NCBI GenBank assembly: GCA_963831715.1
Contig: CAWHRB010000001.1
Location: 15,287 to 79,286 of the forward strand
Reading direction: 5' to 3'
Length of the DNA stretch: 64,000 nucleotides
Source of the DNA: an uncultured Chloroflexia bacterium
Lineage (GTDB): Bacteria > Chloroflexota > Limnocylindria > Limnocylindrales > CSP1-4
In this document: positions 1 through 64,000 of the stretch, in pieces
Layout of the letters: each line of letters opens with the position of its first letter
How positions within the stretch are numbered: the stretch's first letter is position 1
The notes under the pieces: model-generated
Seen by the model: the letters and a program-made list of their open reading frames with translations, nothing else
What the model was told of the DNA's origin: nothing
Database searches by the model: none
Translations under genes and position numbers: made by a program

Positions 1-59
1 GTGGTCACGCCGCTCGCGTACGTGGACTAGCCGGACCCGTTGATGGCTGAGGACTGGCG

Positions 60-722
60 ATGGATCGATCCGATCCGGCATATCGAGGGCAGGCCGACTA
101 CAGCCCGCTCTTGCTCAAGCTCTACGATCCGATCGTCATCGGTGTCGTCGCCGGGCTCGTCTGGAGATTCCCGGAGGATCGTCTGCCGGATGAGTACCGG
201 GCCCGGATCCGGGATCGCCACCTCGACGTCGGTCCCGGCACGGGGTACCTGATCGACCACTCGGGTATCCCAGACGGCAGCGACGTCACCATCGTCGACC
301 CGAACCCGAACGTTCTCCGGCACGCGACGAAGCGACTTCGCCGGCTGAACGTCACCGCCGTCGAGGCGGACGTCCTGAAGCCGCTCCCCGTAGAAGGCCC
401 CTTCGACTCGGCGGCCCTGTGCCTTGTCATCCACTGCCTGCCCGGACCGCTGTCGCGGAAGGCCACGGCGATCGACAATATCGCTGCGGTCCTCGCACCT
501 GACGGTGTGCTCTTCGGTGCGTCAGTGCTTGGGCGGTCCGGGCGGCACACATGGCTCGGTCGTCGCGTCCTCGCCGCGTTCAACCGGCGCGGCGCCTTCG
601 ACAACCTCGAAGACAGCGCGGAAGGCCTCCGGGAGATCCTCGCCGCTCGCTTCGAGCGAGTGGAGATGGAGACGTTCAGGTCGGTCGTGGTCTTCTCGGC
701 GTCGAAACCGCGGGCGGGCTGA
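60..722 (+). CDS. Class I SAM-dependent methyltransferase
   Basis: Motif I HLDVGPGTG, acidic residue after beta2 (IVDPN), FDSAALCLVIHCLPG, LAPDGVLFG. Confidence 0.85.
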   Translation: MDRSDPAYRGQADYSPLLLKLYDPIVIGVVAGLVWRFPEDRLPDEYRARIRDRHLDVGPGTGYLIDHSGIPDGSDVTIVDPNPNVLRHATKRLRRLNVTAVEADVLKPLPVEGPFDSAALCLVIHCLPGPLSRKATAIDNIAAVLAPDGVLFGASVLGRSGRHTWLGRRVLAAFNRRGAFDNLEDSAEGLREILAARFERVEMETFRSVVVFSASKPRAG

Positions 723-734
723 GGAGGGCGTGAG

Positions 735-1331
735 ATGACCGACCCGATCGCAGACATCATCGGAGACTACCGAGCGTTCGCGGCCCAACAGCGCGACCGG
801 TTGCTCGCGCGTGGCATCGACATCGCCCCGTACGCGCTCAGCCACCTCGCATACCGGGTGCCCGAGTGGGACCAGTACGTCCAGGTCCGTACGCTCCTCG
901 AACGCCACGCGACGGCGAATCGGGAGAACGTCTGGAACGGCCGCCCGATCTCCTTGATCGTTCCCGCCGAGCCGCTCGAAGTCCTGGACGGCCAGGTGGT
1001 CCCGCTCATCGAGCTCATCCCGCCCGTCCACCAGCGCGTCTACAAGATGGGGCTGGAGCACCTTGGCGTCGTGGTCGGGGACACGTTCGACACGTTCGTC
1101 GAAGCCCACAAGCCGGTCCTGACGGGCCAGCAGTTTCAGGGCCCGGACAGCACACCCGACCCGGTCTACATCCTGTTCGAGGACTTCACCCACGTGAAGT
1201 TCTATCGTCTGTCACTGCGGGCATCCGTCGAGCTCTTTAGTGACCGGTTCGAGGACGGCTTTCACCACGTCGACGACTGGGTTCCCCAGCGGCTGGTGAC
1301 GGCGACCGGACCGAATCCGCTGCCCCGGTGA
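735..1331 (+). CDS. VOC/glyoxalase-superfamily protein (YecM-like)
   Basis: RBS GAGGAGG; LSHLAYRV, ENVWNGRPI, LIELIPP, GLEHLGVV and VKF motifs resemble the YecM family. Confidence 0.7.
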   Translation: MTDPIADIIGDYRAFAAQQRDRLLARGIDIAPYALSHLAYRVPEWDQYVQVRTLLERHATANRENVWNGRPISLIVPAEPLEVLDGQVVPLIELIPPVHQRVYKMGLEHLGVVVGDTFDTFVEAHKPVLTGQQFQGPDSTPDPVYILFEDFTHVKFYRLSLRASVELFSDRFEDGFHHVDDWVPQRLVTATGPNPLPR

Positions 1332-1441
1332 AGGAGCCTCCCGCCAGTCAGGTTCCTGGTGCGCGGTGGCTGCGAGCCTTCATGTCCGATCCCCGAGTTG
1401 CGCAGGTGTCAGGCTCACGCTGACACTAGCTCTCTGCGAGG

Positions 1442-1675
1442 ATGGCGCTCACCATGACCGGAAGGCATTCGCGAGAGCTCGGCCCGAAGATCGCCGCCGA
1501 CTACCGGCTGCTCAACTACCTGCGGGGACGCTCGACGTCGTCGGTCGATGCGATCGAGCCTGGGAGCACGCGGATCGACGTCGAAGGTGGCGTCCTGGCC
1601 AGTCGATGCGAGGAGGACCACGACGAGGTCCTCGAGTGCTGGTATTTCTACCGACGCTCAGGGAAGCCAAACTAA
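1442..1675 (+). CDS. Hypothetical protein (77 aa)
   Basis: Fills the intergenic gap with plausible codon usage; no recognisable motif; start could be 1454. Confidence 0.35.
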   Translation: MALTMTGRHSRELGPKIAADYRLLNYLRGRSTSSVDAIEPGSTRIDVEGGVLASRCEEDHDEVLECWYFYRRSGKPN

Positions 1676-1703
1676 GCGTTCGTCGCGGGCGAGGCGGTCG
1701 GTC

Positions 1704-2699
1704 ATGATGCCAGCCATGGACGACGGCGGGCCGGAGGTCATCACCCTAGGCGAGTGCCTGGCCTCGCTCCTGGCGTCCACGCCCGGATCGCTGGCCGAGG
1801 CGACATCGTTCGAGCGGCACGTCGCTGGAGCGGAAGCGAACGTCGCGGTCGGGCTCGTACGGCTCGGACATACGGCGGGGTTCATCGGGCGCATCGGTGA
1901 CGACGGCTTCGGCACCGCGATCGTACGCAAGCTCCGCGGCGAGGGCGTCGATGTCGCCCATCTGGTCGTGGACCCGACTGCGACCGGGGTCATGTTCCGC
2001 GAGCGCCGGCTCCTCGGGGCGAGCACGGTCGTGTATCAGCGATCCGGGTCCGCCGGGTCTCGCCTGGCCGTCGATGACGTCGAGCGAGCGGCGAGCGCCG
2101 GGGTATTCGAGTCCGCCAGGTGGCTGCATCTCACGGGCATCACGCCAGCCCTGTCGGCCTCGGCTCGAGCCGCCACGATCCGGGCACGCGATCTGGCGCG
2201 GACGGCCGGCCTCACCATCAGCCTCGATATCAACCTGCGGCGCCGCCTGTGGTCGGACGAGGAGGCCGCGCCGGTGCTACGCGAGCTGGCTGCCGGCGTG
2301 GACGTCGTCCTCGGCAGCGACGACGAGCTCGCGCTGCTGGCAGGTCTGGAGCCAGATGCGGTCCCTGAGGATCTGGTCGCGACGGTCACCCGACTGGGAC
2401 CGTCGACGGCTGTGGCCAAGCTCGGAGCCGACGGGGCGCTCGCGCTCGAGGCCGGCGCGACGCCGATCCACGAGGCGGCGATCACGGTCCGGACGGTCGT
2501 CGACCCAGTCGGTGCCGGTGATGCCTTCTGTGCCGGCTTCATCGCCGGGCGACTCGATGGCACCGATCTGGCCACGGCTCTCCAGATGGGCAATGGCTGC
2601 GGAGCGCTCGCCGTCGCCGCCAGCGGCGATCAGGCCGGCTTGCCCGACCGCGAAGAGCTGGCGCGGCTTCTCGGCGGAGGACCGGACACGCTGCGTTGA
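1704..2699 (+). CDS. PfkB-family sugar kinase (2-dehydro-3-deoxygluconokinase-like)
   Basis: VITLGE, AGAEANVAVGLVRLG, GDDGFG, DINLR and PfkB signature DPVGAGDAF; start 1704 or 1716. Confidence 0.9.
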   Translation: MMPAMDDGGPEVITLGECLASLLASTPGSLAEATSFERHVAGAEANVAVGLVRLGHTAGFIGRIGDDGFGTAIVRKLRGEGVDVAHLVVDPTATGVMFRERRLLGASTVVYQRSGSAGSRLAVDDVERAASAGVFESARWLHLTGITPALSASARAATIRARDLARTAGLTISLDINLRRRLWSDEEAAPVLRELAAGVDVVLGSDDELALLAGLEPDAVPEDLVATVTRLGPSTAVAKLGADGALALEAGATPIHEAAITVRTVVDPVGAGDAFCAGFIAGRLDGTDLATALQMGNGCGALAVAASGDQAGLPDREELARLLGGGPDTLR

Positions 2700-3685
2700 A
2701 CCGCGGCGTCCCAGGCGCCGATCGCGTCGCGGACGGCCGACGAGACCGACCCCGGCGCTGTCGAGCCCGACAGTCGGTCGAGTCCGATCAAGGCCGACCC
2801 TGCGACAGGCGGCGCTGCCAGGCCCGTCACGCTGGCGGCCGGCGCGATCGCCGCGATCCCGGCCGCGATGCGTTCCCGGAAGCCGGCGTCGCGCGTCCGG
2901 AACACGCCGCCCGCGAGCACGACATCTGGGTCCCGGCGGGTCAGATGGAGTCGCCGGATCATCGCCCCGGCCATCACGACGATCTCGTCGGCGAGGCGGT
3001 CGACGATGCGGCGGGCGGCGGCATCTCCGGCCGTGGCCGCCGCGAACACGACGGGTGACAGCTCGCCGATGCGTGCCTCGGCGATGCGGCCCGTGTACAT
3101 CGCCGAGGTGACCGCTGCCGGTGAGGACAGGCCGAATCGGGCCGGGACGTCCCGCTCCAGGCGGGTCCGCTGCCCGCGGCCGTCACGCGCCCGGACGGCC
3201 GCCGCCAGACCCGCCCAGCCCACGTCGGTCCCGCCGCCCCAGTCGCCCGAGATGGCGCCCAGCGCGTCGAGCCGGATACTCCGCCCGTCCGGTGCGACGC
3301 CGGCGGCATTGACGCCCTGGCCACAGATGATCACGACGCCCCACGAGCGGTCCGTCCCGGCGCGTAGCGCTCCGAACGCGTCGTTGAGGACCACGTGCTC
3401 GTCGGCGAAACCGCGATCGTCGAGGGCGCCGGACAAGGCCTCGACGTCGGTGCGCGTGTCGGCGCCGGCGAGCGTGTAGACCGCGACGTGGGGCCGCGAG
3501 TCCAGCCGGGCTCCGGCGAACGCCTCTGCCACGAGCCCAGCCATCCGCTCCATGCCCGCTGCCAACCCGACCGCCTGGTGCGAGCTCGTCGGTCCGCGCA
3601 CGGCCGCCAGCAGGCGCCCGTCCTCGTCGACGATCGCCACATCCGTCTTCGAGTTCCCGCCGTCGACGGCGAGGGCCGTTCTCAC
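2630..3685 (-). CDS. BadF/BadG/BcrA/BcrD-type N-acetylglucosamine/sugar kinase
   Basis: LAVDGGNSKTD, VLNDA, ICGQGVN, GDWGGG, VVLAGGVF; GTG start overlaps the deacetylase stop. Confidence 0.85.
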   Translation of the reverse strand: MRTALAVDGGNSKTDVAIVDEDGRLLAAVRGPTSSHQAVGLAAGMERMAGLVAEAFAGARLDSRPHVAVYTLAGADTRTDVEALSGALDDRGFADEHVVLNDAFGALRAGTDRSWGVVIICGQGVNAAGVAPDGRSIRLDALGAISGDWGGGTDVGWAGLAAAVRARDGRGQRTRLERDVPARFGLSSPAAVTSAMYTGRIAEARIGELSPVVFAAATAGDAAARRIVDRLADEIVVMAGAMIRRLHLTRRDPDVVLAGGVFRTRDAGFRERIAAGIAAIAPAASVTGLAAPPVAGSALIGLDRLSGSTAPGSVSSAVRDAIGAWDAAVQRSVSGPPPRSRASSSRSGKPA

Positions 3686-4278
3686 TCCAGCGCGTCCAGC
3701 CGTACGAAGCTGGCGCCGGCATCTCGCAGGCCGCTGATGAGGGGTGCGAGGCCGAGGCCCGTGGCCATGGTCCACGGGTGGAGCAGCAGGATCGCGCCGT
3801 CGCCACGAGCGACCGCATCGCGCGTCATCTGGCGGGCCATACCAAGCCCGCGCATGCTCGGGCGCCAGTCGGCGCCGTCGACGTCCCAGTGGATCTCGCG
3901 GTAGCCCAGCCGCTCGATGCCGGCCCGTACCCGCGCGTCGTCGGTGCCCGCGCCGAACGGGCAGCGGAACCAGGGCTTGGGGTCGACGCCGGTGGCCGCG
4001 ACGATCGCCCGTTCCGCTGCGCGGATGTCGGTTGCCAGACCTGACGATGACAAGAGCGGCATCCGCGCATGGTAGAAGGAGTGGTTGCCGATGAGATGGC
4101 CTCGCTCCGCGACCGAGCGCGCCAGGTCCGGATTGGCCTCAGCCCAGCGACCCTGGATGAAGAAGGTCGTCTTGACGCGCCGGGCCTCGAGCAGGTCCAG
4201 CACACCCTCGGTCCCGCCGATGTGGTGCGGGCGGTCGGGATGCTCCGCGTCGAAGGTCAGTGCGACCCGGAACGTCAT
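3682..4278 (-). CDS. Polysaccharide deacetylase (CE4/NodB)
   Basis: ALTFD, TFF, GNHSFYH, FRCPFG, WDVD..DW and ILLLH motifs. Confidence 0.9.
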   Translation of the reverse strand: MTFRVALTFDAEHPDRPHHIGGTEGVLDLLEARRVKTTFFIQGRWAEANPDLARSVAERGHLIGNHSFYHARMPLLSSSGLATDIRAAERAIVAATGVDPKPWFRCPFGAGTDDARVRAGIERLGYREIHWDVDGADWRPSMRGLGMARQMTRDAVARGDGAILLLHPWTMATGLGLAPLISGLRDAGASFVRLDALE

Positions 4279-4320
4279 GGCCGCTTGGATGGCCGCTTGG
4301 CTCGAGCCGTCACCCGGGTG

Positions 4321-5424
4321 TCACTTCTCGACGCCGGTTATGACGATGCCCCGGGTGAAGAACCGCTGCGTCAGCAGGAAGGCGACGACCGGGATGACGA
4401 GCGTCATCAGCGTGCCCGCCTGGATCAGCCCCGGCTCGCGGTAGTAGATCCCGTTGAACCGCTGCAGGCCAAGCGCGACGGTCTGGAGGTCGACCCGCCC
4501 GGCCGTGTACAGCAGCGGCCCGAAGAAGTCGTTCCATGAGTAGACGAGGTGGAAGACCGCGACGGCCACCACGACCGGCCAGGCCTGCGGCAGGACGACC
4601 GAGATCAGCGTCCGGAACGGACCGGCGCCGTCGATGGCGGCCGCTTCGTCCATGTCGGTGGGGATCGTCATGAAGTACTGGCGCATCAGGAACACGTCGT
4701 AGGCGTTCGCGAAGAACGCCGGTACGAGCAACGGCAGCCAGGTGCCGACCCAGCCGATCTTCTGGAACACCGTGTAGGTCGGGATGATCGTCACGGCCGC
4801 CGGCAGGAAGATCGTCGCGATCAGGAGCGTGAAGAGCAGTCCCCTGCCGGGGAACCGGAACCGGGCGAATCCGTATGCAACGAGCGTGCATGAGATGAGC
4901 GTGCCGATGGTCGACACGACCGCGATGAAGATCGTGTTGAACAGCAGCCGGGGGTAGTCGATCAGGTCCCAGACCTCGGCGAAGTTCTCCCAGTGCGGCG
5001 CGAACTGCCACGCGGGCTCGAGCGTCCGCCACGACCCCACCCACTCGATGGGCGGTGCCGTCGGGGCCACCGGGTCGATGAACGTGCTGCGCCTACGCGC
5101 CGGCTCGAACAGGGCGAGCTGACGCGTCGTGCCGTCGGGCAAGGGGACGTTGAGGATGGGCAGCTGTTCGCCCTGGTATTCGAACGTCACCGGGTCGGCC
5201 GGATAGAGCGGCGAATGCGCCTGCGTGATCTGGTCGAGGCTTTTGAGCGAGTACGAGATCGACCGGAGCATCGGCGACAGGAAGGCGGCGACTGCGAGGA
5301 CCGCGATGAGCGTCAGCAGGAACGATTTGGAGCCATCGCCACGCTCGCGCGGCGGCCGGCTACCGGCGGCCGTCCTGCCCCGCCGTCCGATGAGGCCGCG
5401 ACCCGCCACCGAGAAGGCCGTCAT
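4321..5424 (-). CDS. Carbohydrate ABC transporter permease (MalG-like)
   Basis: EAA loop DEAAAIDGAG, AYGFARFRFPG, SWNDFFGPL; multiple TM helices. Confidence 0.93.
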   Translation of the reverse strand: MTAFSVAGRGLIGRRGRTAAGSRPPRERGDGSKSFLLTLIAVLAVAAFLSPMLRSISYSLKSLDQITQAHSPLYPADPVTFEYQGEQLPILNVPLPDGTTRQLALFEPARRRSTFIDPVAPTAPPIEWVGSWRTLEPAWQFAPHWENFAEVWDLIDYPRLLFNTIFIAVVSTIGTLISCTLVAYGFARFRFPGRGLLFTLLIATIFLPAAVTIIPTYTVFQKIGWVGTWLPLLVPAFFANAYDVFLMRQYFMTIPTDMDEAAAIDGAGPFRTLISVVLPQAWPVVVAVAVFHLVYSWNDFFGPLLYTAGRVDLQTVALGLQRFNGIYYREPGLIQAGTLMTLVIPVVAFLLTQRFFTRGIVITGVEK

Positions 5425-6368
5425 CGCGCCTCACCCGCGTAGTAGACCCATCGCCGGGCGGTCCCGAACAACAGCAACGTGATCGCGAGCGTGATCAGGA
5501 AGAGGAGCCACGCCAGCGTGGCGCCGTACGACATGTTCTGGAACGTGAAGAAGTTCTTGTAGAGGTAGAGGTTATAGAACATCGTCGAGCCGCCCGGTTC
5601 GCCGGTGCCCTCCTGCAGGACGAGCGGCACGAGGAAGTACTGGAGCACCTCCACGACCGAGAGCACGATCGTGTAGAAGATGACCGGGGTGAGCATCGGC
5701 ACCGTGATATGGCGCAGCGACTGCCAGGCGCCGGCCCCGTCGATCCGGGCCGCCTCGTACAGGTCCGTCGGGATCCCCTTGAGCGCGGCCAGGTAGACGA
5801 TCATCCCCGCGCCGATGCCCCAGACGCCGATGAGCGCCAGGCCCGGGTAGACCCAGGACGGATCCTCGAGCCAGCCGGGCGGGTTCTCCACGCCGACGGC
5901 CTCCAGCGCGGCGTTGATCCAGCCCGTCTCCGGATTGAGCATCCCGCCCCAGATGAACACCGTCGCAACGAACGGCACCACGAAGGGCAGGAAGAACAGG
6001 ATCCGGAAGGCGCCCGATCCGACGAGATGCCGCGAATGCAGCAACAGCGCGACCAGCAGAGGCAGGATCACGGCGAGCGGTAGTGCGATCGCCGCGAACT
6101 TGAACGTGATGCCCAGGGAGGTCCACGTCTGCTGGTCGCGCAGCAGCGTCTCATAGTTCTTGAGCCCCACGAACTGCAGTGGCTCGGACTGGGTGAGATT
6201 GATATTGGTGAACGAGAAGACCAGCGTCGCGATCATCGGGAAGGCTGTGAACAGGACGAACCCGATGAGCCACGGCGCTATGAAGACGTACCCCCAGCGC
6301 GCGCGCCGCCAGCCCAGACCGGAGAAGCGAGTCAGGCTGCGCGGGCGCGCGACGCTGGGGGCGACCAT
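5421..6368 (-). CDS. Carbohydrate ABC transporter permease (MalF-like)
   Basis: FVGLKNY, YEAARIDGAG, ITVPMLTP; 4-bp overlap with the downstream permease. Confidence 0.93.
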   Translation of the reverse strand: MVAPSVARPRSLTRFSGLGWRRARWGYVFIAPWLIGFVLFTAFPMIATLVFSFTNINLTQSEPLQFVGLKNYETLLRDQQTWTSLGITFKFAAIALPLAVILPLLVALLLHSRHLVGSGAFRILFFLPFVVPFVATVFIWGGMLNPETGWINAALEAVGVENPPGWLEDPSWVYPGLALIGVWGIGAGMIVYLAALKGIPTDLYEAARIDGAGAWQSLRHITVPMLTPVIFYTIVLSVVEVLQYFLVPLVLQEGTGEPGGSTMFYNLYLYKNFFTFQNMSYGATLAWLLFLITLAITLLLFGTARRWVYYAGEAR

Positions 6369-6371
6369 CGA

Positions 6372-7859
6372 TCAGCTGCCGCCTGCGTCCCAGGCGGCCT
6401 GCATCTCCTTACGCAACGCTTCGATCTCGGCCGTCAGGTCGAGGCCGGGGGTGGTCTCCCACTTCGTGCCGTAGGTGTTGATCAGGTCGAGCGTCTTGTT
6501 GTACGCGGGCATGTAGGACTCGAAGTTCGGGACGTCGGCGAATGCCACGCCCTCCTTCGGGACCGTCGTGTCGATGCCCTGCGTGTAGTCCTTGAACTGG
6601 GCCTCCAGGAACGCATCCTGCTTGGACTCGACGGCCGGCATGCCGCCGTACAGCGACAGCAGCTCCTCGTTGGCCAGCAGGTACTGGAGCACCTCGAACG
6701 CCTGATCCGGATTCTTGGTGGTCTTCATGATCCGCCACGTATCGGCGTTGAACGCCGCCGTGGTCTTGCCCTCGAAGGCGGGTGTGGCCGCCATGTTCCA
6801 GTCGTCGCCCGCGTCGGAGACGCAGTAGGTCGACCACAGGTAGTTCGTGCTCATCGCCACCTTGCCGGCGCAGAACGGATAGCCCGCCGGGTTGAGGTCG
6901 GTGGTCTGGAACTGCGGACCGGTCATGCTGAAATGGTCGGTCCAGATGCCGTCATAGAAGTGCTTCCACGCCGCAGCCCACGGCTCGGGGATCTGGGCAG
7001 TCTTGCCGTCCGCGGCCATGAACCCGCCGGCCCCGAAGTAGGCGCCCGTCTGACGGAGGTCGTCCCGCTGCGGCTCGAAGCCCCACTGGACGATCTTCTC
7101 AGGATCGAAGTCGGCTTCAGAAGCGTCCGCGCCGTTCTCGTCGACCGTCAGGATCTTGGCGATCTCGCGGATCGTGTCGTAGTCCCACGGCCGCTTCGAG
7201 CCGTCGGGCATCGTGTACTCGGCGTTCCAGGCGTGCGGCGGCTCCTCGAGACCCGCCTCCTTGAACATGTCGGCCTTGTAGAACAGGACCGATGGGTAGA
7301 TCGCATACGGGATACCGACCTGGCCTTCGCCGCCGGCGTTGTAGAGCTCGACGGTCGCCTCGGGGAACTGCGACATGTCGAAGCCGGCCTTGTCGATGTA
7401 CGGCTGGAGGTCGAGCCACTGGCCGTGGAAGGCCTCCGCGCCACCGATCCCCACCGGGCCGACGATGTCGGGCCCGTTGCCGGCTCCGAGCTGGACCGCG
7501 AGCGCGTCACGCGCGGCCGCGTAGACGAATCCCTCGAACTGGAGATGGATGCCCGGGTGGGAGGCGTTGAAGTCCTCGGCCACCTTGCGCTCCACCTCGA
7601 CCTGTTCCGGCGCGTCACCGGTGCCCAGGCAGCAGTACCAGCGGATGACCACGTCACCCGGCTTGGCCTGCGAGTCCGTGTTGGGCAGCGGCGTCGGCGG
7701 CGGCGGGCTGGCCGACCCGGACGCATCGGCGGACGCGTCGGCTGATGCCACGGCCGTCGAGCCGGACGGCGCTGCGCTGGACGTCGATTGCCCGCATGCC
7801 GCGAACAGGAGCGCCAACACCGATAGCAGGACGGCGAGCCGTCCCAGATCCACTCTCAT
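6372..7859 (-). CDS. Sugar ABC transporter substrate-binding lipoprotein
   Basis: RBS GGAGGA; lipobox LFAAC, S/A/P linker, GNGPDIV, GIPY..PSVLFY, GKVAM. Confidence 0.9.
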   Translation of the reverse strand: MRVDLGRLAVLLSVLALLFAACGQSTSSAAPSGSTAVASADASADASGSASPPPPTPLPNTDSQAKPGDVVIRWYCCLGTGDAPEQVEVERKVAEDFNASHPGIHLQFEGFVYAAARDALAVQLGAGNGPDIVGPVGIGGAEAFHGQWLDLQPYIDKAGFDMSQFPEATVELYNAGGEGQVGIPYAIYPSVLFYKADMFKEAGLEEPPHAWNAEYTMPDGSKRPWDYDTIREIAKILTVDENGADASEADFDPEKIVQWGFEPQRDDLRQTGAYFGAGGFMAADGKTAQIPEPWAAAWKHFYDGIWTDHFSMTGPQFQTTDLNPAGYPFCAGKVAMSTNYLWSTYCVSDAGDDWNMAATPAFEGKTTAAFNADTWRIMKTTKNPDQAFEVLQYLLANEELLSLYGGMPAVESKQDAFLEAQFKDYTQGIDTTVPKEGVAFADVPNFESYMPAYNKTLDLINTYGTKWETTPGLDLTAEIEALRKEMQAAWDAGGS

Positions 7860-7899
7860 GATGCGTTCCTCCGAATGCGATGGCCGATGGATCTCGTCG

Positions 7900-8694
7900 T
7901 CATCCGCTTGCTCCTCCGATGCGTGCCGTGGCTTCGACCGCGGCCGGCCGGATGGCCCGGTCGACCTCACGTTCGACGTAGTACCTGGAGCGATCGCCGC
8001 GGACGAAGGTCCGGCCGAACTCGACCGGATCGCCATCGGCGTCGAACGCGATGCCTTCGATGAGCAGCGCCGGCGAACCCGGCCGCTGATCCAGGAGGCG
8101 AGATTCTCGAGCCCGGAGGAGGACGGGCTCGAGAGCCTCGCGGGCGCGTACGACCTGGGTCGAATAGCGCGTGGACAGGAGTTCATAGAGGGAGCCGTGC
8201 TCGAGGTCGCTCGCGAGGAGGCCGGGGAAGCGCTCGCCCGGGAGATGGACCTGCTCGAGCAGGTAGGGCTCGCCGCTGGCCAGGCGGAGACGCTCGAGGT
8301 ACACGATCGGCGAACCGGTCTCGAGGGCGAGCGCATTGGCCACCGTCACCGAGGCCGATTCGGGTCGAGCGGAGATCAGCCGCGTCTCGGGATCCAGACC
8401 GCGCTGGCGCATCTCCTCGGAGAAACTGGCACGACCCGCGATGTCGCGATCCATCCGTGGATGGAGGACGAACGTGCCGCGTCCGCGAGTCCGTTCGATG
8501 CGGCCTTCGCGCACGAGCTCATCGAGCGCGCGCCTGACCGTGATCAGGCTGCAGCCGTAGTGCTGGGCGAGCTCGCGTTCCGTCGGCACCTGATGGCCGG
8601 GCGCCCACAGCCCCGAATCGAGCGAGGTGCGCAGGTCGAGATAGACCTGATGGTGCATCGGGACGGGGCCGAGTTCGAGCCGGAACCGAGCCAA
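7900..8694 (-). CDS. GntR-family regulator with UTRA domain (HutC/NagR/DasR-like)
   Basis: PTERELAQHYGCSLITVRRALDEL, RGRGTFV, then a UTRA-like SFSEEM...SLYELL...RGDR. Confidence 0.92.
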   Translation of the reverse strand: MARFRLELGPVPMHHQVYLDLRTSLDSGLWAPGHQVPTERELAQHYGCSLITVRRALDELVREGRIERTRGRGTFVLHPRMDRDIAGRASFSEEMRQRGLDPETRLISARPESASVTVANALALETGSPIVYLERLRLASGEPYLLEQVHLPGERFPGLLASDLEHGSLYELLSTRYSTQVVRAREALEPVLLRARESRLLDQRPGSPALLIEGIAFDADGDPVEFGRTFVRGDRSRYYVEREVDRAIRPAAVEATARIGGASG

Positions 8695-8755
8695 CGGCAG
8701 CGCTCCTCCTCCTGGATCCGACCGTCCGTCTGATGGGTATTGCGCGAGGTCCGAA

Positions 8756-8775
8756 TGCTGATAACGTTATAAGCA
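8756..8775. promoter_or_regulatory. Palindromic operator (probable GntR site) in a divergent promoter
   Basis: TGCTGATAACGTTATAAGCA, a 20-bp AT-rich palindrome with one mismatch; overlaps an extended -10 TGnTAACGT (+), with TTGACA (-) at 8780-8785. Confidence 0.7.
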
Positions 8776-8801
8776 ATCGTGTCAAGACCCCGGGAGGTGG
8801 G

Positions 8802-10070
8802 ATGGGGACGAAGATCACGGTGGTCGGGGCCGGGAGCACGTACACGCCCGAGTTGGTCGAGGGCTTCGCGCGTCGTGGGGACCGTCTGCCCATCGACGAG
8901 CTCGTGCTGTTCGACATCGATCCCGAGCGCCTGGAAGTCGTCGGTGGTCTGGCACAGCGGATGCTCGACCGGCTGGGCTGGACGGGACGGGTGACCCTCA
9001 CCGGCGATCGGGACGCGGCGATCGACGGAGCCGACTTCGTGCTCCTCCAGCTGCGGGTCGGCGGCCAGGCCGCCCGGCTGGTCGACGAGACGCTGCCGCT
9101 CCGGTTCGGGGTCATCGGCCAGGAGACGACCGGGGCGGGCGGCTTCGCGAAGGCGCTCCGTACGGTGCCCCGGGTGCTGGAGCTGGCGGAGCTCACGGCG
9201 AAGCGTGCGGCCAAGGATGCCTGGATCGTCGACTTCACGAACCCGGTCGGGATCGTCACCCAAGCCCTCATCGACGATGGCCATCGGGCGCTCGGGCTGT
9301 GCAACGTGGCCATCAACCTGCAGCGTCGGCTGGCGGCACGGTTCAACGTGTCGCCGGAGCGCGTCGCGCTCGAACACGTCGGGCTCAACCACCTGAGCTG
9401 GGAGCGTGCCGTCCGCGTCGATGGCGAGGACCGTCTCCCGGATCTGCTCGACGAGGACGCCGACGAGCTCGCTGCGGAGCTGCGCATGCCTTCGGACATG
9501 ATCCGCTGGATGCGGGCCATCCCGTCCTCCTACCTCCGCTACTACTACCTGACGCGGACCGTACTCGCAGAGCAGCAGGATGGCCACACTCGTGCCCGTG
9601 ACGTGATGGATATCGAGGCCCGCCTCCTCGAGATGTACCGCGACCCGACGCTCGATGAGAAGCCCGAGCTCCTCGACCATCGCGGCGGGGCGTTCTACAG
9701 CGAGGCAGCGGCCCAGCTCATCGCCTCCCTGCACGACGGCGCCGGCGACGTGCAGGTCGTCGACGTTCGGAACGACGGCGCGATCCCGGACCTGCCCGAC
9801 GACGCGGTCGTCGAGATCCCCGCCGTCATCGACCGTGACGGCGCCCATCCGGTCCGGCTCGCTCCGCTGGCCGCTGAGCAGCGCGCTCTTGTGCAGGCCG
9901 TCAAGGCCTACGAGGAGCTGACGATCGAGGCCGCCAGGACGGGCGACCGAGCGGTGGCCCTGCGCGCGCTGGCGACGAACCCCCTCGTCGGGGCGGAGGT
10001 CGCGGAACCCCTCCTCGAGGCGATCCTCGAGGCCGATGCCCACCACCTGGAGCGGTTCGCCACCCGCTGA
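8802..10070 (+). CDS. 6-phospho-beta-glucosidase (GH4, NAD-dependent)
   Basis: RBS GGAGGT; KITVVGAGSTYTPE, RVGG, GQETTGAGG, DFTNP, GLCN, GLNHL, RGGAFYSEAA. Confidence 0.93.
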   Translation: MGTKITVVGAGSTYTPELVEGFARRGDRLPIDELVLFDIDPERLEVVGGLAQRMLDRLGWTGRVTLTGDRDAAIDGADFVLLQLRVGGQAARLVDETLPLRFGVIGQETTGAGGFAKALRTVPRVLELAELTAKRAAKDAWIVDFTNPVGIVTQALIDDGHRALGLCNVAINLQRRLAARFNVSPERVALEHVGLNHLSWERAVRVDGEDRLPDLLDEDADELAAELRMPSDMIRWMRAIPSSYLRYYYLTRTVLAEQQDGHTRARDVMDIEARLLEMYRDPTLDEKPELLDHRGGAFYSEAAAQLIASLHDGAGDVQVVDVRNDGAIPDLPDDAVVEIPAVIDRDGAHPVRLAPLAAEQRALVQAVKAYEELTIEAARTGDRAVALRALATNPLVGAEVAEPLLEAILEADAHHLERFATR

Positions 10071-10159
10071 GGGACTGTCCCCACCGCTCATCCCGATAGG
10101 TATCCGTCACGAACCGCTGGCCCGGCTCGTCCACCTCTTCGCGTGTCTTGCGCCATCCT

Positions 10160-13000
10160 ATGCGCCGACATCGACCCTTCCGCCGTTCGGAGACCTTCTT
10201 GTCGTCTAGCTCTCGTTCGCATGCCTACCCACGCCGCCCGGACCGTCCATACACCCCTCGTCGATCCACGGCCGGCTGGCTGGCGGTCATCGTCTTCGTG
10301 TTCCTCGCGGGCATCGGCATCATCGGCGCGCTCTCGGCGGTCAGCGTCTATGCCGCCCTCTCCAACGGTCTTCCGCCCGTCTCCCGCCTCGAGGAGTTGC
10401 GGCTCCCCCAGGAGATCGTCGTCCTCGACAGGACCGGCACGACCGAGCTCGCCCGGTTCGGTGAGTTCAAGCGGGAGGTCGTCCCGTTCGAGGAGATCCC
10501 ACCGATCCTGCTCGACGCGACCACGGCCGTGGAGGACAAGACGTTCTGGGAGAACGCGGGCTTCGACCCGGCGGCCATCGTGGCGGCCGGCCTGGATTCC
10601 ATTCGCGGCGACAGCCGCGGCGCATCGACGATCACCCAGCAGCTCGTCCGCGCCCGCTTGCTCGAGGACGATCTCGTCCAGGATCCGGGACGGACCGTGG
10701 AGCGGAAGCTCAAGGAGATCATCCAGTCGATCCGCCTGACCCGGGCCTATCCGGACGATGCGGGCAAGCGCCGCATCATCGCGGCCTACCTGAACAACAA
10801 CTACTACGGCAACCAGAGCTACGGGGTGAAGGCCGCGGCCCAGTCGTACTTCGGCAAGTCGCTCGACCAGCTGACGCCCGGCGAGGCGGCGACGCTCGCG
10901 GCGTTGCCGCAGTCCCCGTCGAACTACGACCTGGTCCGCAACGCGGTGTCGACCTGCGACGTCGAACTGAACGACGAAGGTGAGTGTCCGCCTGCGGATG
11001 AGCACCTGATCCTCGAGCCGGACACCAAGATCGCCCAGCGCCGCGACGCCGTGCTCGAGCTGATGGCGGCCGGCCGCACGCCGATGTCGGACGGGCAGTT
11101 CAGCCCGGACCAGCTCGAGGCCGAGAAGGGCAAGCCGCTGGAGCTGGCCCGCCAGACGACGCCGCCCTGGAAGGCGCCGCACTTCGTGTGGGCCGTCCAG
11201 GCGGAACTCGCGAGGAAGGTCTGTGGGCCCGACACGCCGACCTGCACGCCGCTCGAGGAAGGCGGACTGCGAGTCACCACCAGCCTCGACTGGGGCCTGC
11301 AGCAGATCGCGGAGAAGTGGGTCAAGGCGTCGACGATCGCCCCGCACAACCGCGACCCGGAGCGATTCGCAACGCGGGGCCTCGGCTTCGACGAATACCC
11401 GGCCTGGATGCGCAACCTCGAGAACAAGGATGTCCGCAATGGGGCGCTCGTCGCGATGGACTACCAGAGCGGCGAGATCGTGGCCCATGTCGGCTCGGCG
11501 AACTACTACGCATCGTCGAACAACCCGAAGTTCCAGCCGCAGTACGACGTCGTGACCCAGGGCTTCCGTCAGCCGGGGTCGGCGTTCAAGCCGTTCAACT
11601 ACGCCGTCGGCATCGACGACGGCGCGTTCACTGCCGGCGACATGCTGATGGACGTCGCGACCGACTTCGGCGGCGGCTACTCACCCACCGATGCCGACAA
11701 CCTTGAACGCGGTCCGGTCCGGGTCCGCGACGCTCTGCAGTTCTCGCTCAACATCCCCGCCGTGAAGGCCATGGCGCTCAACAGCGTCGAGCACATGTTC
11801 GCGCGGGCCAAGGACTTCGGGATGACCTTCCAACGCGAGACGACGGATGCCGGGCTGGCCCTCGCGCTGGGCGTCGCTGAGACCCGCCCGATCGACCTCG
11901 TCGGTGCGTACGGGACGCTGGCCAACGGCGGCGTGCGCGTGGAACAGACCTCGATCCTCCGGATCCAGGACGCCGCGGGCGAGGACATCGAGCTCCCCGC
12001 ACTGCGGGAGCCTGTCCAGGTCGTCAAGCCGCAGTCGGCTTTCATCCTCACGGACATCCTCAGTGGCAACACGAACGAGCGCATCAACCCGTTCTGGGGC
12101 AAGTTCCGGGTCCGAGGGCCCGAAGGGGCGCGCCGGCCGGCCACCCTCAAGACCGGCACGAACAACGATGCCAAGGACCTCAACGCCTATGGCTACATCG
12201 CCCCGCCGACCGATCAAGGGCGGCAGGACGGCGCGTACGCGCTGGCGGTCGGTGTCTGGAATGGCAACAGCGACAACACGCCGGTCTCGACACCGGCGCG
12301 GCCGGTGTTCTCGATCGACGTCTCCACGTTTGTCTGGCAGGGCTTCCTCCAGGAGGCGACGGAAACGTGGGAGATCACCCGCTTCTCCCGACCGGACAGC
12401 GGGCTGACCCAGGTCGCGATCGACCCGCTCACCGGGATGCTCCCCTCCGGGCAGACCGAGGGCGTCGATGAGTGGTTCCTGAGCGGCAGCGAGCCCACCA
12501 GCAGGTTGCCGGCGGCTCGCTGCGGGATCCAGGCGCTGGAGGCCACCCGGCACGAGCCCAAGTTCCCGAACTGGATGGACGCCGACCGCGACTGGCTGCG
12601 GCGAGCACAACGTGGCGTGGGGGTCGCCGGCGGCCCGGATCGGACCCGGACGGCGTACTTCTACAACGGCCAGTTCAGCCCGTACGGGCGGACGTGGCGG
12701 CCGTTCGTGACCCGCAACAACTGCGGGGCGTCACCCAGCCCGTCGCCGAGCTGCATCCCGTTGCCGACCCCCGACGAGAACGGCGTGGTCCCATCGCTCG
12801 AGATCCCGTCGCCCTCCGGTTCCGAGGTCGCGGCCGTGCCGTGCCCGCCGGCATCGGTCGAACCCAGCCCGAGCGAGGAGGTGCCGCCGACCCCGGAGCC
12901 CACCTCGGAACCGACGCCCGAGCCGACCACGGAGCCGACGCCCGAGCCCACCCCGGAGCCGACACCCGAGCCGACCGAACCGCCGGCCGAACCTTCCTGA
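10160..13000 (+). CDS. Class A penicillin-binding protein (transglycosylase + transpeptidase)
   Basis: N-terminal TM; ED..F, GASTITQQL and RKLKE (GT51); SAFK, SLN, KTGT; C-terminal PTPE repeats. Confidence 0.93.
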   Translation: MRRHRPFRRSETFLSSSSRSHAYPRRPDRPYTPRRSTAGWLAVIVFVFLAGIGIIGALSAVSVYAALSNGLPPVSRLEELRLPQEIVVLDRTGTTELARFGEFKREVVPFEEIPPILLDATTAVEDKTFWENAGFDPAAIVAAGLDSIRGDSRGASTITQQLVRARLLEDDLVQDPGRTVERKLKEIIQSIRLTRAYPDDAGKRRIIAAYLNNNYYGNQSYGVKAAAQSYFGKSLDQLTPGEAATLAALPQSPSNYDLVRNAVSTCDVELNDEGECPPADEHLILEPDTKIAQRRDAVLELMAAGRTPMSDGQFSPDQLEAEKGKPLELARQTTPPWKAPHFVWAVQAELARKVCGPDTPTCTPLEEGGLRVTTSLDWGLQQIAEKWVKASTIAPHNRDPERFATRGLGFDEYPAWMRNLENKDVRNGALVAMDYQSGEIVAHVGSANYYASSNNPKFQPQYDVVTQGFRQPGSAFKPFNYAVGIDDGAFTAGDMLMDVATDFGGGYSPTDADNLERGPVRVRDALQFSLNIPAVKAMALNSVEHMFARAKDFGMTFQRETTDAGLALALGVAETRPIDLVGAYGTLANGGVRVEQTSILRIQDAAGEDIELPALREPVQVVKPQSAFILTDILSGNTNERINPFWGKFRVRGPEGARRPATLKTGTNNDAKDLNAYGYIAPPTDQGRQDGAYALAVGVWNGNSDNTPVSTPARPVFSIDVSTFVWQGFLQEATETWEITRFSRPDSGLTQVAIDPLTGMLPSGQTEGVDEWFLSGSEPTSRLPAARCGIQALEATRHEPKFPNWMDADRDWLRRAQRGVGVAGGPDRTRTAYFYNGQFSPYGRTWRPFVTRNNCGASPSPSPSCIPLPTPDENGVVPSLEIPSPSGSEVAAVPCPPASVEPSPSEEVPPTPEPTSEPTPEPTTEPTPEPTPEPTPEPTEPPAEPS

Positions 13001-13041
13001 CGCGTCACGCGACCGTCATCGGGTGACGCCACGATGAGCGC

Positions 13042-14571
13042 GTGAACGGACAAGGTCGACCCATCGCGCTCGCCGGGCTCGCCGGCGCGGCGGCGGCCGC
13101 ACTCGGCATCGGTGTGTCCGAGGCGATCGCCGGCGTGATCGCCGGCGCGACGTCGCTGGTCGACGCCATCGGCCAGGTCGTGATCGACCTCCAGCCGCCC
13201 GGCGCCAAGGACTTCGTCGTCGAGCTGTTCGGGACGAACGACAAGCTCGCCCTCGAGATCGTAGTGACGCTCGCCGCGCTCGCACTCGGCGCCGCGTTCG
13301 GCGTCCTGGCCACGCGTCGGTTCCTGTTCGGGGCACTTGGCTTCGCCGCGTTCGGCGTCGTGGGGTTCCTGGCTGGACTCGGCCAGCCGCTGGCGATGCC
13401 CGCCATCGTGGCCGTCCAGGCTGCCGCCGCGACCGCCATCGCCATCCAGACGTTGTCGTGGCTGCTCGGCCGCCTCGCGTCGGCCCCGTCCGCGCCGAGC
13501 ATCCCGGACCCTGCCCGTCGGTCGTTCTTGCTGCGGACGACCGCGGTAGGCATCGGCGCCGTCGCTGCCGGCGTGTTCGGTCGGAACGCGATCGCCTCGG
13601 GCAACACCGCGCCGGCACCGTCGATCCCGCTGCCACCACCTGCCGAGGTGGTGCCGCCCTTGCAGGCGGCCGCCGACCTTTCCCCGTCGACGCCGGGCCT
13701 GACGCCGATCGTCGTGCCCAACGACCAGTTCTATCGGATCGACACCGCACTCCTGGTGCCGTCGCTCGATACGGCGACGTGGCAACTCCGCATCCACGGC
13801 CTCGTCGATCGTGAGACCACGCTCACATGGGACCAGCTGATCTCGCTGCCCATGTTCGAGCAGTACTGCACGATCGCGTGTGTCAGCAACGAGGTCGGTG
13901 GGCACCTGGTCGGCAATGCCAAGTGGACCGGCGTCCGACTGCGGGACGTCCTCGACATCGCCGGCCCGACATCGTCGGCGACCCAGCTCGTCGGCCGGTC
14001 GGTCGACGGCTGGACGGCAGGGATGCCGATGGCCTGGATCACCGATCCGGATCGTGAACCGATGATCGCCGTCGAGATGAACGACGAGCCTCTGCCGCGC
14101 GCCCACGGCTACCCCGCCCGTCTCATCATCCCGGGGCTCTTCGGCTACGTGTCGGCCACGAAGTGGCTGTCGGAGCTGGAACTGACGACGTGGGAGTCGT
14201 TCGACGCGTACTGGGTGCCGCTCGGCTGGTCGAAGGAGGGCCCGATCCTGACGCAGTCGCGCATCGACACCCCGCGCGGGAACGTCCCAGCCGGACGGGT
14301 ACCGATCGCAGGCGTCGCGTGGGCCCCGGACCGCGGCATCAGCAAGGTCGAGGTGGGGATCGACGGGGAATGGCGCGAGGCACAGCTGTCAGCGCCCATC
14401 ACCGATGCGACGTGGGTCCAGTGGGTCTACACGTGGGAAGCGACGCCAGGTCCGCACGACATCTCGGTCCGGGCCACCGATGGCACCGGAGCGCTCCAGG
14501 AGGAGATCCCATCGCGACCGGCACCCGATGGAGCGCGCGGCTGGCACGCAGTCTCCGTCGACGTCGCCTGA
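13042..14571 (+). CDS. Membrane-bound molybdopterin oxidoreductase (sulfite oxidase family)
   Basis: TM helices, internal RRSFL, FYRIDTAL, CVSNEVGG, WTGVRL, HGYPARL, KWL, C-terminal dimerisation domain. Confidence 0.9.
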   Translation: MNGQGRPIALAGLAGAAAAALGIGVSEAIAGVIAGATSLVDAIGQVVIDLQPPGAKDFVVELFGTNDKLALEIVVTLAALALGAAFGVLATRRFLFGALGFAAFGVVGFLAGLGQPLAMPAIVAVQAAAATAIAIQTLSWLLGRLASAPSAPSIPDPARRSFLLRTTAVGIGAVAAGVFGRNAIASGNTAPAPSIPLPPPAEVVPPLQAAADLSPSTPGLTPIVVPNDQFYRIDTALLVPSLDTATWQLRIHGLVDRETTLTWDQLISLPMFEQYCTIACVSNEVGGHLVGNAKWTGVRLRDVLDIAGPTSSATQLVGRSVDGWTAGMPMAWITDPDREPMIAVEMNDEPLPRAHGYPARLIIPGLFGYVSATKWLSELELTTWESFDAYWVPLGWSKEGPILTQSRIDTPRGNVPAGRVPIAGVAWAPDRGISKVEVGIDGEWREAQLSAPITDATWVQWVYTWEATPGPHDISVRATDGTGALQEEIPSRPAPDGARGWHAVSVDVA

Positions 14572-14602
14572 CCCACGGGGCGTTTGGGTATAGAGTCGAG
14601 TC

Positions 14603-15184
14603 ATGCCGCGACGGCGCTACATCTTCGATCCGCCCGACCGTTTCCTGGCCGGGACCGTGGGCCAACCGGGCGATCGGACCTTCTTCCTCCAGGCCCGCGA
14701 GGGCGGGCGTGTCGTGTCCGTGGCACTCGAGAAGGTGCAGGTCGCGGTGCTCGCCGAGCGGCTCGGTGCGCTCCTCGACGAGCTCGACCTGCGGGGCATC
14801 GCCGACCCCACCGAGGCCGAGCCTGGCGCCACGCCGCCGGCTGAAGCCACCGTCGAGAGCGAGGTCCTCGACGAGCCTCTGAACGAAGCGTTCCGGGCCG
14901 GCTCCCTGACACTCGGCTGGGACGGCGGGGCGGAGCGCGTCCTGGTCGAGGCGCGCGCACAGGACGACGACGGCGAGGCCATCGACCCCGACGAGGACGA
15001 CGACGAGGACGACGACGGCCCGGACCTGCTGCGCGTCCGCATGACCGCTGCGGCAGCGCGGACGTTCGTCGCTCGCGCGACGCAGGTCGTGGCGTCGGGC
15101 CGTCCGCCGTGCCCACTGTGCGGGGCGCCGCTCGATCCGCGGGGTCACATCTGCCCGCGGCGCAACGGCCACTACGTGAACTAG
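14603..15184 (+). CDS. DUF3090 family protein
   Basis: GTVGQPGDRTFFLQA, LEKVQV, GRPPCPLCG.PLDP.GHICPRRNG. Confidence 0.88.
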   Translation: MPRRRYIFDPPDRFLAGTVGQPGDRTFFLQAREGGRVVSVALEKVQVAVLAERLGALLDELDLRGIADPTEAEPGATPPAEATVESEVLDEPLNEAFRAGSLTLGWDGGAERVLVEARAQDDDGEAIDPDEDDDEDDDGPDLLRVRMTAAAARTFVARATQVVASGRPPCPLCGAPLDPRGHICPRRNGHYVN

Positions 15185-15203
15185 GCGACCGCGTGCTCGA
15201 TCG
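15175..15203 (+). repeat. 29-bp direct repeat, left copy
   Basis: CGTGAACTAGGCGACCGCGTGCTCGATCG, identical to 16609-16637. Confidence 0.92.
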
Positions 15204-15263
15204 TCGGCCGGCCGCTCATTCGATTCGGGGCCCCGGCGGCGAGACATTTCCCCGCAGCGCGGC

Positions 15264-16607
15264 GTGAAGTACGATGCCACGACCGTGGCACTCCGCGTCC
15301 TCCGGCTAGTCGCCGTCGCATCGATCTTCGCCTTTGTGCTCACCGCGCGCACGGTCATGCCGACCCACGCAAACACGGTTGACCCGGCCACCGACCCGTC
15401 GCCCGCGGACGTCGATCTGTCTCCGACCGGTCTCGGTGCGGAGCCACCCGATGCACCGCCGCCCGACCCAGCGCCGGTCGAGGTGGAGCCTCCTCCCGAA
15501 GACCCCGTCGAGCAGGCCCCGCCGAACCCGCCAGCCACCGACACGCCAGGGACTGTCTTGCCGCCGACCGATCCTCCGGTCGCGGCGGAGCCGCCTCCCG
15601 CCGACACGGTCGAGCCGGCCCCGACCGACCCCCCACCCACCGATACGGTCGAGGCGGTCGAGCCGCCGCCGGTCGGGGAGGAGCCGCCTCCCGAAGGCCC
15701 CGTCGAGCCGGCCCCGACGGACCCGCCACCTACCGACACACCAGGGGGTGTCTTGCTGCCGACCGATCCTCCGGTCGCGGCGGAGACGCCTCCCGCAGAC
15801 GCCGTCGAACCGGCCCTCACGGACCCGGCGGGATCGGACCCGACCGTATCGCCGGTCCCCGACCGGGCCACCATCGCTGATCCAGCTCACTCCGACCCGT
15901 CCGCGGCCGACCCGGCTCCGCCGGTCCCGTCGACTCATCGGTCGTCCGAGCCTGTCCCGCCCGTCGCCGACGATCCGGCGCAAACAGCGACGGCGCCCGT
16001 CACTGCCATCGTGAGCACCCTGGCGAAACCGACGGACGGCGGGTCAGGTGGACCAGCCCAACCTTTGGCCCTCCATTCGGCGGTCGCCGCCGGGGCCGGG
16101 CTCGCGGCCGGACTTGTGGTCACGAACCAAGCCCCAAGCACCGTAGCGGTCGCCATCGAGTTCGGACGCGCCGGCGGTGGCTGGGCCGGCGCGATCGTGT
16201 TCAACGTCTGGCTCCGCCGGCAGATGCGCATGCGTCGCATCAGCCAGCGTCAGCTCGCGGCCCTCGCCGGCATCGACCACTCCACGATCTCGCGGCTGCT
16301 CCGGGAGGATCGACGGCCGTCGCTCACGACGGCGACGAAGCTCGCCGGGGCCCTCAGGAAGGTGCCAGGCGAGCAAGCTGAGCCCGAAACAGCCGACTAC
16401 TTCGAACGCAACCCGGAGGAAACGGTCTTCCCGGCGAGAAGGGTGGAGTTGGCCCTCAGGGCCGACGAGCTGCTCGATGAGGAACAGGTCCGGCATCTGA
16501 TGAACATCTACCTTGACACCCGTCGTCGGCACCAGGCAGTAGGGACGAGTCCGTCCGCGCCCACCCGCGCCGGGCCAGCGGGCGCCGCCCCAGACCCGCG
16601 CCGCTGA
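15264..16607 (+). CDS. Pro/Thr/Asp-rich repeat protein with C-terminal XRE-family HTH domain
   Basis: Hydrophobic N-terminus, internal ~65-aa repeats (15486 vs 15681), then SQRQLAALAGIDHSTISRLL...RRPS HTH. Confidence 0.72.
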   Translation: MKYDATTVALRVLRLVAVASIFAFVLTARTVMPTHANTVDPATDPSPADVDLSPTGLGAEPPDAPPPDPAPVEVEPPPEDPVEQAPPNPPATDTPGTVLPPTDPPVAAEPPPADTVEPAPTDPPPTDTVEAVEPPPVGEEPPPEGPVEPAPTDPPPTDTPGGVLLPTDPPVAAETPPADAVEPALTDPAGSDPTVSPVPDRATIADPAHSDPSAADPAPPVPSTHRSSEPVPPVADDPAQTATAPVTAIVSTLAKPTDGGSGGPAQPLALHSAVAAGAGLAAGLVVTNQAPSTVAVAIEFGRAGGGWAGAIVFNVWLRRQMRMRRISQRQLAALAGIDHSTISRLLREDRRPSLTTATKLAGALRKVPGEQAEPETADYFERNPEETVFPARRVELALRADELLDEEQVRHLMNIYLDTRRRHQAVGTSPSAPTRAGPAGAAPDPRR

Positions 16608-16608
16608 G

Positions 16609-16637
16609 CGTGAACTAGGCGACCGCGTGCTCGATCG
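16609..16637 (+). repeat. 29-bp direct repeat, right copy
   Basis: Identical to 15175-15203; contains the GTG start of the SCO1664-family gene. Confidence 0.92.
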
Positions 16638-17364
16638 CGCTTCGGCGCTTGAAGTGCTCCGCGACGGCGAGATCGAGGTCGTCGGGCGCATCCTGGGGTC
16701 GAGCAACAACGCGCTCTTCGTGAACGTGTCGCTGCCATGCCCGGATCCCGCCGAGCCGGCGCGTGTCCTCGAGGCGATCCACAAGCCGACGATCGGCGAG
16801 CGGCCGCTCGACGATTTCCCGGACGGGACGCTCACCCGCCGCGAGGTAGCCGCCTACCTGGTCTCGGAGGCGAGTGGCTGGGATGTCGTGCCACCGACGG
16901 TCCTGCGCGATGGGCCGTTCGGCGAAGGCATGGTGCAGGCCTTCATCGAGCCGGATCCCGGCGTCGACGTCATCGGCTGGATCAACGACGACGACCCTCG
17001 CCTTCGCCGGATGGCCACGTTCGACGCGGCCGTGAACAACACGGACCGCAAGGGCGGCCACATCCTCCCGGTCGACGGCGGACGGCACGTCTACGGCGTC
17101 GACCACGGGGTGTGCTTCTCGGTCGTGCCGAAGCTCCGGACCGTGCTGTGGGCCTGGCGCGGCGACCCGCTGCTCCCCGACGAGCTGGGAGGGCTCGAAC
17201 GGATCCGCGACGCACTCGATGGCGGTCTCGGCGCGGACCTGCGGTCGCTCCTCAGCCGGGCCGAGGTACGGGCGACCATCCGGCGGGTCGACGACCTGCT
17301 CGCCCGGAAGGTGTTCCCGCTCCCCTCCCCGACCTGGCCGGCGATCCCCTGGCCGCCGATCTGA
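16627..17364 (+). CDS. SCO1664 family protein (PI3/4-kinase-like fold)
   Basis: SSN, KP.IGERPL.DFPDGTL..REVAAY, NNTDRKGGH, GVDHG, KLRTVLW, WPAIPWPP. Confidence 0.9.
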   Translation: MLDRASALEVLRDGEIEVVGRILGSSNNALFVNVSLPCPDPAEPARVLEAIHKPTIGERPLDDFPDGTLTRREVAAYLVSEASGWDVVPPTVLRDGPFGEGMVQAFIEPDPGVDVIGWINDDDPRLRRMATFDAAVNNTDRKGGHILPVDGGRHVYGVDHGVCFSVVPKLRTVLWAWRGDPLLPDELGGLERIRDALDGGLGADLRSLLSRAEVRATIRRVDDLLARKVFPLPSPTWPAIPWPPI

Positions 17365-17397
17365 CCCTCCCGGCGGATCGGTGAACCGGAAAAAGTG

Positions 17398-17429
17398 AGA
17401 CCCGGCGGACTTGGGCGTCCGCCGGGTCT
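17398..17429 (-). terminator. Intrinsic terminator (probably bidirectional)
   Basis: 13-bp stem AGACCCGGCGGAC/GTCCGCCGGGTCT between convergent genes, with a T-run on the minus strand. Confidence 0.75.
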
Positions 17430-17442
17430 TCGTTGCTGCGGA

Positions 17443-17913
17443 TCAGGCCCGACCGAAGAGGGCCTTGATGTTCGTCTGGAACAGGTAGTACAGGATGATC
17501 ACTTGGATGGCGACGCTGATGACCTGGCCCGAGATGTCGCCTCCGCCGATGATGGTGGCGGCAGACAGCCCCAGGCTGATGATGGACAGCGCCACGCCCA
17601 GGGGCCAGGCCCAAGGCTTGAGCGTCCACGCGCCGTAGGCGAAAGCCAGGCTCGCGATCCCTGTGACCAGGGCGACGACGCCGAAGATGGCCCCGAGCCC
17701 GAACAGGCCTGCGGCGCCGGTCGAGGCGGCGAGGAATCCGCCGAGTCCCACGAGGGCCACGCCGCCGAGGATCCCGAGCACGCCGCCGATCGCGGAGAGC
17801 ACCGCGAGGACCGTGATCCCGGTCGGGCGAGCGGCGGTCGGCGCAGGCGTGGGTGTAGTCGGTGCAGGTGTCGGTGTCGGTGCCGGTGTCGGTGTCTGTG
17901 TAGGTTCGACCAT
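17443..17913 (-). CDS. Hypothetical membrane protein (4 TM)
   Basis: RBS GGGAGG; PT-rich N-terminus, RPTGITVLAVL, YGAWTLKPWAW, ILYYL. Confidence 0.75.
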   Translation of the reverse strand: MVEPTQTPTPAPTPTPAPTTPTPAPTAARPTGITVLAVLSAIGGVLGILGGVALVGLGGFLAASTGAAGLFGLGAIFGVVALVTGIASLAFAYGAWTLKPWAWPLGVALSIISLGLSAATIIGGGDISGQVISVAIQVIILYYLFQTNIKALFGRA

Positions 17914-18029
17914 GCTGTGCAGGTGCCTCCCTCTGATGGCCACGCTATGGCGGCCTCCGGGCATGGTAGCCCCAAGTCCCGGTCTGACAAGGGCCTCGTC
18001 GGGGCCCAACGATGGTCCTGTGTGCGCGA

Positions 18030-18539
18030 TCAGTCGATGAGCTCGTCCGCCAGGAGTTCCATCAGCATGGCGTCGACCCATGTACCGTCGGCCATGCGCT
18101 GATAGCGACGCATCCGCCCGACCAGCCGGAATCCGACCTTCTCGTACGCGCTGATCGCACGCTCGTTGTCGGCGGCCGGGTCGATGGTGATCCGATGATG
18201 GCCGTCCTCGTCGATGAGGCGGCGTGCGAGGAGCCGGATCGCGGTGGGGCCGATGCCGTGACCCTGGGTCTCCTCGTCGAGGAACAGATCGATCCCGGCG
18301 TGGCGGAAGTCCGATTCGGTCTCCTCGGCGCTCTGGATCGCCCCGACCAAACGGCCATCGACCTCGATCGCGTACACGCGGAGGTCCGGCTCGCCGACGA
18401 TGATCTCGCGCTCGACGCGTTCGTCGTCCCACTCGCCCCACCAGCGCGCGATGCTGGGCTGCGCGAGCATGGTCGCGAGGGCGGGCGAATCTTCGGGCAG
18501 GATGGGACGGATGGTGATGGCGGGTGCGAAGACGGTCAT
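18030..18539 (-). CDS. GNAT acetyltransferase (aminoglycoside 6'-N-acetyltransferase-like)
   Basis: IARWW, AGIDLFL, QGHGIG, IDPAADNERAI.AYEKVGF. Confidence 0.85.
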   Translation of the reverse strand: MTVFAPAITIRPILPEDSPALATMLAQPSIARWWGEWDDERVEREIIVGEPDLRVYAIEVDGRLVGAIQSAEETESDFRHAGIDLFLDEETQGHGIGPTAIRLLARRLIDEDGHHRITIDPAADNERAISAYEKVGFRLVGRMRRYQRMADGTWVDAMLMELLADELID

Positions 18540-18836
18540 GCCCGGCAGGGTAATGGGTCGACGCAAGCCCTCCGCCGGTTCCTGGGCGTTCTCCCCCGCG
18601 CGCGGGACCTAAGTCCTAGAGCGTCGAAGCGGCGCATGCGCTATAGTCGATAGGTCACCGGTCCGCAGCGACGGGCCCGGTCGAGCGCCTCGATAACGGA
18701 CGCTCCCGGTACTCCGCCCGGACCACTACCACCGCTCCGCCCCCGATATCGGCGTGCGATGCGGAAGCAACAAGGGTCGCTGCCCAGGCACAGAACGCCT
18801 GTGGCGCGCCAGAAAGCACGAAGAACCAACACTCGA

Positions 18837-19052
18837 ATGATGACCAGAACAGCGACTGCGACGTACGCCGGTCGCGCCAGCTCCATGCGTCGATTGCGCC
18901 GTCGCGCCGTCGCCGCCAACACCAACCCGGATCGACCCTTCTGTCGCACCAACGGCTGCGCCAGCTTCCTCGACGTCGATACCTCCGCCGGCACGGCCAC
19001 ATGCGCCGTGTGCGGCTCCACGCAGCGAGCGCGCTCGCGTCGCGCCGAGTAG
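18837..19052 (+). CDS. Small basic zinc-ribbon protein
   Basis: C-x4-C...CAVC motif; lies downstream of a TATAGT -10 at 18642. Confidence 0.5.
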   Translation: MMTRTATATYAGRASSMRRLRRRAVAANTNPDRPFCRTNGCASFLDVDTSAGTATCAVCGSTQRARSRRAE

Positions 19053-19098
19053 GACCACCGACAGGCAACCTGTCGCTGACCGAGGCTAAGGTTCGGTC

Positions 19099-22000
19099 GT
19101 GCAGTCGATCGACGGACGACCCGTCTACGCCGCCACGGACCTGGTCGCCTATCTCGCCTGTGAGCACCTCACGGAGCTCGAGCGCGCGGCGATGGCGGGC
19201 CTGGTGAAGCGGCCGATGCGCGCCGATCCCGAGCTCGATGTGATCCGCAAGCGCGGCTTCGAGCACGAGCAGCGCTACCTGGGCGAGCTCGAGGCGGACG
19301 GACGAACCATCAGACGCATCGAGCTCGACGGCTCGATCGAGGACGACGGCACTCGACTCCGCGCGGCCGCCGCCGAGACCATCGACGCCATGGCCGCCGG
19401 TGCGGACGTCGTCTATCAGGCGACGTTCTTCGACGGCACCTGGCGCGGCCACGCCGACTTCCTGCTCCGGGTCGATGGTGCGGACCGCCCATCCGTGTGG
19501 GGCGACTACCACTACGAGGTCGCGGACACCAAGCTCGCCCGGCACGTCAAGGCCAGCGCCGTGCTTCAGATCTGCTCGTATATCGATCAACTGGAGCGGA
19601 TCCAGGGGGTACGACCGGAGTGGCTCCATGTCGTCCTGGGCGGGTCGGCCCGGACCGTCGAGCGTCTCCGGGTCGACGACTACATGGCCTATTACAGGAG
19701 TGCGCGCGACCGCTTCCTGACTGCCGTCTCCGATGGTCGGCTGGTCGCGTTCCCACCAGCCGACACCTACCCCGAGCCCGTCGACCACTGCGATGTCTGC
19801 CGATGGGCGGCCGAGTGCACGATCCGGCGGCGCGCCGACGACCACCTCAGCCTGGTGGCGGGCATCTCGGCGTCGGCAGCGGCGCGCCCTCACGGAACGT
19901 GGCGTCGACACGCTGGAGGCGCTCGGCGACCTGACACTGCCCATGCAGCCGGCACTCGACGGCACGTCCGAGGGCGCCCTGACCCGCGTCCGCGAGCAGG
20001 CCCGGATCCAGCTGGAGGGTCGTCGCGAAGACCGCCTCAAGTACGAGCTCCTCCGCCCTGCCGCGGGTGCGGCATACGAGGCGGAGCGTGGTCTGGCCTC
20101 GCTCCCGCTGCCGTCGCCGGGCGACCTGTCCTTCGACATCGAAGGCGATCCATATGCGTTCGACGACGGCCTCGACTATCTCTTCGGTGTGCTCGAAGCG
20201 GACGGGACGTTCCACGCGTTCTGGTCGCGCGACCAGAGCGGTGAGTTCTCGCTCGACGGCGAGCGAGCGGCGTTCGAGCGGCTGATGGACTTCCTGATGG
20301 AGCGGCTCGCCGCGGACCCGTCGATGCACATCTACCACTACGCGCCGTACGAACCGACGGCGTTGAAGCGACTGATGGGTCGCTACGGGACGCGCGAAGC
20401 CGAGGTCGATCGGCTGCTGCGCGAGGGCGTCCTGATCGACCTTCTCCGCGCTGTCCGCCAGTCACTCCGTGCGTCGGTCGAGAGCTACTCGATCAAGCGG
20501 ATGGAAGCGTTCTACGACTTCACCCGGGAGATCGACCTGCGCGACGCGGGGTCGAGCATCGTGGCGTTCGAGACGTGGCTCGAGCTCGGGGAGGGTGAGC
20601 GGCCCGAGACCGACATCCTCGATCGGATCGAGCGCTATAACCGCGACGACGTCGTGTCGAACCAGCGACTGCGCGACTGGCTGGAGGTTCGCCGCGAGGA
20701 GCTGATCGCCGAAGGGATCGACGTCCCACGACCGGCCCCGCACGAGAACCCGCTCCCACCCGAACTGACCGAGGCGATGGCCAGGGTGCAGGCACTCGCC
20801 GACCGGCTGGCCGATCCGGCGGTCGTGCCCACCGACCCGCTCGAGCGATCCCCGGAGCAGCACGCTCGGTGGTTGCTGGCCCAGCTCCTCGGCTGGCATC
20901 GGCGCGAGGACAAGGCGATGTGGTGGGAGTTCCACCGCCTGCTCGACCTGACCCCCGAACAGCTCGTCGAGGAGAGTGATCCGGTCGGGCTGCTCGAGCC
21001 AGTCGAGGGCGTCGACGTCGTCAACAGGAACGGCCGTCAGACGTGGCGGTACCGGTTCCCGCCCCAGGACGTCGATCTGGGGCGTACCGGCGGGCGGTTG
21101 TTCGACCCGGCCAGGAAACAGGCCGACCCGGACGCATCCCCGTTCGACTGGGGCATCGGTGATCTCATCGGCGTCGACCTGGCCCAGCGGACCGTCGATA
21201 TCAAGCGTTCGCTCGACGACCCGCATCCGCGAGCAGTCGTGCCACTGCCCTGGATCCAGACCAAGGACCACCAGGCACGGCTCTACGAGCTGGGCGAGTG
21301 GGTCGCCGACAACGACATCGATGGCGCGGGCCCGGGTCGCGCGGTACGCGACCTGCTTCTCGGCCGTCCACCGCGCGTCGGCCAGGGCGAGGATGAGCCG
21401 CTCGCCCGTCCCGGAGAGACCGACCTGGATGCCGCCCGCCGGCTCGCGCTCAGCCTGGACCGGACAGTCCTGCCGATCCAGGGGCCGCCCGGATCCGGCA
21501 AGACCTACACCGGCGCCCGGATGATCATCACGTTGCTCGCGGCGGGCAAGCGAGTCGGCATCACGGCGACCAGCCACAAGGTCATCTCCAACCTCCTCCA
21601 GAAATCGCTGGAGGCGGCTGACGAGGAGGGCATCGCCGTCGCGGCGATCCAGCGTGGCGATGCCGACGTGATCGTGGTCGACGATCGAGTCGCTCGGGCC
21701 GGGCAGACGAAGGACCTCGTCGACGCGCTCGAAAACGGCACGGCCATGCTGGCAGCGGGCACCCCGTGGGTCTGGACGACAGAGCGGATGGCGGGGGCAG
21801 TCGACGTGCTGTTCGTCGACGAGGCCGGCCAGATGTCGCTCGCGAACGTCAGCGCGATGGCGCATGCGGCCGACAGCATCGTCCTGCTCGGCGACCCGCA
21901 GCAACTCGATCAGCCACTGCGCGGCTCGCACCCGCCGGGCGCGGATCGGTCCGCGCTCGCGCACGTCCTCGACGGTGCAGCCACGATCGCCGCCGAACGT

Positions 22001-22702
22001 GGCCTCTTCCTCGAGCGGACCTGGCGGCTCCATCCGGCCCTGTGCGAGTTCACGTCCGAGGTCTTCTACGATGACCGGCTCGAGCCCGAGTCGCACCTGG
22101 TCGTCCAGCGGATCGGGAGCCCACTCGAATTGGTCGACGGGGTCGGCCCGCGGCTGCTGCCCGTCGAGACGGTCGGGGCGGACAGCGAGTCGCCCGTCGA
22201 AGCGGCCGCGGTGGCCGACCTCGCCCGGTCGATCGTCGGCGGGTCGTGGACGGATGCGAAGGGCGTGACCAGGCCGCTCGGCTGGCGGGACGTCCTGGTC
22301 GTCGCGCCGTACAACGCCCATGTCGGTGCGATCCAGCGGCTGCTGCCGGCCGAGGCACGCGTCGGGACCGTCGACAAGTTCCAGGGTCAGGAGGCCCCGA
22401 TCAGCATCTACTCCCTGACGACGTCATCGCCCGAGCTGGCGCCGCGTGGCATGGACTTCCTCTACAGCCGGAACAGGCTGAATGTGGCGACATCGAGGGC
22501 GCGCTGTGTGGCGATCGTCGCCGGCTCGCCGGACCTGTGGCGCGTCCGGGCCAGGACGCCCGCCCAGATGCGGCTGGCCAACGCCTTCTGCCGGTTCGTG
22601 GAGCTGGCGGGGGTCGACGACGCGCGAGCCCAGATCGAGCGTGCGCCCGTCGGGCCGAACGGCCGGGGCGACGTCGAGTACCTGACGCTCGACTTGGCCT
22701 GA
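19099..22702 (+). pseudogene. TM0106-family RecB-like nuclease + RNase H-like + SF1 helicase, frameshifted near 19870 (possibly a sequencing error)
   Basis: ATDL..YLACEH, DFL, EVADTK, FDIEGDP, YSIK, YNRDD, QGPPGSGKT, DEAGQ, GDPQQL, GTVDKFQGQEA, NRLNVATSRA; removing one G joins GIS to RRQRRAL. Confidence 0.85.
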
Positions 22703-22728
22703 GTCGTCGTCCCGTACCATCGGCCGTC

Positions 22729-23982
22729 ATGGCCGATGCCCGACCGCTGAGTCCCGCGGAACTCGAACGACTCCGCCGGCGCACGGTTGCAGTCCTCATC
22801 GCTGGTGTGGCCCTTGGCAGCACGGGGCACATCGCAGCGGTGACGGTCGCCACGATCGTCGCCACCCACATCGCCGGTGGGACCACCATCTGGAGTGGGG
22901 CTCCGACCGCGACGGTCGTCCTCGGCGCTGCCGCCGGAGCCAGCGCGTTGTCGTGGTTGATGGTGCGTCGTGGACGTCGGGCCGGGCTGGCGACCGGCTA
23001 CGCGGTGAGCGTGATCGGGGCAGTCATCGCCACGATCGCGGTCGTGATGCTATCGCTACCACTGCTCTTGATGGGTACCGTGCTCATCGGCTTCGGGAAC
23101 GCATCGAACCAGCTGTCCCGCTATGTCTCGGCGGATCTCGCGCCACCCGACAGACGGGCCTCGGCCATCGGACTCGTCGTGTGGGCGGCGACCATCGGAG
23201 CCGTCGCCGGACCGAACCTCGTGGCGCCCTCCGGCCAGGTGGCCGTCGCGCTCGGACTCCCTGAGCTCAGCGGCCCATACCTCGTGCCGATCCTCTTCGT
23301 CGGGGCGGCTGCCGTCCTCTCGTTCGTGATGCTGCGACCCGATCCGTACGCGCTTGCCGATGTGTCGTCACGGCATGAGGACACGGGCGAGCGATCGGTC
23401 TCGGTTTCGCTGGCAAGCGTCCTCGCCCGCCCGAACGTGCCCGTCGCGATCGTCGCCCTGGTCGCAGGGCAGTTCGTGATGGTCCTGATCATGACGATGA
23501 CCCCGCTGCACATGGCTGACCACGGCCACGACCTGGCGGCCGTCGGGGTCGTCATCAGCGGCCACACGTTCGGGATGTTCGGGCTGTCACCGATCTCAGG
23601 CCGGCTCACCGACCAATTCGGGAGTGTGCCCGTGATCCTGTCCGGCCTTGGCGTGGTGGCGATCGCGTCGATCATGGCCGCGGTGGCACCGCCGGCGGGC
23701 GGTGTGCTGCTGTTCCTCGCGCTCTTCTTGCTTGGCTATGGCTGGAACCTCGGGTATGTGGCGGGCTCCGCCCTGTTGACGCACGGCCTGTCGCTTGCCG
23801 AGCGCACGCGGATCCAGGGCCTGACCGACACGCTCATCTGGAGCTCGGCGGCGGTCGCAAGCCTCGGATCGGGAGTGGTCCTGGCGTACGCGGGTTACGC
23901 GATCCTGGGCCTGATGGGTGCAGCCCTGGTGATCGTGCCGGCCATGCTGGTCATGGCCCGACGCTCGGCCGTCACGGGCTAG
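22729..23982 (+). CDS. MFS transporter
   Basis: About 12 TM helices, RRGRRAGL, SGRLTDQFG, MTMTPLHM. Confidence 0.88.
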   Translation: MADARPLSPAELERLRRRTVAVLIAGVALGSTGHIAAVTVATIVATHIAGGTTIWSGAPTATVVLGAAAGASALSWLMVRRGRRAGLATGYAVSVIGAVIATIAVVMLSLPLLLMGTVLIGFGNASNQLSRYVSADLAPPDRRASAIGLVVWAATIGAVAGPNLVAPSGQVAVALGLPELSGPYLVPILFVGAAAVLSFVMLRPDPYALADVSSRHEDTGERSVSVSLASVLARPNVPVAIVALVAGQFVMVLIMTMTPLHMADHGHDLAAVGVVISGHTFGMFGLSPISGRLTDQFGSVPVILSGLGVVAIASIMAAVAPPAGGVLLFLALFLLGYGWNLGYVAGSALLTHGLSLAERTRIQGLTDTLIWSSAAVASLGSGVVLAYAGYAILGLMGAALVIVPAMLVMARRSAVTG

Positions 23983-24006
23983 CCGTAGGGCGATCGGTCC
24001 CGGCTG

Positions 24007-24173
24007 GTTCGGTCATGGGGTGACCGAACGGGCGAACGAACGGGTGATCTGGGCCTGAGTCGGGGCGCTCAGCGGTCCGTTCGGCCATGGGGTGACCGAA
24101 CCGGCGAACGAACGGCTCGGACGGTGCCGCGTCGCGGGGCTCAGCCGTCCATTCGGTCATGGGGTGACCGAAC
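24007..24173. repeat. Three-unit palindromic repeat array with exact 72-bp period (REP-like)
   Basis: GTTCGGTCATGGGGTGACCGAAC hairpin cores at 24007, 24079 and 24151 (single mismatches in copies 2 and 3) between convergent genes. Confidence 0.85.
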
Positions 24174-24185
24174 GGGTAAGTCCGG

Positions 24186-25428
24186 CTACGGGCCGCCGAT
24201 CTCGCTGCGGATCCACTCGACCAACACGCGCGCGCACGTTTCGACCTCGTCGAGCGGCACGAACTCGTCGGCGCTATGCGCGACCCGGACATCGCCCGGC
24301 CCGAAGATCACGCACGGCGTGTCGCCATGGTTCACGAACATCTGCATGTCGGCGCCGTAGGGCTCACCAAGGAGTGCCGGTCGCCGGCCCGTGACGCGTT
24401 CGGCGGCTGCCGCCAGACCGACCGCCAACGGGTGATCGGACGCCACCCTCGCCGACCCGAACCGCCCGCCGGTGATCTCGACGGACGCCGGGTGATCTCT
24501 GAGGAATTCGTCGTCGGCGCACGCCGCCTCGATGGCCGACCGGAGCTCCGCCTCGGCTTCCGACGGGGTCTGGCCGAGCTCGGACGCCATATCGACCGTA
24601 TGCGACGACGCGGTCGAGGACGGTCGATGCCCACTCCCCGCCTTCGATGATGCCGATGATCGTCGGATACGGCAGGCCGAGCGCCGTCATGAGCGGGTCC
24701 GTCTCGGCGTCGTTGCGCCGTCGCTCGTCTGCTTCGAGCGCCTGCGAGAGCACGAAGAGCTTGTCGAGAGCCGACACTCCCTCGCGGCGCTGCGATGCGT
24801 GCGCAGCGCGGCCGGGCACCGTGAGCCGAAAGGTGATCGCGCCCGCGTGGGCGACCACGACGTCGAGCTGCGACGGCTCGGTGATGACGGCCAGGTCACC
24901 GACCGCGCCGGCACGGATCGCGGCGAGCGTGCCCTGTCCGCCATCCTCCTCGGAAGGCACGAGCGCCACGATCAGCTCGCCCGCGAGACCGGTCAGGCCG
25001 CCGGCTGCGGAGGCCAACGAACGCACGGCGGCCAGGATCGCCGCGACACCGCCCTTCATGTCGCAGGTCCCTCGACCGTACAGGCGTCCGTCGCGAATCT
25101 CGGCGGCCCACGGATCGACCGTCCACGTCGATGGGTCGCCAGGCGGCACCACGTCAAGATGACCGGACAGGATCAGGCGCCGGCCACCCGTCGTCCCGCC
25201 GCGGCCCACTACGACCGGCAGCGATGTCCGTGCCATCTCCTCGCCGGGCCATGCCGGATCCTGGCGGAACATGTCCAGGTCGGGCCGGATGACGTCGACC
25301 CGGAGCCCGAGCTCCTCGAGCGCGCCAGCGGCCCACTCGGCGATGGCTTCCTCGGATCCGGTGATGCTCCTGATCCGGACGAGCGTCGTCAGGTCATCGA
25401 GGAGTCGCTCCGGATCGATCTCAGGCAC
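24186..25428 (-). pseudogene. ArgE/DapE-family M20 deacylase, frameshifted near 24579 (possibly a sequencing error)
   Basis: SGHLDVVP, YGRGTCDMKGG, SEEDGG, TEP, GADM, FGPG, AHSADE; removing one base gives YGVRLGQT. Confidence 0.85.
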
Positions 25429-26284
25429 GAAGGATCGGGCGGGTCATACAGGTCGGTCCCCCGGAGCCGTTGATGCCGATCTCGATCGCGGGATACGTGT
25501 GGACCTCGCATCCGGCGGCTGCAAGGGCGGCCGACGTTTCGGGATTGCCTTCGGCGAGGATGACCACCCCTGGACGGACGGCGAGCACGTTGCATCCGAG
25601 CGTCGCGAACTCCCGCTCCGGGACCTCGATCAGCCGGATACCCAGGTCCTGGAACAGTTCCCAGAGGCCGACGGGCAGCAGTGGCAGGTACACGACCGCG
25701 AGGTCGTCGGCAACCGGCGAGATCACGCTCAGCAGGTGGATCAGCTCACCCGCTCCCTTCCAGTACGGCACATCGAAGACTCGGACGTCGCCGCCGACGA
25801 GATCTGCCAGCTGCGCAACGCCTGTCGAATTGGTACGCAGCGTGCGGCCGACACAGAAGAGGTCCGGGCGCAGCCAGAACGTGTCGCCGCCTTCGACCGT
25901 TCCGGACGGCTCGATGCGACCGAGTGTCGGGATGCCCGCAGCGGCCATCCAGCGCTCGAGGACGGCGGGCTCCCCTGCCCGATTCGGCTTGCCAGGGCGC
26001 AACGGGATGGCACCGCGATCGGTCACCAGCAACGGGTCGAAGGTGTAGACGAGGTCGGGCTCGTCCAACTCCTCATCGAGCACGTGGACTGTCGGCCCGA
26101 GCCTCGCCAGCACGTCGACGAACGCCTCGTGCTCGCGACGCGCCACCTCGAGGTCGACCGCGTGGAGGAAGCCGTGCGCCGGATCGTCGAACGCGCGCCC
26201 GAATGCCTGGGCCGGTGCCTTGACGAGCACGTCCCGGAGCGGCGCGGTCATGCTCTGGGCGCCATAGCCTCGGGGCGTGATCAT
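25421..26284 (-). CDS. Amidinotransferase-fold hydrolase (dimethylargininase/arginine deiminase family)
   Basis: YTFDP, EGGD, RTN..G, IHL, CNVL and catalytic GGPTCMTRP. Confidence 0.88.
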   Translation of the reverse strand: MITPRGYGAQSMTAPLRDVLVKAPAQAFGRAFDDPAHGFLHAVDLEVARREHEAFVDVLARLGPTVHVLDEELDEPDLVYTFDPLLVTDRGAIPLRPGKPNRAGEPAVLERWMAAAGIPTLGRIEPSGTVEGGDTFWLRPDLFCVGRTLRTNSTGVAQLADLVGGDVRVFDVPYWKGAGELIHLLSVISPVADDLAVVYLPLLPVGLWELFQDLGIRLIEVPEREFATLGCNVLAVRPGVVILAEGNPETSAALAAAGCEVHTYPAIEIGINGSGGPTCMTRPILRA

Positions 26285-26332
26285 CGGCGAAGGATAGCCG
26301 TGGGCCGAGGACCGGAGTACGCTGCCGGGACC

Positions 26333-26587
26333 ATGGCCGCCTATGCCGTGATGGCTCGCATCGGTCGCGTCGATCCGCACCTCTCGCTGTACGACGTCAA
26401 GCGGGATGGTGACCTTCCCGAGCCGCCCGCCGCGCTGACGAGCGGTGACGCGAGCGAGGACCTCGCTGCCGTCGAGCTCGACAGCGCGTCGGAGCCAGGC
26501 ACCGTCGTCGAACGGCTCATCCGATTGCAGGAGCTGTGGCGGCAGACGACCTTCTTCCTGTTCGACGCGGAGAGCTGGCGGACCTGA
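26333..26587 (+). CDS. Small hypothetical protein
   Basis: 84 aa ending WRQTTFFLFDAESWRT; TACGCT -10 just upstream. Confidence 0.5.
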   Translation: MAAYAVMARIGRVDPHLSLYDVKRDGDLPEPPAALTSGDASEDLAAVELDSASEPGTVVERLIRLQELWRQTTFFLFDAESWRT

Positions 26588-26614
26588 TCCCGGAGCCGGC
26601 CGGTAGACGTGGTG

Positions 26615-29035
<2,421 letters not shown>

Positions 29036-29121
29036 GAGCCAACTCCCCCTGGTTCCAGCCGTCAACACCCTATCACGCCCATATCGCCAAGACGTGGCGA
29101 TATCGCAAACGCATAACAGGG

Positions 29122-30249
29122 CTAGTGGGGAGGCGCTCCGAATCGACCTGCGTCAAGGGCGGTCGGGGTCGGGAACGCGGCATCCGTGATGAGGTCGGCG
29201 ATGAGACGTCCCGATGCTGGCCCCGTCGAGATGCCCCACGGTCCGTGGCCCGCGGCGACCCACAGGCCCTGCGTCCCTGGGACGCGCCCGATCAATGGCC
29301 GCCCATCCAGGCTCAGCGGTCGCGCGCACAGCCGGGGCTGAAGATGCCGAGCCTCGGCGATGGCCGGAACGAACGATGCTCCACGCCGCAGGATCGATGG
29401 CACCAGCGCCAACGGGTCCGGCTCGTCGACCAGGAAGGTCGAGCCGAGCGAGCTGGAGCCTGCTGCCGTGACGAGGCTGAACGCGTGGGCGGCTTCGTCA
29501 TCCTCATCCGCATCGGGCTCGATCGATATCTCCGCTTCCTCCAAGACGTGCCGCGGCGGGTCGGGCAGCTCGACCGGCACTACGACGCCCCAGCGACGCA
29601 CGATCGGCCGCCAGGCGCCAGTCGGATCCACGATCCCGGGCGTCCACGGACCTGCGGCCACCACCACGTCGCCCGCGGCGAGGCGCCCTCCATCGGCCAG
29701 GTCCACACCGAGTACCCGCTCGTCGTCACGCCAGATCCGCGCATCGCCGATCCGGATCTCGACGCCGCGCTGCTCGGCACGGCGCTGGTACGCGTGCGTC
29801 GCGGCGGCAGGTCCGACGGGATAGCCGATCGCGAGACGACACGCGGCGACGCCATCGCCGAGTGACGGCTCGAGGCGGCGGACCTCGGATGGCTCGAGGA
29901 ACGCCGGCTCCAGATGGGGATACGCCGCCGCCAGACCGGCCGCGAGGTCGCGAGCCCCGTCGACGTCATGGGTGACGCTCAGCAAGCCGGCGGGCTCCGG
30001 AGCGAAGTCGAGCCCGTCCAGCTCGCGATACAGCGCGAGTGTCTCGACGTATAGCTCGACCAGCACGCTGTCGAACGGGTGCTGGACGACACCCGAGTTC
30101 CGACCCGACGCACCGGCCGCGATGGCGGTCTTCTCGACGAGCACGACCCGCCGACCACGTTCAGCGAGATGGGCCGCCGCCGAGACACCGACGATGCCGC
30201 CACCGATGACGACCACGTCGACCGCCGGGTGAGTCGGCTGCGCGGGCAT
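29122..30249 (-). CDS. FAD-dependent oxidoreductase (DAO/glycine oxidase family)
   Basis: [43 protein letters not shown]. Confidence 0.88.
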
Positions 30250-30319
30250 CGGCCGATGATGTCATGCACCACCCGAGCGGATCCGGGCGCTGGGCAGCGA
30301 AACGCCGAACCGGTGTGTG

Positions 30320-30334
30320 GTTGCGTTGTCAACG
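30320..30334. promoter_or_regulatory. Possible MarR operator
   Basis: GTTGCGTTGTCAACG inverted repeat in the divergent region upstream of marR. Confidence 0.35.
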
Positions 30335-30364
30335 ACTACGGGAACGTGTACCATCCCGGACGCC

Positions 30365-30862
30365 ATGACCCTCACCGAGCACGCCGACACGCGGCCCCTC
30401 TCCTCGCGCGACCCGCGACTCGAGCCATGGCGCGCCTTCCTCAGCGCCCATGCCCGCGTCACGCGTCGGCTCGACGAGGAGCTGCGCGCCGAGCACGACC
30501 TCTCCCTGGCGGAGTACGACGCGCTCCTGACCATCGCGGATGCGCCCGATCGCCGCATCCGCATGCGACAACTCGCCGATCGCGTGATCCTCAGCAAGAG
30601 CGGTGTGACAAGGTTGATCGACCGTCTCGTGCTCGACGGCCTGGTGGAGCGCAAAGCCTGTGCCAGCGATGCCCGGGGGGCCGAGGCGGTCCTCACGTCG
30701 GCTGGCCTCGAGCGACTGCGCCGCGCCTCGAGGACCCACCTGCGGGGGATCGCCCAGCACTTCCTCGCGGCCGTCGACGACACCGATATCCCGACCATCG
30801 AGCGGTCGATGCTGGCGGTCGCCGACCATGCCGGCCCGGGCAGCGGCGACGCCTCCGACTGA
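30365..30862 (+). CDS. MarR-family transcriptional regulator
   Basis: LSLAEYDAL, RM.QLAD...SKSGVTRLIDRL..DGLVER, DARG..LT..G. Confidence 0.92.
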   Translation: MTLTEHADTRPLSSRDPRLEPWRAFLSAHARVTRRLDEELRAEHDLSLAEYDALLTIADAPDRRIRMRQLADRVILSKSGVTRLIDRLVLDGLVERKACASDARGAEAVLTSAGLERLRRASRTHLRGIAQHFLAAVDDTDIPTIERSMLAVADHAGPGSGDASD

Positions 30863-31592
30863 CGGCGCCGGCTCGTCCGGCCGCGGCCAGTTGTATGTCG
30901 GCACGAGCGGGTTCGCCTATCCCGGCTGGAGCCCGCGCTTCTACCCGAGAGGACTGAAGGGCGACGGCTTCCTCCGCCACTACGCATCTCGCTTGCCGGC
31001 GGTTGAACTCAACAACACGTTCTACCAATCGCCATCGCCGTCGAAGGTCGCGACCTGGCTAGACGCGACCCCGCCCGACTTCCGGTTCAGCGTCAAGGCG
31101 CAGCGGGGCGGTTCGTGGCGGGCGATGAGCGGGTCACCCGACGCCGGGCTGCCGTGGCTCACCGACCCCATCCGCACGTTCGGAGACAAGCTCGGGACCA
31201 TCCTGTTCCGCGTTCCGGACACGGCCAAGCGCGACGACGACCGACTCGCGGCGCTGCTGGAGGCGTGGCCCAGGGACTTGCCCCTGACCCTCGAGTTCAG
31301 GGACCCGAGCTGGGCCGTCGACGAGGTCACGACACTGTTACGCGATGCGGAGGCCGTGCTGTGCACCACCGAGGCGGCCGAAGACGAGGGGCCACCGACG
31401 CTCCGACGCACCGGCGCGTTCCTCTATCTCCGTCTCCGCCGACATGACTACGCCCCGGCCGAGGTCGCTGCGTGGCACGACCGGCTCGAGCCGTTCCTCG
31501 CGGCCGGTGACGACGCGTTCGTCTTCTTTCGTCACGACGAGACCGGTCGTGGCGCGGAGCTGGCACTCGAGCTCGGGGCGACCTTCGACTAG
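30828..31592 (+). CDS. DUF72 family protein
   Basis: YVGTSGF.Y..W...FYP, VELNNTFY, FSVKA, LEFR..SW, YLRLR; start uncertain (30828 or TTG 30891). Confidence 0.87.
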   Translation: MPARAAATPPTDGAGSSGRGQLYVGTSGFAYPGWSPRFYPRGLKGDGFLRHYASRLPAVELNNTFYQSPSPSKVATWLDATPPDFRFSVKAQRGGSWRAMSGSPDAGLPWLTDPIRTFGDKLGTILFRVPDTAKRDDDRLAALLEAWPRDLPLTLEFRDPSWAVDEVTTLLRDAEAVLCTTEAAEDEGPPTLRRTGAFLYLRLRRHDYAPAEVAAWHDRLEPFLAAGDDAFVFFRHDETGRGAELALELGATFD

Positions 31593-31921
31593 CGCTTGCC
31601 GCGCGAATACTCGGCCGGCCCGAACATCACGAGCAGGACGAGGCGCTCCTCGATGTCGAGGAAGCGATGGTCGACGCCGGCACCGACGAAGACGACCGAT
31701 CCGCTTCGGATGGGTCGCACCTCGCCACCGACCATGACGTCGGCGCGGCCGGACATCACCACGTACAGCTCGTCCTCCGTGTGGGGCGACTGCGGGTCGG
31801 TCGCACCTGCCTCGAGGACATACAGCCCACCCGACAGGTCCGGGACGGAGATGAACTCGTGGTAGAGGCGACCGCTCGCGGTCCGAGCGGACTCGAGCTC
31901 GTCAAGGTCCCATGCATCCAT
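31589..31921 (-). CDS. Cupin domain protein
   Basis: DPQSPHTEDELYVVMSG, VFVGAGVDHRF. Confidence 0.85.
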   Translation of the reverse strand: MDAWDLDELESARTASGRLYHEFISVPDLSGGLYVLEAGATDPQSPHTEDELYVVMSGRADVMVGGEVRPIRSGSVVFVGAGVDHRFLDIEERLVLLVMFGPAEYSRGKR

Positions 31922-32007
31922 CGTCCGAGCCTAGCTCCGGGCCGGCAGGGCCGGATGGCCAGACCCGCCTGACGACCCGTCAGGGCGATCCCGGATAGCA
32001 TCCGCCG

Positions 32008-33270
32008 ATGCGAACGGCGCTCGCCACGTGGTTGGTCGCGGTCGCCGTCGTCGGCGCCTGCGGGAACCCCACTCCGTCCTCCGCACCGGCCAGTGTGCCC
32101 GCGACAGCCAGCCCCTCGGCAGCGGCAGTCCCGAGCAGCGCGGCACCACCTCCGAGCCCCGCGCCATCCGGTGGACCAGCCTTCGGCGAGCCGCCCCGGC
32201 TGTCGATCGAACCGGTCATCGACTCACTCACGGCTCCGGTCGACATCGCGTGGCGACCCGGCGACCCGGAGTCGCTGTTCATCGTCGAACAGGTCGGTCG
32301 TGTCCGCATCTTCCGCGACGGTCGGCTGATCGAGCGGCCGTTCCTCGACGTGGGCGGGCTGGTCCAGGCCGGCGGGGAGCAGGGGCTGCTTGGCCTGGCG
32401 TTCCTGCCCAGCGGCGAGGCGGGCCGCTTCTTCGTCTACTACACTGATGCTGAGGGCCAACAGGTCGTCGCCTCGTACGACACCGATCCAGGCGATCCCG
32501 ACGTCGCCGTCCCGGGCACCGCCACGATCTGGCTTCGGATGGCGGATCAGTTCGGCAACCACAACGGTGGCTCGCTGGCGTTCGGACCGGACGGCTATCT
32601 CTACATCGGTACGGGCGATGGCGGCGGCGCGGGCGACCCTCTCGACTCCGGGCGGCATCTCGACACGCTCCTTGCCAAGGTCCTCCGGATCGACGTGGCC
32701 GGCGCTCCAGCCGACGGCGATCCGCGCTATGGCATCCCGCCGGACAATCCGTTCGCCGCGACCGCCGGGGCGCGCCCCGAGATCTGGCTGACGGGGTTGC
32801 GCAACCCGTGGCGGATCCGGTTCGATCGCGCGACCGGCGACCTGTGGATCGGCGACGTCGGGCAGGGCGAGCGCGAGGAGATCGACGTCGCGCGGGCCGG
32901 GGTCGGTGGCCTCGACTACGGCTGGAACCTCATGGAGGGCACCGCATGCTTCCGGTCGGCCGACTGCGATTCGACCGGCCTCACGCTGCCGGTCACGGAG
33001 TACGACCACGATCTGGGCTGCTCCGTCACGGGCGGGACGGTGTACCGCGGCGAGGGCAGTCCGGCGCTCCAGGGCTGGTACGTCTTCTCCGACTACTGCT
33101 CGGGCGAGTTCTGGGCGATCGACAACGCACGCGACGGGACAGAGCAGCCGGCGATCGTCGCCGAGACGGATCTGTCAATCAGCGCGATCGCCGAGGATGC
33201 CGCGGGAGAGCTCTACGCGACCGACCTGTCGACCGGACTGCTGCTCAGGGTTACCGCCGCCGGCAGCTGA
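32008..33270 (+). CDS. PQQ-dependent glucose/sorbosone dehydrogenase-family lipoprotein
   Basis: Lipobox VGAC; EQGLLGLAF, NHNGG.L.FGPDGYLYI.TGDGG, GLRNPWR, GDVGQ...EEI. Confidence 0.9.
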   Translation: MRTALATWLVAVAVVGACGNPTPSSAPASVPATASPSAAAVPSSAAPPPSPAPSGGPAFGEPPRLSIEPVIDSLTAPVDIAWRPGDPESLFIVEQVGRVRIFRDGRLIERPFLDVGGLVQAGGEQGLLGLAFLPSGEAGRFFVYYTDAEGQQVVASYDTDPGDPDVAVPGTATIWLRMADQFGNHNGGSLAFGPDGYLYIGTGDGGGAGDPLDSGRHLDTLLAKVLRIDVAGAPADGDPRYGIPPDNPFAATAGARPEIWLTGLRNPWRIRFDRATGDLWIGDVGQGEREEIDVARAGVGGLDYGWNLMEGTACFRSADCDSTGLTLPVTEYDHDLGCSVTGGTVYRGEGSPALQGWYVFSDYCSGEFWAIDNARDGTEQPAIVAETDLSISAIAEDAAGELYATDLSTGLLLRVTAAGS

Positions 33271-33276
33271 TCAAGG

Positions 33277-33924
33277 CTAGCGGGCGCGATAGGTCACGGT
33301 CACCGTTACCGCCACCTCGAGCGTGCCGCCCTCGACCGGGGTCGACACGTCGGCGGCCATGGCCATCCGCTCGGCCTTCGGGAAGGGTCCGGGCGGGCGG
33401 GGCGGACCGCCTTCCAGGATGTCGGTCACGCCCTGGATGGTCAGGCCCGCGGCCTCGGCAAGGACGTCGGCGCGGGCCCGCGCCTCGGCCATCGCGGCGA
33501 CCCTCGCCTCCCGTTCCGGCAGCGCCGGGTCCGAGACACGGAACGTCAGGCCATCCATGCTCGTCGCGCCAGCCGCCAGTGCGGCGTCGACCACGGCCCC
33601 GAGTGTGGCGAGATCACGAACCGTGACCTCGACGATGTTCGCGACCTCATAGCCGGTCAGTGTCGGCGCGCGGCCGTCGCGGTAGTCGAAGCGCGGTTGC
33701 ACGGAGAGCAGCGAGGTCCGCACGTCGGGGTGGGCGACACCAGCGCTTTCGACGGCAGAGAGGATGGCGTCCATCAGGACGCCCGCCTGGGCCCGGGCCG
33801 CTTCGACCGAGGGCTTGGCGACCGTGACGCCCAGGCGCAGGTCGGCGACGTCGGGCTCGACCGCGATGCGACCTGTGCCGCTAACGACGATCGTGCCGGC
33901 GGCCGACGTCCTAGGTGCTGTCAT
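33277..33924 (-). CDS. SIMPL domain protein (DUF541)
   Basis: RBS GGAGG; VSGTG...PDVA.L.LGV, VQPRFDY, GY.V.N.VEV, AR.AAM.EARARA..LA. Confidence 0.87.
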   Translation of the reverse strand: MTAPRTSAAGTIVVSGTGRIAVEPDVADLRLGVTVAKPSVEAARAQAGVLMDAILSAVESAGVAHPDVRTSLLSVQPRFDYRDGRAPTLTGYEVANIVEVTVRDLATLGAVVDAALAAGATSMDGLTFRVSDPALPEREARVAAMAEARARADVLAEAAGLTIQGVTDILEGGPPRPPGPFPKAERMAMAADVSTPVEGGTLEVAVTVTVTYRAR

Positions 33925-34212
33925 GGTCAGGCCTCCATTCCGGACGGGCCTAGGATGGTAGCGGCAGACCGAGGTCGGGTGGTCTGAGGTGGTGCGTCGA
34001 CGCGCCACCAGCGAGGAGTGGCCTGGCCGGCCGCTGGGCCGCGGCCCGCCTTTGTGACGCTGTTGCAATCCCGCGCCGTTGCCACGCCACCGCGTCGCAA
34101 TCCCATCGGTAGTGCACTCCGCCTGCCGGACGCGAAGCCAGGGCAGGCTGGGTGCTGGTCTCTGCGCGACATCCCGCGCACCCGTCATCCGCCCCGAACA
34201 GGACGAGGTGCC

Positions 34213-36243
34213 GTGACCGCTCTACCGCCGATCGCCGCGACCGACCTTCCGACCCGCGGTGACACGCTCCTGGACCGGGATGACGTGGCGCTTGCCTCGT
34301 TCCTGGCCGATGCCGGGCGGATCCTCGGGTCCTCGCTCGACAGCACGGCGACGCTTCGCCAGATCGCCGACCTGATCGTTCCGGGCGTCGCCGATTGGTG
34401 CGCCATCGACATGCTCGATGCTGACGGTCGGCTGCTGCCACTCGCACTTGCCCACCGCGACTCGGAGCGGATCCGTCTCGTCGAGGAGCTTCGGACCAGG
34501 TACCCGGCCGACCCGGATGCCGCTGTCGGGACCTACGCGGTCGCGCGGACGGGCCAGGCCATGGTGATCCCAGTGATCGACGAAGCGACGATCGCGGCGT
34601 CGGTCCGCGACGACGACCACCGGGAGCTGATCCGGCGATTGCAGCTCCACTCGTGGATGTGTGCTCCGATGACCGTCGCCGGGAGAGTGCTGGGCACGAT
34701 CGGGTTCGCCGCCGCGGAAAGCGGTCGGACGTTCGAGTCGCGCCACGTCGCGTTCGCCGTCGACCTCGCGGCGCGGGCCGGTGCCGCCATCGAGAATGCC
34801 CGGGCATTCCAGACGGCCGACCGCTTCCGGCAGATCCTCGACGCGGTCGCGGAGGCCGTCTTCGTCCTCGAGCCAGCGACTGAGATCATCCAGGGCACCA
34901 ATCACGGCGCCAGCGTCCTGCTGGGGCGGTCCGCCCGCGAGCTCGTCGGCCGCCGCCTCTCGGACCTCGTCGAAGAGGGCGAGGACGACCTGTCACGGAT
35001 CATCCGCGCGGTCAGGGACGGTCGTACGGAGGCGCGCACGATCCCACTCAGCTTCCTCCGCGATGGTGCGCCATCGGTGCCGGCGGAGGTCCTCCTCCAA
35101 CGGGTCGACCTGCCGGGCGAACCGCCGACGACCGTCGCGATCGCCCGCGACGTCAGCGAGCGACACGAGGTGCAGGGCCGGCTCCGACGACTCGCGGAGG
35201 CGGAGCACGCTCGGGCGGCAGAGCTCAACGCGGTCATCCGGGCGATGGGCGATGGCGTCATCGTGTGTGGCCCGGACGGCAAGACGATCCTCGCCAACCC
35301 GGCCGGACAGGCGATGTTCCCCGGTGGGGCCGAGACGAGCTATGCCAGCATCCTGTCCCGTTTGCACGATCCGGGCGGCGACGCTCCGCCATTGGGCACC
35401 CACGCCGGGCCGGTTGTCCTTCGGACGCGCGCGGAGCCGGAGCGCTGGATCGAGGTTGCGACGTATCCCGTCGTCGACCGGACCAGCGAGGGCGAGCCTG
35501 GCGGGGAGACGATACTCGTCCTCCGCGATGTGACCGAGCAGCGGCAGCGTGAAGCCGTCCGCGAGACGTTCATCGGCGTGTTGTCGCACGAGTTGCGAAC
35601 GCCGGTAACGACGATCTTCGGCGGCGCGCGTGTCCTGGCGCGAGAGGACAGCGGCCTCGACGAGGCGACCCGACGCGAGATCCTGGTCGACGTGGCCGAG
35701 GAGGCCGAGCGGCTCAAGCGACTCGTCGAGGATGTGGTCGCGTTGAACCGTTTCGGCGAGAGCGAGGGCGACCTCGGGCGCGAACCCGTCCTCCTCCAGC
35801 GCATCGTGCCGAATGTCGTCGCCTCGGAGGAGGAGCGCTGGCCGGGTGTCTCCTTCACGCTCGAGATGGCCCCTGGCCTACCGACCGTGGTCGCCGACCC
35901 GACGTATCTCGAGCAGGTGATCAGGAATCTGCTCGCCAACGCCGCGAAGTACGGTGGTCCGGGCGCGGCCGTGGAGGTCGTGGTCGAGTACGACACGGTC
36001 GCCGACGAGGTCGCGGTGTGCGTCCGCGACGATGGACCGGGCATCGAGCTGCAAGAAGCCGAGCGGCTGTTCGACCTCTTCTACCGCTCCCCGAATACCG
36101 CGACGGCCACGACCGGGGCCGGGATCGGGTTGTTCGTCTGTGCGCGGCTGGTCCGCGCGATGGGCGGGCGGGTCTGGGCGAGGCCGCTGCCCGCAGGCGG
36201 TGCCGAGTTCGCCTTCGCGCTCCGCGTGATGTCCGACGACTGA
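34213..36243 (+). CDS. Cytoplasmic sensor histidine kinase (GAF-PAS-PAS-HisKA-HATPase)
   Basis: LGSSLD..ATL...VP..ADWC (GAF), SHELRTP, RNLLANAAKY, DDGPGI, GAGIGLFVC; no TM helix. Confidence 0.92.
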   Translation: MTALPPIAATDLPTRGDTLLDRDDVALASFLADAGRILGSSLDSTATLRQIADLIVPGVADWCAIDMLDADGRLLPLALAHRDSERIRLVEELRTRYPADPDAAVGTYAVARTGQAMVIPVIDEATIAASVRDDDHRELIRRLQLHSWMCAPMTVAGRVLGTIGFAAAESGRTFESRHVAFAVDLAARAGAAIENARAFQTADRFRQILDAVAEAVFVLEPATEIIQGTNHGASVLLGRSARELVGRRLSDLVEEGEDDLSRIIRAVRDGRTEARTIPLSFLRDGAPSVPAEVLLQRVDLPGEPPTTVAIARDVSERHEVQGRLRRLAEAEHARAAELNAVIRAMGDGVIVCGPDGKTILANPAGQAMFPGGAETSYASILSRLHDPGGDAPPLGTHAGPVVLRTRAEPERWIEVATYPVVDRTSEGEPGGETILVLRDVTEQRQREAVRETFIGVLSHELRTPVTTIFGGARVLAREDSGLDEATRREILVDVAEEAERLKRLVEDVVALNRFGESEGDLGREPVLLQRIVPNVVASEEERWPGVSFTLEMAPGLPTVVADPTYLEQVIRNLLANAAKYGGPGAAVEVVVEYDTVADEVAVCVRDDGPGIELQEAERLFDLFYRSPNTATATTGAGIGLFVCARLVRAMGGRVWARPLPAGGAEFAFALRVMSDD

Positions 36244-36246
36244 CGG

Positions 36247-37221
36247 CTAGAGCCAGCGCCGCCAGTGGGCGACGCCGACGATCCCGACGGCAAGCCCCAC
36301 CATGCCGCCGATCACCAGCAGGAAGTTCGAGGCCTCGTCGAAGAACCCGAGCTTGAAGTTCATGCCCATGACCCCGGCCAGGACGACCGCGGGCAGCAGG
36401 ACGGCCGACAGCAGCGTCAACGTCCGCATCACGTCGTTGGCGCGCTGGGACACCCTACCCATGTGGATGTCGAACGTGCCCAAGAGGCTGTCGCGCAGTC
36501 CCTCGACAGCGGACATCGCCGCCTCGAGTCGGTCGACCAGCCCGGGCCACGGCTTGCCGATCGTCTCCTCGATGCCCATCCTCGGCAGACCGAGCGTCGA
36601 GAAGGCGTCGCGGTGAGGCGCCAGCGTCCGCCGCACCAGCGCGATCCTGTGGCGGAGACCGACGATCGCGTCCAGGACGTCGTCGCCCTCTTGACCGTCA
36701 AGGGCACGCTGGTCGAGCTCGTCGATCTCGCGCTCGATGGATTCGACCAGCAGGAAGTAGCCCACCAACACCTCGTCGACGAGCGCCGAGACAAGATCGC
36801 CGGCCGTCAGCACGCCGAGGTCGGTCTCGCCGTCCAGGCCGTCTCGGAAGCGTTGGAGTGCCTCCACATCGGCGTCGTGGACCGTCAACACGACGTTCTT
36901 GCCGGCCAGCAGGTCGATCTCGCGTCGCTCGAGTCGAGGGGACGCCTCCTCGGCAGGCTCCATCGCCTGGAGCGTGATGTGAAGCAGGTCCGCGGTCCGC
37001 GTGAGTCGCGCGCGACCATCGTCCGCGATCAGCCGCTCGATATCGGCGTCGCGTAGACCGAGCAGCTCGAGGGTGTCGGTGAGTTCCTGCCGGTGCGCGC
37101 GGCTGTCAATATCGACCCACAGCAGCCTCTTGGCGCCGAGTGAGCGGACGACCTCCGTGGTCAGCTCGACGCGAGAATCGCGTGCGTCGGCATCGAAGAG
37201 ACGGGCGGTGACGCCGCTCAG
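36247..37221 (-). CDS. corA: CorA-family Mg2+/Co2+ transporter
   Basis: GMN signature (GVMGMNF), NDVMRTLT, two C-terminal TMs; the frame stays open with LLWVDI up to a CTG at 37221 (first ATG at 36963). Confidence 0.8.
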   Translation of the reverse strand: MSGVTARLFDADARDSRVELTTEVVRSLGAKRLLWVDIDSRAHRQELTDTLELLGLRDADIERLIADDGRARLTRTADLLHITLQAMEPAEEASPRLERREIDLLAGKNVVLTVHDADVEALQRFRDGLDGETDLGVLTAGDLVSALVDEVLVGYFLLVESIEREIDELDQRALDGQEGDDVLDAIVGLRHRIALVRRTLAPHRDAFSTLGLPRMGIEETIGKPWPGLVDRLEAAMSAVEGLRDSLLGTFDIHMGRVSQRANDVMRTLTLLSAVLLPAVVLAGVMGMNFKLGFFDEASNFLLVIGGMVGLAVGIVGVAHWRRWL

Positions 37222-37313
37222 TGCACGAAGCTCAGCAGGCCCGCAGCGGCCACGGCGACGAAGGCGACGAGGTACTGCAGCGCGAGCATCGTCCGGTCAT
37301 GGACTGGCTCCAT
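37218..37313 (-). CDS. Small single-TM peptide (about 31 aa)
   Basis: MEPVHDRTMLALQYLVAFVAVAAAGLLSFVH; its stop overlaps the putative corA CTG. Confidence 0.45.
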   Translation of the reverse strand: MEPVHDRTMLALQYLVAFVAVAAAGLLSFVH

Positions 37314-37664
37314 GTCCCACGACGCGCTCGGACCGGGAGCGGGATCGATCAGCATCGATGTCGGGCCCTCGTACGGTGATCGTGGTCGACTGCATCGTGC
37401 TGGTCGCCACCATGCGACGAGATCGGACGGCGGAGCGTTGCGCATCGCGTCCGCATGACAACGCCATCATCGTGGGGCGTGCACGCACCACCGTGCCAGG
37501 TGATGTCGGCATCACTCGGAATGCGAGCCGCCTGCAAGGCGATCGGCGAGGTCGCTGGCATCCCCGATGCGCGCTGCGCCGTACCGTCGACACGGCCCAA
37601 GATGGATGGCCGCCCGGTGACGCCCTCGTCTCGGCCGCGCCGGACCTTCCCAGGAGGTACCCCG

Positions 37665-37820
37665 ATGCTCAAGCGACTTCTTCTGTTGGTTGCCCTAGGG
37701 GCCGCGCTGGCGGCCTGCTCGCCGTCCGGTAGTGCGAGCTCGCCGGGGGCGGAAACCCTCGCGCCGGTCGACTCCGGTCTCGAGAGCGTGATGCCGAGCG
37801 AGTCGGCCTCGCCGTCCTGA
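37665..37820 (+). CDS. Small lipoprotein (51 aa)
   Basis: RBS AGGAGG; MLKRLLLLVALGAALAAC lipobox; Ser/Pro-rich tail. Confidence 0.7.
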   Translation: MLKRLLLLVALGAALAACSPSGSASSPGAETLAPVDSGLESVMPSESASPS

Positions 37821-37835
37821 TCGACGTCAGCCACC

Positions 37836-37864
37836 GACGCCGGACCCGCAGCGGGTCCGGCGTC
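37836..37864 (+). terminator. Hairpin terminator
   Basis: GACGCCGGACCCGC/GCGGGTCCGGCGTC inverted repeat directly after the lipoprotein gene. Confidence 0.6.
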
Positions 37865-38034
37865 TTCGTGTCCGGACCCAGGATGACAAGATTCCCTCAC
37901 CGGATTCATGCCGTTGTTACGCGCCGGCCCCGGTCCGTTGTCCGAAGACCTCGTGACGACGGCGACAGTGGCGCCGAACCCGATACGGGCCCTACCCCCA
38001 GCAAAGCGGGTGAGAAGCCCGCATTGGGAAGGAG

Positions 38035-38322
38035 ATGGATGTGAGCATCATCGCGTGGATCGTGCTCGGTGCAATCGCCGGGTACTTGGCCGGTTTCCTC
38101 GTCAAGGGTGACGAGGGGCTCGGCATCATCGGGCACATCGTGCTTGGCATCGTCGGCGCGCTCGTCGGCGGCTTCCTCGCCGGGGCCCTGTTCAGCACCG
38201 ACCCGATCAACGGGGCGCTGGACATCAGTTCCATCGTCGTCGCGACGATCGGTGCCGTCATCACGGTCGTGGTCGTGAACGCCGTGATGGGCAGGAGCCG
38301 CGTCGGTCGCGGACCTATCTGA
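38035..38322 (+). CDS. GlsB/YeaQ/YmgE-family stress response membrane protein
   Basis: IIAWIVLGAIAGYLA, GIIG.IVLGIVGALVGG, SIVVATIGAVI. Confidence 0.9.
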   Translation: MDVSIIAWIVLGAIAGYLAGFLVKGDEGLGIIGHIVLGIVGALVGGFLAGALFSTDPINGALDISSIVVATIGAVITVVVVNAVMGRSRVGRGPI

Positions 38323-38360
38323 GCCCGGTCCGGGCCGGCGGCCCGGACGCCTGACATGTG

Positions 38361-38390
38361 ACGGAGCCCACCTCGGCAGGTGGGCTCCGT
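38361..38390 (+). terminator. Intrinsic terminator
   Basis: 13-bp stem ACGGAGCCCACCT/AGGTGGGCTCCGT followed by TGCGTTTCT. Confidence 0.65.
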
Positions 38391-38423
38391 TGCGTTTCTG
38401 CCACCCGCAGGAGGAGTCACCGG

Positions 38424-38900
38424 ATGTCGAGGATCGTCGAATCCATCGATGTGGACGATCCGGTCCGCACCGCATACGACCAATGGACCCAGTTCGAGGA
38501 ATTCCCGCGCTTCATGGGAGGCGTGAAGCAGGTCCGCCAGCTCGACGACACGACGCTCGAATGGACGGCCGAGATCAAGGGTGTGGAGCGATCGTGGCGG
38601 GCCGAGATCACCGAGCAGGAGCCGGACAGCGTCATCGGTTGGCGGTCCACGAGCGGTGCGCGAAACGACGGGCACGTCACATTCGAGCCGCTCGGCGAAA
38701 ATCGCACGAGAGTCACGCTCCAGCTCGACGTCGAGCCGGAGGATCCGGTCGAGAGGGCCGGGGACGCCCTGGGCTTCGTCGCGCGTCAGGTGGAGGCGGA
38801 CCTGCGCAGGTTCAAGGAGGTCATCGAGTCGCGCGGTACGCCGACAGGTGGCTGGCGGGGCGAGGTCGAGGGCGGCCAGAAGGTGAACAGCGGCCGCTGA
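38424..38900 (+). CDS. SRPBCC/polyketide cyclase-dehydrase family protein
   Basis: RBS GGAGGAG; AYDQWTQFEEFPRFM.GV, W.AEITEQ.PD, DL.RFKE.IE.RG..TGGWRG. Confidence 0.9.
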   Translation: MSRIVESIDVDDPVRTAYDQWTQFEEFPRFMGGVKQVRQLDDTTLEWTAEIKGVERSWRAEITEQEPDSVIGWRSTSGARNDGHVTFEPLGENRTRVTLQLDVEPEDPVERAGDALGFVARQVEADLRRFKEVIESRGTPTGGWRGEVEGGQKVNSGR

Positions 38901-39041
38901 GCCGCGAGGCCCATGCAAGGACCCGCAGGCCGAAGGCACGGACGACCGTGACGCCCTTCGGCCCACGCTGGGCATGTGGCTCCTGTACCACTGGGGGTCC
39001 GGGAGCCACACCTACCGCCACCGCCAGGAGGACGACCCGGG

Positions 39042-39341
39042 ATGGACCTACCCGCCATCGAGCAGTCACAGCAGACGCACCGCGCGCTGTTCGCGTGGTT
39101 CTCGAGCCCGCGGGTCGCGGTCCGGACCGCCGTCCGCCTCGGCGACACCGTACCGGGCGCACGCGTCTGCATCTGTCGGTCGGAGGATCACGGCGCCGAG
39201 GGGCCGGTCGTAGCGCTGAGTGCTCAGATCCCGTGGTCGTCGTCGACCATGGTGACGCGCCAGCTCAGCGGTATCGGAGTCGCCGTCCTATGGGATGCCG
39301 GGGACGTCGTCGACGAGCTAACAGCACGGCAGGCGGTATGA
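39042..39341 (+). CDS. Hypothetical protein
   Basis: AGGAGG 10 nt upstream of the ATG; fills the gap; no known motif. Confidence 0.4.
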   Translation: MDLPAIEQSQQTHRALFAWFSSPRVAVRTAVRLGDTVPGARVCICRSEDHGAEGPVVALSAQIPWSSSTMVTRQLSGIGVAVLWDAGDVVDELTARQAV

Positions 39342-39545
39342 GCGGCTTGTCATGCGTCTGTAATGTCCCGAGCCTGCGACATGGCAGTCACGGGACACGC
39401 GCTGGCCTACGGTCACGCCAACGACAGATCACCACAAGGCGGGCGCTTGTGACGGGGCGCACCTCCTTTAGCACGGACGGTTCGGGTCCCCTCCCCGGGC
39501 CGTCCGTCGCCTTTCTCTACCGCACAGCAACCGACCGGGGAGGTC

Positions 39546-39908
39546 ATGAAGATGAGCGCAACGACATCTGGCCGCGGGGACGCCGCGACGACGACGGATA
39601 GCGATCCGGTGGAACGCCTGGCATCGACTGCCCGCCAAGCGGCCGATTCGGTCGGCGGCGTGGCCGGCGAGGTCGCAGCGCGCCTGCCCGACGCCGCCAA
39701 CACGACCCGGGACGCATTCGATGAGGCGAACCGCCTGGTTCGTGCCGGTTCGGACCAGACGCTGAAGGTCGTGGGCGCTGCGTCATGCGCATTCGCCGCA
39801 GGCTTGCTGTTCGGTGGCGCCAATCGGTTCCTGGTGATCGCCGCCCTCGTGCCTGCCGCACTTGTCGGCTCGGAATACGTCCAGCGCCAGTCGTCGGCGA
39901 AGAAGTAG
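39546..39908 (+). CDS. Hypothetical protein with Ala-rich helix and C-terminal hydrophobic hairpin
   Basis: RBS GGGGAGGT; architecture reminiscent of tail-anchored ElaB/YqjD-type stress proteins. Confidence 0.65.
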   Translation: MKMSATTSGRGDAATTTDSDPVERLASTARQAADSVGGVAGEVAARLPDAANTTRDAFDEANRLVRAGSDQTLKVVGAASCAFAAGLLFGGANRFLVIAALVPAALVGSEYVQRQSSAKK

Positions 39909-40018
39909 CGCAACGGCGCTGATACCAGACGGCCTCCGCGATTGGGCAGCCCGCAACATGGCGGGCCGTACGTTCGATCCGACCCGCGACTGCGGGCGGC
40001 GAAGGAGGTATCGAGCTG

Positions 40019-40222
40019 ATGGACGACGTGAAGCGCACGCTGCGCGAAACCGAGGACGAAGCCAAGGAACAGGCTCGCCGCGCTGACGGTGAGGAGAGCC
40101 TGTCCGACAAGGCCGCCAACCTTGGCGACGACATCCAGACGGGTCTGGCCAATGCCGGCGACAAGGTGGACGAGGAGGTCGATCGCGCCAAGTTCCGCAA
40201 GGAGCACGGCGACGACGTCTGA
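40019..40222 (+). CDS. Small hydrophilic (CsbD/LEA-like) protein
   Basis: RBS AAGGAGG; 67 aa rich in D/E/K/A. Confidence 0.65.
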   Translation: MDDVKRTLRETEDEAKEQARRADGEESLSDKAANLGDDIQTGLANAGDKVDEEVDRAKFRKEHGDDV

Positions 40223-40245
40223 TCGACGACCCTGACCCAGACAGC

Positions 40246-40278
40246 GACGAAGCCCCGGTCCTCGGCCGGGGCTTCGTC
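40246..40278. terminator. Bidirectional terminator hairpin
   Basis: 13-bp stem GACGAAGCCCCGG/CCGGGGCTTCGTC between convergent genes. Confidence 0.7.
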
Positions 40279-40305
40279 ACGTCCGAGGACCTCCCTCCGC
40301 CTCGC

Positions 40306-41415
40306 TCAGTCCGCCGGGCGTCGACGGCTCGGACCGGCGGACATCCGCGCTTGCTGACGGAGCAGCCGCACCACCGCCATCTCTTCGTTTCGGTCGGCCT
40401 TGGTGGGCGGAGCCGTCTGTTTCTCGGCCGCATCGACAAGGGCGCCACCAAGGCTTCCATCGAGGTACGCATCGAGCACCGCGGGGTGGACGTAGCTCCC
40501 GCGGGCGACGGCCGGGGTATTGCCGAGCTTCTCGGCGGTCAGCCGCATCGCCTCGACCACATTCCGTCGCGCCGCGGGTCCATGGTCCTCTGGCTGGAGC
40601 GCCCGCAGGGCGCGATAGGCGAGTAGCGTCCCAGCCCATGTCCGGAAGTCCTTTGCGGTGAAGTCGCCACCCGATGCTTCGCGCAGGTAGTCGTTCACGT
40701 CGTCCGAGGTGACGTCGCGGAGCTCCCCGTCCTCGTCCACGTACTGGAAGAGGTCCTGACCGGGCAGCTCCTGACAACGGCGGACGATGGCCGCGAGGCG
40801 TCGGTCGCGCAGCCCGACCTCGTGCATGGTCCCGCCCTTGCCTCGGAACCGGAAGCGCACGCTCGAGCCACGGACCTTGGCATGGCGGTCGCGCATCGTC
40901 GTGAGGCCAAAGGATCGATTGAGACGTGCATATTCGTCGTTCCCGACCCGGATCAGCGTCAGCTCGAGCAGCCGAACCACGGTGGCAAGCACCTTCGCCC
41001 GTGACAGGCCACGGCGGCCGAGGTCCTGCTCGCACCGGCGGCGGATGCGTGGCAACGCCTTGGCGAAGGCGATCATCCGCGCGAAGTTGTCGGTGCCGCG
41101 GTCCGCCCGCCAGCGCGAGTGATAGCGGTATTGCTTGCGCCCTCGAGCGTCGCGACCGGTCGCCTGCAGATGCCCGTTCGGCCATGGGCAGATCCAGACG
41201 TCTGTCCAGGCGGGCGGGATGACGATCAAGCGGATCCGTTCGAGAGCGTCCGAGTCGCGGATGGTTGCGCCGTCCATGTCGCGGTAAGTGAACCCACGCC
41301 CGGCGCGATGGCGGGTGAAGCCTGGGCGGCTGTCGGTCGAGTAACGCAGGCCGCTGGCGCGTGCGACCTCACGAGGCTCGGCGCGGCTGGCGGGTAGAGG
41401 TGATGTATCGGTCAT
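40306..41415 (-). CDS. DNA topoisomerase IB (bacterial, poxvirus-like)
   Basis: IPPAWTDVWIC, GRDARGRKQYRYH, IRVGN.EY, FRGKGG, AKDFRTW, LGNTPAV.R.SYVHP. Confidence 0.93.
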   Translation of the reverse strand: MTDTSPLPASRAEPREVARASGLRYSTDSRPGFTRHRAGRGFTYRDMDGATIRDSDALERIRLIVIPPAWTDVWICPWPNGHLQATGRDARGRKQYRYHSRWRADRGTDNFARMIAFAKALPRIRRRCEQDLGRRGLSRAKVLATVVRLLELTLIRVGNDEYARLNRSFGLTTMRDRHAKVRGSSVRFRFRGKGGTMHEVGLRDRRLAAIVRRCQELPGQDLFQYVDEDGELRDVTSDDVNDYLREASGGDFTAKDFRTWAGTLLAYRALRALQPEDHGPAARRNVVEAMRLTAEKLGNTPAVARGSYVHPAVLDAYLDGSLGGALVDAAEKQTAPPTKADRNEEMAVVRLLRQQARMSAGPSRRRPAD

Positions 41416-41647
41416 GGCGGCACGGTACGGGTGCGCGCCTCGCATGGATACGAGTCGAGGGGCTTCGCTACATGCCTGCAATCTCGCATCCAAGCCGGGT
41501 TCGGCTTGCCGATAGGGACCATGTCGATACTGGAACTCGGTCCTGTCGCGACTCCTGCTCTGGGGGACGGTCGCGATAGGACTCCTTTCTACTCGGCGAA
41601 CCGAGCCCGCAGGCGACGGTCGACCGGCCCCGCAGGAGACCCCGGTC

Positions 41648-42619
41648 ATGGACGCAGTCACCATCGACGGTGCATCGAAGCACTTCGGCGACGAGGTCGC
41701 CTTGAGCGACGTCACGATCTCCGTCCCGGAAGGTTCGATCCTCGGGATCATCGGGCCGTCCGGCGCGGGCAAGACCACACTGGTTCGCCTCATGACCGGT
41801 GCGCTCGCCCCGTCCGAGGGCGAGATCCGGGTCATGGGCGAGGACCCGCAACACCTGAAGCGGCGCACACGCGAGCGAATCGGCTACATGCCCCAGCTGT
41901 TCGCTCTTTACCCCGACCTCACGGCCCGCGAGAACGTCGATTTCGTGGCTTCTCTGTTCGGCCTGCTGTGGTGGCGCCGCCGACGGCGGACGCGTCAGGT
42001 GCTCGAGCTGGTGGACCTGTGGGACGCGCGCAAGAGACGCGCGGGCCGTCTATCGGGCGGCATGCAGCGACGTCTCGAGCTTGCCTCCGCCCTGGTGCAC
42101 GACCCACAGATCCTGTTCCTCGACGAGCCGACTGCGGGGATCGACCCGTTGCTGCGTGCCACGATCTGGCACGAGCTGACGCGGCTCCGCGACGCCGGCC
42201 GGACATTGCTGGTGACCACCCAATACGTGGGCGAGGCCGAGCGCTGCGACGCCGTTCTCCTCATCGCGGACGGCAGGGTCATCGCGATCGGCACGCCCGA
42301 CGAGCTGCGCCGGTCGGCGATCGGCGGCGACCTGGTGGAGATCGAGACCTCCGAGCCGATCGACGCCAGCGCCCTGCGCAGCATCGGCGGCATCCGGCGT
42401 ATCGAGCAGCGCGGGCCGAACGAGATCCGGGCGACCGTCGACGAAGCGTCCAAGATCCTTCCGGAGATCGTCGAGGCGATCAATGCGCTCGGGATCGACG
42501 TCGGTTCTGCTGCGGAGGCGCGCCCCTCCTACGACGAGGTCTTCGCCATCCTCGTCGAGCGGGCGCGGTCATCCCCGCCGGATCGAGAACGCGCCGCCGG
42601 CGGCGAGCGAGCCGCCTGA
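41648..42619 (+). CDS. ABC-2 exporter ATP-binding protein
   Basis: Walker A GPSGAGKT, LSGGMQ, LFLDEPT. Confidence 0.93.
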   Translation: MDAVTIDGASKHFGDEVALSDVTISVPEGSILGIIGPSGAGKTTLVRLMTGALAPSEGEIRVMGEDPQHLKRRTRERIGYMPQLFALYPDLTARENVDFVASLFGLLWWRRRRRTRQVLELVDLWDARKRRAGRLSGGMQRRLELASALVHDPQILFLDEPTAGIDPLLRATIWHELTRLRDAGRTLLVTTQYVGEAERCDAVLLIADGRVIAIGTPDELRRSAIGGDLVEIETSEPIDASALRSIGGIRRIEQRGPNEIRATVDEASKILPEIVEAINALGIDVGSAAEARPSYDEVFAILVERARSSPPDRERAAGGERAA

Positions 42620-43812
42620 TGCGGACCATCCTCACCACCATCTGGCGGCTGCTCGCCTTCGTCGGCAAGGAACTCGTCGAGACGGTTCGGCGACCAGGCG
42701 CGATCGTGAGCCTTGTGGTAGGCCCATTCCTGATCATGGCCGTGTTCGGGCTGGGCTTCAGCGGCATCCGGCGTCCGCTCGAGACGATCGTCGTGATCCC
42801 GCCAGCGAGCCAGCTCCCCGCGACCGAGGCCGACTACCAGGAGCTCGCCGGACCTGCCCTCCACATCGCCGGCGTCGTCCAGGATCGGACCGAGGCCGAG
42901 GCGAGCCTGCGAGCCGGTGACATCGACCTCGTGGTGGTCGCTCCCGAGGATCCCGAAGGCGCCTTCCGGGCGGGCAAGCGCTCGACGATCGAGATCCTGG
43001 TCGACGAGGTGGACCCCGTGGCCGAGAACTACGCCACCATCCTCGGAGGCGCCCTGGCGGATGCGGTGAACCGACAGATCATCGAGCAGGCCGTCGAGGA
43101 GGGTCAGGGCTACGCGGTCCAAGCCGGCGAGGAGGCAGTCGAGGCACTGTCACCGGAGGTGGTCGCCGCGCCGACCGAGGCCCGCCTTGCCAACCTCGCA
43201 CCACAGAGCCCGACCGTCACGTCGTTTTTCGGACCGGCCGTCCTCGCGTTGATCCTCCAACACCTCGCCGTGACCCTCGTCTCGATGTCGCTCGTGCGCG
43301 AACGCTCCAGCGGTGTGATGGAACTGTTCCGGATCGCCCCGGTCACCGCCTCCGAGGTACTCGCGGGCAAGGTGCTGGCCTTCGGCCTGCTCGGCTTCGT
43401 TGTCGCCGGGCTGACGATCGTGCTGATGGTGACCTTCCTTGGCGTGCCGTCACTGGCCGATCCGGGGGCGCTCGCCGGCGTCGTCGGTCTGCTGCTCCTG
43501 GCGTCCCTCGGGTTCGGGCTGTTGATCGCCGTCGTCTCCGACTCCGAGCGGCAAGCCGTGCAGCTGTCTCTGCTGGTGCTGCTCGCATCGGTGTTCTTCA
43601 GCGGCTTCGTCCTGGCGATCGACCAGTTCACGCCACCCGTGCGCGCAATCGCGTATGCGCTACCTGTGACCCACGGGATCGAGCTGCTCCAGGACGTGAT
43701 GCTGCGCGGCTCGACGAACAACCTGTGGCAGGCTGGCGCGCTCGGCGTGATCGCCGCAGTGACGCTGATCGCGGCCTGGCTCCTGCTGCGCCGCAATATG
43801 CGAACGGCCTAG
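42619..43812 (+). CDS. ABC-2 exporter permease
   Basis: ATG overlaps the upstream stop; VRERSSG.ME, GKVL, FFSGF, LPVTH; multiple TMs. Confidence 0.9.
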   Translation: MRTILTTIWRLLAFVGKELVETVRRPGAIVSLVVGPFLIMAVFGLGFSGIRRPLETIVVIPPASQLPATEADYQELAGPALHIAGVVQDRTEAEASLRAGDIDLVVVAPEDPEGAFRAGKRSTIEILVDEVDPVAENYATILGGALADAVNRQIIEQAVEEGQGYAVQAGEEAVEALSPEVVAAPTEARLANLAPQSPTVTSFFGPAVLALILQHLAVTLVSMSLVRERSSGVMELFRIAPVTASEVLAGKVLAFGLLGFVVAGLTIVLMVTFLGVPSLADPGALAGVVGLLLLASLGFGLLIAVVSDSERQAVQLSLLVLLASVFFSGFVLAIDQFTPPVRAIAYALPVTHGIELLQDVMLRGSTNNLWQAGALGVIAAVTLIAAWLLLRRNMRTA

Positions 43813-43924
43813 TAGCTCCGCTGCGCTGCCACGGGGCTGCAACGCCCGCTCGCGCGATGCGCGCCATGCCGTTGCGGCCTCCCTGCCACCGTGTCATCAG
43901 CGACCTCCCGCATGGAGAAGCCCG

Positions 43925-44110
43925 ATGACCGACGAACGAACCAACGAGTTCCCGGGGACGCATACAGATGACGACGAGACGGGCGAGGACGCCAGGGACG
44001 CCGTCGACCGCGAGCCGCAGCCCCACAAGGACGAGCCGAACCCGCTGCTGCGCGAGGGCGCGAACGCCCCCGACGCCGCGGACATCGAGGACCCTGACGA
44101 GCAGCTATGA
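43925..44110 (+). CDS. Small acidic hydrophilic protein
   Basis: RBS GGAGA; 61 aa D/E-rich. Confidence 0.55.
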   Translation: MTDERTNEFPGTHTDDDETGEDARDAVDREPQPHKDEPNPLLREGANAPDAADIEDPDEQL

Positions 44111-44158
44111 GAGCGGCAGCGTCGATGTCGATGGACGGTCGACTGCTCGACTGATCGA

Positions 44159-45139
44159 CTACACCAACGCCGCGGCTGTCGGCGTACCGACCCGAGGCAG
44201 CACGTCGCGTGCCGCGAACTCGATGAAGCCAGCCTGATCCGGGCCGATCTGATGGATGTACACGTGGTCATAGCCGGCGTCGGTGTACTCCTGGATGCGC
44301 TCCAGATGGCGGTCGGCGTCCGGACTGCACAGGATGGCCTCGGCCACTTGGTCCTCAGTGACACTCTTGACGAGAGCGGTGAATTGCGATGGGTTCGGTA
44401 GCTCCTGGCTGACCTCGCCGTGGAGCGCTGCCGTCGGCCACCACTCGTGGGCCTTCTTGCGAGCCTTGCTCTCCGATTCGGCCCAGCAGACCGACATCTG
44501 ACCGATCAGCGGACCCGTCCCTCCCGCGTCCCTATAGGCGTCGAGCACCTTGCGGTCCGGCGCTGTCGAGATCAGGCCCTCGCCCAGCCGAGCGGCGATG
44601 CGGGCCATCTTTGCACCGCCGGCCGCGATCCTAACCGGTGGAAGCGTCTCAGGCAGCGTGTACAACTGCGCGTTCTGCACACGGTAGTACCCGCTCCCAT
44701 GGCGACTGACGATCTCCCCGGTCCACAGGTCGCGAATGACCTCCACGGCCTCCTCCAGCATCTCGGCACGGACATCCCATTCCGGCCACGCCTGGCCGAG
44801 GACGTGTTCGTTGAGGTTCTCGCCCGTCCCGAGGCCGAGGAAGAAGCGACCGGGCATCAGGTCGGCGGCGGTCGCCGCCGCGTGCGCGATGATCGCGGGA
44901 TGGATGCGCAGCGTCGGGCAGGTCACCCCCGTGCCGACTACGAGCCGATCCGTGGCCTGGGCGATGGCGCCGAGAACGCCCCACACGAACGAGCTGTGCG
45001 GATGCCGCTCGATCCACGGATGGTAGTGGTCGGAGATGAGGGCGAAGGTGAAACCCGCCTCCTCGGCCTTGCGAGCATTGCGGACGAGGTCGCGAGGGCC
45101 GTGCTCCTCGCTCGATAGGGCGTAGCCGATCGCCGTCAC
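44159..45139 (-). CDS. F420-dependent LLM oxidoreductase, G6PDH family (TIGR03557-like)
   Basis: GYALSSEEH.P, ISDHYHPW, GTGVTCP, GLGTGENLNEH, HQIGP.Q; GTG start. Confidence 0.9.
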   Translation of the reverse strand: MTAIGYALSSEEHGPRDLVRNARKAEEAGFTFALISDHYHPWIERHPHSSFVWGVLGAIAQATDRLVVGTGVTCPTLRIHPAIIAHAAATAADLMPGRFFLGLGTGENLNEHVLGQAWPEWDVRAEMLEEAVEVIRDLWTGEIVSRHGSGYYRVQNAQLYTLPETLPPVRIAAGGAKMARIAARLGEGLISTAPDRKVLDAYRDAGGTGPLIGQMSVCWAESESKARKKAHEWWPTAALHGEVSQELPNPSQFTALVKSVTEDQVAEAILCSPDADRHLERIQEYTDAGYDHVYIHQIGPDQAGFIEFAARDVLPRVGTPTAAALV

Positions 45140-45309
45140 TTGGTCCGCTCCCGCTGGTCCTTGGTCTCGCCCGCTTCGCGGCGTTCCTTGTTGACCGTCC
45201 GGGCGGCTCGCTCCTCGGCTTCGTCCTCCTTCACGCCACGGTCCTCGTACGAGTCCTTGATGTGCTCGTACTGGCGTTCGCGCTTGTCGCTCCAGGCCTT
45301 CTGCGGCAT
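45136..45309 (-). CDS. Small conserved protein (often annotated 'plasmid stabilization protein'); not in the ORF track
   Basis: RBS AAGGAGG; MPQKAWSDKRERQYEHIKDSYEDRG...AEERAARTVNKER..GE; stop overlaps the next GTG. Confidence 0.8.
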   Translation of the reverse strand: MPQKAWSDKRERQYEHIKDSYEDRGVKEDEAEERAARTVNKERREAGETKDQRERTK

Positions 45310-45436
45310 GACTCGATCCTCCTTCGGCCGTTCGGGTCGGCACGCGCGGACGCGGCCGTCGTCCTACGGTCGATGAGGACGCGTCAGCGATGCCCGGCAG
45401 TGGGTTCGCGACCGCGTCGCAGCCGCGTGGCAAGTC

Positions 45437-46579
45437 TCAGGCGGGGACTTCCGCCGCTCCGGCTGGTCCGGCCTGGGGCTCAGCCACGATCGGGACCGGG
45501 ACGCGGCGACGCGACGACGACCCGCCGCCCAGCATCTCGCGGTAGATCGCCTCGTAGCCATCGGTCATCCGCTCCACCGAGAAGCGCTCGATGACCGAAT
45601 CCCTGATGGCCTGGCGGTCAAGCTCGTCCACGCGGTCGACGCGGAACGCCATCGCACGTATGTCATCACCGAAGAAGCCGTCGATGCCGTCGCGCACGAG
45701 CTCTGGCAGTGCCCCGGTCGGTCGAGCGATGACCGGTGTGCCGCAGGCCAGCGCCTCGATGGCGACGAGACCGAACGGCTCCGGCCATGAGCCGGGCATC
45801 AGGGCCGCATAGCTCTCGGCGAACAGCTGGTCCCTCTCCGCCTGCGATATCTCGCCGAGGTACTCGACCGAGTCGCCGGCCGCTTTGAGAGCCGGGTGGA
45901 AGACCTCATCGAAATACTCGCGCTCGAGGCCGCCGGCGGCGACCTTGGCGGCGATCTTCAGGGGACGCCCGGCCGCCTTGGCGATCTCGATCGACTCGAC
46001 GATGCCCTTCTCGGGGGCGACCCGCCCGACGAAGCACAGCGCGTCCGTGCGCGCCTTGCCGAATGGCGACTCCGAGAGGCGGAGCCCGTTGTGGACGACG
46101 CCCGCCCACGGGATGTCCGGGTGGGTCGACGCCTGGTTCCGGCTGATGGCGACGAGACCGCGCGGCGGGTCTTCCAACAAGGCTTCGGCCCACGGAAAAT
46201 CGAGGCGACCGTGGAACGTGGACACGACGGGCAGCGGCGAGACCCTCGCCAGCAGCAAGCTCACCCACTCGAGGTGGCTGTGGATCAGGTCGAACTCCTG
46301 GACGTGGGCGAGGACCGCTTGGAGGGTCTGCTGCATGTACGGCAGCGAGTCACCCGTGTAGCCGATCGGCCGCAGGGCCTTCGCTACGGTCTCGATGTGG
46401 CGGCCGGGTACCACCGAGTCGCCGCTGGCGAACGTCGTGACGGCGTGGCCCCGGCGATCGAGCTCGGTGACCAGGCCGTGCACGATCCGCTCGGTCCCGC
46501 CATATGCCCCGGGCGGAACGCGTTCGAATGGAGGGGCGACCTGGGCGATTCGCAGTCGATCTGGCAACAGAGGCTCCAA
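45437..46579 (-). CDS. Glycosyltransferase family 4
   Basis: RIAQVAP...VPP..YGGTER, DLIHSH, GRVAPEKG, WPEPFGLV.IEALACGTPV; start uncertain (TTG). Confidence 0.9.
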   Translation of the reverse strand: MEPLLPDRLRIAQVAPPFERVPPGAYGGTERIVHGLVTELDRRGHAVTTFASGDSVVPGRHIETVAKALRPIGYTGDSLPYMQQTLQAVLAHVQEFDLIHSHLEWVSLLLARVSPLPVVSTFHGRLDFPWAEALLEDPPRGLVAISRNQASTHPDIPWAGVVHNGLRLSESPFGKARTDALCFVGRVAPEKGIVESIEIAKAAGRPLKIAAKVAAGGLEREYFDEVFHPALKAAGDSVEYLGEISQAERDQLFAESYAALMPGSWPEPFGLVAIEALACGTPVIARPTGALPELVRDGIDGFFGDDIRAMAFRVDRVDELDRQAIRDSVIERFSVERMTDGYEAIYREMLGGGSSSRRRVPVPIVAEPQAGPAGAAEVPA

Positions 46580-46760
46580 GACTAGGGTGACCGCGGGACC
46601 CTGCGAGCACGATCCGCGGTCGTAGTGTCTCACTACCGGTGGCAACGAGGCGATTCGCGGGTCCGTAGACGGATACACCCCGCGTATCAGCCGGATATCA
46701 GCCTCCAAAGCGCGGTGGGTCATACTCCTGCCGACTTCGCGGACCCGCAGGGAGAGCGCG

Positions 46761-48371
46761 TTGACGGATCACGTTCCGGGGACGGCAGCCAAAGCCTCAG
46801 GCCGCGCCAAGGGCGAGATCGCCCGGACACGCGACGTCCGGCTCGAGACCGGGCAGGCCATCCTCGCCGGTCTGTTCATCGGGTGGCTCGCGATCGCGAC
46901 GAAGGCGGCGATCAACGAGGCCGTCGAGGCCAACTCCTATTACGTGATCCTGATGGCAGCGGCCGTGCTGGCGGCCTGGTTCGGCGGCCTCTCCGGCGGC
47001 ATCAGCGCGGTCGTCACGACCGTAGTCCTCAACCAGGTCGTCTTCGTCGGCAACGAGAGCCAGCCGAGCGCCGCCCAGTTCCTGCAGGCGCTCTACCTGG
47101 TGACCGCGACGGCGACCGTCCTCCTGGTGGCATCGCGCCGTGCCGCCACCGATCGCCTCGCGGATGCGTTGGCTGAGGTTTCGGCATTGGCAGTCGAGGT
47201 CGAGGCGCGGGACGCCCGGCTCGAGCTGATGCTGTCGGCGTCCGGCACAGGCTTCTGGGAATGGGACATCGACACGGGCGTGCTGACCTGGTCCGAAGCG
47301 ATCTTCCGGCAGCATGGTCTCGAACCGGGTCCCGCGGCACCGGAGTTCGCCGCGTACCTGGACATGATCCACCCGGACGACCGCGCGACGTTCGAGAGTG
47401 CCATCGCCTCGGCGCTCGACGACGTAGGCAGCTTCTCGCTCGACTTCCGCGTCGTCTGGCCGGACGGCTCGATCCATTGGACCCACGGCGCCGGCAGGAT
47501 CTTCAGGGACGACACCGGCCGGCCGATCCGCATGATCGGCACGGGCCAGGACATCACCGACCGGCGACGGATCTCGGAGGAGCGCGACCGGTTGCTCGAC
47601 GACGAGCGACGAGCCGGCGCCTTCCGTGAGGCATTCGTGGATGTCATCAGCCATGAGCTGCGGACGCCGATCACGACGATCATGGGCCTCGCCCAGATCC
47701 TGGCTCGGCCGGGACGCACCGATGACGAGGCGTCGCGGATGGCGCTGCTCGAAGACGTCCGCTCCGAATCGGAGCGACTGCATCGACTGGTCGAGGACCT
47801 GGTCGTCCTCAGCCGCGTCGAACGCGGGCGGCTCGAGGTGGAGGCCGAGCCCATCGAGGCGCGCCGGCTCATCGAGCGCATCGTCACGCAGGAGGGGCGG
47901 GAGCTGCCGAGCATCACCGTCGAGACGGATCTCGACCTCGACCTGCCGATCGTCGCGGGCGAGTCGACCTACGTCGAGCAGATCGTCCGCAACCTGCTGA
48001 ACAACGCCGCGAAGTACTCGCCGACGGGAAGCCGGGTGGTGGTGTCGGCGAAGAAGGTCGACGCCGCCGTCGAGGTCCGGGTGACCGACGATGGGCCGGG
48101 CATCCCGCTCTCCTCGCTCGATCGGATCTTCGAGCTCTTCTACCGCGACCCGACCAGTTCGCGCGTCGTGGCCGGCTCGGGCATCGGCCTGTTCGTCTGT
48201 GCCAGCCTGGTCGAGGCGATGGGCGGGCGGATCTGGGCGCGGCGGCCGGAGGATGGCGGCACGGAAATCGGCTTCAGCCTGCGCGTGCTCGAGCCGGATC
48301 CATCGGACGACCATGAATGGGTCGCGGATCCGACACCAGCCCTTAGCGAGGGAACGACCCAAGCCGGCTGA
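46761..48371 (+). CDS. Membrane sensor histidine kinase (DUF4118-like TM + PAS + HisKA + HATPase)
   Basis: Four TMs, GFWEWD..WS...IHPDDR PAS, SHELRTP, RNLLNNAAKY, DDGPGI, GSGIGLFVC. Confidence 0.92.
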   Translation: MTDHVPGTAAKASGRAKGEIARTRDVRLETGQAILAGLFIGWLAIATKAAINEAVEANSYYVILMAAAVLAAWFGGLSGGISAVVTTVVLNQVVFVGNESQPSAAQFLQALYLVTATATVLLVASRRAATDRLADALAEVSALAVEVEARDARLELMLSASGTGFWEWDIDTGVLTWSEAIFRQHGLEPGPAAPEFAAYLDMIHPDDRATFESAIASALDDVGSFSLDFRVVWPDGSIHWTHGAGRIFRDDTGRPIRMIGTGQDITDRRRISEERDRLLDDERRAGAFREAFVDVISHELRTPITTIMGLAQILARPGRTDDEASRMALLEDVRSESERLHRLVEDLVVLSRVERGRLEVEAEPIEARRLIERIVTQEGRELPSITVETDLDLDLPIVAGESTYVEQIVRNLLNNAAKYSPTGSRVVVSAKKVDAAVEVRVTDDGPGIPLSSLDRIFELFYRDPTSSRVVAGSGIGLFVCASLVEAMGGRIWARRPEDGGTEIGFSLRVLEPDPSDDHEWVADPTPALSEGTTQAG

Positions 48372-48386
48372 GTCGATCGCCCTCGA

Positions 48387-51077
<2,691 letters not shown>

Positions 51078-51130
51078 GCTCGTGCCTATCGTAGGGCGGT
51101 CCGTCGTCGAGCGGAGGTTGCGGGTGGGAC

Positions 51131-51520
51131 CTACTCCGTCCCGGGACTGTCCTGCGCCCTGCCTTCCAGGCGGAGCGTGGTGTCGAGGATGTCGTCACGG
51201 ACCATCGACCGCGTCGAGGGATCGCCCGCGTACTTGCGCTCCAATGCGGCCGAGGTCCGGGCGGTGGAGTCGGGATCGCGCGCCGGGATCGCCCGGGCGG
51301 GGATCCGCCGCTTGCCGACGTGGATCGCGACCTCGGGGTTCGCCTGGGCCTCCCGGTACCAGCGAGCCGTCGGACCCCGCCAGGAGCGGACGAACACATC
51401 GTCGCCGTCGACGACGGCCCAGATGATCGTCCGATGGATCGGACCATCCGCACGGGAGGTCTCGATGCGGACGGTCTTCGCCCGCTCGATGAGGTCCAGG
51501 TCGTCCTTCGTCAAGGTCAT
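51131..51520 (-). CDS. DUF2255-like protein
   Basis: RADG..HRTIIW.V...D.VFVRS..G....WYR. Confidence 0.75.
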   Translation of the reverse strand: MTLTKDDLDLIERAKTVRIETSRADGPIHRTIIWAVVDGDDVFVRSWRGPTARWYREAQANPEVAIHVGKRRIPARAIPARDPDSTARTSAALERKYAGDPSTRSMVRDDILDTTLRLEGRAQDSPGTE

Positions 51521-51589
51521 GGCTGCAGGGTAGCAACGCCCGAAAGCGCGTGTCGCTGCGCTCGTCGCGGTCTGCGCGACCGAGCGTCC

Positions 51590-51617
51590 TGTAATGCCGA
51601 TGTAGCGGTTTTGCAAT
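51590..51617 (+). promoter_or_regulatory. Triple 11-bp-period direct repeat (OmpR-type box)
   Basis: TGTAAT-gccga-TGTAGC-ggttt-TGCAAT upstream of the small membrane protein and response regulator; similar boxes at 34053, 37522, 39348, 43827, 45416(-). Confidence 0.55.
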
Positions 51618-51684
51618 GTCGGTCGGCCATGGGCGGCAGGGGTCCGCCGGGATGCTGGGCTTCCCTGTAGGAGATCCGATCGAC

Positions 51685-51876
51685 ATGACCGAACATCGCG
51701 ACACCGTCGTCGTCAAGGATGGCGGCTCCAGCACCGGGGTGATCCTCGGGATCATCGCCATCATCATCGTGCTCGCCCTCGGGTGGTATTTCCTGATGGG
51801 TCCTGGCGCGGGTGCGACCAGCCAGCCCACCGACATCAACGTCAACGTCGAGTTGCCGAGCGTCGCGCCGTCCTGA
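51685..51876 (+). CDS. Small single-TM membrane protein
   Basis: RBS AGGAGA; GGSSTGVILGIIAIIIVLALGWYF. Confidence 0.7.
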   Translation: MTEHRDTVVVKDGGSSTGVILGIIAIIIVLALGWYFLMGPGAGATSQPTDINVNVELPSVAPS

Positions 51877-51936
51877 CCGACGTTCCGCTGACGTATCGGA
51901 CGCTTGTCCGGCACCATTGACCCCAGGAGGTGCCAT

Positions 51937-52692
51937 GTGAGTACCCAGCCCCTCGTCCTCGTCGCCGACGACGAGCCTCGCATCACGAAGCTCGTTTCGA
52001 TCGCGCTCGGTGAGGAAGGGTTCCGCGTCGTGACTGCCAGCGGTGGTGAGGACGCCCTCCAGAAGGCCGAGGAGGTTCGGCCCGACATCGTCCTCCTCGA
52101 CATCGTCATGCCCGACCTAGATGGGATCGAGGTCATGCGCCAGCTGCGCGAGCGCCGACCCGTGGCGGTCATCCTGCTCACGGCCAAGGGCTCGACCGCC
52201 GACAAGGCGAAGGGCTTGGACCTCGGCGCCGACGACTACATCGCCAAGCCGTTCCACCCCGACGAGCTCGCTGCGCGCGTGCGCGCTGTGTTGCGTCGAT
52301 CCTCGGGCGCCAGCCCGGGTTCGGGCGTGCTCGCCTTCGACGACATCGAGATCGACCTCGAGCGGCGGATGGTGACCCGCAACGGGGAACTGGTACAACT
52401 CTCCCGCACGGAATGGCTGCTGTTGCAACACCTGGCCGCGAATGCCGGCAAGGTCGTGCTGCATACCGAGCTGCTCACCAAGGTGTGGGGCCCGGAGTAC
52501 CGCGACGACCTCCAGTACCTCCGGGTCTGGGTCTCGCGTGTCCGTCGCAAGCTTGGCGCTGAGCCTGGCGAGCCGGGCCGGATCAAGACCTTCCAGGGCA
52601 TCGGCTACCTGCTCGACGTCGAGCCGCCGACGCCGCCGGAGACCGTCGAGCCGACCCCCCAGAAGGACGAGGAGTCGGCGCTCATCGGCTAG
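51937..52692 (+). CDS. OmpR/KdpE-family response regulator
   Basis: RBS AGGAGG; LVADDE, LLDIVMP, LTAK, GADDYIAKPF; wHTH ELL.KVWG..Y....YLRVWVSR.RRKL, GIGY. Confidence 0.94.
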   Translation: MSTQPLVLVADDEPRITKLVSIALGEEGFRVVTASGGEDALQKAEEVRPDIVLLDIVMPDLDGIEVMRQLRERRPVAVILLTAKGSTADKAKGLDLGADDYIAKPFHPDELAARVRAVLRRSSGASPGSGVLAFDDIEIDLERRMVTRNGELVQLSRTEWLLLQHLAANAGKVVLHTELLTKVWGPEYRDDLQYLRVWVSRVRRKLGAEPGEPGRIKTFQGIGYLLDVEPPTPPETVEPTPQKDEESALIG

Positions 52693-52701
52693 GCTCCGTC
52701 G

Positions 52702-53307
52702 ATGCAGCGCTACTCACCTTCGACGGCGCTCGTCATCGTCGACGTCCAGAACGATTTCGCCGACCCGAAGGGCAGCCTGTACGTCCGGGGCGGCGAGGCC
52801 GTCGCGGGCATCATCAACGGCGAGATCGCCATGGCCTCGTCGGCGGACGCGGCGATCGTCGCGACACAGGACTGGCATCCCGAGTCGACGCCGCACTTCG
52901 AGAAGGACGGCGGCATCTGGCCGGTCCACTGCGTCGGCGACACATGGGGCGCCGAGCTGCATCCAGATCTCGCCCTGCCCGAGGACTCGCCGCGGGTTCG
53001 CAAGGGCACCAACGGCGAGGACGGCTACTCGGGCTTCACGATGCGCGATCCGGCATCCGGCGAGGAGACGCCGACGGAGCTTGACGGGCTCCTCCGCGAC
53101 CGCGGGGTGGAGCGGGTCGTGGTCGTCGGCCTCGCGACCGACTACTGCGTCTCGGCGACCGCCCTCGACGCGGTGCGGCTCGGCTACGACACCTCGGTGT
53201 TGAGCGACGCGGTCGCGGCCGTCGACCTCAACGAGGGCGATGGCGACCGGGCGCTCCAGGCCATGCGCGACGCGGGTGTCGTGATGTGGCAGACGCGGAT
53301 GCGCTGA
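52702..53307 (+). CDS. pncA: Nicotinamidase/pyrazinamidase (isochorismatase family)
   Basis: VDVQNDF..GSL.V.GG, TQDWHP, WPVHCV, KG...DGYSGF, GLATDYCV. Confidence 0.9.
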   Translation: MQRYSPSTALVIVDVQNDFADPKGSLYVRGGEAVAGIINGEIAMASSADAAIVATQDWHPESTPHFEKDGGIWPVHCVGDTWGAELHPDLALPEDSPRVRKGTNGEDGYSGFTMRDPASGEETPTELDGLLRDRGVERVVVVGLATDYCVSATALDAVRLGYDTSVLSDAVAAVDLNEGDGDRALQAMRDAGVVMWQTRMR

Positions 53308-53317
53308 CCCGCGGCAC

Positions 53318-54220
53318 GTGCAGCTCCACCTCGTCGACGCCACCTACGAGCTCTTCCGGGCCCACTACGCACCCCGGCCGCCCGTCCTCGGACGCGATGG
53401 CGTGGTGCTGTCCGGTGTCTCGGGGCTGGCCGAGCAGATGCTGTACCTGCTCCGCGAGGAGGGCGCGACGCACGTCGGCTGCGCGACCGACCGTGTCATC
53501 GAGTCGTTCCGCAACGACCTCTTCGCGGGGTACAAGTCGTCGGCCGGCATGCCCCGTGATCTGCTCGCCCAGTTCCCGATCGCGGAGGCCGCCGTCGAGG
53601 CGCTCGGGATCACGCTCTGGCCGATGGTCGAATGGGAGGCCGACGACGCGATCGCAGCCGCCGCGGTCCGCTTCGCGGCCGACCCGCGAGTCGAGCGGAT
53701 CCTCATCTGCACGCCGGACAAGGACATGGCCCAGCTGGTCCAGGACGAGCGGGTCGTGCTGTGGGATCGGCGCCGCGATCTCACCTATGACGACGCAGGG
53801 GTTCGCACCAAATGGGGCGTGCCGCCGACTTCGATCCCTGATTACCTCGCCGTCGTCGGCGACTCGTCGGACGGCTATCCGGGCATCCCCGGCTGGGGTG
53901 CCAAGGGCGCCGCCGCGGTGCTCGCCACGTACGGACATCTCGAAGCGATCCCCGAACGGGCGTCGACGTGGGAGGTGCCCGGCGTCACAGGTGGTCGGGC
54001 GATGACGCTGGCAGCATCGCTCCGCGACCACATGGATGAGGCCTTCCTCTATCGCGACCTAGCACGCCTGCGAACGGCCGACGACGGTGTCCAGATCCGC
54101 CAGACCGATCCCGACGAGCTGCGCTGGGACGGCGCACCCCGCGCGACCTGGGAGGCCTTTTGCGACGAGTGGGGCCTCGACCGGCTGCGCATGCGCCCCC
54201 ATCGCTGGCTGGACGAGTAG
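53318..54220 (+). CDS. Stand-alone 5'-3' exonuclease / flap endonuclease
   Basis: LVDATYELFR, SFRN.LF.GYK, EADD, DKDMAQLV, GDSSDGYPGIPGWG.K (H3TH). Confidence 0.9.
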   Translation: MQLHLVDATYELFRAHYAPRPPVLGRDGVVLSGVSGLAEQMLYLLREEGATHVGCATDRVIESFRNDLFAGYKSSAGMPRDLLAQFPIAEAAVEALGITLWPMVEWEADDAIAAAAVRFAADPRVERILICTPDKDMAQLVQDERVVLWDRRRDLTYDDAGVRTKWGVPPTSIPDYLAVVGDSSDGYPGIPGWGAKGAAAVLATYGHLEAIPERASTWEVPGVTGGRAMTLAASLRDHMDEAFLYRDLARLRTADDGVQIRQTDPDELRWDGAPRATWEAFCDEWGLDRLRMRPHRWLDE

Positions 54221-54223
54221 GCG

Positions 54224-55060
54224 CTACTTCACCAGATCGAGCAGCGTCCCGTGATGCGGATCCGGGGCGGCGATCACCCCGATCGACTTCGGCGCGTGCG
54301 AGATGTCGAACCACGGGCCGCCGTTCATCGCCGTGACCCGTGCGCCGCCCCGCTCGGCGATGAGCCCCGCCGCCGCGATGTCCCACGCTGAAAGGCCGCC
54401 CTGCTGGATGAACGCATCGAACCGGCCGTTGCCGACATAGGCCAGCGCCAGCGCCGCCGAGCCCATCGAGCGCGGGATGCGGATCGCCTTGCGCACGTTC
54501 CGGATCCGCGACGCGACGGAACGGCCCGCCAGCGCCATCGAGACTACGAAATCGATCAGGTTCTCCTTGTCCGACGCACGCATCGCGTGGCTTTCCATCC
54601 CGAGCGTCGACATGTGGATCGCCGGACCCGCGGCCGTGGCTGCGAACGTCTCGGCTCGGGTCGGGTCATGCACGACGCCGACCCATGGCGTGCCGTCGAC
54701 GACCAGGGCGATCGAGACGCAGAAGAAGGGGATGCCATTGGCGTAGTTCACCGTGCCGTCGAGCGGGTCGATGATCCAGACCCTCCCCCGCCCGGAGGTC
54801 GGTGCCTCGCCCGCGACCGCGTGGTGCTCGCCACTCTCCTCGGCGAGGATCGCGTCTGTCGGGTGGTAGCGACGGATCGACTCGATGATCAGTTCTTCCG
54901 AGAGGTGGTCCGCTTCGGTCACGACGTCCCGGGCGCTCTTGTAGTCGATCTGCTCGAGTCGTTCGTAGCGATCCATCAGGATCTCGCCGGCGCGCGCGGC
55001 CAGGGCGACGGCGAACTCGAGGTCCTCGGGCGGACGCGAGCCGGTCAGGGCGTCCGGCAC
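54224..55060 (-). CDS. Inositol monophosphatase family protein
   Basis: DVVTEAD, LAEE, WIIDPLDGTVNY, GSAAL, WDIAA. Confidence 0.92.
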   Translation of the reverse strand: MPDALTGSRPPEDLEFAVALAARAGEILMDRYERLEQIDYKSARDVVTEADHLSEELIIESIRRYHPTDAILAEESGEHHAVAGEAPTSGRGRVWIIDPLDGTVNYANGIPFFCVSIALVVDGTPWVGVVHDPTRAETFAATAAGPAIHMSTLGMESHAMRASDKENLIDFVVSMALAGRSVASRIRNVRKAIRIPRSMGSAALALAYVGNGRFDAFIQQGGLSAWDIAAAGLIAERGGARVTAMNGGPWFDISHAPKSIGVIAAPDPHHGTLLDLVK

Positions 55061-55530
55061 GTGACCTCCAGGTCGGTCGGCGTGGACCCGAATTCGGTGA
55101 CGAACGCCTCGAACGTGCGGCGTTCGTGAGATCCGAGCCGCGGGCTCGTCACGAAGGCCGCTGTGCCCGTGCCGCGATCCCCGGCCCGATTGATCCGGCA
55201 CGTCGTCTGACCGCCGGACTCCCCGTCGTTCGTGACGCTCAGCGTAACGGAGAGGCCTTCACCGGCCGCCGTAACGGCATCGACCGTCGCGGGGAACGGC
55301 CCGATCCCCGCGATGGACAGGCGGGCGGCGAAGGCCAGCAGGACGATCGCCACGGCGACGGCGACGAACACCGATCCGTGGACCTGACCGGCCGCAACAT
55401 CGCGCAGCCCGAGGGGGTTGCACTCCTCGCACAGGCCGACGCCGGGAGCGACCGGCGCGCCGCAGCGGGCGCACGGGTGGGTCGGTTCGGCCGGGCCCGC
55501 AGCGCGAGGAGCCGAGGTCGTCGGGGTCAC
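55045..55530 (-). CDS. Hypothetical membrane protein with N-terminal zinc ribbon
   Basis: CARCG...CEECN, one TM, Ig-like C-terminus. Confidence 0.65.
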   Translation of the reverse strand: MTPTTSAPRAAGPAEPTHPCARCGAPVAPGVGLCEECNPLGLRDVAAGQVHGSVFVAVAVAIVLLAFAARLSIAGIGPFPATVDAVTAAGEGLSVTLSVTNDGESGGQTTCRINRAGDRGTGTAAFVTSPRLGSHERRTFEAFVTEFGSTPTDLEVTCRTP

Positions 55531-55582
55531 GGTCCGATGGTGCCACGAAACCGTCGCTCACCCCTCGACCTCGAACCACCGG

Positions 55583-56431
55583 TCACCAGCGCGCAACGGA
55601 CTCCACGAGCGCGTCTATGTCCGCGGTGGAGCGGGCCGTGACGATCGCCCCGTCGGCACCCGCCTCCCGCCAGCGCTCCCATTCCTCGCGCGGGCGGTGG
55701 ACCCACGGGGAGTCCAGGATCGTGCCGGGATCCATGTCCCAGGTGCCTCCCTGGAACCCGACGAGGACGGTCTGCTCATCGCGTCCCTTGCCCGCCGCCT
55801 CGAGGCCCTCGAGGTACACGGGCAGGTTCTCCACGAAGTTGTCGTCGAACGCCGTCCAGCCATCGCCGATGCGTGCCGCGAGCGCCGCACCCGCCCGGGT
55901 CTCGCCGCCTACGATGATCGGTGGGGGCGGATCTGGCACCGGGAACGCGACGGCGTCGCGGAGCGGGTAGTCGGGCGACGGGCGCGTCACAGGGCCGCCC
56001 GTCCACAGCGCGCGGATGACCGCGACGGCCTCCTCCAGCTTGGCTACCCGTTCGGGTGCCGGCGGGAAGTCGATGCCGTAGGCCTCGTGCTCCTTCGGCG
56101 CGCCGCCGATGCCGATGCCCAGCACGAGCCGGCCGCCTGTCGCGATCTGGAGCGTGGACGCCATGCGGGCGACCACGGCCGGGTGTCGGTTCATCACGTT
56201 CATCACGAACGTCCCGATCGTGGCCTGGCGGGTCTGTCCGGCGGCCAACGTCAGGATCGTCCACGCCTCCACGACCGGCACGGTCCGATCGCCCCGGCCC
56301 ATGAAATGGTCCCAGCACCACAGACCGGCGAACCCGGCCTCATCGAGCCGGCGGGCGCTGTCGAGCCACCACTCCGGGGTCGCACGGATCGACCTGAGAG
56401 AGACCCCGATGGGCAGGCGCCTCTCGGCCAT
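55583..56431 (-). CDS. LLM-class flavin/F420-dependent oxidoreductase
   Basis: WCWDHF, EAWT, RHPAVVARM..TL....GRL.LGIG.G, PPIIVGG. Confidence 0.9.
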   Translation of the reverse strand: MAERRLPIGVSLRSIRATPEWWLDSARRLDEAGFAGLWCWDHFMGRGDRTVPVVEAWTILTLAAGQTRQATIGTFVMNVMNRHPAVVARMASTLQIATGGRLVLGIGIGGAPKEHEAYGIDFPPAPERVAKLEEAVAVIRALWTGGPVTRPSPDYPLRDAVAFPVPDPPPPIIVGGETRAGAALAARIGDGWTAFDDNFVENLPVYLEGLEAAGKGRDEQTVLVGFQGGTWDMDPGTILDSPWVHRPREEWERWREAGADGAIVTARSTADIDALVESVARW

Positions 56432-56436
56432 CGACG

Positions 56437-57285
56437 TCAGAGATCCGTCTCGAACAGCCGCACGTCCTCGGTGGCGATTGCGTGGCCGTCCCCCCGCGTC
56501 GGACCGAGCGCGGCGCGCGCGCCGAGCGAGTCAAGGTCGGCCGGAAACCGTCCGATCAGGTCGAGGACGACCTTCTGGATCCGCTCGGCGTTCGCCTGGA
56601 AGACCTCCAGGACATCGGTCGCATTGACCGCCTCGGTGCCCTCGTGGACACCCGCGTCGTAGTCGGTGATCAGGCTGATGTTCACGACCGCGATCCCGAG
56701 CTCGCGACACAGCCACGCCTCGGGGTACTGGGTCATGTTGATGACCTCCCAGCCGGCGTCGCTGAACCACTTCGACTCGGACTTGGTCGAGAAGCGGGGA
56801 CCCTGGATGATCACCACCGTGCCGCGCTCGTGGACCTCGATGCCGTGGTCGCGGATGGTCTCGATCGTCAACTGGCGCAGGACGGGGTCGTACGTCTCGG
56901 CCGAGGACAGGTGCGTGACGATGGGACCGTCGTAGAAGGTGTCCGCACGTCCCGACGTGCGGTCGACGAACTGGTCGCATACGACGAAATCGCCCGGCTT
57001 GACGTGGAGGGCGAGGGACCCAGCCGCACACGGTGAGATCGCCGCCTTGACGCCGAGCGACTTCATCGCCCAGACGTTGGCGCGGTAGTTGATGCGGTGG
57101 GGCGGGATCGTGTGACGACGCCCGTGGCGCGGGAGGAAGGCCACCCGCCGGCCACTCACGTCGGCGAGGAAGACTGAATCGGACGGAGCGCCGTAGGGGG
57201 TATCGACCTTGATCTCGCGCACGTCGTCGAGCAGCGAATAGAACCCCGAACCACCGAAGACGCCGATCTCCGCCGTGTCCGCCAC
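56437..57285 (-). CDS. mtnP: S-methyl-5'-thioadenosine phosphorylase
   Basis: IGVFGGSGFY, TPYGAPS, RHG..H..PPH.INYRAN, GPRFST.SES, INMT..PEA, TDYD. Confidence 0.92.
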   Translation of the reverse strand: MADTAEIGVFGGSGFYSLLDDVREIKVDTPYGAPSDSVFLADVSGRRVAFLPRHGRRHTIPPHRINYRANVWAMKSLGVKAAISPCAAGSLALHVKPGDFVVCDQFVDRTSGRADTFYDGPIVTHLSSAETYDPVLRQLTIETIRDHGIEVHERGTVVIIQGPRFSTKSESKWFSDAGWEVINMTQYPEAWLCRELGIAVVNISLITDYDAGVHEGTEAVNATDVLEVFQANAERIQKVVLDLIGRFPADLDSLGARAALGPTRGDGHAIATEDVRLFETDL

Positions 57286-57408
57286 CCTGCCCTCCGTTCG
57301 CGCTGGTCGGGCGCCCGGTGCGGTCGCCTGCGTCAAGTATGCCGGGCTACGATGGTCGCGCCGTGACCAGACCCAGGGGCGTCGTCGACGGCGGAACGGA
57401 GCCTGACG

Positions 57409-57798
57409 ATGACCGACACGCCATCCCCGCCGGACGACTCCAACCCGACCACGCGCTACGACCCCCCGCCGCCCGAGGATCCGGTCGTACCGGCCGACAC
57501 CCAGGTCGCGGCGCCCGATGCTCCCGTGCCGCCTCCGCCGCCTCCGACCTCCACGCCGCTACCGCCACCACCTCCACCGATGGCTTCCGCACCCACCTGG
57601 CGTTCTCGACGCGACGACCCCGGCCGCACCGGGTCGATCATCTTCGGCGTCATCCTCCTGGCGGTGGGGCTGTGGTTCTTCGCCGACCAGACGCTCGGGC
57701 TCGACATGCCGCAGCTCAGCTGGAGCGAGCTGTGGCCTGTCCTGATCATCGGGATCGGCGTCTGGGTCGTGCTCGGATCGATGCGCCGAGGCCGATGA
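57409..57798 (+). CDS. Membrane protein with LiaF/DUF5668-like TM domain
   Basis: Pro-rich N-terminus; FGVILLAVG.WF, LWPVLIIGIG. Confidence 0.7.
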   Translation: MTDTPSPPDDSNPTTRYDPPPPEDPVVPADTQVAAPDAPVPPPPPPTSTPLPPPPPPMASAPTWRSRRDDPGRTGSIIFGVILLAVGLWFFADQTLGLDMPQLSWSELWPVLIIGIGVWVVLGSMRRGR

Positions 57799-58466
57799 CC
57801 TCCGACACGCCGCGCTGGACCCAGGGCGACGGGTCGCTCCAGGACCGGCTGACCCTGGTGGATTGGCGGCGCCGCATCGCCGCCCTGTACGTCGAGGTGC
57901 GCGCCATGGCGGCGAGCGACCCGGCCGTCGCGCTCGCCCATTGGCGGACCGTCCGCGAGTGGCTGTTCCGCGACCATCCCCAGTCGCCGGTGCCGGTGCC
58001 GGAGCGAGCGTCATTCGCGGCGCGCCACTTCGAGCACGATCCCGCGCTCCGCTTCGTGACGCCGATCGAACCCGCTCCGGCCTCCGATCCAGGCGCGCTC
58101 TCCATGGAGTTGCCGAACAGCGGCGCCGACACGTTGTCGTTCCGGCGGATCGGCTCGGTCCGGCTGCCCTTCTCTTCGGGCGAGAAGCGGTTGTCCGTCT
58201 TCTGGATGGCCGGCTATGCAGGTGGGCTGTTCATCCCGTTCCGCGACGCGACGAACGGCCAGGCGACGTACGCCGCCGGCCGCTATCTCATCGATGCCGC
58301 GAAGTCGCACGACCTCGGCGTGGACACCTCGACCGGCGATCTGATCCTCGACTTCAACTTCGCGACGCAGCCGTCGTGCGCGTTCGACCCGCGTTGGGCC
58401 TGCCCGCTGGCACCTCCGGAGAACCGGCTCGACATCGCGGTCCATGCCGGCGAACGCTTGACCTAG
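57795..58466 (+). CDS. DUF1684 family protein
   Basis: HPQSP, FIPFRDATNG..TY.AGRYL, LDFN.A..PSCAF...W.CPL.P.ENRL...V.AGE. Confidence 0.88.
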   Translation: MTSDTPRWTQGDGSLQDRLTLVDWRRRIAALYVEVRAMAASDPAVALAHWRTVREWLFRDHPQSPVPVPERASFAARHFEHDPALRFVTPIEPAPASDPGALSMELPNSGADTLSFRRIGSVRLPFSSGEKRLSVFWMAGYAGGLFIPFRDATNGQATYAAGRYLIDAAKSHDLGVDTSTGDLILDFNFATQPSCAFDPRWACPLAPPENRLDIAVHAGERLT

Positions 58467-58485
58467 GGCCCTCGCGACCCTGGCG

Positions 58486-59817
58486 CTACGGCGACGCGCT
58501 GCCGCCGATCGCCACCACTCGGCCGAGCGAGGTACCGACGATGACGCGTCCGTTGATGACGACGGGCATCGTCAGGTCGCCGTCGACCTGGAACGACCAG
58601 CGCGGGCTTCCCGACTCGGCGTCGATGGCGTGAACGACGCCGTCAGAGGTCGATACGAAGAGCGTGGTACCGACCAGCCCGGCAAGGGCACCGTTCGGGC
58701 TGCGCGTCGTGAACGTCCAGACGACCTTTCCGGTCGACCGTTCGAGCGCATATACATTCGTGTCCGTCGACACGGCGTAGACCCGCTCGGCGTCGACCGC
58801 TCCGACGTGGATCTGGCCCGCCTCAGGCAACGGGAAGGTCCAGACGTCGCGACCGGTACGGGAATCGAGCGCGAGGAGTTCCGCGTTCGCCACATCATCC
58901 TCCAGCCCGTGCCCGATATAGACGACCTCGTCGACGACGCTCGGCGTACTGAAGCCGTTGGGGCGCAGATCCGCACGGCGCCATCGCTCGCGGCGCGACG
59001 CGAGCTCGATCGCGACGACAAGCCCGTCCGCGGTACCCGCATACAGCGTGCCACCCGCGACCGCGGGGCCGCGCGTTAGGGGTCCACCCACCTCGATCGA
59101 GCCGAGATCCCTGCCGGTGGCCGCATCCAGGATGGACATGGAGCCGCTTTCGCTGCCAACGTAGATCCGTCCGGCGACCTCGGCGAGTGAGGCCGAGATC
59201 GGGCCCTCCACGGTCGCGGCCCAGCGGCGCTGCCCGTCGGCGGCCGCGAATGCCACGACCGCGCCGTCCTCGCCCGCGACGACCAGCAGGTCGCCGACCA
59301 GCACCGACGACGCTCTGATCGGACTGCCGACATCCGCCTCCCAGAGAGCCGTGCCCGTGGCCTCGTCCAGCGCTGCAAGGCCACCGCTGTCGTCGCTCAC
59401 GAAGACGCGACCACCAGACACGATCGGCATGATCGTGAATCGGATCGCGCCATTCCGCTGTGCCTCCCAGTCGAGGAACGGCTCACCCAGAGGTGCGGGG
59501 CCGGGCATGACTCCGGTCCGATCGGGACCCCCGTGGTACATCGTCAGGAGCGGCACGTACGGCGGGCGCGACAGGGCGAATGCGGCGACCCCGGCCAGCA
59601 GCAATGCGAGCAGCAGGAGCAGGACGAACGCCGGCGACATCGATGGCAGCCACCGCTGCGAGACCCAGCGTTGCGGAGCGAGGCGGGCGAGCGGGCGGCG
59701 CTGCGGCGTGTCGATGACGGTCCGGTAGATGGCGTCACCGAGGTCAGCGGGGGCGCGGACCTGCTCGTCGGGCGAGAGCGCCAGCTTGAGAAGGGTGTCG
59801 CGGTCGTAGGCGGTCAT
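58486..59817 (-). CDS. Putative anti-sigma factor with TM and PQQ-like (BamB-type) beta-propeller
   Basis: ATG overlaps the sigma stop; short cytoplasmic N-terminus, TM, repeated ALD..TG...W motifs. Confidence 0.8.
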   Translation of the reverse strand: MTAYDRDTLLKLALSPDEQVRAPADLGDAIYRTVIDTPQRRPLARLAPQRWVSQRWLPSMSPAFVLLLLLALLLAGVAAFALSRPPYVPLLTMYHGGPDRTGVMPGPAPLGEPFLDWEAQRNGAIRFTIMPIVSGGRVFVSDDSGGLAALDEATGTALWEADVGSPIRASSVLVGDLLVVAGEDGAVVAFAAADGQRRWAATVEGPISASLAEVAGRIYVGSESGSMSILDAATGRDLGSIEVGGPLTRGPAVAGGTLYAGTADGLVVAIELASRRERWRRADLRPNGFSTPSVVDEVVYIGHGLEDDVANAELLALDSRTGRDVWTFPLPEAGQIHVGAVDAERVYAVSTDTNVYALERSTGKVVWTFTTRSPNGALAGLVGTTLFVSTSDGVVHAIDAESGSPRWSFQVDGDLTMPVVINGRVIVGTSLGRVVAIGGSASP

Positions 59818-60404
59818 CCTCGCTCCACCTCCAACGCACGGTCGAGCGCCTTCCGCGCATTCGAGAGGCGCCACTTGATCGTGCCCACTGGCGCGGTGAG
59901 GATCCGCCCGATCTCGGCGAGGGGTCGCTCCTCGACGTAGTGCATGACGAGCAGAGCCCGGACATCCGCGTCCAGGTGCCCGAACGCCCGACGGATGGCC
60001 TCGACTTCCCCGAGTCGGTCGCTCTCCGGCTCTGTTGCGAGCGCGGCCCGCTCGCGCTCGGCGGACTCGTCGGCGACATCGACCTCACGGACGTGGACGC
60101 GCCGCGTGCGTCGCAGGGTGGCACGGCAAGCATTCACGAGGATCTGTGACAGCCAGGCGTCGAAACGGGACCGGTCGCGCAACCGCGGCAGCTCCCGCCA
60201 CGCCGATACGCATGCATCCTGGACGGCGTCGCGAGCGTCCGGCTCATTCCGCGTGATCGCAACGGCCATCCGAAAGAGACGGTCCAAGCGTGGGCGGATC
60301 AGCGCATCGAACGCATCCGCGTCGCCCTCGGCCGCGCGATCGACGAGCCCGTCGTCAATGGCACGGGCCGAGGGCCGACCGGTGGCGATCAGGCCCATGC
60401 CCAT
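59814..60404 (-). CDS. ECF RNA polymerase sigma factor (sigma-70 group 4)
   Basis: GD.DAF..L, DARDAVQD, FDAWL.QI.VNAC, EIG.IL..PVGTIKWRLS.AR. Confidence 0.92.
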   Translation of the reverse strand: MGMGLIATGRPSARAIDDGLVDRAAEGDADAFDALIRPRLDRLFRMAVAITRNEPDARDAVQDACVSAWRELPRLRDRSRFDAWLSQILVNACRATLRRTRRVHVREVDVADESAERERAALATEPESDRLGEVEAIRRAFGHLDADVRALLVMHYVEERPLAEIGRILTAPVGTIKWRLSNARKALDRALEVERG

Positions 60405-60453
60405 GCCGTCCGAGCCTCGCGTGCCATCTAGCCCGAGCCCCGCCCCGCCCGGC

Positions 60454-61464
60454 CTACTCGGCTGGAAGCGCGAAGGCCAACAGGGTCTCCCAGCCCGTAT
60501 AGATCCGGTCGCCCTGCGGATCGAGCGCGAAGTCGTCCGTCGGCACGCCTTCCCAGTTGTGGAGCAGTATGCCGTCCGGGCCAAGCTGGACGATCCGGTC
60601 TGGCTCGATCCCCGTTGGGGTCTCGCTGTTGCTGCCGAGCCAGATGTTTCCCTCGTCGTCCACCGCGATGGCGATGGCAAAGTCGACGAGGCCGCTCAGG
60701 TCGATCGTGCGCACGACCGACCCGTCGGGGGCGAGCTCCTTCAGGATCTTTCCAGGCCCGACGACGACATAGACGTGCTCGTTGGTGTCTGCGAACACGG
60801 GCGGGTAGGTATCGTGGGCGTACTCGATCAGGAAATCGCCGTCGGGGCTGAACTTCTTGACCGCGCCGGTTTCGTCGTCATGGACGTACACGTTGCCGAC
60901 GGCGTCGGCGACGATCGCGTTCGGGGTGACGAACTGGTCAGGACCGGTACCGAATGCGCCGAATTCCTTGACCGGCTTCCGATCCTTGTCGAACACGAGG
61001 ACGCGGCGACCCGCAGCATCGGCCACGTAGATCCGGCCGTCGGGCCCGAACGCCATGCCGCCGAAATGCCCGTTGGGCCCCGTTTCCGAGCCCGCATCCC
61101 AGGTCTCCAGGTGTTTGCCGTCCCGATCGAATGCCAGGAATTCGTTACCGCCGAACGCACCGGCCCAGATGCGCCCCTGCGGATCGATGACCGGGTGAGC
61201 CACCCAGTCGGCACCCGCGGGATCGATACCCGTCCATAGCCGCTCCAGGGCCAGCTCCGGCTCGACCGTGCCCGGGTCGATGGGGCTTGGCTCGGCGGCG
61301 GCGGAGGCACTCGGCGACGCTGACGCCAGGGGGGCAGCAGAGGCCGAGGCGGGCTGTTCGATCGCAGGGGCGACAGTCGGAGTCGCGCTCGATCCACACC
61401 CTGCGATGACGAGGGTGAATACCGCCAGTCGCATCGACGAGCGCACAACCAAGGTCGACATCAT
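60454..61464 (-). CDS. NHL-repeat beta-propeller lipoprotein
   Basis: RBS AAGGAG; lipobox IAGC; GRIYVAD, FG.GPDQF..P..I..D..GNVYV. Confidence 0.82.
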   Translation of the reverse strand: MMSTLVVRSSMRLAVFTLVIAGCGSSATPTVAPAIEQPASASAAPLASASPSASAAAEPSPIDPGTVEPELALERLWTGIDPAGADWVAHPVIDPQGRIWAGAFGGNEFLAFDRDGKHLETWDAGSETGPNGHFGGMAFGPDGRIYVADAAGRRVLVFDKDRKPVKEFGAFGTGPDQFVTPNAIVADAVGNVYVHDDETGAVKKFSPDGDFLIEYAHDTYPPVFADTNEHVYVVVGPGKILKELAPDGSVVRTIDLSGLVDFAIAIAVDDEGNIWLGSNSETPTGIEPDRIVQLGPDGILLHNWEGVPTDDFALDPQGDRIYTGWETLLAFALPAE

Positions 61465-61500
61465 GATCTCCTTGCGTTCAGGCATCGAGGGCTCCGATGT

Positions 61501-61530
61501 GTGTGATGCGCGTGAGGGTCGTCGGGTTGG
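61501..61530 (-). promoter_or_regulatory. ECF-type promoter, copy 1
   Basis: CCAACC-N15-GCATCACAC on the minus strand upstream of the NHL gene. Confidence 0.65.
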
Positions 61531-61543
61531 TGCGGCCGTCGAC

Positions 61544-62734
61544 TCAAGGGGCACCATCGCCGATGGCATAGAGGACCCCGAGGTTGGTGCCAACCAGGAC
61601 GTACCCACCGGTGATCACCGGGGCGTACGGGACACCCTCGATCGGCGCTTCCCAGCGCATCTCTCCGTTCTCGACGTCGAGCGCCTGGACGGATCCGCCG
61701 TTGGTGGCCACATAGACGGTCTCCTGGGCCACCGACGCAAGGGCGTCGTTCGGCCCATCGGTCGTCTGCGACCACAGCGCCTTGCCGGTCGATGACTCGA
61801 CCGCGACGACCGTGGCGTCGCCGCTGACCATGATCGCGCGACCGTCCACGACGGCGGGTGTGAACACCTCCTCCTGGCTGGAACTGACGTGGCGCCAACG
61901 CAGTTCTCCGGACGCGGCATCGACCGCCGATACGCCGGTCGCGGACGGATCGTCCGGGTGGAAGCCGGTCGCGGCGAAGACGAGTCCGTCGGCGACGGTC
62001 GGTGTCCCGCCCTCCCCGCTTTCGGCGACGCGCGCGTCCCATATCAGCTTCCCGTCCGAGGCGCGCAAGGCCAGGACGTGGCCGCCCGCAGCGCTCAGGT
62101 AGGCGGTGTCGGTACCCGCGGCAACCGACCGCGAGACACCACCCGGCAACGATGTGTGCCACGCGACCGCGCCAGTCGCCGGGTCGACCCCGTAGGCATC
62201 TCCATCCGTCGTGGCCGCGATGACGGCATCACCCGCGGCGGCGACCGCGCCGCTGATCGGACCGTCCAGGGTGGCCGTCCAGCTCGTCTTGCCGGTCGTG
62301 ACATCGATGCCGTGGAGCACGCCATCCATGTCGCCGACGATCGCGACCCCATCGACGATCTGCGGTGTCGCCGCGCCCGTTTCGGCGCCGAGCGGCACCT
62401 GCCATCGCTCCACTCCCGTCGCAAGCTGCACGGCATGCAGGGCGCCGTCGCCTGAGACGAACAGGACGGTGCCGTCGACGACCGTCGGCGAAGAACGGAT
62501 CGGCCCCTCGGCCTGGAACGTCCATAGGACGGTCGGGTGATCGGACGGGCCCGGTCCGGGCATCTCCCCTGTCCGTGCCGTATCCCCTCGGTAGGTGAGG
62601 ACGTCGGGGACGGTCACGACGGCATCCTTGGATGCTCCGACTGAGGCCGGCGCGGCGCTCTGGTCGGGACTGAGCGTCCCTCCGCAGCCGGCCGCGATGA
62701 GGATCGCGATCGCGATCGTGTTTGCCCTGCGCAT
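61544..62734 (-). CDS. PQQ-like (BamB-type) beta-propeller lipoprotein
   Basis: RBS GGAGGA; lipobox AAGC; YRGD.ARTG.MPGP, repeated TG...W motifs. Confidence 0.85.
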   Translation of the reverse strand: MRRANTIAIAILIAAGCGGTLSPDQSAAPASVGASKDAVVTVPDVLTYRGDTARTGEMPGPGPSDHPTVLWTFQAEGPIRSSPTVVDGTVLFVSGDGALHAVQLATGVERWQVPLGAETGAATPQIVDGVAIVGDMDGVLHGIDVTTGKTSWTATLDGPISGAVAAAGDAVIAATTDGDAYGVDPATGAVAWHTSLPGGVSRSVAAGTDTAYLSAAGGHVLALRASDGKLIWDARVAESGEGGTPTVADGLVFAATGFHPDDPSATGVSAVDAASGELRWRHVSSSQEEVFTPAVVDGRAIMVSGDATVVAVESSTGKALWSQTTDGPNDALASVAQETVYVATNGGSVQALDVENGEMRWEAPIEGVPYAPVITGGYVLVGTNLGVLYAIGDGAP

Positions 62735-62785
62735 GGTTCCATCCTCCGGTGACCGACGAGTCCGCGCCGGTCGCGGCCGTCAGAC

Positions 62786-62815
62786 GTGTGATGCGGACGT
62801 GACGCCGGAGGTTGG
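62786..62815 (-). promoter_or_regulatory. ECF-type promoter, copy 2
   Basis: CCAACC-N15-GCATCACAC, same elements and spacing as 61501-61530. Confidence 0.65.
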
Positions 62816-62844
62816 CGGCAGATCTGAACGCGTACCATCCGTCG

Positions 62845-63288
62845 ATGACCGAGACGACCGCGACCGCGTCACCGCTCACCCCGGCGATCCGCGAATTCAT
62901 CGCTGAAACGCGCTTCACGAGCATCGCCACGCTTGACCCCGACGGTGCGCCGCGCCAGGCCGTCGTCTGGTACCGCCTCGACGGCGACGGAATCGTCGTG
63001 AACAGCGCGGTCGGTCGGCGCTGGCCGGCGAACCTCGTCCGTGACGGCCGCATCAGCCTGGCCATCCTCGACACGGGTGGTGGCTACAGGTGGGTCGGGC
63101 TGACCGGGACAGCGACGCCGATCACCGACCAACCGACCGCCCAGGCCGACATCGCCGAGATGGCCCGCCGGTACCACGCCGACGATCCCGAAAAGGCGGA
63201 GCGTCTCATCGCGAACCGCTTCCAGCGCCAGGAGCGCATCAGCTTCAAGGTCCGCGTCGATGCGGTCCACGACCACCTCGAGGACTGA
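62845..63288 (+). CDS. PPOX-class (pyridoxamine 5'-phosphate oxidase-like) putative F420-binding protein
   Basis: IATLDPDGAP...VWY, NL.RD.RISL, YRWV..TG.A, ERI. Confidence 0.85.
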   Translation: MTETTATASPLTPAIREFIAETRFTSIATLDPDGAPRQAVVWYRLDGDGIVVNSAVGRRWPANLVRDGRISLAILDTGGGYRWVGLTGTATPITDQPTAQADIAEMARRYHADDPEKAERLIANRFQRQERISFKVRVDAVHDHLED

Positions 63289-63307
63289 CCCGATGGCTGG
63301 TAATGCG

Positions 63308-64000
63308 ATGCCCGTCAAGTTCGGGCTCCAGCTGTGGTCGCAGGCGACCGACTGGCCGTCATTCCGTGATGCCGCGCTGGCGGCCGAGGCGAACGGCTGG
63401 GATTCGGTCTGGACGTGGGACCACCTGCTCGCGATCTTCGGCCCGTGGGAACAACCGATCTTCGAGGGCTGGAGCGCGCTCGCGGCGCTCGGCCCGATCA
63501 CGAGTCGAGTCCGACTCGGGCTGATGGTCGGTGCCAACACGTTCCGCAACCCGGGTGTCACGACGAAGCTCGCGACGACCCTCGATCACGTCTCCGAGGG
63601 CCGCGCGGTCGTCGGCATCGGTGCTGCGTGGTTCGAACGTGAGCACGACGCCTTCGGCATCCCGTTCGGCGCGAGCCCGGGCGAGCGGATCGCCTGGCTG
63701 GATGAGGCCGTGATGCTGATGCGCCGATTGCTCGACGGCGAGCGGGTCGACCACGCCGGCCCGACCTACACGATGCACGATGCGCTGTGCGAACCGCGCC
63801 CGATCCAACAGCACCTCCCGATCCTCATCGGTGGCAGTGGACGGCAGAAGACGCTGCGGGTCGTCGCGGAACGGGCGGACGCCTGGAACACGTCGGGCTC
63901 GTTCGACGAGGTGCAGGACGCTCTGCAGACGCTGGAGCGCCACTGCGCGGCCGTCGGTCGCGATCCGTCGACCATCGAGAAGACCGCCAGCTTCCACATC
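63308..64000 (+). CDS. LLM-class F420-dependent oxidoreductase (partial, runs off the window end)
   Basis: Own translation: MPVKFGLQLW..WDSVWTWDHL..FEGW..VGANTFRNP..TLDHVS.GR..GIGAAWFE.EH..P.LIGGSG. Confidence 0.88.
   Translation, partial: MPVKFGLQLWSQATDWPSFRDAALAAEANGWDSVWTWDHLLAIFGPWEQPIFEGWSALAALGPITSRVRLGLMVGANTFRNPGVTTKLATTLDHVSEGRAVVGIGAAWFEREHDAFGIPFGASPGERIAWLDEAVMLMRRLLDGERVDHAGPTYTMHDALCEPRPIQQHLPILIGGSGRQKTLRVVAERADAWNTSGSFDEVQDALQTLERHCAAVGRDPSTIEKTASFHI

Follow-up and report, generated by a model that had tools for sequence, protein, structure and literature searches.

Conserved TGYNAY-N5-TGYNAY direct repeats and a candidate small RNA point to an OmpR/PhoB-type regulon in a Limnocylindrales-type Chloroflexota genome

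Introduction

Pairs of the hexamer TGYNAY separated by five nucleotides recur in the intergenic DNA of a Limnocylindrales-type Chloroflexota MAG (3.19 Mb), which raises the question of whether these boxes define a regulon and which protein would bind them. They were noticed in a stretch of 64,000 nucleotides, referred to here as the window. A preliminary description had proposed that an orphan OmpR-type regulator runs a general stress response there in place of an alternative sigma factor, with autoregulation and input from several kinases. We established computationally that the motif is non-random, conserved and fixed in its spacing, that an RNA encoded behind one of the boxes is structured, and that the RNA and regulator genes are linked.

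Results

Frequency and spacing of the direct repeat

The strict pattern TGYNAY-N5-TGYNAY occurred five times in the 64 kb of the window, against 0.68 ± 0.79 expected from 100 dinucleotide shuffles, none of which reached five. Across the genome there were 26 pairs at N5, while the other spacings between N0 and N15 gave 6-17 each. Of the 26, 18 were intergenic, where the other spacings reached 0-8, and 15 of these intergenic pairs were directed toward a gene start 48-235 nt downstream. Same-strand intergenic TGYNAY pairs were most frequent at distance 11 (18 pairs), with mostly 0-7 at the others and 11 at distance 5, and no distance-11 peak was seen in coding DNA of the genome. Genes were called with an in-house crude GC3/codon-usage caller, by which 11.5% of the genome is intergenic.

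A self-trained position weight matrix (PWM) gave 22 intergenic matches scoring at least 16, where shuffled DNA gave 1.0 and the remaining 2.75 Mb gave 10, high scores being partly circular because the matrix was trained on the same sites; the strict-pattern counts, spacing controls and orthologue tests are not circular. The refined consensus was about T-TGYNAY-GCGNY-TGCAAY-GTC, and 9 of the 19 top sites lay within C1:1-67 kb. Allowing one mismatch produced 30 matches in the window against 18.6 expected, so that many single-mismatch matches are noise. The N5 excess was present in the genus (246 versus 164 at N7) and absent from the sister family (196 versus 200), where no regulator and no RNA turned up. 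A PWM match of at least 10 occurred in 1 of 38 control promoters (AceE, isochorismatase, exonuclease, IMPase, DUF2255, GT4, kinase 2). The recurrence of the boxes noticed earlier is thereby upheld, specific to N5 and to intergenic DNA, and the data support the strong boxes as a real cis-element that is conserved and has a period characteristic of OmpR/PhoB-family regulators.

Individual copies fared differently. Those at 34053(+), 39348(+), 43827(+) and 45416-45432(-) lie where they had been placed and all match the strict pattern, and the triple at 51590 was borne out. Two others once listed among the clearest, 37522 (PWM 6.9) and 39375 (PWM 6.5, in an interval not conserved in alignment A1), found no such support. 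The weaker copies 37460(-) and 41466 held by PWM and 37904 by a conserved block, while 38903 (PWM 4.1) and 39909 (PWM -10.3), like 37522, were backed by neither score nor conservation. The copies at 37522, 39375, 38903 and 39909 are probably chance matches.

Table 1. Direct-repeat sites and associated features of the window.
Feature	Position	Strand	Remarks
Site upstream of CBM96/PKD protein gene (26615-28975, minus strand)	29102..29118	-	strict match; outside the range of the preliminary description
Site upstream of kinase 1	34053..34069	+	strict match, PWM 24.1
Kinase 1, GAF-PAS-HisKA-HATPase histidine kinase	34213..36243	+	Pfam; start uncertain, ORF open from 34018
CorA-family Mg/Co transporter gene	36247..37296	-	Pfam CorA, E 1.5e-46
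Site upstream of CorA	37444..37460	-	1 mismatch, PWM 20.5
Variant site upstream of GlsB	37904..37920	+	first half-site degenerate, second TGTTAC, PWM 1.0
Conserved -10-like hexamer GACAGT	37964..37969	+	43 nt past GlsB site
GlsB/YeaQ gene	38035-38322	+	Pfam Transgly_assoc
SRPBCC gene	38358-38900	+	Pfam Polyketide_cyc
Best-conserved site, promoter of structured RNA	39348..39364	+	strict match
-10 hexamer TACGGT	39408..39413	+	43 nt past 39348 site
Candidate sRNA, ~95 nt	39420..39520	+	5' end inferred; conserved core from 39436
120-aa membrane-anchored protein gene	39546-39908	+	behind the RNA
67-aa hydrophilic protein gene	40019-40222	+	
TopIB gene	40306-41277	-	divergent from 41466 site
Site facing ABC-2 transporter operon (41648-43812)	41466..41482	+	1 mismatch, PWM 21.2
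Site upstream of 61-aa acidic protein gene (43925-44110)	43827..43843	+	strict match, PWM 21.8
F420 G6PDH-family LLM oxidoreductase gene	44159-45139	-	TIGR03557, 431 bits vs cut-off 210
57-aa hydrophilic protein gene	45136-45309	-	
Site upstream of 57-aa and LLM oxidoreductase genes	45416..45432	-	strict match
Kinase 2, PAS-HisKA-HATPase	46761..48371	+	Pfam
Triple repeat ahead of 63-aa protein and regulator genes	51590..51617	+	1-mismatch pairs at 51590 and 51601
63-aa membrane protein gene, upstream of regulator gene	51685-51876	+	
OmpR/PhoB-family response regulator	51937-52692	+	Response_reg and Trans_reg_C domains

A structured RNA behind the best-conserved site

The motif was present upstream of 15 of the 18 loci with a relative of the 120-aa gene, and of 37 of 43 RNA loci across genera. 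TAnnnT followed 42-44 nt past the motif in 34 of the 37 motif-bearing RNA promoters, at exactly 43 nt in 26; this is an activator-type position. The same 43-nt spacing between site and hexamer was found at the GlsB promoter.

Between the 39348 site and the 120-aa gene lies a structured RNA that had not been described before in this stretch. It comprises a 5' hairpin with a conserved GUGACGG loop and a 3' hairpin of 16 bp, whose conserved C-rich loop, CCCCUCC, is anti-Shine-Dalgarno-like and which is followed by a U-rich tail. Its alignment, which was fitted to the model, had 21 pairs with 96.6% of cells paired and showed strong covariation, with two-sided changes in 15 pairs; 0 of 500 shuffles matched the observed values, and slid controls were 39-48% paired. 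The folding energy was -46.1 kcal/mol (z -2.86), and no Rfam match was obtained at E ≤ 1. The RNA occurred in 50 of 108 genomes of the family, and none of the 42 sister-family genomes had it. A regulator orthologue was present in 50 of 51 RNA-bearing genomes and in 26 of 100 without the RNA, counts that overstate the support because related genomes are not independent. The RNA and regulator genes were convergent and less than 400 nt apart in 14 genomes (12 of genus g5, 2 of g12), and 7-17 kb apart in other genera. Judged by sequence comparison, the RNA is a candidate new sRNA family and would be the best-conserved target of an OmpR/PhoB-type regulon.

The 120-aa and 67-aa proteins belonged to no Pfam or NCBIfam family; the protein atlas placed them in Chloroflexota hypothetical clusters only, with a weak DUF883_C lead (0.78). 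For the 67-aa gene a motif was found in 1 of 4 loci.

Conservation at the other promoters

Orthologous CorA promoters carried the motif in 2 of 3 cases (PWM 17.6 and 12.0). The variant site at 37904 aligned to a block kept in most of 25 genus orthologues, with a strict match in one (L150); the GlsB/YeaQ and SRPBCC genes behind it, separated by 36 nt, are likely an operon. Four of six kinase-1 loci, namely the window's own and the three closest orthologues, had the motif upstream. At the 41466 site, orthologous promoters of the flanking genes had it in 1 of 4 cases (ABC ATPase) and 0 of 2 (TopIB), and for the 57-aa gene it was found in 3 of 6 loci, the window's own included, and in 0 of 2 others (3 of 8 overall). 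Conservation thus held for the regulator (see below), kinase 1, CorA, GlsB (as a variant) and RNA promoters, and the proposal of TopIB as a target found no support.

Candidate variable members elsewhere in the genome included a second GlsB paralogue and LtrA, among others. Further candidate targets formed a mixed set (TadE pilus genes, dynamin-like GTPases, BBE oxidase, Rieske protein). An ECF-type sigma factor is encoded in one of the candidate target operons, and the genome had 30 sigma-70 region-2 matches. The family assignments proposed for GlsB (Transgly_assoc), SRPBCC (Polyketide_cyc), TopIB and the F420 G6PDH-family LLM oxidoreductase were confirmed. The label "CsbD-like" was not: no Pfam family was assigned to the small proteins at E ≤ 0.01, and at E ≤ 1 they gave chance-level matches (0.057-0.37) or none.

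The regulator and the two kinases

The regulator's translation has the full set of phospho-acceptor residues: a DD acidic pocket, an acceptor Asp within LLD, and T and K. The protein scored under every NCBIfam equivalog cut-off. Among the 15 OmpR-family (PF00486) genes of the genome, only this one had an upstream intergenic site, and target sites clustered around it in a conserved island. The last pair of its triple repeat scored 15.8, and doubles or triples recurred in orthologues. In close orthologues the site scored at least 18 in 9 of 13 testable promoters (12 of 13 by eye). The regulator of L010 has none upstream. Orthologues from other genera had it in 8 of 20 cases; the remaining 12, including all six of genus g5, had no site within 700 nt upstream. 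It was found in 1 of 32 more distant homologues (≤ 61% identity). The autoregulation put forward earlier, as read from these sites, would hold for close relatives and several other genera and is not universal.

Both kinases and the regulator lack an adjacent partner gene, as had been reported; no regulator gene adjoins kinase 1. A kinase-1-like gene lay directly upstream of the regulator in four relatives (L009, L014, L204 of genus g28 and L208 of genus g22) and ~1.1 kb upstream in L013. Kinase 2 had no upstream motif in the window or in L004, and no linkage to the regulon was found. Of the suggested input from several kinases, the part that concerns kinase 1 is retained as likely.

Discussion

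The boxes probably bind an OmpR/PhoB-family regulator as a head-to-tail tandem dimer. The most likely binder, and on sequence grounds the best candidate, is the orphan encoded at 51937-52692. Phosphorylated, probably by a kinase of the GAF-PAS type of kinase 1, it would act from a fixed upstream position and activate, rather than repress, promoters without a recognisable -35. The conserved core of the regulon would comprise the ~95-nt RNA with the 120-aa membrane protein gene, the kinase-1 gene, CorA and GlsB-SRPBCC, joined in this genus and several others by the regulator's own gene (positive feedback). Small hydrophilic proteins, the ABC-2 transporter, the second GlsB paralogue, LtrA and others may be variable members. 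We infer both which protein binds and the physiological role given to the regulon (stress or dormancy).

What the regulon is for admits a second answer that we rate at somewhat under an even chance: a narrower programme under this regulator, for example of envelope/membrane and ion homeostasis or of dormancy, cued from within the cell through the GAF-PAS kinase. The conserved core of CorA, membrane-anchored and small membrane proteins, GlsB (itself a membrane protein), the ABC-2 exporter and the sRNA fits it, as do the heterogeneous remaining targets, and genes for chaperones, catalase, Dps or universal stress proteins were absent downstream of the top sites examined. In other phyla, however, small hydrophilic proteins, GlsB, LtrA and SRPBCC are characteristic of regulons for general stress or desiccation, and the candidate members here include all four, with two paralogues of GlsB. 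Nothing in the analysis discriminates between the two labels; the regulon may be a general stress response, and an OmpR-type regulator may stand in for an alternative sigma factor.

It is unlikely that one of the 14 other OmpR-family regulators binds the boxes and the 51937-52692 gene is merely a target. TGTNA-type half-sites are common to many regulators of the family, the WalR consensus included, according to an excerpt of PMC4168254, so the motif alone picks none of the 15 paralogues. Genus g5 also lacks the autoregulatory site, and the closest solved relatives of the candidate, PhoP, RegX3, MtrA and KdpE, have near-equal E-values, so that nothing singles out its specificity. Against this reading, no other OmpR-family gene has an upstream site, 50 of the 51 genomes with the RNA also have this regulator, the two genes are neighbours in 14 genomes, and the target sites gather around the regulator gene.

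A sigma-driven regulon, with the second hexamer (TGCAAC, TGTAAC or TGTTAC) serving as the -35 of an ECF-type promoter, is very improbable. ECF promoters often combine an "AAC"-type -35 with a "CGT"-type -10; the GlsB promoter does have a conserved CGT(A/T)GTCC ~15 nt past TGTTAC, and the genome has its 30 sigma-70 region-2 matches. Yet CGT occurred 14-18 nt past the second hexamer in only 1 of 22 top sites, the upstream hexamer is kept at exactly 11 bp in orthologues, and the conserved TAnnnT, at 43 nt, is much too distant for any -35/-10 spacing.

Chance or compositional matching in GC-rich intergenic DNA, which would suit the four background-level weaker copies and the one-mismatch counts, is refuted for the strong copies by the spacing- and intergenic-specific excess and orthologous conservation, along with the fixed -10 spacing.

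The preferred reading, binding by the 51937-52692 regulator, resembles known systems in site type and position. The WalR/VicR site type documented in the same excerpt (PMC4168254) likewise consists of directly repeated hexamers spaced by N5. Counted from the end of the site, the -10 hexamer of the best-conserved target lies 43 nt downstream, so that the site is centred at about -64; elsewhere, several candidate sites have a TAnnnT 21-23 nt past them, two helical turns closer. For RpaB, an excerpt of PMC6525291 documents activation from sites whose centres lie between -66 and -45.

Genes of the locus

The genome around the window comprises 3.19 Mb in 4 contigs, with a GC content of 69.5%. Gene calls were approximate, made with a crude home-made caller, and families were assigned with Pfam and NCBIfam. 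Most of the gene families named in the preliminary description were confirmed, but its "CsbD-like" label is unsupported, because the small proteins of 120, 67, 61 and 57 aa fit no Pfam or NCBIfam family; a Pfam search of the window proteins detected no CsbD. Proteins of 63 and 51 aa, as well as a 72-aa (C1:1939) and a 132-aa protein (C1:13347) encoded on the same contig, likewise had no Pfam or NCBIfam family, and two protein-atlas queries with the small proteins returned only "hypothetical" Chloroflexota clusters. In the roughly 450 nt between the SRPBCC gene and the site at 39348 (38900-39348), the sole ORF was a low-scoring one of 99 aa at 39042-39341.

Features of the locus in window coordinates, with protein families from Pfam/NCBIfam
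Feature	Position	Strand	Remark
SIMPL gene	33277-33924	minus	
Kinase 1	about 34213-36243		GAF-PAS-HisKA-HATPase
CorA	36247-37296	minus	
GlsB/Transgly_assoc	38035-38322		
SRPBCC	38358-38900		next after GlsB
Candidate structured RNA	about 39420-39520		between site 39348 and the 120-aa gene
120-aa protein gene	39546-39908		no family
TopIB	40306-41277	minus	
ABC-2 transporter	41648-43812		
F420 G6PDH-family LLM oxidoreductase	44159-45139	minus	preceded by 57-aa ORF
GT4 glycosyltransferase, AceE, DUF2255	within the range studied		
Kinase 2	46761-48371		PAS kinase
63-aa membrane protein gene			precedes the regulator gene
OmpR-type regulator	51937-52692		

Occurrence of the direct repeat

The strict pattern TGYNAY-N5-TGYNAY matched five times in the window, as compared to 0.68 ± 0.79 times in shuffled sequence, and none of 100 shuffles reached five matches. 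In the whole genome, 26 matches were obtained with the 5-nt spacer and 6 to 17 with each of the other spacers from 0 to 15 nt. Eighteen of the 26 were intergenic, versus 0 to 8 for the other spacers, intergenic DNA representing 11.5% of the genome by the crude caller, and 15 of these 18 faced a gene start 48-235 nt downstream. The distances between hexamers on the same strand gave one strong peak, at 11, in intergenic DNA and no peak in coding DNA.

A matrix (PWM) built from the top 22 sites only was used alongside the strict pattern. At 16 bits or more it found 22 intergenic matches; shuffling the intergenic DNA left 1.0, and the remaining 2.75 Mb gave 10. These counts are partly circular because the matrix was trained on the sites it scores. 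Iteration at a low threshold drifted to GC-rich GCGAC repeats, with about a third of the matches at shuffle level, and was abandoned. The motif is more than chance, and the recurrence of direct repeats noticed at the outset was upheld. Of the 19 best sites, 9 fall within the initial 67 kb of contig C1, a stretch that makes up 2% of the genome, which places the window in an island of targets. Synteny of this island holds across the genus, and strict matches in the relatives are concentrated there as well. An excess of the motif specific to the spacer was also seen in the genus (246 versus 164) and was absent from the sister family (196 versus 200), in which neither the regulator nor the RNA was found.

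Three other sites were recorded. At C3:1198730-1198765 of the source genome (L084, about 12731-12765), three to four tandem hexamers with 11-bp period (PWM 18.7-19.9) lie between two plus-strand genes and point the opposite way, with no gene called downstream in that orientation. A one-mismatch site at 18755-18771 (PWM 8.6) is located inside a 1.4-kb gap without genes by our own caller (18539-19943), upstream of an RNase_H_2/SF1-helicase gene (19943-22702). Another one-mismatch site, at 62787-62803 (PWM 15.9), leaves just 8 nt to the start called for a PNPOx-family gene (62812-63288), which is too near for the usual geometry, so either the start is miscalled or the match is due to chance.

Conservation of individual sites

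The copies first listed were not equally well supported. Strong support was obtained for those at 34053, 39348, 43827, 45416-45432 (minus), 37444-37460 (minus) and 41466, and for the last pair of the triple repeat at 51590-51617. The copies at 37522, 39375, 38903 and 39909 scored at background level and showed no conservation. The copy at 37904 scored poorly, but it is orthologous to a conserved block upstream of GlsB, in which the first hexamer is variable and the second is TGTTAC, and which is itself a strict match in one relative. Second tandem pairs at 39375 and 34085 were considered and rejected as unconserved or weak. TopIB, proposed as a target, was dropped: the site at 41466 faces the ABC operon instead, and neither of two TopIB orthologues has a site.

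The motif was kept at several targets when orthologues were compared among the genomes sampled, which are related to one another and many of them incomplete. It was found upstream in 15 of 18 loci with a relative of the 120-aa gene, the three loci without it being the weakest protein matches, in 4 of 6 kinase-1 loci and in 2 of 3 CorA orthologues. For the 57-aa gene it was present in 3 of 6 loci in one set, the window's own counted, and in 0 of 2 in another; for the ABC and the 67-aa-gene orthologues it was present in 1 of 4 each. Neighbouring housekeeping promoters (AceE, isochorismatase, 5'-3' exonuclease, IMPase, DUF2255, GT4 and kinase 2) served as controls, and 1 of 38 had any match of at least 10 bits.

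The 5' leader of GlsB contains a hairpin just before the ribosome-binding site (37997-38030; outer stem CCCCAG/TTGGGG, inner stem GCGGG/CCCGC), which most of 25 orthologues in the genus have and which may be a regulatory RNA structure.

A candidate structured RNA

Alignment of the region upstream of the 120-aa gene revealed three conserved blocks: the motif, a -10-like hexamer and an element of about 75 nt, the last of which the preliminary description had missed. Two hairpins are predicted for the RNA: the one at the 5' end has GUGACGG as its invariant loop, and the other, of 16 bp, has an invariant CCCCUCC loop and leads into a U-rich tail. In a covariance-model alignment of 44 sequences, itself fitted to the model, 96.6% of cells pair and changes on both sides occur in 15 of 21 pairs; none of 500 shuffles reached the observed values, and slid controls were 39-48% paired. 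A search of Rfam with 30000-56000 of the window gave no match at E ≤ 1, the 6C family included. With the covariance model, the RNA was detected in 50 of 108 genomes sampled from the family and in none of 42 sister-family genomes; across the order, 10 of 28 genera have it. It is a candidate for a new family among the sRNAs with C-rich loops.

The RNA appears to behave as a gene of its own, because in one locus (L005) the 120-aa gene is on the opposite strand, and in genera g5 and g12 the RNA and the regulator gene converge. A role as a leader or attenuator is also possible, since in this genome only about 27 nt separate the U-tract from the start of the 120-aa gene. A simple promoter/terminator scan of 39300-39600 called nothing, the terminator-like hairpin and U-rich tail seen at the 3' end of the RNA included.

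Genomes of genus g5 have 2-4 copies of the RNA. Some of the extra copies are divergent (e.g., in L178 and L181), and two that were examined had no upstream motif; some RNA paralogues in this genus may be under different control.

Promoter geometry

The motif was found upstream of 37 of 43 RNA loci. In 34 of these 37 promoters a TAnnnT hexamer lies 42-44 nt past the motif, at exactly 43 nt in 26; the stretch between the hexamer and the RNA core, on the other hand, differs in length by tens of nucleotides. In the GlsB promoter a conserved GACAGT is likewise spaced 43 nt from the site. At the 22 top sites of this genome, TAnnnT clusters at 21-23 nt (4 sites) and at 43-44 nt (3 sites), two helical turns apart. 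At the regulator's own site, no -10 at a fixed distance was established by eye. If the hexamer is the -10 element and spans -12 to -7, the centre of the site falls near -64, which would be an activator position like that of RpaB-activated promoters.

The alternative that the repeats are themselves promoter elements of an ECF-type sigma factor was rejected for the bulk of sites, as CGT occurs 14-18 nt past the second hexamer in 1 of 22. The -35/-10 pair about 16-17 nt apart that an ECF or other alternative sigma factor would recognise was not found; the conserved partner of the motif is TAnnnT 43 nt away, and no conserved -35 was seen in the alignment between motif and hexamer. The further claim that the window's OmpR-type regulator acts instead of a sigma factor is not established, because the genome has 30 sigma-70 region-2 matches. 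An ECF-type sigma gene lies about 7 kb beyond the regulator (59814-60404, minus), and a second one, on contig C3 (L090:2143-2661), is downstream of a candidate site at C3:1096548.

The regulator and its candidate kinases

The regulator has a receiver (PF00072, E 1e-30) and a C-terminal winged-helix domain (PF00486, E 1.4e-19), and its translation shows the DD pair, the acceptor Asp in an LLD motif, and the T and K residues. Its nearest relatives are in metagenome-assembled genomes labelled Chloroflexota, Chloroflexia or Candidatus Limnocylindrales. A head-to-tail period of 11 bp is a signature of OmpR/PhoB-type regulators, and binding of this one to the motif is predicted. The genome has 15 OmpR-family genes, and only that of the window's regulator has an upstream intergenic site.

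The proposed autoregulation was supported in part. A predicted site, in many cases a triple, is frequent upstream of the regulator in close orthologues that could be tested (9 of 13 at 18 bits or more, 12 of 13 by eye) and present in 8 of 20 orthologues from other genera, but the remaining 12 lack it, those of genera g5 (0 of 6), g12, g17, g18, g26 and g28 among them, so autoregulation would be frequent and not universal. More distant homologues had the site in 1 of 32 cases. Most close orthologues share a short conserved GTCACCAT-like block some 20-30 nt ahead of the regulator start codon (51910-51917 in the window, and the corresponding position in L002-L009), which may act as a proximal -10 or in translation.

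Independently of autoregulation, an orthologue of the regulator was found in 50 of 51 genomes with the RNA versus 26 of 100 without it. The two genes are less than 400 nt apart in 14 genomes and elsewhere 7-17 kb apart in the same island. These counts are supportive and not proof, because related genomes are not independent.

The description of the kinases and the regulator as orphans was correct for this genome: no regulator gene adjoins either kinase and no kinase gene adjoins the regulator. In relatives, a kinase-1-like gene is immediately upstream of the regulator in L009, L014, L204 (genus g28) and L208 (genus g22), and about 1.1 kb upstream of it in L013. The motif is found between kinase and regulator genes in L009 and L208. 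Kinase 1 is also a conserved target. The adjacency and the motif between the genes make it likely that the regulator's partner is a kinase of this type and that the pair forms a positive feedback loop. Of the several kinases suggested as inputs, kinase 2 lacks support of this sort. The site with the highest score in the genome is divergent from the gene of a third PAS kinase (C1:11988-13169).

Content of the candidate regulon

Elsewhere in the genome, candidate targets include a second GlsB paralogue with an RDD protein, LtrA, a Rieske/DUF2231 protein, a BBE oxidase, TadE pilus genes, ABM plus MgsA, dynamin-like GTPases and an operon with an ECF-type sigma factor. Of the gene kinds typical of stress regulons, SRPBCC, LtrA, small hydrophilic proteins and two paralogues of GlsB occur; no chaperone, catalase, Dps or universal stress protein gene was found downstream of the top sites. 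The target set is compatible with the general-stress label it had been given, or with a dormancy programme, and does not prove one.

We put forward a wider reading only tentatively, as one about which we are doubtful. Across the family, an orphan OmpR-type regulator fed by a cytoplasmic GAF-PAS kinase would run a stress or dormancy programme through a class-I-like code of fixed geometry, and an undescribed anti-Shine-Dalgarno sRNA would be its most conserved output, spreading the signal post-transcriptionally. If true, this would be a general stress response built of a two-component system plus an sRNA, in a phylum for which no such master regulator is described; a narrow literature search found no publication on a Chloroflexota regulon or sRNA of such features.

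For a lineage known only as metagenome-assembled genomes, the analysis itself supplies a concrete regulatory code: the consensus of the site, its fixed 43-nt spacing to the -10, candidates for the regulator and the kinase, and a target list. This code can be tested in vitro or in a heterologous host with no need for cultivation. The analysis also adds a candidate structured RNA family that shows strong covariation, is linked to a two-component system and is present in 10 of 28 sampled genera of the order.

Comparison with known systems

Judged from its sequence, the regulator would work like WalR, RpaB and the MtrA-type regulators and belongs to none of these orthologous groups, as it falls below every NCBIfam equivalog cut-off (RpaB 211/330, MtrA 201/300, YycF 185/340 bits).

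WalR/VicR (YycF) of the Firmicutes controls cell-wall hydrolases. The window's regulator differs from it in that its gene is not in an operon with a kinase, its predicted half-site is GC-shifted (TGCAAY), and among its predicted targets small stress-type proteins and an sRNA take the place of the hydrolases. Both are of the OmpR/PhoB family, and the site of WalR, like the one predicted here, has two direct hexamers and a 5-nt spacer; the WalR half-site resembles TGYNAY, the site being given as TGTWAH-N5-TGTWAH in PMC4168254.

RpaB of cyanobacteria is the best NCBIfam match of the regulator, under the cut-off. PMC6525291 describes activation by RpaB from direct-repeat sites centred at -66 to -45, and control of stress-acclimation genes plus the sRNA PsrR1. 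Its HLR1 site is an octamer pair with 2 nt between and a 10-bp period, according to the abstract of bioRxiv 10.1101/443713. Unlike the targets predicted here, those of RpaB are photosynthesis genes, and repression from sites overlapping the start is not evident in the window's regulon.

The closest solved structures by sequence are those of mycobacterial PhoP, RegX3 and MtrA (E 6e-49 to 2e-47), with KdpE also among the relatives. The actinobacterial MtrA, PhoP and RegX3 recognise direct repeats spaced at about 11 bp, and their genes sit in operons with their kinases; phylum and targets differ from those of the window's regulator.

GlsB/YeaQ, SRPBCC, small hydrophilic proteins and LtrA are typical members of alternative-sigma stress regulons, and these gene kinds overlap between the candidate regulon and those of SigB, EcfG and RpoS. 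In contrast to the latter, the element shared by the window's genes is an 11-bp-period repeat, putatively at -64, with an ordinary TAnnnT -10 and no sigma-specific -35/-10.

The actinobacterial 6C RNA and RsaE/RoxS of the Firmicutes are short structured sRNAs with C-rich, anti-Shine-Dalgarno loops. The candidate RNA resembles them in being short, in having a C-rich loop complementary to the Shine-Dalgarno sequence and in its terminator-like 3' hairpin. It differs from them in having one C-rich loop plus a GUGACGG loop, in matching no Rfam family at the E-value searched, and in being a Chloroflexota RNA.
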